Part shown: in pieces, positions 1 to 36,859 of the stretch
Layout: the number at the start of each line of letters is the position of its first letter
How positions within the stretch are numbered: position 1 is the first letter of the stretch
Source of the DNA: an uncultured Acidobacteriaceae bacterium
Lineage (GTDB): Bacteria; Acidobacteriota; Terriglobia; Terriglobales; Acidobacteriaceae
NCBI GenBank assembly: GCA_964249905.1
Contig: CAXUEE010000008.1
Coordinates: 3,764 to 40,622 of the forward strand
Direction of reading: 5' to 3'
DNA length: 36,859 bases
Translations under genes and position numbers: made by a program
The notes under the pieces: generated by a model
Told to the model about the DNA's origin: nothing
The model's database searches: none
The model's input: the letters and a program-made list of their open reading frames with translations, nothing else

Positions 1-237
1 ATTCCTAAGCGCCTCCAAAAGGTCTTCGCGACCCTCCTCGTTGAGGTCGAAAAAGAGATCTTCTTTGCGTGAAAAGTGATTGAAAACCGTCATTCGGGAG
101 ACGTCGGCCGCCTCCGCGATTTCATCTACCTTTACGTCATCGAAGCCACGCTCGAGGAAGAGGCGTGTAGCCACATCGGAAATCTTCTGCCGCGTGGCAA
201 GGCGCTTCCGCGTTTGCCGATTAAGGATTGGCTCCAT
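1..237 (-). CDS. TetR/AcrR family transcriptional regulator (partial, runs off window start)
   Basis: Not in the ORF track. Manual translation: MEPILNRQTRKRLATRQKISDVATRLFLERGFDDVKVDEIAEAADVSRMTVFNHFSRKEDLF, a typical TetR HTH. Alternative ATG at 255. Divergent from the monooxygenase. Confidence 0.92.
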   Translation of the reverse strand, partial: MEPILNRQTRKRLATRQKISDVATRLFLERGFDDVKVDEIAEAADVSRMTVFNHFSRKEDLFFDLNEEGREDLLEALRN

Positions 238-273
238 TTCTGCCCACTCGCACATAGTGTACTTCTTCTATAC

Positions 274-288
274 TTATACCTAGTATAA
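274..288. promoter_or_regulatory. Candidate TetR operator, inverted repeat TTATAC-CTA-GTATAA
   Basis: Perfect 6-bp inverted repeat in the short AT-rich spacer between the divergent tetR and monooxygenase genes. Confidence 0.55.
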
Positions 289-313
289 ATTTGGCGGAGA
301 AAGCAGGAGCAGC

Positions 314-1465
314 ATGGTACAGCGGAATGGTAGCGGTGGAGCGACAGGTGAGAAGCCCCGAAGTGTTCTTGTCTCAGGAGCCAGTTTCGCTGGGCTCGCA
401 GCAGCTTGGTGGATGAGAACCCTCGGCTATTCGGTGACGATCATCGAGATCGGCAGAGGTTTGAAGAAGGGAGGCACCCCCGTCGACATACGCGAGGGCG
501 TCATTGACGTGGTGAAGCGGATGGGTCTGCTCGAGCGCATTGCTGCCCACAGCTTGAAAGAACGGCCCATGCAGTTTCTTGATGCGCAGGGCGCTCCCCT
601 AGGCATGATGCCTAATGAAGCCGAGGACGGGCCGGATCGAGAACAGGGCTATGAGATCGAACGGAATGATCTTCTCGATATGCTGTTCGATGAAATCAAG
701 GATGATGTGGAGTTCCTGTTTGGGGACAACATCACGGCCTTGGAGCAATCTACAGAGGATGTGACAGTTATCTTCGCAAGTGGGGAACATAGAACTTTTT
801 CTCTCGTGCTTGGGTGCGACGGAACTCATTCGGCCGTGAGGAGAATGTGTTTCGATAAAGAACGTTCCTTTTTGTTCTTCCTACAGGTGTACTTCTCACT
901 AACTGTCGTCGACAAGCTGCTGATTAGGGAGAATACCTCGCAGATGTTCACCGTTCCGGGAAAATCTGTAATGCTCAACGCTTACAACGGGAAGACGGAC
1001 ATTGGGTTCGGATTCTCCTCTAAACACGAGATCGCGTATGACCGGCGGAGCCAGGACGAACAAAAGCAAATCATCTGTGATGCCTTCGAAGGTGGTGCTT
1101 GGCGTACAGGCGAATTGCTGGACGAGATGGTTCGATGCGACAACTTCTACTTCGACAGGCTATGCCAGGTGCGCATGCCGTCGTGGACGAAGGGAAGGGT
1201 GGCCCTGGTAGGAGATGCCGGCTACTGCCCGTCGCCGGCGGCTGGAATGGGCGGTTCCATGGCGATCCTTGGCGCTGCGGCCTTGGCCGATGCACTACAG
1301 AATCACCCTAACGATCACAGGATTGCGTTTGAAGAATACGACCGGAATTTCCGTCCCACAGTGGAAGCCATTCAGACAAGGGCAGTCGAGTCCGGCTTGG
1401 AGTTGTTCTTGCCCAGGTCAGAGGAGGCAATACAAAAAAGAAACGCGCTGCTCGGCCTTGGCTGA
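314..1465 (+). CDS. Group A FAD-dependent monooxygenase, tetracycline-destructase-like subfamily
   Basis: 383 aa. Motifs: SGASFAGL dinucleotide fold, GCDGTHSAVRR (DG), FYFDRLCQVRMPSWTKGRVALVGDAGYCPSPAAGMG (GD). RBS AGGAG upstream. Confidence 0.9.
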   Translation: MVQRNGSGGATGEKPRSVLVSGASFAGLAAAWWMRTLGYSVTIIEIGRGLKKGGTPVDIREGVIDVVKRMGLLERIAAHSLKERPMQFLDAQGAPLGMMPNEAEDGPDREQGYEIERNDLLDMLFDEIKDDVEFLFGDNITALEQSTEDVTVIFASGEHRTFSLVLGCDGTHSAVRRMCFDKERSFLFFLQVYFSLTVVDKLLIRENTSQMFTVPGKSVMLNAYNGKTDIGFGFSSKHEIAYDRRSQDEQKQIICDAFEGGAWRTGELLDEMVRCDNFYFDRLCQVRMPSWTKGRVALVGDAGYCPSPAAGMGGSMAILGAAALADALQNHPNDHRIAFEEYDRNFRPTVEAIQTRAVESGLELFLPRSEEAIQKRNALLGLG

Positions 1466-1605
1466 ACGCACGTCGAGCATCAGAGGTGAATGTCTCTTCT
1501 CGTCGTCGGTAGCTCCACAGCAAACGGCAGTGCAGATCATTAGCGAGCTCGCTTCATTGCTCGCGTCTTCTGGGACCTCCGGAACCCTGGCCCGGCCTCA
1601 TCGCC

Positions 1606-1975
1606 CTAACTCGTTCTGGCGAAGGATGCTTGTTCCAGAGCCGCGGTAAACACTTGATTCGCATCAAGAGGAAGCGCTTCTGCCCGCCATGCGATGTAGT
1701 CATCCGGTCGTACCAGCACAGCGCCGGTATCGTCTACGCCGAAGGCTGTTCGGTAGTCTTCGCAGGAACGGACGCATCGTCAAGCAAGCGAAGACTCACG
1801 TCAACTTTGAACGCTTTCTGAGCCGAGGTGAACGCGTCTTTCACCTCTCCTCCTTTGTGAGGAGGACCCATGATGTACCGAACAGGTCGAGGGTTGATAT
1901 CTTTCGGCCCTGCCATGAGATCCAGAGATGAGGTGCCCTTGTGCCAGGTTGACCCGTCCATTCATGTGGCCTCAA
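1606..1975 (-). pseudogene. C-terminal remnant of a PheA/RdmE-type FAD monooxygenase
   Basis: Across two frameshifts: WTGQPGTRAPHLWISWQGRKISTLDLFGTSWVLLT ... DYRTAFGVDDTGAVLVRPDDYIAWRA ... stop TAG at 1606-1608. The FAD-binding body is absent. Confidence 0.82.
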
Positions 1976-2020
1976 AGTTCTCGCCTTTGAATGCGGACGC
2001 ACCGGGATCCCTCAGAACTG

Positions 2021-2038
2021 TACCTTGATATCAAGGGA
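2021..2038. promoter_or_regulatory. Candidate MarR (MhqR-like) operator
   Basis: TACCTTGATATCAAGGGA, containing the perfect 14-bp palindrome CCTTGATATCAAGG, upstream of the monooxygenase remnant. Confidence 0.65.
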
Positions 2039-2225
2039 TGCCTTTGATCACCGCTTTTGAAGCTGCAGATGTGACTTTTATTAATCTGCAAACGGAGGGA
2101 TACGTGAAGGTCAAATACTCTAAACCGTCGCCCTAGCGTAGAAAACCTATCGATACGCACGTCGTGCGCACCGGCAAGCACCGCACCCCGCAAGCACGAG
2201 CTGTGCACGTCGCTCCTGCACCCAG

Positions 2226-2723
2226 CTAGAGAATTTCAAAGATGCTGTAAAGCGGTCCACTTGCGAGGCGCGAGCCGATTCCGATCGTTACAATACGATT
2301 GAGCCAATCGTAATCCTTCGAAGCCGTCTCGAAGCTCGGTGTGATCCGGAAGTAATAGTCGGCCGGATCCACCGGTGTTCCTTGGTCCAGCTTATGCAGA
2401 ATCTCTGCATCACCAGCTCGAGTGGCCGTGTAGCCCATCGTAATCAGCGCACCATCACTGGTCTTCAATACCATGCGGACGTCGAGCTTCATGCAGTTGT
2501 CCTTGCGCAGAGTCTGCCAGTCGTTGCCGGTGACGACCTCTCCTGAGAGACGATCGCCTTCGAAACGTCCTCCCTGGACAATGCCGACACGCCTGAATGC
2601 ATTCGGTGTTTCTCCCACAACCAGCAGGGGCGGGATATCCTCGCGCAGCACAAAGAGGGGACGCGTTTTCACCTGCTTGAGTGCATCGGGAAGCTTATCA
2701 AAGGCCAGATCGGACATGTACAT
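2226..2723 (-). CDS. DUF3237 family protein
   Basis: 165 aa. GETPNAFRRVGIVQGGRFEGDRLSGEV, LDVRMVLKTSDGALI, YYFRITPSFETASKDYDWLNR. Confidence 0.88.
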   Translation of the reverse strand: MYMSDLAFDKLPDALKQVKTRPLFVLREDIPPLLVVGETPNAFRRVGIVQGGRFEGDRLSGEVVTGNDWQTLRKDNCMKLDVRMVLKTSDGALITMGYTATRAGDAEILHKLDQGTPVDPADYYFRITPSFETASKDYDWLNRIVTIGIGSRLASGPLYSIFEIL

Positions 2724-2770
2724 CCCCTCAGCGTTCTTGGGTGTTCTTAAGTGTTGCGGACCGCAACTCT

Positions 2771-3748
2771 TCAGGCGCTCAGAAACGAGAGGATTGCATT
2801 GGCAACCTGCTCCGGCTGTTCTTCCGGCACGAAATGACCTGAGTTCGCGATCACAATCGACTTACAGTGCTGGAAGAACGGCTCCAGGGATGGACCCATC
2901 GCCGGGATCGCGTATTGTCCACCCATGGCAAGCAGCGGGATTGCGCTCTTGCCCCGTGAGTGCTCCTTATTAAATTGCATGTCTTCGAGGATCTGCCTAC
3001 AGTAGTCGAAGGCAGCGTCCATGCGGCCCGGACGGGCATAGGCTGCGACGTAGGCGGCGACGTCGTCTGGAGGCACAGCGCCTGGGGTGTGCACCTTGTT
3101 CTTAAACCACCAGCCAACGTAGATGTCTTCCTTCCCGGCTGTCAGTTGGGCCGGCAGATCTGGAAGCATCTGGAAGACGAAGTTCCACTTCCGGAAGTAA
3201 TCAGCAAGCTCGACCTCGCTCGTCAACGTCACTCCGGGGATGCCCGCGTCGATCAGTGTCAGTGTTTTGAAGTCCTTTGGATACATCAACGCCCAGCTGT
3301 ATGCCACCCAGGCTCCAAAGTCGTGCGCCACCACATGGAGTGGAGTTCCTATGCCCTGCACAAACTCATGGAAGACGCGTCCGGCATTTTCCGTGGTTGC
3401 TGGGGCCTGGAGGATTGCAGAATCGCCGAAGCTAGGCAGATCGGCCGTAATGACTTCATAATGCGGGGCAAGCAGGGGCTTGACTCGGTTCCAGGATCTG
3501 CGCGTTTGCGGAAAACCAGAGAGGCATAGAACCTTGTCTCCGCTCCCGGTGAGGTCAAAGCCGATTCCCTTGGCCTCAGCTGCTGCGTTTAGCGTGCGTG
3601 TATCGGTTGGCGGACCGGCCTGCGGTTGAATCTGCGCCAGGGCACACTCTTCCGGCAGAATCAGATTTAATCCAAGCCCTGCCACCCCCATCATGGCTGA
3701 ACCGGCTTTCAGCAGAGAACGCCGGCTGAGCCCGGTCGGGCCTGCCAT
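2771..3748 (-). CDS. Tat-exported alpha/beta hydrolase (epoxide hydrolase/dehalogenase-like)
   Basis: ATG at 3748 with GGAAGGAG RBS. Twin-arginine SRRSLLK signal, SGFP oxyanion motif, AHDFG nucleophile Asp, SGHFVPEEQP catalytic His. Confidence 0.88.
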   Translation of the reverse strand: MAGPTGLSRRSLLKAGSAMMGVAGLGLNLILPEECALAQIQPQAGPPTDTRTLNAAAEAKGIGFDLTGSGDKVLCLSGFPQTRRSWNRVKPLLAPHYEVITADLPSFGDSAILQAPATTENAGRVFHEFVQGIGTPLHVVAHDFGAWVAYSWALMYPKDFKTLTLIDAGIPGVTLTSEVELADYFRKWNFVFQMLPDLPAQLTAGKEDIYVGWWFKNKVHTPGAVPPDDVAAYVAAYARPGRMDAAFDYCRQILEDMQFNKEHSRGKSAIPLLAMGGQYAIPAMGPSLEPFFQHCKSIVIANSGHFVPEEQPEQVANAILSFLSA

Positions 3749-3823
3749 ACTAGACTCCCTTCCGGGGAGGAAATGCTCTGTCACGATGGATCGCCCTTTC
3801 TCAAACCGGTGGTCCTGGTTTAC

Positions 3824-3856
3824 GTTATGATCGCATACATACTTGATGTCAAGATA
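3824..3856 (-). promoter_or_regulatory. Sigma70-like promoter overlapped by candidate MarR operator
   Basis: Minus strand TTGACA (3847-3852), 17-nt spacer, CATAAC (3824-3829). The -35 lies inside the palindrome CTTGATGTCAAG (3842-3853). Confidence 0.7.
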
Positions 3857-3880
3857 CCATCATGATCAGGCACACGCTGC

Positions 3881-4810
3881 TCAGACGATTTTGAGAACCT
3901 GAACAGCGTGCCCTGCCCTGCTGGCGACCTTCGCATACGAGCTGAGAGCCGCAGCAAACTCCGAAACCTCGATAAGCGGCACCCGCAGGTGCCCTGCCTC
4001 GAAGAGAGGGCGAAGTTCATCAAGCAGAGGGGCAAGCTCTGCACCGTCCATGTCGATGGTGCTGACACCAATGAGACGCGCCTTATGGTGGAGGAAGGCG
4101 GCGAGTTCGAAGGTAACCCGCTCACCGGTCTTTCCAGCAATTGCGACCTGTCGTCCGCCAACAGATAGACAGCGGAGACAAGGCTCGAAGAGTTGTGAGC
4201 CTACGGCATCCAGAATCACATCGACACCCTTGCCGTCGGTGAGGCGGTGAATATTACTTACCAGATCGGCTTCTTGTAGGTTGATGTACTGGTCGCCTGA
4301 ACCCGTCGCTTGAACGTCTGCGCCGATGACCGTCGCCTTTCTCCAATGTGCAATCTGCGTCGCGGCCGTCCCGACAGCCCCGTTCACTCCGGTGATCAGC
4401 ACATGTTCCCCCGGCTGCAGCTCAGCGGCTTTCTGCAACGCAACATACGCCGCGAAGTAGGGGATTCCAACGGCGGTGGCCTCCGGCATGGAAAGGTTCT
4501 TCGGCTTTTCGGAGAGCCAACTCATGGGGACCACGGCAAATTCTGCATGCGCGCCGTCGCGCTCAACGCCAAACTCCGGCCCAGTCCCCCACACCTCTCT
4601 TCCCTCCCAACCCTCGCCTTCCAGCACGATACCCGCAAAGTCTCGTCCAGGCGTGCAGGGCAAGACACCCGGCAAGCGGAGTCAAAAACGAGTGACCGAG
4701 GCGGCATGTATCTCGACAAGCGCCTCATCCTCGCAGAAAGGAGGACGAGGGAGCTCCTGCCAGGACAGTACCGATGGAGGTCCGTATTGTGAGAAACGCA
4801 ATGCCTTCAT
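3881..4810 (-). pseudogene. MDR-family quinone oxidoreductase, disrupted
   Basis: MKALRFSQYGPPSVL start at 4810 with GGAG RBS. In-frame TGA at 4682-4684 in a garbled, shortened segment. Continues PGRDFAG ... ITGVNGAVG. Confidence 0.8.
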
Positions 4811-4895
4811 AAGGCAACTATCTCCGGTCTGCCGCGCGACTGTTTCAGTGGACAGACGTGTTGCAGGATTCTGCAGTGCGCGGCAGAACCTCGGC

Positions 4896-4913
4896 TGTCT
4901 TGAAGCCAAGCAT
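4896..4913. promoter_or_regulatory. Candidate autoregulatory MarR operator (1 mismatch)
   Basis: CTTGAAGCCAAG at 4899-4910, between the divergent MDR pseudogene and marR. Confidence 0.45.
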
Positions 4914-4936
4914 CTCTACTTCGGTAAACTGGCGGC

Positions 4937-5395
4937 ATGACAACAGGCGAGGCAAAAAGCGCCAAGCTGAACGGGAGTCAGGTCTTCGATACGCTTTGGA
5001 AAGCGCATCGAAATCTGCTTGCTCGTGCGGAGAAAAGTTACAGTCATATTGGTTTGTGTGAGTCCGACTTCAAGGTACTTATCATTCTTCTGAAAGACGG
5101 GCCGAAGCCAGTAAACACCCTTGGCAACGAAGTCGAACTGACCACCGGCTCCATCACGACAGCGATTGACCGTTTGGAAGCGAAATGGCTGGTCATGCGC
5201 AAACATCACCCTACGGACAGGCGCGTGCGTGTCGTTGAGCTGACGGCAAAAGGGCAGCGCCTGATTGAGAAAGGACAACTGCGGCACGCATCCGATCTCG
5301 ACGATGCTGTAAAGGTGTTATCGACAGCAGAGCGCGAAACGTTGATGAAGCTGCTTGCCCGGCTCACGGCATCACGATCCGATCACCGAACGTAG
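4937..5395 (+). CDS. MarR family repressor, MhqR-like
   Basis: 152 aa. SDFKVLIILLKDGPKPVNTLGNEVELTTGSITTAIDRLEAK...HPTDRRVRVVELTAKG. The GSIT..D.LE.K and PTDRRV motifs match B. subtilis MhqR as I recall it. Confidence 0.92.
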   Translation: MTTGEAKSAKLNGSQVFDTLWKAHRNLLARAEKSYSHIGLCESDFKVLIILLKDGPKPVNTLGNEVELTTGSITTAIDRLEAKWLVMRKHHPTDRRVRVVELTAKGQRLIEKGQLRHASDLDDAVKVLSTAERETLMKLLARLTASRSDHRT

Positions 5396-5427
5396 CGGGC
5401 AAGATTCTTGAGTCCTCCGCCGGACCC

Positions 5428-5700
5428 TTAAGTGGGCCCCGCGACTCGCTTCCAAGTGACGATCCGGCCATCAATCGCATATCGCCCGTCCGTGCCAAGA
5501 GCGAGCGCCCGTCGCGAACGAGCCTCCGTCGAGGAAGACTCGTTGAGGTCGACCCAGCACGCCACATAATCCTCGATTTCAGGCGAAAAGCCCTCTTGCT
5601 GGTCGCTCTCAAAGCCTGTGACGATTGCATTCATCGTCTCCTGTGGTGCGTCATCGAAGGCGATCTCGATGCGGTCTCCAACTCTCAAATCGTCCGGCAC
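5428..5700 (-). CDS. Hypothetical small acidic protein
   Basis: 90 aa. GTG start with GAGGGG RBS, 22 bp downstream of the zf-UBP gene on the same strand. Confidence 0.6.
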   Translation of the reverse strand: MPDDLRVGDRIEIAFDDAPQETMNAIVTGFESDQQEGFSPEIEDYVACWVDLNESSSTEARSRRALALGTDGRYAIDGRIVTWKRVAGPT

Positions 5701-5722
5701 GTTCCCCTCACTTCCATCCGCC

Positions 5723-6073
5723 CTAGTGCAGAAGCGACTGCCAATTCGGAGGAACCTTGCCGGCAGGACCGGGGGCCGGTTGCGTTTCCGGGTGCCAGCG
5801 TGGCTCCGCCAGGTGAGTTCCCGGTGTCATGCGTGATGTTTCGTAGTCGTAAAACCAGGCTTCTCCGGGTTCGAAGCTGGCAGCGATGCGGTGACCCGTC
5901 TCTTGGTAGTGTTTCGTTGCGTGCTGGTGAGGCGAGCTATCGCAACATCCGATATGTCCGCACTCTGCGCACCGGCGCAGGTGGAGCCACCAACCTTCCG
6001 CCGCCATACATTCTGCACAGCCGGTGCCGCTCGGCTTTGCAGCAGGGTTGATGCCATGCCTTTCAGCGCTCAT
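5723..6073 (-). CDS. UBP-type zinc finger protein (bacterial zf-UBP), copy 1
   Basis: GCAECMAAEGWWLHLRRCAECGHIGCCDSSPHQHATKHYQETGHRIAASFEPGEAWFYDY. ATG at 6073 with GAGG RBS. Confidence 0.92.
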   Translation of the reverse strand: MSAERHGINPAAKPSGTGCAECMAAEGWWLHLRRCAECGHIGCCDSSPHQHATKHYQETGHRIAASFEPGEAWFYDYETSRMTPGTHLAEPRWHPETQPAPGPAGKVPPNWQSLLH

Positions 6074-6113
6074 TGCTGTTTTCCTCGACCTCTGAGTCAC
6101 GGTAAGCCGAAAG

Positions 6114-6131
6114 CCACTTGACGTCAAGGGA
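6114..6131. promoter_or_regulatory. Candidate MarR operator
   Basis: Perfect palindrome CTTGACGTCAAG at 6117-6128, between the divergent zf-UBP and DUF5996 genes. Confidence 0.65.
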
Positions 6132-6183
6132 GATAAAGCGAAAGGATTAGGCAGCGGCGATGCTGGCCGACAAAGGAGACCCA

Positions 6184-7137
6184 TTGGAGTATCACGCACC
6201 TACGCTGGAACTGGGAACGTGGCCGGAGCTCGATTGGGCCGGGTGGAAGGACACGGCGGAAACTCTACAACTCTATACGCAGGTAGTGGGCAAGACACGC
6301 CTTGCGCTTACGCCCACCCAAAACCACTGGTGGAATGTACCGCTCTATGTTACGGCGCGCGGCCTTGGGACCTCTGCCATGCCTCTACCAGGTGGTCATC
6401 TTTTAGAGGCGGAGTTCGACTTCCTCAACCACGAGCTGGTACTTCGAACCAGTAAAGGCAAGTATGGCCGGCTTGCTCTTGAAGCGATGCCGGTCTCTGA
6501 GTTCTATCGCCTCTACATGCTGCAGCTGGAGGAGATCGGCGTGCGTCTCGCGCTAGATACCATGCCCGTTGAGGTCAAGAACCCGATCCGGTTCGAGCAG
6601 GACACCACGCGTCGTTTCTATGACCGCGGTCCCGTGGAACGCTTCTGGCAGGCGCTCCGCCTGGCCGACACTCTGCTGAAGCGTTTCTCGACTGGTTTTT
6701 ACGGAAAGATCAGCCCAGTTCACTTCTTTTGGGGCTCGTTCGATTTGGCGGTCACGCGCTTCAATGGGAAGCGCGCACCCGCACGGCAGGGGTCCGACGC
6801 CGTGCAGAATGAAGCCTATTCTCACGAGGTGATCAGCGCAGGCTTCTGGCCTGGAAACGGCGGCTATGGGCGCCCGGCGTTCTATGCCTACGCAGCGCCC
6901 GTACCGGACGGCTTGCCGGAGGTCGCGTTGAAAGGCTCAGGACGCTTCGACCACACGCTTGGGGAGTTTCTGCTGGATTATGACGACCTCCGGCAGACAG
7001 AGGACCCTGCTACTACGGTGCTTACGTTTCTCCAGGAAACCTACGCTGCAGCCGCCGACACTGCTCGGTGGAACCGTAGCGAGCTGGACCGGAACGACGC
7101 CGTTGGACAACTCTCCACTAAGACCGAGCGCGCCTGA
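6184..7137 (+). CDS. DUF5996 family protein
   Basis: WPELDWAGWKDTAETLQLYTQVVGKTRL, NHWWNVPLYVTARGL, SPVHFFWGSFDLAVTRF, EAYSHEVISAGFWPG. TTG at 6184 follows AAGGAG (ATG 6160 is an alternative). Confidence 0.88.
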   Translation: MEYHAPTLELGTWPELDWAGWKDTAETLQLYTQVVGKTRLALTPTQNHWWNVPLYVTARGLGTSAMPLPGGHLLEAEFDFLNHELVLRTSKGKYGRLALEAMPVSEFYRLYMLQLEEIGVRLALDTMPVEVKNPIRFEQDTTRRFYDRGPVERFWQALRLADTLLKRFSTGFYGKISPVHFFWGSFDLAVTRFNGKRAPARQGSDAVQNEAYSHEVISAGFWPGNGGYGRPAFYAYAAPVPDGLPEVALKGSGRFDHTLGEFLLDYDDLRQTEDPATTVLTFLQETYAAAADTARWNRSELDRNDAVGQLSTKTERA

Positions 7138-7167
7138 TGTCGAAGCGGCCAGAGAAAGGAGGGCAAC

Positions 7168-7758
7168 TTGGGCAAGGGTCGTCTGGAGGCATTCAGTGAT
7201 GGCGTACTCGCCATCATCATCACGATCACGGTCCTGGACATTCATGTCCCGCATGGCGTTACGTGGACAGGTCTTCGACAGTTGGCGCCTGTGTTCTTCT
7301 CGTATGTCCTGAGCTTTGTCTACGTGGGCATCTACTGGAACAACCACCACCATCTGCTGCAAGCGGCGGAGCATGTGTCAGGCAGTGTGCTATGGGCGAA
7401 CCTTCACCTTCTCTTCTGGCTTTCGCTGGCGCCGGTGCTCACCTCGTGGATGGGCGACAACCCGCATGCTTCTCTGCCTGTGGCCATGTATGGCGTCATG
7501 CTGTGGTCGGCTTCCATCGCGTACTACCTTCTTACACGGGCGCTCGTCCGTCAGCACGATCGCGATTCAGTACTGGCGAGTGCCATCGGCAGCGACGGCA
7601 AAGGTGTCTTTTCTATGCTGGTATACACAGCTGCAATACCGCTCGCCTTTTGGACGCCAGCATGCGCGTGCGCAGCATACGCCTTGGTCGCCATCGTCTG
7701 GCTGCTGCCGGATCGACGGATTGAAGCTCGCCTCGCGGAACACGCCCATCCGGAGTAG
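7168..7758 (+). CDS. TMEM175 family potassium channel (DUF1211)
   Basis: RLEAFSDGVLAIIITI signature, YWNNHHHL, about six hydrophobic segments. RBS AGGAGG. Confidence 0.93.
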   Translation: MGKGRLEAFSDGVLAIIITITVLDIHVPHGVTWTGLRQLAPVFFSYVLSFVYVGIYWNNHHHLLQAAEHVSGSVLWANLHLLFWLSLAPVLTSWMGDNPHASLPVAMYGVMLWSASIAYYLLTRALVRQHDRDSVLASAIGSDGKGVFSMLVYTAAIPLAFWTPACACAAYALVAIVWLLPDRRIEARLAEHAHPE

Positions 7759-7820
7759 GTAGGCAGGCTGCCAGCGTAAGCTCCTTCCCCACACAAATTC
7801 GGAATTGAGGGAGTCACAAG

Positions 7821-8750
7821 ATGCAGCGAATTGTTCTGCACCAGTATGGTTCACCGTCCGTGCTGCAGGTTGAAGATGCAGCGGTTCCGGTTCCCGGTCC
7901 TAACGACCTCCTCCTGCGGACCATCGGAGCGGGCATCAACCCTATTGATCTCAAGCTCCGTTCCGGTGCCGTACAGCATACGTCTCCTCTCGACTTCCCT
8001 GCCGTTTTGGGATTGGATATCGCCGGCACAGTCGAGAGCACAGGCTCCAATGTGAGCGGATTTCAAGTGGGAGACCGTGTTTTCGCGAAGACACTGCAGG
8101 CGTACGCGGAGTTCTGTCTCGTTGATGCGAGCCACGCCGCACACATTCCGCAAGGGCTTGACCCAGTGGACGCTGCGGCTCTGCCAGTCGTATTGACTAC
8201 GGGATATCAGCTCTTTATAAGCACCAGCTTGCAGCCTGGCCAAACCATTCTCGTTTCCGGCGCTCTGGGAAGCGTCGGCCGCGCCACCGTCTTCGCGGCA
8301 AAACAGGCCGGGATCCGGATAATTGCGGCGGTGCGTGGCGAGCAAAAGCTTGCCGCTGCGGAGCTGCAGGTGGATGAAACCATCGCTACAGAGGACTTAC
8401 CCGCACTCACACAGCTGCCGCAGATCGATGCCGTAGCGGACACAGTTGGTGGGGCCGTAGCGTCGTTCCTCGTGGGCCGTGTAATAAAGGGCGGGACCTT
8501 CGCTTCAGTGCTGGGCCTGCCGCAGGGTGCAGCGGATCATTCGGATGTGCGCATGGCTTCTGTATTTTCCATGCACGATCCGGTCGCACTCGTTCGTATG
8601 GCCGCCGGGGTACTTGATGGCCGGCTTCGTATTCCCATGGGTCCACGCTTCCCCCTTACGCAGGCGGCTGCGGCCCACGCCGCCGCCGAACGGGGCGAAC
8701 GGCAAAATTGTGCTTGTACCGCACGCATAATGGATATTCATTATGCGTGA
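7821..8750 (+). CDS. NADP-dependent MDR-family oxidoreductase with a frameshifted extreme C-terminus
   Basis: INPIDLKLRSG, LGLDIAG, VSGALGSVG. The canonical end ANGKIVLVP lies in another frame (stop 8730). The shift is at about 8691-8697 (CGGGGCG). Confidence 0.88.
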   Translation: MQRIVLHQYGSPSVLQVEDAAVPVPGPNDLLLRTIGAGINPIDLKLRSGAVQHTSPLDFPAVLGLDIAGTVESTGSNVSGFQVGDRVFAKTLQAYAEFCLVDASHAAHIPQGLDPVDAAALPVVLTTGYQLFISTSLQPGQTILVSGALGSVGRATVFAAKQAGIRIIAAVRGEQKLAAAELQVDETIATEDLPALTQLPQIDAVADTVGGAVASFLVGRVIKGGTFASVLGLPQGAADHSDVRMASVFSMHDPVALVRMAAGVLDGRLRIPMGPRFPLTQAAAAHAAAERGERQNCACTARIMDIHYA

Positions 8751-9400
8751 AGACCGGCGAGGCCGTGCCAGGCAATCTGCACGCCGATGCATAGGAGCAG
8801 GAACGAAACGAGCCGCAGGATGCCGTGCGCTGTTCCAGGGGAAACGGTTGTGATCAGACGCGGTGCATATCCATAAGCGAGCGCGACACTTGCACACAGT
8901 ACTGCAGCGGCGAGCACTGTCCCGGCGTGCACAAGCGCACGGCCATTTCCGGCTTGCAGGGCCGCACGCGCGCTAAGTGTCAGCATGGCAACCATGCAGC
9001 CCGGTCCGGTCGTAACAGGAAATGTGAAAGGGTAGAAGACTTTCGCGCGCAACGCCGCATCTTCTGCAACGGCGTCAACCTGCGACTGCACAGCCGCGGT
9101 CTCTGTTGCGGCATCCGGCTGGAACAGCAGCCGCCATCCAGTTGCCGCCAGAACAGCGCCGCCAGCTGCTTGAACGACGGGCAGAGTGAGACCAAAGAAC
9201 GTAAGAGCAATCCCGCCTAGATACTCGCACGCGATCAGAAATAAGAATGAGGCCAAAGCGATGCGACGACCGAGTAGGCGATACTCCGCGGGTGGCTGCG
9301 GCCCGATCAGGTCTGCGAAGATCAGCGCGGAACCCAACGGGTTTACTAGCGGCAGCAGCATACTGAATGCGAAGAGAAAGGACCGCCAGATCAGCATCAC
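8741..9400 (-). CDS. MarC family membrane protein
   Basis: LPLVNPLG, FYPFTFPVTTGPG, RLVSFLLLCIGVQI. About six TM segments. Confidence 0.92.
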   Translation of the reverse strand: MMLIWRSFLFAFSMLLPLVNPLGSALIFADLIGPQPPAEYRLLGRRIALASFLFLIACEYLGGIALTFFGLTLPVVQAAGGAVLAATGWRLLFQPDAATETAAVQSQVDAVAEDAALRAKVFYPFTFPVTTGPGCMVAMLTLSARAALQAGNGRALVHAGTVLAAAVLCASVALAYGYAPRLITTVSPGTAHGILRLVSFLLLCIGVQIAWHGLAGLHA

Positions 9401-9484
9401 CGATCACCCTCTTGCAAGCAGCGGCGAAGGACAACGCTGGTCTTGGATCTCCAGTTCAGCAGACCGCAGGGCTGCGAAGACGAT

Positions 9485-9844
9485 CTAAACATCTTCGTGC
9501 AGCAGGCCTTGCCAGTTCAGCGGCACCCGTTCAGTCGGTCCCGGTGACGCTTGTTCCAGTGGCCGGCAGCGGGGCGGCAACAGTCGCCGGCCTCGCACGA
9601 TGTCTTGCTTTGCGTAATCGAAAAACCAGTGCTGCAAAGGCTCAAAGCTTGCCACCACAGGATGTCCGGCGCTATGCGCATGTTTCGCCGCATGCTGTCC
9701 TGGCGAACTGTCACAGCACCCGATGTGGCCGCACTCCGCACACCGGCGAAGATGGAGCCACCATCCGTCTGTCGCCAGGCACTCCTCGCAACCGACGCTC
9801 TTTGGTTCGGATAAGAGATTGATACCGCGCCGCACGGTGCCCAT
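9485..9844 (-). CDS. UBP-type zinc finger protein, copy 2
   Basis: GCEECLATDGWWLHLRRCAECGHIGCCDSSPGQHAAKH...GHPVVASFEP. RBS GGAGG. Confidence 0.92.
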   Translation of the reverse strand: MGTVRRGINLLSEPKSVGCEECLATDGWWLHLRRCAECGHIGCCDSSPGQHAAKHAHSAGHPVVASFEPLQHWFFDYAKQDIVRGRRLLPPRCRPLEQASPGPTERVPLNWQGLLHEDV

Positions 9845-9969
9845 GGATCTTGGCCTCCACCATTGATAATCCTGAGATTAGGTGTTGTGCAGCAGCGGCC
9901 CAACTCTGAAAGTATGCCTGCCTTTCCCTACTTCCGAGGTTGCGATCAAAAGTAGAGAAATAAAGCCTG

Positions 9970-10599
9970 CTAGCCGTCCAAGAATCCGCGCCGCATGGCA
10001 ATCGTCACCGCGTGCGTGCGGTCGTTCGCCGAGAGCTTCTGCATAATGTTCTTCAGATGATCCTTGACAGTCGGTTCCGTTACCTTCAAACGTGCCGCAA
10101 TGAGCTTATTTGAAGTTCCGTTTGCCACATGACGAAGAACCTCGATCTCTCGTTCCGAGAGTTTTTCTTCGGCGATGTGTTCTGCGATCTCCTGCGCGAT
10201 CATAGGATGAATCACACGTTTACCAGTAGAGACGGTGCGTATGGTCGAGATCAGATCCTTCCGCAACATGCTCTTCAACAGATAACCGGAAGCGCCCGCA
10301 CGCAACGCGCGCACAGCCTGCACATCTCCGCCATAAGTGGTAAGTACGACAACGACAGCCGTTGGAAATTCAGAGCGTATGCTCCGCAGTGCAGCCAGTC
10401 CGTTCTTCTCAGGCATCTGTAGGTCCATCAACGTGACGTCCGGGCGCAATGCGCGAAACTGGATCACGGCCTCCAGGCCATTTCGCGCCTCACCGACGAT
10501 CTTGATGTCGGTTTCGCCATGGAGCGCCGCGGCAATCCCTTCCAGCAGCAAAGGATGATCGTCTACAACCATGACTCGTATGAGCGATTTCAATGGCAC
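9970..10599 (-). CDS. NarL/FixJ family response regulator (REC plus LuxR HTH)
   Basis: VVDDH, LMDLQMP phosphoacceptor, YLLK, LSEREIEVL...SNKLIA...TVKDH. Confidence 0.95.
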   Translation of the reverse strand: MPLKSLIRVMVVDDHPLLLEGIAAALHGETDIKIVGEARNGLEAVIQFRALRPDVTLMDLQMPEKNGLAALRSIRSEFPTAVVVVLTTYGGDVQAVRALRAGASGYLLKSMLRKDLISTIRTVSTGKRVIHPMIAQEIAEHIAEEKLSEREIEVLRHVANGTSNKLIAARLKVTEPTVKDHLKNIMQKLSANDRTHAVTIAMRRGFLDG

Positions 10600-11172
10600 T
10601 GTATCTCACAGCAGTAGCATGCGTGACGGCTTCGGGGCGACCGCGACTTCGGTTGGGGAAAAAACATCGCTTGGATACCCGAAACCAGTTTACGCCATCA
10701 ATCTCTAGACCGGGTCAACTTCTACCAGTCGGAGCGGTCATGAGAGCTAAACCAGAGCGGGTCACACCTCCAGACGCGATCATCTACGGATGGGGATGTT
10801 CTCTCTCCCGAAAGGGCGAGAGTCCGGGTAAATACACGAGTTGAGTCATCCCCGGAACCGCGCCGCGCTTAGAAGGACGACAGACGTTCAACTCGTCCTT
10901 GCTTCTCAGGTGTCTCTTGTTCGAAATAATTCTGGAGACGTGATGGATCTTGCCACTCTTGTGCATCGAAAACCTGGTCTCTGTGTGGAACGAGCGTGAT
11001 CAACGCAGACGAAACGCCGCGCTGATGTTGTCGTTGCAGCGCATGCCTTACCCCACAGTTGCTGGTGTCCGCGCCCTGATCAAAGGGTTGTAGCTCGGTG
11101 GAGTTGACCGGTGCCACGACCGCTCATGCTCGTCACAGCCGCATTACGCATGAGAAGGGACCGCAGAGGAGC

Positions 11173-11771
11173 CTAGCCGAGAGTAGCGAGGTTCTGGAAG
11201 AGCAGTCCTCCAGGAAGGCCCTCGATAACATGAAGCGGTACGCCGCCCTGATCGAGCCTTCCTAGCCTTACGGGAGCGAAGCCGAGCTGCGTCGCCAGAG
11301 CTGCGACGGTCACGCTTGCGTCCTCGTCGTTGCTTGAGAGAAATACAGCCTGCTTCTGTCCTGCCGAAGCGGGGGCGTTCCAAGTTGTTCCGCCGGGAGA
11401 TGATTAAACGCTTTCACCAGGCGTGCTCCGGCGAACGATTTAGCGATGATCTCAGAAGAAAGCTGACCGCCCAAATCTTGGGGACTTATGTGCAACGCAT
11501 TTGTAGCGTCGATCACGATCTTGCTGTCCCAGCTCTCCAGCTGTCTCGCAACGTCTCTGTGAGACGTGAATGGGACCGCAAGCAGGATGACCTCAGCCTG
11601 AGTTGCCTCCCGAAGAGATTGCGGAATGATACTAGGACCAAGCGCCTCCGCTAACGGAGCGAGCGTCTCCGGTGCACGTGAGTTTGCGATCCCGACCTCG
11701 ATCTTGTTCTGCGCAAACTTGCGCGCGAGCGCTTTGCCTATCTTGCCCGAACCAACAATCGCATACTTCAT
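11173..11771 (-). pseudogene. NADPH-dependent F420 reductase-like dinucleotide-binding protein, single frameshift
   Basis: MKYAIVGSGKIG...IVIDATN...LVKAFNHLPA. One base is missing in the G5 run at 11371-11375. The other frame continues GQKQAVFLSSNDEDA...LGFAPVRLGRLDQGG to TAG at 11173. Confidence 0.82.
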
Positions 11772-11864
11772 TTTGAAGCCTCCAATGTTCGTGATGCTTA
11801 CGGATACAGGTGATGTCTGAACTACGTGCAGATCAGTTCGCATAAGCGATTGGCCCCGTGCGAC

Positions 11865-12623
11865 CTAAAGCATGCCGTTGTTGTTCTTCCATTCCCCTTG
11901 AGGGGGGACCGTCTCGGGAAAACCCCAGTGCTCTACGATCTTGTCGTCCTGCACACGGTAAAGGTCGATGTAGACGCACGGCTCTCCCTCATGGGTTCCC
12001 TTCGCGGCGATGAATACGAGGTCGCCCCGCCCAAACAGGAACTTGATTTCGTCGATGGTCCGGTGCTGCATGAGGACCTCCACATCCTGCAAAAAGTGTC
12101 CGACACCATCCCGGACACCGGGTTCATGCCGAATCATGAGGTCCCCGGAAAAGTACTGCTCACTTCGACTGTGGTCGCCGCGGATGTGAAACGTCTCGTA
12201 ATACGTGCGCAGCAAGGACTTGTTCTTCTCCGTGTCGTCCAGGTGCGTCGCCTCAGTTGGCCCATCGATCTGCGTGTGTCCGCTCCCATTCGGTGGAGCG
12301 TCCATGGCGGAGAAGGCCCAGTGCTCCACAACCAAGCCGTTCTCAAACCGGAAGATGTCGAAGAAGACATTCCGGCCAGATCGTTGTCCCTGCGCCTGCG
12401 TAACGACATAAGGACCATCCTGAAATGCCCGCACCACATCCAGCTGCAACTGATCACGTGGTGACTGGTTGATAAAACGAGTGAGACCCTCTACACCATC
12501 GGCCGCGTGCGGATTGTGTTGCACGAAACGCTCCCGGTCGATATGTTGCACTGCACGGCTTACGTCGCCGGCGCTGATGCCGGCAAACACGGTCAAGACC
12601 TTCTCAACTTCGCTCGCTGCCAT
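11865..12623 (-). CDS. Tandem SnoaL-like/NTF2 domain protein
   Basis: Two repeats: QHNPHAADG...FDIFRFENGLVVEHW and RHEPGVRDG...IDLYRVQDDKIVEHW. ATG 12623 preferred. Confidence 0.88.
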   Translation of the reverse strand: MAASEVEKVLTVFAGISAGDVSRAVQHIDRERFVQHNPHAADGVEGLTRFINQSPRDQLQLDVVRAFQDGPYVVTQAQGQRSGRNVFFDIFRFENGLVVEHWAFSAMDAPPNGSGHTQIDGPTEATHLDDTEKNKSLLRTYYETFHIRGDHSRSEQYFSGDLMIRHEPGVRDGVGHFLQDVEVLMQHRTIDEIKFLFGRGDLVFIAAKGTHEGEPCVYIDLYRVQDDKIVEHWGFPETVPPQGEWKNNNGML

Positions 12624-12692
12624 GACGACCTTTCTCAAGCTGATCAAACATTCACAATTCTTCTAGGGCCCCGCAGCGGAAAGCTGCGAGCC

Positions 12693-13442
12693 TCAGACCT
12701 GAGCCACTCCACCGTCGACCATCAGGTCCGAACCCGTCATGTACGAGCTTTGGTCAGACGCCAGGAATAGGGCCGCACTCGCAAGCTCCTCTGCCTGTCC
12801 CAGGCGACCAAACGGGATCATACTCAGGTACATGTTCACGAGAGAGTCGCGATCTCCAAGTCCGGACGCCTGTGAGTCCAGCATGGGCGTGTCCGTTACG
12901 CCAGGGCTTAGGGTATTCACACGGATCCCACGATCCTTAAACTCCGCCGCCCACGTGCGCGCATAAGAACGCAACGCCGCCTTGGTCGCCGCATACGCGG
13001 TATGGCCAGGAATCCCCATAACATGCATGCCCGAGCCAACCAGAATGATAGATCCGCCCTTGCTCATCAGCGGCAACAACTTCTGCACCGTAAAAACCGG
13101 AGCTTTCGCGTTCAGGTTGAAGACCTTGTCGAAGTGTTCCGGCGTGAGTGTGTCGATCGAGCCCTGCTCCGTCAAACCTGCGCTCGCCACAACGATGTCA
13201 ACCACACCCCTCTCGGCCCTCACCGTCGCGGCAATACGGTCCAGATCCTCCGGCTTGGTCACGTCGCCCTGGATGACAGTGACATTGCTTCCGATCAGCG
13301 AGACGGCCTTATCCAGTTCCGCCTGTCGGCGCGCCGTAATGAAGACGTAGGCGCTCTCCTTCACAAACCGCTCGGCCGTTGCCAACCCGATTCCGCTGTT
13401 GCCGCCGGTAATGACGGCTACCTTACCTGCCAGTACGCCCAT
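12693..13442 (-). CDS. SDR family oxidoreductase
   Basis: TGGNSGIG, YAATK catalytic YxxxK, IRVNTLSPG, VDGG. RBS AGGAG. Confidence 0.95.
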   Translation of the reverse strand: MGVLAGKVAVITGGNSGIGLATAERFVKESAYVFITARRQAELDKAVSLIGSNVTVIQGDVTKPEDLDRIAATVRAERGVVDIVVASAGLTEQGSIDTLTPEHFDKVFNLNAKAPVFTVQKLLPLMSKGGSIILVGSGMHVMGIPGHTAYAATKAALRSYARTWAAEFKDRGIRVNTLSPGVTDTPMLDSQASGLGDRDSLVNMYLSMIPFGRLGQAEELASAALFLASDQSSYMTGSDLMVDGGVAQV

Positions 13443-13467
13443 GTCTCATCTCCTTTGCGTCCTCTTG

Positions 13468-13493
13468 ACATCTGGAACTATCACTACAGATGT
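13468..13493. promoter_or_regulatory. Candidate TetR operator ACATCTG-N12-CAGATGT
   Basis: 7-bp inverted repeat overlapping a TTGACA (13465-13470), between the divergent SDR and tetR. Confidence 0.6.
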
Positions 13494-13540
13494 TCGGGTA
13501 AGCGAATCGGATTCATGATTCGGACTCTCTAATATGAAGA

Positions 13541-14158
13541 ATGAGTGCTAAGCCAGCAAACACCGGCAGAGGTAAGACGGGACGGCCGATCAGCTTTGAC
13601 AAAGAGGCGGCGCTCGAAGCCGCGATGCTGCTTTTCTGGGAGCGCGGCTATGAGGGCACCTCAATGGCCGATCTCACTCAGGTGATGGGCCTCAGTCCGT
13701 CAAGCATCTACGCCGCTTTCGGCGACAAGCACACCTTGTTCTCGCTTACCGTACAGCGTTACTTGGATACGCGCGCGCAGTACGCCGCAGAGGCGCTGCA
13801 GCAGCCTACGCTCGACAAGGTGATCCGCGCGCTCTTCCACACCACCGTATCGTTCCTCACCGCCGCGGGCCATCCTCCTACCTGCATGACCTTAGCGGGT
13901 GCCATGGGCTGCAGTCTTGACGCCGCACCTGCGCGAGATCTCATGACCGCGGTGCGCAGACAGAATGAGATCGCAATCCGCGAGCGCCTGCAGAGGGCTC
14001 GCAAAGCCGGAGAACTGCCGAAAGAGATCAACGTGGACGACTATACCCGCTACATCTCTGTGCTGCTTGCTGGCCTATCGATCCAGGCAGCAAATGGATC
14101 TAACGAGGCGGAATTGGGACGGACCTCACAGATGGCATTACGGCATCTGGGATACTGA
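13541..14158 (+). CDS. TetR/AcrR family regulator (NemR/ComR-like)
   Basis: GRPISFDKEAALEAAMLLFWERGYEGTSMADL...SSIYAAFGDK, with Cys residues in the C-terminal domain. Confidence 0.94.
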   Translation: MSAKPANTGRGKTGRPISFDKEAALEAAMLLFWERGYEGTSMADLTQVMGLSPSSIYAAFGDKHTLFSLTVQRYLDTRAQYAAEALQQPTLDKVIRALFHTTVSFLTAAGHPPTCMTLAGAMGCSLDAAPARDLMTAVRRQNEIAIRERLQRARKAGELPKEINVDDYTRYISVLLAGLSIQAANGSNEAELGRTSQMALRHLGY

Positions 14159-14217
14159 AGCTTTCCTCGCTACAGACTGTCTCGTATGATCTTTATCGAA
14201 TATAAGACGGAGCGTGA

Positions 14218-16703
14218 ATGCGTAAGGGGCTTGTTCTCGTTGGATTAGTCTTGCATGCACGATGTGCGCGTGGGCTGCTCTATGGATGCGCTATCCCACA
14301 GCCAGCAGGACCCGGATTGCTTTCGTCGCGCACGACGAGCTTTGGACGACTTCCCTCCAGGGAGGTGCGGCCCAGCGCCTGACTCACGATCCGGCGTTGT
14401 CTCCACACCGCTCTTCTCGCCCGATGGTCGTTGGATCGCCTACACCTTCAGACGTGATGGCCTGCGCGATGTTTTCGTCATTCACGCGGAAGGCGGTAAG
14501 CCGCGCCGGCTTGCCTATGAAGCGAGCAGTTTCGCGGAGGCCGCCACAACTGTCGCCTGGACGCCGGATTCCAAGCGAATCGTTTTTCTTTCTCATCGCA
14601 GCTCGCCAGTTACCAAACTCATACGAGCTTTCTCGGTCCCCGTTGGTGGCGGCTCCGCAGAGCTGTTGCCGCTTGATCGCGCCGGGCTGATGTCTTTCGC
14701 TCCTGGGGGACAAACGATTGCATACAACGCATTTCCGCAATCTCGAATTCTGTAAGCGCTACGGTGGACAGGCACAGAACATCTACACATACAACTTCGA
14801 TAGCCACACCCTGAACCGAATCACGGACTGGAAAGGCACCGACACCGCTCCGATGTGGTTCGGCAGGAAAACATACTTCCTTTTCCGACCGCGGCAGTAA
14901 CTTCCGCCGCAATGTCTGGAGCCTTGATCTCGATAGCAAGACTGTATATCAACTTACGGATTTCCAAAATTACGACATTGATTGGCCTTCTCTGGGTGGC
15001 TCCACGATCACTTTCCCGCAAGGCGGTCATCTTTTTGCGATCGATCTGCCCTCTGAGCAGCTTCGTCAGGTGAAAGTGGACGTTATTGACAATGAGGATC
15101 GAATGCTTCCTCACTCCGTCAGTGTGGGGCCGTTCGTACGAGTGACCGATGTCATGGGTAGAGTCGACTACGCCATCTCGCCTCATGGAGAGTAGATTCT
15201 GCTCTCTGCCCGGGGTGATCTCTTCCGCCTCCAGCAGAACTCCAAAGCGGAGGACCTTACAAACACACCCGGAGCCGACGAAGATCATCCTTCCTAGTCA
15301 CACCTGACGGTCAGATCATTGCGTACGAGACCGACAGCGATGGGGAACAGCAACTCGTCATTCGCTCCGCGCAACGTGGGCCAGAGCATCTCGTTACGCA
15401 CTTCCCGACCGGGTACTTCTATACGCCGGTATGGTCCCCGCTTAAGGACAGCCTGGCTGTCGCAGATGCCAACTACTCGCTCTGGTGGGTTCACCTGGAC
15501 GGCAGTTCGCCGCAACGCGTCGCTTTCGATCCTTTGCCGAGATTCGCGATGCGGCATTCTCACCCGACGGCCGCTGGCTGGCTGGCCTATAGCACTCAAC
15601 GACCGACAGGGCTGCGCGCCATACATCTGCATGAACTTGCCTCAGATCTCGACAAGGTGGTCAGCTCTCCGATGGAGAGCGATCGTGCTCCTGTTTTCAC
15701 CGGCGATGGCCGGCTTCTCGTATGGGCACTGGTGCAGAGAGCGATTCTCTAGCACCTGCTCGCACCGGCCTACTCGGAGCCGATTACGCTCTGGACAGCA
15801 ATTCCGGACGTTATCGCTTCGCTCGCATCTACAAAGGCGATCAGACTAGGCAGGGCATGCGTGGGCCGCTCGGCGAACCAGGCCTTTCCTTTCATTCAGG
15901 CGATTATCTGCTGGCCGTGAATGGGCGGGAGGTTCTCGCTCCGGACGACCCGGACTCTGTTCTCGCTGTGTCAAACAAAGGAGATCACGCTGGCGGTGGC
16001 GTCGTCTCTAACGGGCGCTCGGCACGAGGTTAGGCTAACTCCTCTTGCCGACGACATAGCCGTACGGAGACACGACTGGATTGAAGAGAACCGTGCGGAG
16101 GTGGATCGACTCTCGGGAGGCCGCTTGGGGTACATCTTCGTTACAGATTGCAACTCGGAGGGCTCGAAGGATTTCTGCGCTAGTTCTATCCGCAGCGTGA
16201 CAAGGATGGCCTTATCTTCGACGTTCGTTGGAATCGGGGAGGCTTTACCAGTCAGGCCGTACTTGACGTTCTTCGCCGCCAGCGAGCGGGAATTTCCGTG
16301 AATCGTGAGGAAGCCATCAGTCCGCTGGCCGTTGCGACAGCTCCTCGCGCGATGATCACAATTACGAAACTATGCCTCTGCATCCGACGGGGACCAGTTT
16401 CCGTCTTTCTTTTTGTAGGTTCGGCCTTCGCAAGCTCTTCGGAGAACGAACGTGGGGTGGTGTGCAAGGAATCAACTGGGTTATAGAAACGAAGGAGTCA
16501 CGCCAGATATTCCCGTCGAACCGCCGCCCGATGAGGCGACTACCCACAAGAATCTGGGGCTTGGAATTGCGGTTAGGCCCGCGCTTGAAGAGCTCAAGGA
16601 CAACCCGAAGCAGGTACCTAGGGCACCAGCTCCCTTGCCCGCATATCTACCGACTGGGGTCGTTCCAGGAGCCAACTTTCAGAGTAGACCTGCTGGTCGC
16701 TAA
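14218..16703 (+). pseudogene. Tricorn-type S41 peptidase, heavily frameshifted and deleted
   Basis: Fragments in shifting frames: MRYPTASRTRIAFVAHDELW; FSPDGRWIAY; AWTPDSKRIVF; ITDWKGTDTAPMW; PDZ GDYLLAVNG; RLSGGRLGYI; LIFDVRWNRGG; SASDGD; GERTWGG; NEGVTPDI. About 2.5 kb, shorter than a full tricorn gene. Confidence 0.9.
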
Positions 16704-16918
16704 TCGAAGCACTGCGCGACGGGCCGATCGGCTCAACAGCCCCATCTGCTATCAGAGATGCACCTGTGAAAGCCCCTGGAGTTACGATGCGGTCCCCTGT
16801 CCGTTTAAGGCATCGATTATCAGTCTCAAGGCACACACCTCATCATCATTGGAAAGCGCCATAGTCGCACTGGCTGCCCGTTCGCGAGTCGCTTCATAGC
16901 AATGCGGACGTATCTCGT

Positions 16919-18181
16919 TTACACGTCGAGCGCGGCACGTTCGCTACAACCGAAGGGTCCCTTGACGCGAAGTTCTCCAACACATCCAAGCTGCTCTATC
17001 GGCATAACATCCCTACCGTGGCTCATAAGCCGTCCACACGTGATGCGGCGAGCACTTCCGCTCTGCTTGATACTTAGGGCAATGGCAGTGAGCTGCTGCT
17101 GCACTCCCTTCACGAGTGAGGTGCCCGTTCCGCCGAATGTCTCAATGCCACGCCGAAACCGTAGCTCTCCCACCGGTTGACTGATCTGTACGCCTACCGC
17201 GCCATCTCCGCGAGTCACGATCCGGTCGAACTCAGCTCGCTCTACAGTTCCGCTATACACGTTGAAGCCTCGCGCGCCTTGCCCATGTGTTTCGATAGGG
17301 GCTTGGACCTGTAGCTCGCAAACCGTGCCGAAGTTCACGAAGCCGATGGCGCTCTCACCATAGGTTGTCACGCTTGCTTTGGCGATCCAGCGATCCACTT
17401 CACCCCAATTATCGAGAGCCATGTCATTGGCTCCGAAGGTAGTCACACGACCGCGGTTCTCTATCAGTTCTGCGGCGGCGCCGTGTACCAAGAAAACACC
17501 ACCCGAAATGCGATCAGCCGTCCCGGGTGCGATGCGGCCATCGCTATACACCGCTCCCGTGCGCAAACGCTCTACGTTCAATGAGATCTCAGTTGACCCG
17601 GCGCCCCCGACGAAGACACCGCTGCCGCGGACTGGTTCCTGCCTGCTACCGACTGAAATATCGAGAAGATCAGCCGTCACTGGAACGGATCTTCCGGCTC
17701 CCAGTACCCAGAGTGTGAATGCGCCCTGAAGCACGGAGACTCCGAAGCCGTTTGGCTGCTCCGCTTGCGCCGTGGCATCCGCGGCTGCGATGTGCAAGCC
17801 TCGCACTTCGACTCTCGCCAACTGCTGAGAAGAGTGCGTGACGATGCGCACGCAGCCTACAGTCTCGACACCCTCGATCCAAATCGAGCCGAGTTCCGGG
17901 ACATCCGGATCCGCGGCGAGAGCGTCAGCTCCTGGGGCGACCATCAACCGCAGTCCCTGTATACGGTTCTCGCCACGGAGCTGCACACCGCTGCTACCTT
18001 GAACGAATCTGACGGTGGGACGCACGCCACTGGCACCCTGCAGATGAGCTCCCCGCAGCAGAAAAAAAGCGGGCACCTCATCCAGGTCGCGTCCGATCTC
18101 TATGACCTGACACTCTGGTGCGATGACCGCGTTAAGCAGCTCGGAAACTGAATCGACTTGGCGGGTGGTAGGCAAACGCAT
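16919..18181 (-). CDS. Uncharacterised putative parallel beta-helix protein
   Basis: Long intact ORF. Repeats TTFGANDMAL / TTYGESAIGF / ETHGQGARGF / VTRGDGAVGV / ETFGGTG at about 26-29 aa spacing. ATG 18181 chosen, but the start is uncertain. Confidence 0.75.
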   Translation of the reverse strand: MRLPTTRQVDSVSELLNAVIAPECQVIEIGRDLDEVPAFFLLRGAHLQGASGVRPTVRFVQGSSGVQLRGENRIQGLRLMVAPGADALAADPDVPELGSIWIEGVETVGCVRIVTHSSQQLARVEVRGLHIAAADATAQAEQPNGFGVSVLQGAFTLWVLGAGRSVPVTADLLDISVGSRQEPVRGSGVFVGGAGSTEISLNVERLRTGAVYSDGRIAPGTADRISGGVFLVHGAAAELIENRGRVTTFGANDMALDNWGEVDRWIAKASVTTYGESAIGFVNFGTVCELQVQAPIETHGQGARGFNVYSGTVERAEFDRIVTRGDGAVGVQISQPVGELRFRRGIETFGGTGTSLVKGVQQQLTAIALSIKQSGSARRITCGRLMSHGRDVMPIEQLGCVGELRVKGPFGCSERAALDV

Positions 18182-18211
18182 CCTTTCGCGCAACACAGCT
18201 TGCAAACGAGA

Positions 18212-18229
18212 TGCCTTGATTGCAAGATA
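18212..18229. promoter_or_regulatory. Candidate MarR operator (1 mismatch) over a possible -35
   Basis: TGCCTTGATTGCAAGATA. On the minus strand TTGCAA-17 nt-CAAGCT precedes the beta-helix gene. Confidence 0.5.
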
Positions 18230-18481
18230 AATGATGATGCAGTCTGAGTCCAACAAGGGTAAGCGACTGCTCGAACAATGACAGAGCTGCTCGGCCCGAC
18301 GTTGCTTGCAATCGCCAAGCCTAGATGCTCTTCATTGGATCCGCAACATACTCTCCGATGGAGCCTCGCGCCCGGGGTCTTCTACCGAAGCCGGCACTTG
18401 ACAGTGTTTATCTAGGCAAGGCTCACGACGTCACCTTTCGGAAAAGACCATGAGTGGAGAACAAGAGGATGGACCAAACCT

Positions 18482-19061
18482 TTGCAACGTAGAGACATGA
18501 TTGCTTTAGCGCGCACCGCTATGGTTGCTGGATCGATGCTTGTCTTCGCCCCGTCTTTGTCGCGAGTTACGGCGGTCCACGCACAAGCGCCAACTTCATG
18601 GGAATTCGATTTACCTGGCATGGATCGTTCGATTCAACTCGGCGACAATTTCTACACGTTTGCCAATGGACGGGCAGTAGATGCAATGGTGATTCCACGG
18701 CAGCGGTCATTCATCGGGCCCTCAGCCGCTCTTGCGGAGCTTTCGGATCAGCGTATGAAGGGATTACTGGAGACAGCAGCAGCCTCGCATACACGTCAAC
18801 CAGCGTGGTCCGCGCAGGCGGGCGCCCTTTTCGCCTCGTTCATGGACACAGCGACGCTGGATGCAAGAGGTCTCGCTCCGCTGCGTTCGGTTCTCGATTC
18901 GCATGCGCCGTCTGGCACTATCCGATCCGCACGCGCCCTCTACAGCCAGAGTCAATGGTGTGGTGCGGAATATGGACTCATGGTATGACGCCTGGAGCGT
19001 ACAGCCCCAAGACAAGCTGTCTCACGCCGGAATAGCGCGTGCACATCTGGTATATGGCTGA
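18482..19061 (+). pseudogene. M13 (PepO/neprilysin) metallopeptidase with the catalytic core deleted
   Basis: N-terminus DLPGMDRSIQLGDNFYTFANG...ASFMD...LDARGLAPL is joined out of frame to the C-terminus SDPHAPSTARVNGVVRNMDSWYDAWSVQPQDKL. No HEXXH. Confidence 0.88.
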
Positions 19062-19078
19062 ATAAGAGCCTCAAGCAT

Positions 19079-19504
19079 TTATTTGCTTTGGCCGAGTTCG
19101 ATTAGATAGCCATCCGGATCGGTCAGGTAGCAGCGGATCTCTGCACCGCGATCAATCGGATCGGTGAAGAAGCGTGCACCGCGGCTCTTCCAAAGAGCGT
19201 GGGTCGCATGGATATCCGCAACACGCAGGTTCAGGGCCGCCGAAAGCACGTTGCCGTTCTCCGGGGCGGCAGCCGTGACCGCAGGCTTGTCCTCGGTTGG
19301 ACCGCCGCCGGTATTCAGGGTCAGGTAGGCGTTGCTGAGCTTCAGGAAGGTCGGTGGTCCGTGCTGAAGCAACTCCGCGCCCAGCACGTTGACGTAAAAA
19401 TCTGAGGATTGCGTAAGGTCGCGCACGATGAACATAAACGTGGCCAGGAGGCCGCTCTCCGGAATAGGACGGCCGGTATCTTGGGATCCCTGCGCATGTG
19501 CCAT
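19079..19504 (-). CDS. VOC/glyoxalase family protein
   Basis: VRDLTQSSDFYVNVLG, LNLRVADI, EIRCYLTDPDGYLIE. ATG 19504 with AAGGAG. Confidence 0.92.
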   Translation of the reverse strand: MAHAQGSQDTGRPIPESGLLATFMFIVRDLTQSSDFYVNVLGAELLQHGPPTFLKLSNAYLTLNTGGGPTEDKPAVTAAAPENGNVLSAALNLRVADIHATHALWKSRGARFFTDPIDRGAEIRCYLTDPDGYLIELGQSK

Positions 19505-19526
19505 GGCAAACACTCCTTCAATGCGT

Positions 19527-19925
19527 TTACTTGGGTAGGTTCGTGGACGAGAACGCGTAACGCAGGATCTTGAACTCGCCCGCGGCGTTCCTGCGAAAGA
19601 TGAAAAGCTCCTGGTTTGCTTCAGCGCTTGTCTGGCCGGTGGCATGGTCGAGCGTATGCCCGGCGGAGTTGGTGCGCGCATACACCCAGTCGGGCGCCAT
19701 CTCAACCACCTCGGCTACATGGAACTGCACGGAAAGCTGGATCGCGCGGAACACGGCATCGTATGCCTGCCGCAGCGCGGGTTGACCGATGGCGGAGGGA
19801 CCAAATGGCGCCATGAAGGCGCCATCGTCATCATAGAGCGGCATTACGGCGTCGGTGTCGGACGCGTTCAGCGCCCTTTCGTAGGCGCTAAGCACCTTGG
19901 ATACGGCTTCCTCATTGGGCGTCAT
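19527..19925 (-). CDS. SnoaL/DUF4440 NTF2-like protein
   Basis: YERALNASDTDAVMPLYDDDGAFM, ARTNSAG, NQELFIF, KILRYAFS. ATG 19925 with GGAG. Confidence 0.88.
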   Translation of the reverse strand: MTPNEEAVSKVLSAYERALNASDTDAVMPLYDDDGAFMAPFGPSAIGQPALRQAYDAVFRAIQLSVQFHVAEVVEMAPDWVYARTNSAGHTLDHATGQTSAEANQELFIFRRNAAGEFKILRYAFSSTNLPK

Positions 19926-19963
19926 CAGGGAACTCCATATAAATTGGCTATCCATTGATAGTA

Positions 19964-19981
19964 TACCTTCATATCAAGGGA
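19964..19981. promoter_or_regulatory. Candidate MarR operator
   Basis: TACCTTCATATCAAGGGA, 17/18 identical to the site at 2021-2038. Lies between the divergent SnoaL-VOC and MDR-TrxR units. Confidence 0.65.
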
Positions 19982-20051
19982 CATTCTCTTACCCCGTGGA
20001 GCGGGGCGGCCGTGTCCTTTGAGGTCAATAAGTGCGAGGAGCCGAATCGGC

Positions 20052-20960
20052 ATGAAGGCGAGCGTGATGCAGCAGTACGGCGGTCCCGAGGTTTTGATCT
20101 ACAGCGACTTTCTTGATCCAGCCCCGGTGCAGGGCGAGGTCCTGATCCGCGTCGCCGCCGCGAGTGTGAATCCGGTGGATCTGTTCCAGCGCAGCGGCGG
20201 CACTAAGGACTATCTGCCCGTGTCGTTTCCCGGGATTATCGGCTGGGACGTGGCCGGCATCGTGGAGGCGCTCGGCCCCGGCGTTACCAGCTTCGCCGTG
20301 GGTGATCGCGTGATGGCCTGGGCTTTCGCCACCTATGCGGAGCTGTGCGCCGTGAACGCGTCCGTTGTGTCGCGTGTGCCTGACGAGATCAATTTGCAGG
20401 ACGCGGCTGCCCTGCCGCTGGCAACGCCCACGGGCAGCCAGTTGATCTCGGAGGCAAGCGGCGTAAAGCCTGGTCTGCGTGTGCTTGTCTCCGGCGCAGC
20501 CGGCACCGTGGCGCGAGCCGCGGTGCGCACGGCCAAGGATCAGGGCGCAACCGTCATCGCCGGCATTCGTGCCGACCAGCGGAACGAGGGCGGGACGCTG
20601 GGCGCCGATGAGGTGCTGGCACTTGACGATGCAGCAGCCTTCGCCAGACTTGAGCCGGTCGATATCGTCGCCAACACGGTCAAGGGAGACACTGCCAGCA
20701 TGCTGATGGACAAGATCAAGGCCGGTGGCACGTTCGCCTCGGTCACCGGACCGCCGGACAATGCGGCGAACTACCCGCGGGTCAAGGTGGTACCCTTCGT
20801 CTCAAAGCAGAGCACGCAGACGATGGATTACATGGCGCGCGAGGCAGCCGCGGGCAGGCTGACAATCCCTATCGCGCTGCGCATGCCGCTGAGCGAAGCG
20901 CGCAAGGCACATGAGGCCATGGCGGCCGGCGTGTCCGGCAAGATCCTGCTGATTCCCTAA
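20052..20960 (+). CDS. NADP-dependent MDR-family oxidoreductase
   Basis: MKASVMQQYGGPEVL, SVNPVD, GWDVAG, VSGAAGTVA, GKILLIP. Paralog of 7821-8750. Confidence 0.92.
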   Translation: MKASVMQQYGGPEVLIYSDFLDPAPVQGEVLIRVAAASVNPVDLFQRSGGTKDYLPVSFPGIIGWDVAGIVEALGPGVTSFAVGDRVMAWAFATYAELCAVNASVVSRVPDEINLQDAAALPLATPTGSQLISEASGVKPGLRVLVSGAAGTVARAAVRTAKDQGATVIAGIRADQRNEGGTLGADEVLALDDAAAFARLEPVDIVANTVKGDTASMLMDKIKAGGTFASVTGPPDNAANYPRVKVVPFVSKQSTQTMDYMAREAAAGRLTIPIALRMPLSEARKAHEAMAAGVSGKILLIP

Positions 20961-20999
20961 ATGGCTCGCCGACCTGCGGCCGGCAAAAGAGACGAGAGC

Positions 21000-22658
21000 A
21001 TGGCACAGACCAGCACCAACCACGACCAGGCCTTTCCTACGCTGAGCCCTGCGGCCCTGGAGCGCGTGAAGCGCTACGGCCAGACCGAAGAGGTACCAAC
21101 GGGCACTGTGCTGACGGCGCAGGGCGAGCCGATGGATCGATTCTTCGTCGTGCTTGACGGTGAAATCAGTGTGGAACAGAACACCCGAGAAGGAATCCAG
21201 CAGGTGGCAACGCACGGCCCCGGCGAGTTCTTCGGTGACGTGCATTCACTCTCAGGCCGGCCAAGCCTGGTCACCGGACGCATGGCGCGGGGCGGCCGAG
21301 TCCACACCGTATCACGCGCCGATCTGCAAAGCCTGATGCACGACGATAGCGAGCTTGGCGAGCTCTTCATGCGGGCGTTCATCCTCCGCCGGCTTGAACT
21401 CCTCGCATCCTCGGTGGGCGACGTTGTCGTATTGGGGTCTCCCAACTCCAGCGGCACGCTGCGCGTCCGCGAGTTCCTCACCCGCAACGGCTACCCACAC
21501 TCCTTTCTTAACCTGGAGAATGAAGCGGACGTGCAGGCGATGCTGGATCGCTTCGCGGTCTCGATCGACGAAATCCCGGTGCTGATCTACCAGGGCAAGA
21601 CGGTGATGCGGAACCCGAGCAATGAGGAGGTCGCCACTGCACTCGGCTTTAACCAAAGCGTCAGCGAAGACGAGATCCGCGATGTGATTATCGTGGGCGC
21701 GGGACCTGCAGGACTCTCCGCGGCGGTGTACGCCGCCTCCGAGGGCCTGAGCGCGCTGCTACTGGAGACCAAGGCACCGGGCGGGCAGGCCGGCTCGAGC
21801 TCGCGCATCGAGAACTATCTCGGCTTCCCGAATGGCATTGCGGGGCTGGAGCTTGCCGGCCGCGCTTTCGACCAGGCGCAGAAGTTTGGTGCGGAGTTTC
21901 TGATCGCGAGGTCTGCCGTCGAGCTTGCCTGTGGTTCCAAGCCGCTGCGCCTCAACACGACCGGCGGGTCGGCCCTGCAAGCCAGGACGATCGTCATCGC
22001 GAGCGGCGCCTGCTACCGCAAGCTGCCGATTCCGGGCCTGGAGCATTTCGAAGGCGTGGGCATTTACTACGGCGCCTCGACACTTGAGGCACAGATGTGC
22101 AGCTCACATGACGTGGTGGTCGTCGGTGGCGGGAACTCCGCCGGGCAGGCCGCCGTGTTTCTCGCGAATACGGCGCGCCATGTGCATATCTTTATCCGCT
22201 CCGGCGAGCTCGCCGCATCCATGTCGCGCTACCTGATCCGGCGCATCGAGGACACCGCGAACATCACACTGCATCCGTACACGGAGATCACAGCCCTCTA
22301 CGGAGAGCAGCACCTGGAGAGCATCGAGGTGCTGAACAACAGCACGGGCGAGCGCACTCGCCAGGAAATCCGCCATGTGTATCTGATGACCGGCGCGAGC
22401 CCCAACACAGCGTGGCTGCGGCAGTGTGTGGCGCTCGATGAGAAAGGGTTCATTCTCACAGGGCTCGCGCTCACCGACGAGCATCTCCAGCGCTTCGGCT
22501 GGCCGTTGCAGCGTCGACCGTACCTGCTGGAGACCAGCACACCGGGCGTGTTCGCCGCTGGCGATGTGCGCTCCGGGAGCGTAAAGCGCGTAGCCTCCGG
22601 CGTGGGCGAAGGATCGCTGTCCGTCAGCTTCATCCACCAGGTACTCGCCGCCAGTTAG
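21000..22658 (+). CDS. cNMP-binding-domain / glutaredoxin-like / thioredoxin-reductase-like flavoprotein
   Basis: cNMP fold (QGEPMDRFFVVLDGEI, GPGEFFGD), then GAGPAG, GGQAGSSSRIENYLGFP, GGGNSAG, PGVFAAGDVR. ATG 21000 (20961 is an alternative). Confidence 0.92.
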   Translation: MAQTSTNHDQAFPTLSPAALERVKRYGQTEEVPTGTVLTAQGEPMDRFFVVLDGEISVEQNTREGIQQVATHGPGEFFGDVHSLSGRPSLVTGRMARGGRVHTVSRADLQSLMHDDSELGELFMRAFILRRLELLASSVGDVVVLGSPNSSGTLRVREFLTRNGYPHSFLNLENEADVQAMLDRFAVSIDEIPVLIYQGKTVMRNPSNEEVATALGFNQSVSEDEIRDVIIVGAGPAGLSAAVYAASEGLSALLLETKAPGGQAGSSSRIENYLGFPNGIAGLELAGRAFDQAQKFGAEFLIARSAVELACGSKPLRLNTTGGSALQARTIVIASGACYRKLPIPGLEHFEGVGIYYGASTLEAQMCSSHDVVVVGGGNSAGQAAVFLANTARHVHIFIRSGELAASMSRYLIRRIEDTANITLHPYTEITALYGEQHLESIEVLNNSTGERTRQEIRHVYLMTGASPNTAWLRQCVALDEKGFILTGLALTDEHLQRFGWPLQRRPYLLETSTPGVFAAGDVRSGSVKRVASGVGEGSLSVSFIHQVLAAS

Positions 22659-22700
22659 GGCCGTTGTAGTTAACGCTGCTCCTGCTCGCGCCTTTGACGG

Positions 22701-23799
22701 TCACGCGATCAGAAACTGTATCCGGCGTGGTTGCCTTTCCGCCGCAGCGTCGATCTGCTTGCGCATCGGTCTGTCAAACGGAGCTATGACGCTGTTGCCA
22801 CAGCAGTCCTCCAACTCCGTTGAGACCTCAACCGCGTGGATCCCGGCCGCCCACGGTATCTCTGGTTGAAAGCGGCAGCTGGTCTCGCAGGCGAGCACCT
22901 CCAGGCAGCCGAGAACACGAGTGCCTTTAGGGCTGGCAATCCTGACAGCGTGGCGGAGGGATAGCTGATCGAGGGCGCGGCCGAACTCGACGATGACTGG
23001 ATCGCTGCTGCCGGCTGCCGGCGCGGTCACCCGCCATGCGTTAGTGTTGATCGCTTCGCGGCTCGGCTGCTTTGGGAAAAAGAGTTTGCGGAAGGGCTCT
23101 GAAAGGGGCGTGCCGTCCGCGCTCAACATCCCGGCGCCGATCGCCAGAGCGTACGCCCTTCCCTGTTGTAAGGGAGGCCCAAAAGAGCGTTTGGACCGAC
23201 GAAACGCTTCAGTCTGCCGGGATCCAGAAGCACCGTCAGCTGGCGAATCGTCCTGTCCCAAAGCTCTACCGGAGCACGGTAGAGCGCGTCCTCCACGGGC
23301 GAACCGTCGCCATTGAGAATCTGGATGTTCTGCACGGCGCAGCCCCGGCGCATGGCTGGCTGAATAGCAAGTGAAATCGCAAAAGATTTGCCGGCAGGCG
23401 ATCGGCTGTCGGGTACGCATGCGTTACCTGGCAGCTTGCGACCGGCTGCTGAGGCAAGACCGTGAACTCTTTCCGAAGCACAGGCTCACGATCCGGCATG
23501 CCGCAGAACGATACACGGTACTGTAGGCCACGCGGAAAGGGCAGTAGCGGAGTAAACACTACTTCATTGCCGCAAACTTGATGTGACCGGCCACCGCTGG
23601 ACCGTCCGCTTGCTCCGTTGCCTCGCTACTTGCTACGTGAACGCGCAGCAAGCCAGCCAAGGCCAAAGGATCGGCCTTATGCCGAGCCAATTCAAGAGCG
23701 AAGCGGCCTGCAGCTCGAGAACAATGGAGGCCGCTGGCCCGAACATCTCTGAATCAGTCCACTGACGCGCGGGTGGAGCGCAGGCGACCTGCTCAACAT
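22701..23799 (-). pseudogene. Conserved hypothetical protein with probable Ig-like domains, frameshifted
   Basis: Fragments: VFTPLLPF; YPTADRLPANLLRFHLLFSQP; ELWD...LTVLLDPGRLKR; FQPEIPWAAG...LEDCCGN...PFDRP. ATG 23799 with GGGAG. At least three frameshifts. Confidence 0.72.
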
Positions 23800-23841
23800 G
23801 TACTCCCTTCGCCCGCCCGCGTCATCTCGGCTCCCTTGTCC

Positions 23842-25113
23842 TCACAATTTGTCGGGGCCGCGATTGGTGCGGTACTCAAACGGGTCTGGGCCATCAGGCC
23901 AGTTCATTTCGGACATGCCGTCCTTGCGCTCAAAGAAGTATGGGCACGCCAGGGTGCTCAGATCGAGTCGATACGTCGTTCGTGGATGTCGCCAAAGGAT
24001 GATGGTCCACTTGCTGTTCAGAAATGCCATGTGCTCTGCCCGGATGGGCAGGTCGCGCGCCGTCTTGCCCAAGCCGCTTGGCCCAAAGTCGATCGGAACG
24101 CCGGTCGGCTCCGCAGGTGCACTCTCCAAGTCTGCCACCAGCACCCGCTTGCCGCCTCGGGTGTCAATCGTGACCAGCAGGTACTCCTTCCCAACGGAGA
24201 TGTCGGTATAGCTCAACATGTCCAGCGGATTGCTGCCATACCCCAGCTCGCCTATAACCTCGCCGCGGACGTGAGCACCATCCTTCAGGGCAGACAAGGG
24301 GAAGCGAACGAGCGGTGTGCAACCGTACACGGCGAAGAGGAAGGGCTTGCCGTTGAACTCATGGATGTACTGCGCACGCGTTTCAAACTCGCTGTGCACC
24401 GGATGCCAGATCTCCACCGTCGTCTTCGATCGTGATGCATTGAAGGGGTAAGGGATGCGCAGCAGCGTCGACGCGAAGCGTTGATTGGTGATGCCGGAGA
24501 CGAAGATCTCCCCCTTGTGGTATTTGATGTCGGTGATGGCATACATGCGCTGCGGGTCTAACTCCAGCCGTGCCTTCGGGTCCGGCTCATCCGGGATTGC
24601 GACCTGCGTATGCGGGATGCCGGACAGATCCAGAATCTCGAGTTGCCCCTTGTTGAATTTCACAATGACAGGTTCGAGGCTGGGACCGTCCCCGCTCCAC
24701 GGACAGGAAGATCTGCTCGGCGGCCGGATGCACGACCATGTCGTTGATGGTCACATCGTCCAGCGTAGTGCCCAGCATGGCCGCTACCTTGGCGTCAATG
24801 CCTTGCACAAGATCGCGGCCTTCGAAGTTATGAAAATTGCCGATCGGACTACCCTGCTGCGGATTCAGGTCAGCTTCGCGTAACGCGAAGGCGTGCACGG
24901 CCGCCCCGGCGATGTCACCTACAAAGAGCACTTTGTCTGGGCCAAAGGTGAGCACGCCCGCCGAACGGAGTGGACCGGACACCGCGGCTCGGGTCGCGGC
25001 AGCGGGCGGTTGAGCGAACGTCCGCTCGCTGAGAGCCTGACCGCCGAGGCACCCGCAAAGCGCAGCAGGTCGCGACGAGACGGAGCGGATTGCAGAGCAC
25101 GATCAGTAGCCAT
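23842..25113 (-). pseudogene. Tat-signal conserved hypothetical protein (probable beta-propeller), frameshifted
   Basis: Three overlapping ORFs: SRRDLLRF signal; LTFGPDKVLFVGD...INDMVVHP; ITDIKY...FASTL...EIWHPVHSEFETRA...YGCTPLV...ELGYGSNPLDM. Confidence 0.75.
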
Positions 25114-25215
25114 TGAGGTCTCCAGCCTTCTATAAGCGCCGCGATCTCGCCAATGGTGGGTGCCCGGCTATACGAGAACGAATCTGTGAGCTTGCTATCT
25201 CGCAGCGAAGGCTGG

Positions 25216-25678
25216 TTAGATCACGACCTCGCCGCCGTCAGGATCGCTCTGAAAGGTCCAGGAGCCACCCGAGCGGAAGATAGATCCTGTGCCAAAGGTG
25301 TCCTCCATGAATTACATGTAGGTGACCAGACCAGCCTGCACCTTGCAAAAGATCGCAAATGGTGTCGTTATGGTCTTTCCTAGCTTCGTTGAGGTGTAAG
25401 TAAACCTGCCGAAGACAGCAAACTTCCCATCCTCTGCAATCACGTCCTCGGAACGAAAATCATCCACGTGCCAAAAGCGACCGACTTTCAGGAAGGTCTT
25501 GCTGATCGCTTCTGCCCCCTGCCCCGTACCGCACCAAGGCATAATCTTGTAGAGATCCGGATTGCTGTAATTTAAATGAAACGTAGGTCACGTCGGGTGA
25601 GCACAGTTGTTTCACCACCTTGGGATTGCGGATACCGCTGAGCAACTCAGTCACCACCTGCTTTGCATCTGCTGACAT
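25216..25678 (-). pseudogene. SnoaL-like/NTF2 protein with a frameshift and a nonsense codon
   Basis: MSADAKQVV...DVTYVS, extra T near 25575, then NYSNPDL...MPWCG...VTYM, TAA at 25312-25314, then FMEDTFGT...DPDGGEVVI and stop at 25216. Confidence 0.8.
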
Positions 25679-25756
25679 ACTGGTCTCCTCGCCTAGATGT
25701 GGGTCACTGCGATCCAATTGCATAGCTGGGGGCGAGCAAGGCGCCAGCGCGCACAC

Positions 25757-26335
25757 TTACTTGCTGGATGGCGGCACAATGCCGTTCATCCGCAGATACT
25801 CCACCATTTGTCCGTAATGATCGTAAGCGTGAGCGATGCCGTGAGCTGCCATAGTCTCCCGATTTGCGAGCTGGGGTCCAGGAATGATGATCGTCGCGTT
25901 CTCTCTGCTCAACTGAGCGACTGCCTTCCGGGCGAACTGAAGCGAATCCGCAAGCGCACGAACAAGCTCGTCCTTACTCTTCAACGTCCCAAGGCCATTT
26001 GCCGCAGGGTCGACAGGCAGGCCGCCAGCCTCAGCGAAGATATGGTAGTTAGCCTCTGTCACGTGCCGAACCTGATCCGCAAAGGAGCGAACACCGTGGA
26101 AGCTAGCTCCTGGCACATGCAGATCGTCTGGCGAAAAGCTGTATTTCTCCGCAGGCATGGCGCGGGCAACCGGCAGAATGTCTGCTTCCAAAAGATCGAT
26201 GAGGGAGGCAAACGCCTCTGGAGTGCCCGCGTGCTGTACGGAACCCACCTCTTGGCGCATTGCAGTCACCTGCGCTTTTACCGGTAAGGGTCCCACACAC
26301 AGGCCTAAAGCAAGGAAGTAAACAAATCGTTTCAT
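25757..26335 (-). CDS. Signal-peptide-bearing DinB family protein
   Basis: MKRFVYFLALGLCVGPLPVKA signal; AMPAEKYSFSP, VRSFADQVRHV, HAYDHYGQMVEYLRMNGIVPPSS (His triad). Confidence 0.9.
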   Translation of the reverse strand: MKRFVYFLALGLCVGPLPVKAQVTAMRQEVGSVQHAGTPEAFASLIDLLEADILPVARAMPAEKYSFSPDDLHVPGASFHGVRSFADQVRHVTEANYHIFAEAGGLPVDPAANGLGTLKSKDELVRALADSLQFARKAVAQLSRENATIIIPGPQLANRETMAAHGIAHAYDHYGQMVEYLRMNGIVPPSSK

Positions 26336-26350
26336 CTTGACGTAAAGGTA
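26333..26350. promoter_or_regulatory. Candidate MarR operator (1 mismatch) abutting the DinB start codon
   Basis: CATCTTGACGTAAAGGTA, core at 26336-26347. Confidence 0.5.
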
Positions 26351-26391
26351 CTTCCTTGTGTGCTGTTTGTGCAAGCCCGAAAAGCGATCTC

Positions 26392-26427
26392 CGACAGTCT
26401 TTCCATTTGCGATAGCCTTTCCATTTG
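26392..26427. repeat. Two-copy 18-bp tandem repeat
   Basis: CGACAGTCTTTCCATTTG followed by CGATAGCCTTTCCATTTG (16/18 identical). Confidence 0.7.
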
Positions 26428-26429
26428 GA

Positions 26430-26820
26430 GGAGGAGCGAGAAGCCATGATCTTGCTGAACTGGTCCGGCCTGTCCGGCAATCGCTCCAGATGAGGAGACG
26501 CAGTCCACCTTGATACTGCACGTTATAGGGCATCTGCACACCCTCATACTCGGCTGTGAGTGAAATGAGGTGATTGCCACAGCGGGTATGACAGCGTTAC
26601 GGCTGAACCCGCAACCGGGATCTCCAGGTGAGAGTGAACGACTCGCGAAGAGACGTGAGTGGCGTCTACCTCGATACGGATCTGCCTTGCTCTGGACGCG
26701 TGCTAGCGTGTGCCGAACAAAGAACGGGGAGACCACAAACAACGCGATAACGGCCGCAAGATAGTGGACTCGGTCCTTCTGCCACACGGTCGGTTGTTGA
26801 ACACGCGTGCTCTCACTCAT
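26430..26820 (-). pseudogene. M61 glycyl aminopeptidase remnant, N- and C-termini only
   Basis: Signal-like start, then IRIEVDATHVSSRVVHSHLEIPVAGSAVTLSYPLW joined at about 26575 to YNVQYQGGLR / PHLERLPDRPDQFSKIMASR. Confidence 0.78.
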
Positions 26821-27063
26821 GTCGCCCTTATACTATCTCTCTTTCGTCAAGCGTCATCATCGATCAGCAAACTGCAGAGTCAACGGTGCAGCGTCGGCCA
26901 ATGCGAGCTCGTCCCGAAGCACATTGAGCAAGTTGGAACGCAAGGTGGACTTCTGGAGAGAAGAGCCGACTGGCCAGCTAGAAGACCGTGACCTCGGCTC
27001 CCGACTGTAGCGAAGGCGACACTGTCCTGATTGCTGCTCAGTTTCTTACAAAGTCAGTGCCAT

Positions 27064-28014
27064 TCATCCAAGCTCGCGAAAAAATGCGTGCAGATCGGAG
27101 GCTAGAGACCTCGGATCTTCCTCAGCAGCAAAGTGCCCTCCTCTCGGCATCTTCGTCCATCGGGAGACCTTGTAGCCTCGCTCGACCCAACTGCGAGGCG
27201 GCATGACGATCTCTTTCGGGAACACCGCAATCGCGCACGGGACAGCGACGCGTTGATTTGGAGCGAGGTGAAGAGGCGTTCGCCTACCCTCCCGGTAGAT
27301 GCGGAGGATGAAGAGATAGTCTGCGTCATCCATACCCCTTTCCGGCGTCTGAAAGGAACTGCTGTTCGTCGTTCGACAGTTCGGCCCAGAGTGCCAAGTA
27401 GGGACGATATGACCCCGGGATAGTGTGAGGTGAATCCCGAGTAGCCGGTCACTGTGACGCAATCCCAATTCAGTGCTTACGCCAGCACCAATGTCCCCGC
27501 CTTGCGCGGCAAATCTTCTATAGCCGAGAGCTTGCATCAGCTGCACCCATATCTCAGCGATGCGATAGGCGTTAACACCCGGCTCTTGTAGACGGTCGGA
27601 AAATCCGAAACCAGGTAAAGACGGGACAACAACATCGAACGAGGTCTGAACCGCCAGCCCGTGTTCGACGGGATGTGTCAGGAGCGGGATCAACTCTATC
27701 ATTTCCAGAGAAGATCCTGGCCAGCCGTGCGTCAGAATGATGGGGATCGCGCGCGGCCCTTGTCCCTTGATGTGAAGAAAATGGATCTTGCATACACTTG
27801 TCTGGAGCTTGTACTGAGGGACGCCCGCCAAGCGTTCGAGTTGAGACTGCCAGTCGAAGCCATCCCTCCAATACAAGCAGAGTTCCTTAAGGAACTCCCG
27901 ATCAAAGCCGCTCTCCCAATCTGCATCTGACAAGTCAGGCCAGCGCGTCCGATGCAGACGAAAACGCAGATCAGCGAGGGCATCCGGGTCGAATCGTGGT
28001 GTAAGTGACTCCAT
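27064..28014 (-). pseudogene. Microsomal-type epoxide hydrolase (EHN domain), internally deleted
   Basis: LADLRFRLHRTRWPD, THGWPGS, PSLPGFGFS, QGGDIG, FPKE, GGHFAAEE. A scrambled segment follows GIHLT and the cap region is missing. ATG 28014 with GGAG. Confidence 0.8.
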
Positions 28015-28054
28015 CTTTCTCCGAATAACCCCTGCTAGGTGTCTGAAAGATCTG

Positions 28055-29003
28055 CTACCGCTGCAATAGATAGATCGTTTTATTGGGCCATCCCAAACAG
28101 TCCTAAACTGACGAAGTGCTTGGAAGCCAAGAAAAACTACGGCGGGTTCTGTTATACCCAAACCCCGATAAGCGGGAGAACCGGTTGGCCGAATCGTCAC
28201 TGCAGCAAGGCTGATGTGACCTTTGGGCGTAAGCTCGAGATCCGCTACTCGGTAGACGACTTGTCCATCCTGATTCTTGCCCGACAGAGATATCAATTGA
28301 CCTGATGTGATCAGCGAAGCCCTACGTGTCGTTCATCTTCAAAAAGCCGCTCTGTCCCGTGTCGAAGGTCCGCGATGAGCGCCTGAGAACCTAAATTTAA
28401 CAGAGATGAGCGGATCGTTCGCGCGGCGCCGCGTCGTGAATGGAAGAGTGGCGAGAATTTTTTTCTCATCAAGCAGAGCCGGACGCGAACCTCGCGCATT
28501 CCTCTCTAGGTTCAGCTCTCGCCTGTTGTAGTCCAGCTCGAAAGCATACCCGCTGTAAGCTCCATAGCCGATGAAGCCCATGAAGTACGAAGTTATGTCT
28601 TTCTCAATAAAGCCAAGATCGTTGCTTTCTATCCATGGTATGTTTCCGCTCGTAAAACCGGGGATCCTCACCGAGTGAACACAGTCACGGATCGTCTCCG
28701 TATAGCTCTGGCCGCTGTCAACCTGAGCGTGACCGGCGAATTTGCCATTGCTTAGTCTAGTTAGAAAATGATCGTTCAGCACCAACGTTTCTGGCGTTCC
28801 GGTATCGAACATGATCTTGCCCTGTGTCCCATCTATGTCCGCGTGCAGGAACACAAACTCTTTCACGATCGTGAGCGGGACTGACACCCGATCTGCCGAT
28901 GGAGAAAGGGAGGTATTGCAGCTTCTATTCTGTGCTGCGCACAAAACAACGCAAAACGACAGAGTCAGCAGCAGCGACCGTGCAGCGTTTCAAACGAAAA
29001 CAT
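28055..29003 (-). pseudogene. Secreted tandem retropepsin-like aspartyl protease, frameshifted
   Basis: Signal-like RSLLLTLSFCVVLCAA; first motif GKIMFDTGT, GFIG; second motif FDTGQSG in another frame (about 28345-28366); end LGFQALRQFRTVWD / PNKTIYLLQR stop. Confidence 0.75.
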
Positions 29004-29907
29004 GAGGGAAGTCCATCCTGATCGGGCCGATGCTGACCGTAGGAGGTATTTAGCCCTCGCAGTCGCAGGTTAGAACGAAGGCAGAGCAACGCTGAGGTGT
29101 TCTGTGATGCGGTATACGGATCTCCCATGGCCTGCTCGATATCCGGAGGGTTTAATGAGTAGAGCACCTGGTACCGGTCATCATGGACTGATTTCACGTA
29201 TTCGCCTATTAAGCAGAGTCGCCAACTCGCTGGAGTTTTGCACTCCCTGAAATTGCCCTTGCCGATCATCCTGGATCAACGCATCTGAGATATGCTTCGA
29301 CAGCGTCTAGTCGACCACGTGCTGCTGAACGGAGGCGGCCACCAATGTCACGATTTGCTGAGAAGTGAGGAGCCCTGAGCCGAGTAGGACACTTCTCTCT
29401 CTGCGGCGACGGGCGTGCTTTTTGGACTTCAGCAGAAGACTTCCGGCCCCGAGTAGCGCGACACCTAAAAAAGCGGCGGCTGCCCAGATCTTCGCATTTT
29501 TTCACGCTCAGTAGAGAGTGGAGCGAAACGTAGTACACCCGACGGAGCCTCATGCCAAGTCATGTCTCGTTAGACACCTGCTTCTACTCTTTTGTTTCCA
29601 CGACGAGGTCGGTGGCTTCGCAACGTCAGTTCACTCTGGTTCGGCAAGTTGCATGAGCAGGTCAGGTCGTCCACAGCGCAATTCCGGACAGCAGAACTCC
29701 TGCTGTCTCAACTCGCTCGATACTCCTTGCCGTGCGATCGAGATCTCTCGCATATTTGAGGGGCCGACGGTTTTGAGGCCGGCAATACTTCCCTTGGCGT
29801 TGCCCACGTAGCGAAGCAGAACTGCAGAGCATGCTATTCGTTACGGACGTCACTATAATTCGGCTACTGATGTTGTTCGGGAATGAGAACACATTTGGAG
29901 AAACAGC

Positions 29908-32900
29908 ATGCTCATGCGCAGTCCGCTGACGAAGAGACCAGTCGGTGTGGACGCCCTGACGGTCTTGCGTACCTGGCTTTTTTGTCTTCTTCCCTGCTGG
30001 TCTTGTATATCGGCTCTTACACCCGCTCTCGCATTTCCAATGGATCGCAGCATCGCCCAATACGGCCATCGAAGCTGGCGCGTCCAAGATGGCTTCTTCA
30101 ATGGTCAACTCGCTGCAGTGGGGCAGACGACCGATGGCTATCTATGGATCGGAGGAACATTCGGTCTGGTGAGATTTGACGGCGTGCGTTTCCTGCCCAT
30201 GCCTCTTCCTTCAAGTAACGCCTCGGGGCTCATCTCCGTGACTGCGCTGCTCGGCACCGAGGATGGCGCGCTATGGATCGGCACAACTAGGGGCCTGTTT
30301 AGGTATGACCATGGCGATCCTAAATTCATCGCCGGCACGTCGGGCTCGATACGTCAGCTGCTGAGCGATCAGGATCATGGTGTGTGGCTCTCCCGCACCG
30401 AGCTCACGCAAGCAGACAGAGATCGGGAACTGTGCCATGTTTCCAGTCTTTCTGCACGTTGTTACGGACGCCAGGACGGAGTGGTTGGCACGGATCTGCG
30501 CGCCTTAGCGAAAGACCGCAACGGTGCCCTCTGGTTTGGAGCCCGCCACATCGTAGAGCAATGGAGCCCTTGGGCTCACCATCTTTACCCGATTCACGGA
30601 GTGAGGAACTACGCTGAGCTGGCCGGGGTAAATGCGCTCGCGATCGCGGCGGATGGGACGGTGTGGGTCGGAGAAGCGCCTGCCGGAAAAGACGAAGGCG
30701 CGAGCTTGGAAGTGCTCAAAGGCGCTAGTTTGAGGCCGTACCGGTCGGGTCGGTTGGGTATACCCGGTCAGCAAATCTTCTCTATGGCAGTGGACCGCGA
30801 CGGCTCACTGTGGGCGGCTACCACCGATCAGGGACTGTTCCGCCTCTCGGATGGCCATGCTGAGCACTACGGACGAGCTGACGGTCTGACTGGCGATCAG
30901 GCATTAAATGTCTTTGAGGATCGTGACGGAGATATCTGGGTGGCTACGAGCAAGGGGCTGGATTGCTTTTTCCAAACCCCTGTTGTGTCCTATGCAATCG
31001 GGCAAGGCCTGTCTACCGACGAGATTGATTCCGTTGCACCTGCCCGTTCGGGCGTGTGGCTAGGGACGACGCGCGGCATTCACATGCTGCCGTCCGGCGC
31101 GGCATCCGATGTCCCTAACACAAAGTTCAGCCCCAGGCAGGTATCCGCTTTGTTTGACGACGGGGCCGGACACACCTGGGCCGGTATCGGCGATGATCTT
31201 GAAGCTGAGGACAAGGGCCATGTTACTCGCATCACGAGATCGCGCGGCCGCTCGCTCGGCTTTGTGTACAGCTTGACGAGCGCCGGAGCGGGCAATTCAT
31301 GGGCCGAGGTGATGGAAGATGGAGTCGAACATCTCCTTCGAGTCTCCACGACCGCTGTTCTGGAAGATATCCCCTCTTCTGTCGTTCCCAATGCCATGCC
31401 GATGGCGTACGACGGTCATGGTCTCTGGCTCGGCGGCCGAAGCGGCGATCTACTCTACTTCGCGAACGGGCACACGACACGATTCCCATTTCCTCACGCC
31501 GCAACCGAGCGTATACGTCAAATCAGATTGCTCTCAGACGGTACGGTCTTGGCTGCAACGACCTTCGGTCTTCTCGGGCTTCGGCCTGGGCACGAGGAAC
31601 AGTTGCTGAGCACACAGAATGGTCTTCCATGCAAGTCGCTCCGAGGTTTCAGCCCTGACGAGCGTGGGAATCTGTGGATCACCAGTGAGTGCGGCATCTA
31701 TGAGTTGACGTCGACGGAGTTGAAACAGTGGTTTACCTCTCAAGAGATGAGCGTTCACCCAACCGTGCTGCAATCGACAGACGGTATTCAACCGAACTCT
31801 TCTGTATTCGGCGCTTCAGCGCGTTCAGGCGACGGCAAGATATGGTTTGCCACGGGCGGCGAGCTTCAGATGGTCGACCCTGCGCACATTGTGCCCCCAA
31901 TTACACCTGCAAAGCCGCGCATTGAATGTACTTTTGCAGATACGCGCGAATATGACAATACTGGCTTGGTTCGGTTTCCGCCGAAGCCGCGCGAGATAGA
32001 AATTGATTACACCAGCCCCACTCTCAGCGAATCACAGGCTGTCCTCTTTCGTTTCCGGCTACACGGCCACAACGACTCCTGGGTTCAGGCGGGAACGAGA
32101 CGGCAGGCCTTTTTCAACGACCTCAGTCCGGGCCGCTATACCTTTGAAGTGATGGCAGGAAGAGCCGATGGGCAATGGAACGACAGCATTGCCCACCTTA
32201 ACTTTGAGATTGCACCCACGTTCTACCAGACCCCCTGGTTCCGTACTCTTTCGGGTCTGGCTCTATGCTTTATGTTCTGGGGCGGCTACCGATGGAGACT
32301 TCATCAGGCGACAGAGACCATACACAATCGCCTGAGCGAACGGGTGTTGGAGCGTGAACGTATTGCGCGTGAGCTTCACGACACTCTTTTGCAAGGCTTT
32401 CAAGGTCTTCTGCTACGGTTTTATGCCGTGCAGAAGCAGCTGGCACCCGAAGAGCCTGCCAGAGGTGCGCTAGATGACGTGATGGACCGGGGGGACGCTC
32501 TGATCCAGGAGGCGCGCTTGCGCGTTCGTGCGCTTCGAATGGAAAAGGGGCAGGCGGATTCACTCTACGCCGCGATCAAGATCGAGGGAGAGCAGATGGC
32601 CAAGACATACCGGGCGCATTTCGCAATAGAGTGTCACGGCAAACAGCGGTCGCTCCAGGTAGTCTGCCAAGAAGAAATGACCGGCATAGCGAAAGAGGCT
32701 TTAGCTAATGCATTTAGACATGCAGAGGCTTCGCAGATCATCGCCGAGATCCACTTCCATGCTCGTGGCCTCACACTGCGCGTATCAGACGATGGCCGCG
32801 GTATCGACGCAGACGTTCTTCAGCGCATGATGCGCCCGGATCATTTCGGGATACCAGGAATGCGGGAGCGTGCTCGTGTGATTGGGGCAGATTTCACCAT

Positions 32901-32967
32901 TGCGAGTCCGAGCGCCGGCACCATCGTGACGGCATATGTGCCAGCACGAATCGCGTATTCGCAATGA
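29908..32967 (+). CDS. Sensor histidine kinase: Reg_prop beta-propellers, Y_Y_Y, TM, HisKA_3, HATPase
   Basis: 1019 aa. QTTDGYLWIG, DRDGSLWAAT, EDRDGDIWV repeats; FNDLSPGRYTFEV; ERERIARELHDTLLQ; DDGRG; HFGIPGMRER. Confidence 0.95.
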   Translation: MLMRSPLTKRPVGVDALTVLRTWLFCLLPCWSCISALTPALAFPMDRSIAQYGHRSWRVQDGFFNGQLAAVGQTTDGYLWIGGTFGLVRFDGVRFLPMPLPSSNASGLISVTALLGTEDGALWIGTTRGLFRYDHGDPKFIAGTSGSIRQLLSDQDHGVWLSRTELTQADRDRELCHVSSLSARCYGRQDGVVGTDLRALAKDRNGALWFGARHIVEQWSPWAHHLYPIHGVRNYAELAGVNALAIAADGTVWVGEAPAGKDEGASLEVLKGASLRPYRSGRLGIPGQQIFSMAVDRDGSLWAATTDQGLFRLSDGHAEHYGRADGLTGDQALNVFEDRDGDIWVATSKGLDCFFQTPVVSYAIGQGLSTDEIDSVAPARSGVWLGTTRGIHMLPSGAASDVPNTKFSPRQVSALFDDGAGHTWAGIGDDLEAEDKGHVTRITRSRGRSLGFVYSLTSAGAGNSWAEVMEDGVEHLLRVSTTAVLEDIPSSVVPNAMPMAYDGHGLWLGGRSGDLLYFANGHTTRFPFPHAATERIRQIRLLSDGTVLAATTFGLLGLRPGHEEQLLSTQNGLPCKSLRGFSPDERGNLWITSECGIYELTSTELKQWFTSQEMSVHPTVLQSTDGIQPNSSVFGASARSGDGKIWFATGGELQMVDPAHIVPPITPAKPRIECTFADTREYDNTGLVRFPPKPREIEIDYTSPTLSESQAVLFRFRLHGHNDSWVQAGTRRQAFFNDLSPGRYTFEVMAGRADGQWNDSIAHLNFEIAPTFYQTPWFRTLSGLALCFMFWGGYRWRLHQATETIHNRLSERVLERERIARELHDTLLQGFQGLLLRFYAVQKQLAPEEPARGALDDVMDRGDALIQEARLRVRALRMEKGQADSLYAAIKIEGEQMAKTYRAHFAIECHGKQRSLQVVCQEEMTGIAKEALANAFRHAEASQIIAEIHFHARGLTLRVSDDGRGIDADVLQRMMRPDHFGIPGMRERARVIGADFTIASPSAGTIVTAYVPARIAYSQ

Positions 32968-33239
32968 TTGCGTACGTTTCCGCTACCCTGAACACGAGCC
33001 CACATGGCGACGGTGTTCTTCCACCACAACGCATTCCGCTATCAGACCGGATCAGATACATGAGTCTGTCTAGGCGAGAAGAGCCAAGATGTAAGGCACC
33101 AATTAGAAAAGATCATCTACCTGGCCCATGCGATGGACTGCGATGGCTGCTTTCTAAGCAACGCTGCACCGCCTCGACCGCTCGCCAATCGCTATCTCTA
33201 CGGTGCTGGCATATCGGTCAGGTCAGAGTGCGGACTCTA

Positions 33240-34105
33240 TCAGCATCTAGCCTGTTCCTGAGTACGCTGAACCTTGCTGGCGAGGATACTATCTAGCATT
33301 GCTGGCTCTTCTCCAGTCCTTCGTAGGTGTGGGTAGCGCAAGCCGCCTTGCCAGACGGTCGACACCTTCTGCTGCCACCTACCTCTTTTGACGACGAGTT
33401 CGAGCGAGCCGCCGCTTGCTGCTTGGCGAACCGCATCTGTCAATAACTTTGGATCATACGGCTTGCCATCGACGGACACAATCGTTTCACCTACCGTGAG
33501 CCCGGCCTGGAACGCGGGTCCGCCCCAGTGAACGGCATAGATGGCGGCAGTGGGCGTCACGCGCATGCCAATGGAGTATGCAAGATCGAGCGGCTGGCTC
33601 GGCTGTACGGGCTCATCCGGCCCGCCGCTAAAGACGAGTTGGTAGCCGGTCCGATTGATGCTGTGCGCAAGGTGGCGTGGCCGTACTCGTCAAGACGCGC
33701 GTGTAAGAATGCTCGCCAGTCGTAAGGCTGGAGAGATAGAAGGGCGGCGAGCATCTGCTCCCACGTGTAGGTTCTCGTCACCGTTCCGTCGTCACTCGTA
33801 TCGAAGAAGGTCCGTGCGAAGTCGTCGAGCGACTTGCGGCCGCCACTCTGCTCGCGGATGGTAGCATCCGCTTCCAGCCAGATCATCTCGCCTAGGTCGT
33901 AGGTGTCAAACATGTTGCGCTGTCAGTTGGGCCAGGAGGCAGGTCTGCGCGCCAGAATCAGTGGATTGTTATTGTGTCTGCAAGCGTCCGCCCGTCGGCT
34001 CCCGCGTCAAGTGTCATCGACGCAGCAAGATTGGTGAAGCCACGCAAGGCGTCCTCGTGTGAGACAAGGTCTGCACGTGCAGAAAGAATGTCGGCCGGTA
34101 GCCTA
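33240..34105 (-). pseudogene. M61 peptidase, C-terminal half with PDZ domain
   Basis: ADILSAR; RRPASWPN*QR; IWLEADATIREQSGGRKSLDDFARTFF; QPYDWRAFL; VHWGGPAFQAGL; WQGGLRYPHL. Frameshifts and a stop; 5' half absent. Confidence 0.85.
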
Positions 34106-34589
34106 TCAAACCTGGCCCGTTGTTACGCACACGTCTCAGCAGGTGTGCCAACAATCCCCTATCCTGAGTAGGCGCTTTCTGGGGGTTATGGGACGTCCGT
34201 GAAATGGTCGCGAGATCTCCACTCCATACGAGAGCGCGCAAAGCGTGATCGCTTACAGGGACTGGGTGCGGGTCGCGTATAGGGGTTGTCTGCGGTCGCA
34301 TAGAGGTCTCGTATGCGCGCCGCTTATAGACTTTGTCAGCGGTTCACTCATAGCGTATTAGGCAGTGGAATTAAACACTTCTCTAAACAAGCTGTCTAAG
34401 AATGACAAAAACTGGAAAATGTAAGCGACGACGACGTGTTGCTTTCTTCAGCGCGTTCTGTGCTGAAGGACCGTCGAGACCTGAATCTAGCTAGATACGG
34501 CTTCTTGTCATGGGTTCGGTACTTTTACTTTGGTTTCCACGTCACGAATCGGTATACTTCGCCCATCTGCCTCCGCGCAAATAAGTTCG

Positions 34590-34773
34590 GAACCCGATTA
34601 CCTGAAAACTGCCGATGTGGCTGAATTCTGGGCATCTCGCAGCGGACCCTCCTGAGGAAGCTGGCGAGCGGGGTTTTCCCGGAGCCGTTGCGGGATGCCA
34701 GCAACAATTACCGCCGCTGGCGTCCTCAGATGTGCAAGCGGTACGCCAAAGTACACGAGCGGAAATCCGCATG
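34590..34773 (+). pseudogene. Excisionase/AlpA/MerR-like HTH remnant
   Basis: With two 1-nt repairs it reads DYLKTADVAEILGISQRTLLRKLASGVFPEPLRDASNNYRRWRP.DVQAVR. No start codon found. Confidence 0.65.
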
Positions 34774-34851
34774 ACACAGTCGTCATTTCCAATCAACGCG
34801 GTGGAATTTCGAAGACCACCACAACCACCACGATTGCCGCGAACGTATTCT

Positions 34852-35313
34852 ATGGCCCGTGCATCCACCCTCAAAGCCATCCGCCTCACGCACCTCTACT
34901 CGGGCGTCTTTCTAGCCCCAGCCATTCTCTTCTTCGCCATCACCGGCGGCTTGCAGATGTTCTCGCTTCACGAGACCACGCGCGGCAGCTCCTATGTTCC
35001 GCCCGCCATCCTCGTCCACCTGGCCCAGCTGCATAAAAAGGCCACGCTGACTGTACCTCAGCGCAAGCTGACCCCGGCGCCGTCCGCCGCTCCTACACCT
35101 GCTCCACCGCCCTCAAACAAACCGCCCGCAGCCGCGCAGCCCTCGTATCTCCCGATGAAGATCTTCTTTGCTCTTGTGGCGCTTGGGCTCGTGATCTCCA
35201 CTCTGTCCGGCCTGGTCATGTCCTGGACCTACACGCGCAACAAAACGCTGATTGCCGGAGCGTTTCTCGCCGGAATTCTTGTACCTGTTCTGCTGCTGCT
35301 ATTGCAGCGCTAG
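34852..35313 (+). CDS. PepSY-associated TM helix protein
   Basis: RLTHLYSGVFLAPAILFFAITG, LAQLHK, Pro/Ala linker, STLSGLVM. Three TM segments. Confidence 0.82.
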   Translation: MARASTLKAIRLTHLYSGVFLAPAILFFAITGGLQMFSLHETTRGSSYVPPAILVHLAQLHKKATLTVPQRKLTPAPSAAPTPAPPPSNKPPAAAQPSYLPMKIFFALVALGLVISTLSGLVMSWTYTRNKTLIAGAFLAGILVPVLLLLLQR

Positions 35314-35325
35314 CAACAATATGTA

Positions 35326-35420
35326 GCTGAACTCATATGACTGGCTAAACAGGCACGAACTCAATTATTTGAGTTCTGCTCAGGTTTGGAGCACCCTCGC
35401 TCTGCCACATATAGTTCAGC
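35326..35420. repeat. 95-bp nested imperfect hairpin between convergent genes
   Basis: Outer GCTGAACT/AGTTCAGC, ATATG/CATAT, TGGC/GCCA, AAAC/GTTT. Inner GAACTCAA-TTAT-TTGAGTTC (35357-35376). Confidence 0.65.
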
Positions 35421-35450
35421 GAGCCTTTGTTACTCCAAAAAAGTGTCACC

Positions 35451-36859
<1,409 letters not shown>

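Follow-up and report, generated by a model that had tools for sequence, protein, structure and literature searches.

A palindrome as the likely operator of an MhqR-like MarR repressor on a modular island of an uncultured Acidobacteriaceae bacterium

The palindrome CTTGA-N2-TCAAG recurs along 36,859 nt of DNA from an uncultured Acidobacteriaceae bacterium (the window, meaning the whole stretch analysed), and the question is whether its copies are operators of the MarR protein encoded among them, and which compound would then release that repressor. A sequence-only reading had proposed an MhqR-like regulon responding to quinones. We find it likely that the extended form TA(T/C)CTTGA-N2-TCAAG(A/G)TA is the operator of this repressor, which would hold down its own gene and seven units (zf-UBP, DUF5996-TMEM175-MDR, beta-helix, SnoaL-VOC, MDR-TrxR-like, DinB-SnoaL_2-propeller and hydrolase-DUF3237) until an aromatic electrophile releases it.

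The palindrome and the genes it accompanies

The boxes, which have no strand, are listed with their matrix scores.

2021..2038: orphan box before a gene remnant (23.4 bits, rank 1 in the assembly)
3839..3856: box on the hydrolase-DUF3237 side (21.3 bits, rank 2 in the assembly)
4896-4913 and 4911-4928: weak tandem boxes just upstream of marR (8.6 and 8.0 bits)
6114..6131: box between zf-UBP and DUF5996 (10.4 bits, perfect core)
18212..18229: box 30 nt before the beta-helix gene (15.5 bits)
19964..19981: box 38 nt before SnoaL (18.3 bits)
20015..20032: weak box 19 nt before the third MDR gene (10.0 bits), absent from the sequence-only reading
26333..26350: box over the DinB ATG, at the head of the DinB-SnoaL_2-propeller run (18.9 bits)

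Three perfect cores were present (2024, 3842 and 6117), against a mean of 0.08 in shuffled sequence, and none of 100 shuffles reached three; the earlier hand estimate was well below one perfect core per 37 kb by chance. With up to one mismatch allowed the window held ten cores where 1.26 were expected, including those already pointed out at 4899, 18215, 19967 and 26336. Three of the ten lie within coding sequences (6568, 7944 and 27766), a case already named as a caveat, and the 18-mers 2021-2038 and 19964-19981 are identical at 17 of 18 positions, as had been claimed. On the independent matrix 0.145 window sites of at least 15 bits were expected and six were observed; the one at 27763 falls within the broken epoxide hydrolase gene.

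Within the 3.6 Mb assembly, whose completeness is 72.7%, window sites took matrix ranks 1, 2, 6, 7 and 19, and the weak sites (the marR pair, 6114 and 20015) ranks 155-468 of 470. Among 2940 other upstream regions of the assembly only 22 reached at least 12 bits. The bare 10-base core was not enriched genome-wide, with nine matches at a spacer of 2 against 0-11 at other spacers. The palindrome signal is its concentration on the island, rather than genome-wide abundance of the bare core.

The genes concerned are the following, with the basis of each assignment in brackets.

1609..2011, minus strand: frameshifted remnant of an aromatic-ring hydroxylase C-terminal domain (two frames match PF21274, E 4.6e-4 and 3e-8)
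2226..3784, minus strand: Tat alpha/beta hydrolase (2771-3748, start possibly 3784), then DUF3237 (2226-2723) (Pfam)
3881..4810, minus strand: MDR oxidoreductase pseudogene opposite marR (in-frame stop 4682-4684)
4937..5395, plus strand: MarR-family repressor, MhqR-like (Pfam MarR PF01047, E 1.4e-10, above cut-off)
5428..6073, minus strand: stand-alone zf-UBP (5723-6073), then a 90-aa ORF of no known family (5428-5700) (Pfam)
6160..8750, plus strand: DUF5996 - TMEM175 K+ channel - MDR oxidoreductase unit (family models)
16919..18181, minus strand: protein with a predicted parallel beta-helix fold (large family without Pfam, 2991 clusters)
19079..19925, minus strand: SnoaL/SgcJ-like gene (19527-19925), then VOC/glyoxalase (19079-19513) (family models)
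20052..22658, plus strand: MDR oxidoreductase, then cNMP-binding / TrxR-like flavoprotein (family models)
22701..26335, minus strand: co-directional run DinB - SnoaL_2 - Tat beta-propeller - broken unknown gene (family models)
25757-26335, minus strand: DinB
about 25219-25678, minus strand: SnoaL_2, frameshifted
23842 to about 25113, minus strand: Tat protein, predicted beta-propeller, frameshifted near 24690

A 75-aa ORF at 1734-1961 was rejected as a gene, being part of the frameshifted aromatic-hydroxylase remnant. The sites had been placed upstream of genes, and this holds generally but not for box 2021, which has only that remnant behind it and controls no intact gene. The -35/-10 spacing proposed for two boxes is fair at 3842, where box 3839..3856 includes, on the hydrolase strand, TTGACA 17 nt ahead of CATAAC; at 18215 (TTGCAA-17-CAAGCT) it is poor. 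A sigma-70 consensus scanner called no promoter at any box, these two included. The tandem boxes at 4896..4928 are likely autoregulatory sites of marR, judging from an aligned counterpart in the related locus L032 and from tandem sites at 15-bp distance in L026 and L029. L032 also shares an identical 13-bp block with box 6114..6131, and a perfect core stands 7 nt ahead of the ATG in its ortholog of the third MDR gene.

The TrxR-like protein (20961-22658) scored 213 bits against a TrxR model cut-off of 343, and its translation has no CxxC at the expected place. Quinone oxidoreductase models score best for the MDR proteins, though below cut-off, and the VOC protein is of the single-domain glyoxalase type. 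Both zf-UBP and the 90-aa ORF occur in L032, at 75% and 57%. The beta-helix model (pLDDT 93.5) had the AlgE4 A-module as best VIA match (Z 27.5, rmsd 3.7, 306 aligned), and Foldseek gave no match at E<=0.001. For the Tat beta-propeller, a family of 1248 clusters, the fold was predicted by modelling the L032 ortholog, a single 428-aa ORF, and running a fold search with that model. Neither fold search indicated a function, and the ESM Atlas returned unnamed clusters and weak propeller leads only. The island is partly decayed in this genome, hence some boxes would control broken genes.

The motif in related islands

A de novo motif search in 28 homologous marR promoters, with the window excluded, gave TATCTTGATATCAAGATA, and 21 of the 28 promoters carry a site of at least 15 bits. 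By this independent motif the best site of the 3.6 Mb assembly is 2021 and the next best 3839, both in the window. In 19 non-redundant loci of the repressor clade (199,696 bases) all 32 perfect cores were non-coding, 25 of them away from marR, and spacers of 0, 1 and 3-8 in the same loci gave two perfect cores, both coding. Further sites were found in 14 of the 19 loci; with the reversed matrix the figure was 2 of 19. Several loci (L179, L191 and L253) are one lineage.

These islands contain the same families in a shuffled arrangement, and a box precedes each of them: zf-UBP, DUF5996, TMEM175, SnoaL, MDR, beta-helix and the Tat beta-propeller. A box lies within 250 nt of the homolog start for all seven close zf-UBP homologs (perfect core), six of seven SnoaL, all four MDR, both DUF5996 and two of three beta-helix homologs; boxes before the latter occur in L172, L185 and L252. 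The claim of one repressor over all units is thereby backed by other genomes for zf-UBP, DUF5996-TMEM175, SnoaL, MDR and beta-helix, but for hydrolase-DUF3237 and DinB it draws on the window alone. No close hydrolase homolog was found in 250 family genomes (one homolog, in G227, is 31% identical), the one DUF3237 homolog examined had no box, and neither had any of ten DinB homologs. The DinB box does head a SnoaL_2 / beta-propeller run, and such a run sits behind a box in other islands too.

Two negative controls were in line with this: of 29 DUF5996 genes lying elsewhere in genomes of the family, away from such islands, only one scored 12 bits or more, and in G105 a beta-helix-DUF5996-TMEM175 cluster has neither a box nor a marR match at E<=1e-15. 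A strict 14-mer was present in 21 of 151 family genomes, with many sites in coding sequence. The six in G137, a genome with no marR match, were not counted as boxes because they resemble an intergenic repeat dispersed through it. In a scan of genome contigs one of 20 loci was relevant. No RNA sequencing run was listed as holding the island, and one run had seven short pieces, which were uninformative.

The base at position 4 of the half-site varies with the recognition helix: repressors with Pro at residue 70 go with A (31 of 32 half-sites), and those with Thr or Ser there, as in the window repressor, go with C (49 of 50). This covariation is essentially one clade split, not independent events. 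The clade with helix TGSIT[T/S] is found in shuffled many-box islands, whereas the ordinary-locus MhqR-like marR genes of the same bacterial family, with the same motif at their own promoters, stand with one or two genes (pirin, DoxX, YceI, FMN reductases, luciferase-like monooxygenases). Comparison of sequences establishes that the sites exist, that they lie outside coding sequence, that they are retained upstream of the same families when islands are reshuffled, and that they covary with the helix.

The repressor, its ligand and other explanations

That the MarR protein at 4937 is MhqR-like, as first suggested from the sequence, is supported by a profile of 80 clade homologs, which puts S. 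aureus MhqR (9QDR) first in the PDB at E 1.4e-19; many homologs are labelled '2-MHQ and catechol resistance regulon repressor' (JGI), and the named homologs suggest an Acidobacteriaceae-like soil bacterium as host. No other MhqR-like MarR was found in the assembly. With the single sequence 9QDR comes only fourth, and the top match is 8YLF, putatively a UrtR-family protein. According to a preprint (bioRxiv 2025.10.30.685541), UrtR-family repressors (PecS, MftR, HucR) have an allosteric alpha3-alpha4 loop and ligand His alike, and F11, F39 and E43 of MhqR are not conserved in UrtR; unlike UrtR, the window repressor possesses both Phe. Against S. aureus MhqR, the one MhqR used for this comparison, a count by eye gave about 34 identical residues in 118 aligned (about 29%), below the >40% given there among Firmicute MhqR.

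Recognition helix LTTGSITTAIDRL and wing DRRVR are intact, the MhqR wing D88-K89-R90-V91 corresponding to D94-R95-R96-V97 and the allosteric loop S-S/G-S to T70-G71-S72; helix-4 residues S68 and Y69 are T74 and T75. The 9-9 bp operator of S. aureus MhqR (PDB 9QDR/9SMZ; sequence from PMC6798810) shares 14 of 18 bases with the clade consensus and scores 20.2 bits on the clade matrix, with half-site CTCGA for MhqR of S. aureus and B. subtilis and CTTGA in the island clade. The clade consensus also fits an own-promoter operator of the TATCTCGAA type, though the window's own site is weak at 8.6 bits.

We propose that a MarR dimer would sit on the box with one helix per half-site and block RNA polymerase by covering the -35 hexamer, of which TTGA is part, or the transcript start. 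Ligand in the alpha1/alpha2/alpha5 pocket would release it, as in S. aureus MhqR, and we would expect the inducer to be a small electrophilic aromatic, probably a quinone or a compound of catechol type. Three MDR reductases, a glyoxalase, the TrxR-like flavoprotein and DJ-1 in relatives indicate electrophile detoxification. Pocket residues F17, F45 and H117 match F11, F39 and H111 of S. aureus MhqR, needed for sensing in vivo (bioRxiv 2025.10.30.685541). A defining trait of MhqR is release from its operator by methylhydroquinone or benzoquinone with no thiol modification; in the window repressor Cys 41 is common to 77 of 148 homologs, so a thiol mechanism may also apply.

It is quite possible that this MarR clade does use the boxes as operators while the inducer is no quinone, the subclade that lacks the pocket Glu responding to another aromatic or carbonyl compound or being nearly ligand-blind. 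The pocket Glu (E43 of MhqR) is I49 here, whereas 141 of 148 homologs have Glu and none Ile, and the closest relatives share its loss (D, A, Q in P0002-P0004; L, Q, R in P0027, P0047, P0072) along with that of the aromatic at position 114. Boxed genes include DJ-1/PfpI, glyoxalase and SnoaL families instead of MhqE-type dioxygenases. Nor did the boxed units yield a ring-cleavage dioxygenase or an azoreductase of the sort typical of the Firmicute regulons, which speaks against the main reading. Against a non-quinone inducer, island-clade repressors keep the Glu in 16 of 19 loci with the same regulon, and the E43A variant of S. aureus MhqR retained binding of DNA and of MHQ/MBQ in vitro; the passages of the preprint covered here (bioRxiv 2025.10.30.685541) do not list it with the variants whose transcriptional sensing was impaired.

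Less probable, and in our view unlikely, is that a chromosomal MhqR-like paralog missing from the assembly is the main binder and the island repressor is decaying. The incompleteness would allow it: a gene of this kind, preceded by a similar box, is present in all five same-genus genomes, and the position it takes in G319 is a contig end here. The window repressor also has a long end branch (0.68 in a quick tree, on no starred branch), in an island with many broken genes. But the positions corresponding to G058 and G368 are contiguous here without such a gene, no pirin was found, none of the 28 columns that are invariant in the 80-sequence alignment is altered in the window repressor, and strong boxes concentrate on the island and accompany this clade in other genomes.

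It is very improbable that the palindrome is no more than a pair of -35 hexamers overlapping between divergent promoters, or a chance product of AT-richer intergenic DNA. TTGA(C/T) does belong to the -35 consensus and at 6114 a TA..T hexamer follows 17 nt downstream on the zf-UBP strand, here and in L032, yet both halves are conserved without a divergent gene (SnoaL behind marR in L171, L172 and L199), and the motif spans 18 bp with the spacer fixed at 2 bp, often lies over a start codon and varies with the repressor helix. Recombination sites that shuffle modules are hardly credible either: boxes do lie at module borders, gene order differs among islands and the remnant 1609-2011 starts about 10 bp from box 2021, but no recombinase family was found among 45 window proteins scanned, the same motif precedes marR in ordinary pirin/DoxX/YceI loci without shuffling, and L032 homology continues uninterrupted across box 6114.

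What the regulon may mean

The preferred reading, a quinone- or electrophile-responsive MhqR-like repressor acting on the island, concerns a regulator type that is known and unsurprising; the regulon itself was not found in the literature at abstract level, subscription papers and regulon databases such as RegPrecise lying outside this scope, and the search gave no papers on DUF5996. It comprises an island of 7-8 units with uncharacterised families, where Firmicutes have mhqRED or azoR2/mhqNOP/mhqED/mhqA. Several proteins of unknown function and bacterial TMEM175 are thus predicted to belong to one quinone/electrophile stress response.

To our knowledge the physiological role of bacterial TMEM175 is still open. 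E. coli KefB/KefC provide electrophile-gated K+ efflux, linked with glyoxalase-type electrophile defence, and here too a K+ pathway would be tied to such defence, although TMEM175 is an unrelated channel and the link is by predicted co-regulation. Further, we speculate, with considerable doubt, that the island is a mobile, modular electrophile-defence cassette of soil Acidobacteria, in which one operator travels with each module (TMEM175, stand-alone zf-UBP, DUF5996, beta-helix, Tat beta-propeller), TMEM175 serves as a Kef-like K+ route and the Glu-less subclade senses a ligand unknown for MhqR.

The covariation of helix and operator and the natural loss of the pocket Glu offer ready tests of how DNA and ligand specificity change in MarR proteins. 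DUF5996, stand-alone bacterial zf-UBP, the beta-helix and Tat beta-propeller families and bacterial TMEM175 have no assigned role, and the analysis proposes for them a likely operator together with a condition that would induce them. MhqR-type regulation, so far described in detail for S. aureus and B. subtilis, would then reach the Acidobacteria, for which phenolics and quinones in soil may be plausible stresses.

The palindrome and its distribution

The core CTTGA-N2-TCAAG is confirmed as an observation. The sequence-only reading listed three perfect and four one-mismatch cores, and all were found where it placed them, far in excess of the means of shuffled windows (0.08 perfect, 1.26 with up to one mismatch); three further one-mismatch cores lie inside coding sequence. 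It had interpreted them as operators of one MhqR-like repressor, the MarR at 4937-5395, and this turned out to be largely right, the motif being conserved and the boxed units recurring in other islands, with corrections for the units that lack outside support.

Homologs of this MarR were present in 36 of 150 family genomes. A de novo search of 28 marR promoters (29 loci minus one short of upstream DNA, the window excluded) gave TATCTTGATATCAAGATA whether or not a palindrome was imposed, with sites of at least 15 bits in 21 of them. In the window's genome this matrix ranked the 18-bp boxes starting at 2021, 3839, 26333, 19964 and 18212 as 1, 2, 6, 7 and 19, and the weak boxes 6114, 20015, 4896 and 4911 between 155 and 468 among 470 sites above 8 bits. 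Where 0.145 sites of at least 15 bits were expected in the window, six were found, including one within a broken CDS; outside the window 22 of 2940 upstream regions reached 12 bits, the gene calls coming from a custom hexamer model that missed some genes. Across the assembly, which comprises 3.61 Mb in 288 contigs and is 72.7% complete, we counted 9 copies of the bare core versus 0-11 at other spacers, hence the signal is local.

Two off-island sites score 16.6 and 19.2 bits: one lies in the opening codons of an alpha/beta hydrolase (G000:C212:688), the other upstream of a gene that carries a type IV coupling-like ATPase motif (G000:C128:4287). In one genome without a marR match (G137, L093-L097) a longer repeat, present six times in intergenic DNA, contains the same core and looks like a dispersed repeat.

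Boxed units in rearranged islands

The nearest MarR homolog (67%) lies in a rearranged island, L032, which shares the zf-UBP, DUF5996, TMEM175, SnoaL, MDR, SnoaL_2, beta-helix, Tat protein and cNMP-TrxR-like genes at 50-75% identity and carries boxes at the equivalent marR, zf-UBP/DUF5996, SnoaL and MDR promoters; the zf-UBP/DUF5996 box keeps 13 identical bases amid diverged DNA. Further loci came from a metagenome scan (best 80 of 349 loci; best 37 mapped) plus several genome regions. Across 19 non-redundant loci with the helix TGSIT (199,696 bases, two plain pirin-marR loci included), perfect cores were non-coding in 32 of 32 cases, 25 of them distant from marR, and eight alternative spacers gave two cores in total, both coding. 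Further sites were found in 14 of the 19 loci versus 2 with the reversed matrix.

We then counted homologs with a box or perfect core at most 250 nt from their start; it should be noted that L179, L191 and L253 are a single lineage, so the counts overstate independence. The family tallies take in a few unpublished genomes (G002, G025, G174, G248, G269), and none of the claims depends on the sequences of these. The zf-UBP homologs of at least 70% identity were boxed in 7/7 cases and the remaining copies in 1/10, in agreement with the unboxed second copy in the window; two copies likewise occur in L172, L179, L191 and L253. Boxes preceded MDR (4/4), DUF5996 (2/2), SnoaL (6/7), beta-helix (2/3, the third by eye behind an MDR box) and marR homologs (11/17), as well as LuxR (2/6) and SnoaL_2 (2/9), and no VOC homolog (0/3). 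TMEM175 had its own box in 1/9, and by eye lies within a co-directional run begun by a box in 8 of the same 9 loci. As controls, among 29 DUF5996 genes that do not lie in islands of this kind, 1 reached at least 12 bits, and G105 has beta-helix-DUF5996-TMEM175 with neither box nor marR match. The 418-aa beta-helix protein and the Tat protein have predicted parallel beta-helix and beta-propeller folds, which give no function; one beta-helix homolog (P0194) is fused to a SnoaL domain, consistent with the co-occurrence of both families.

Other window features, with strand where assigned:
1-1465, TetR gene with divergent FAD monooxygenase, no box
1609-2011, minus, remnant, with a frameshift, of the C-terminal domain of an aromatic-ring hydroxylase, beginning some 10 bp from box 2021
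9485-9844, minus, second stand-alone zf-UBP gene, no box
9970-10599, minus, LuxR response regulator, no box in the window
11310-14158, TetR gene with divergent SDR, SnoaL and F420-type oxidoreductase unit, no box
14255-16703 (plus), 18482-18988 (plus), 27064-28296 (minus), 33240-33913 (minus), fragments of tricorn-like protease, M13 peptidase, epoxide hydrolase and PDZ peptidase genes
20961-22658, plus, TrxR-like flavoprotein without CxxC motif, in fusion with a cNMP-binding domain
29908-32967, plus, Y_Y_Y/HisKA_3 kinase, no box in the window, 20 kb from the LuxR gene

Homologs of the LuxR and histidine kinase genes recur in related islands, and some of them are boxed (L183, L185, L252).

The hydrolase, DUF3237 and DinB had also been counted as regulon units, and for these we found no outside support: no close homolog of the hydrolase exists among 250 family genomes, the sole DUF3237 homolog has no box, and DinB homologs at 31-47% were boxed in 0/10. 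At DinB the box extends over the ATG, and the run that it heads includes SnoaL_2 and the Tat protein, which are preceded by a box in L177, L184 and L189. The most plausible reading is that DinB and the hydrolase were recruited locally to boxes already in place. The strongest box, 2021, faces solely the aromatic-hydroxylase remnant, and an in-frame stop interrupts the MDR opposite marR. The region looks foreign, most genes in 413-18181 having GC3 of 0.59-0.72 versus a genome median of 0.76 and many window genes being broken; the fragments reflect either a decaying island or assembly errors. The named homologs suggest a host within the Acidobacteriaceae, and one member of the MarR clade, P0119, bears the name Silvibacterium dinghuense.

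The probable repressor of the boxed units

The clade profile of the window MarR has S. aureus MhqR as its top solved match, which bears out the claimed likeness. As it departs from MhqR in identity, E43 and Y69, we file it as MhqR-like, and by analogy it would work like MhqR. In the literature covered, with subscription papers and regulon databases such as RegPrecise outside its scope, we found no account of the regulon or of DUF5996.

Sites of at least 12 bits accompany 44 of 56 non-redundant MarR homologs. Where residue 70 is Pro, the fourth base of the half-site is A in 31 of 32 cases; where it is Thr or Ser, as in the window protein, that base is C in 49 of 50. This covariation is supporting evidence for the pairing of MarR and box rather than proof, because it is largely one clade split. 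In the sister clade with helix LTPGSIS (L202-L250, L164, L169) the operator is TATATTGA-N2-TCAATATA.

The window MarR retains every invariant alignment column, and no other MarR in the assembly is MhqR-like (213 bits for this protein, 49 for the runner-up). An MhqR-like gene is present in 5/5 same-genus genomes, and of the same-genus paralog positions in this assembly two are contiguous and empty and one falls at a contig end, so an MhqR-like paralog missing from the assembly is possible.

Proposed mechanism and inducer

With the window MarR as repressor, a dimer would occupy the 18 bp and dissociate once ligand fills its pocket, by analogy with what is reported for S. aureus MhqR (PMC6798810; bioRxiv 2025.10.30.685541). 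The half-site often includes a -35 hexamer (box 3839; box 6114 on the zf-UBP strand; L172, L191, L252), and others fall at a start codon; repression by occlusion would fit both arrangements. Of the two promoters proposed earlier, TTGACA-17-CATAAC at 3839 is fair, and the -10 at 18215 is poor.

In S. aureus MhqR, F11, F39 and H111 are reported as required for in vivo sensing, and E43A as retaining in vitro DNA and ligand binding with raised basal transcription and MHQ-sensitive growth (bioRxiv 2025.10.30.685541). The window MarR retains the equivalents of the first three and has Ile at the E43 position, where a few near relatives have D, A, Q, L or R; hence the chance that the inducer is a quinone or catechol-type compound seems about even. 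The boxed genes encode MDR reductases, a glyoxalase and the TrxR-like flavoprotein, with DJ-1/PfpI in relatives, a content that fits electrophile detoxification.
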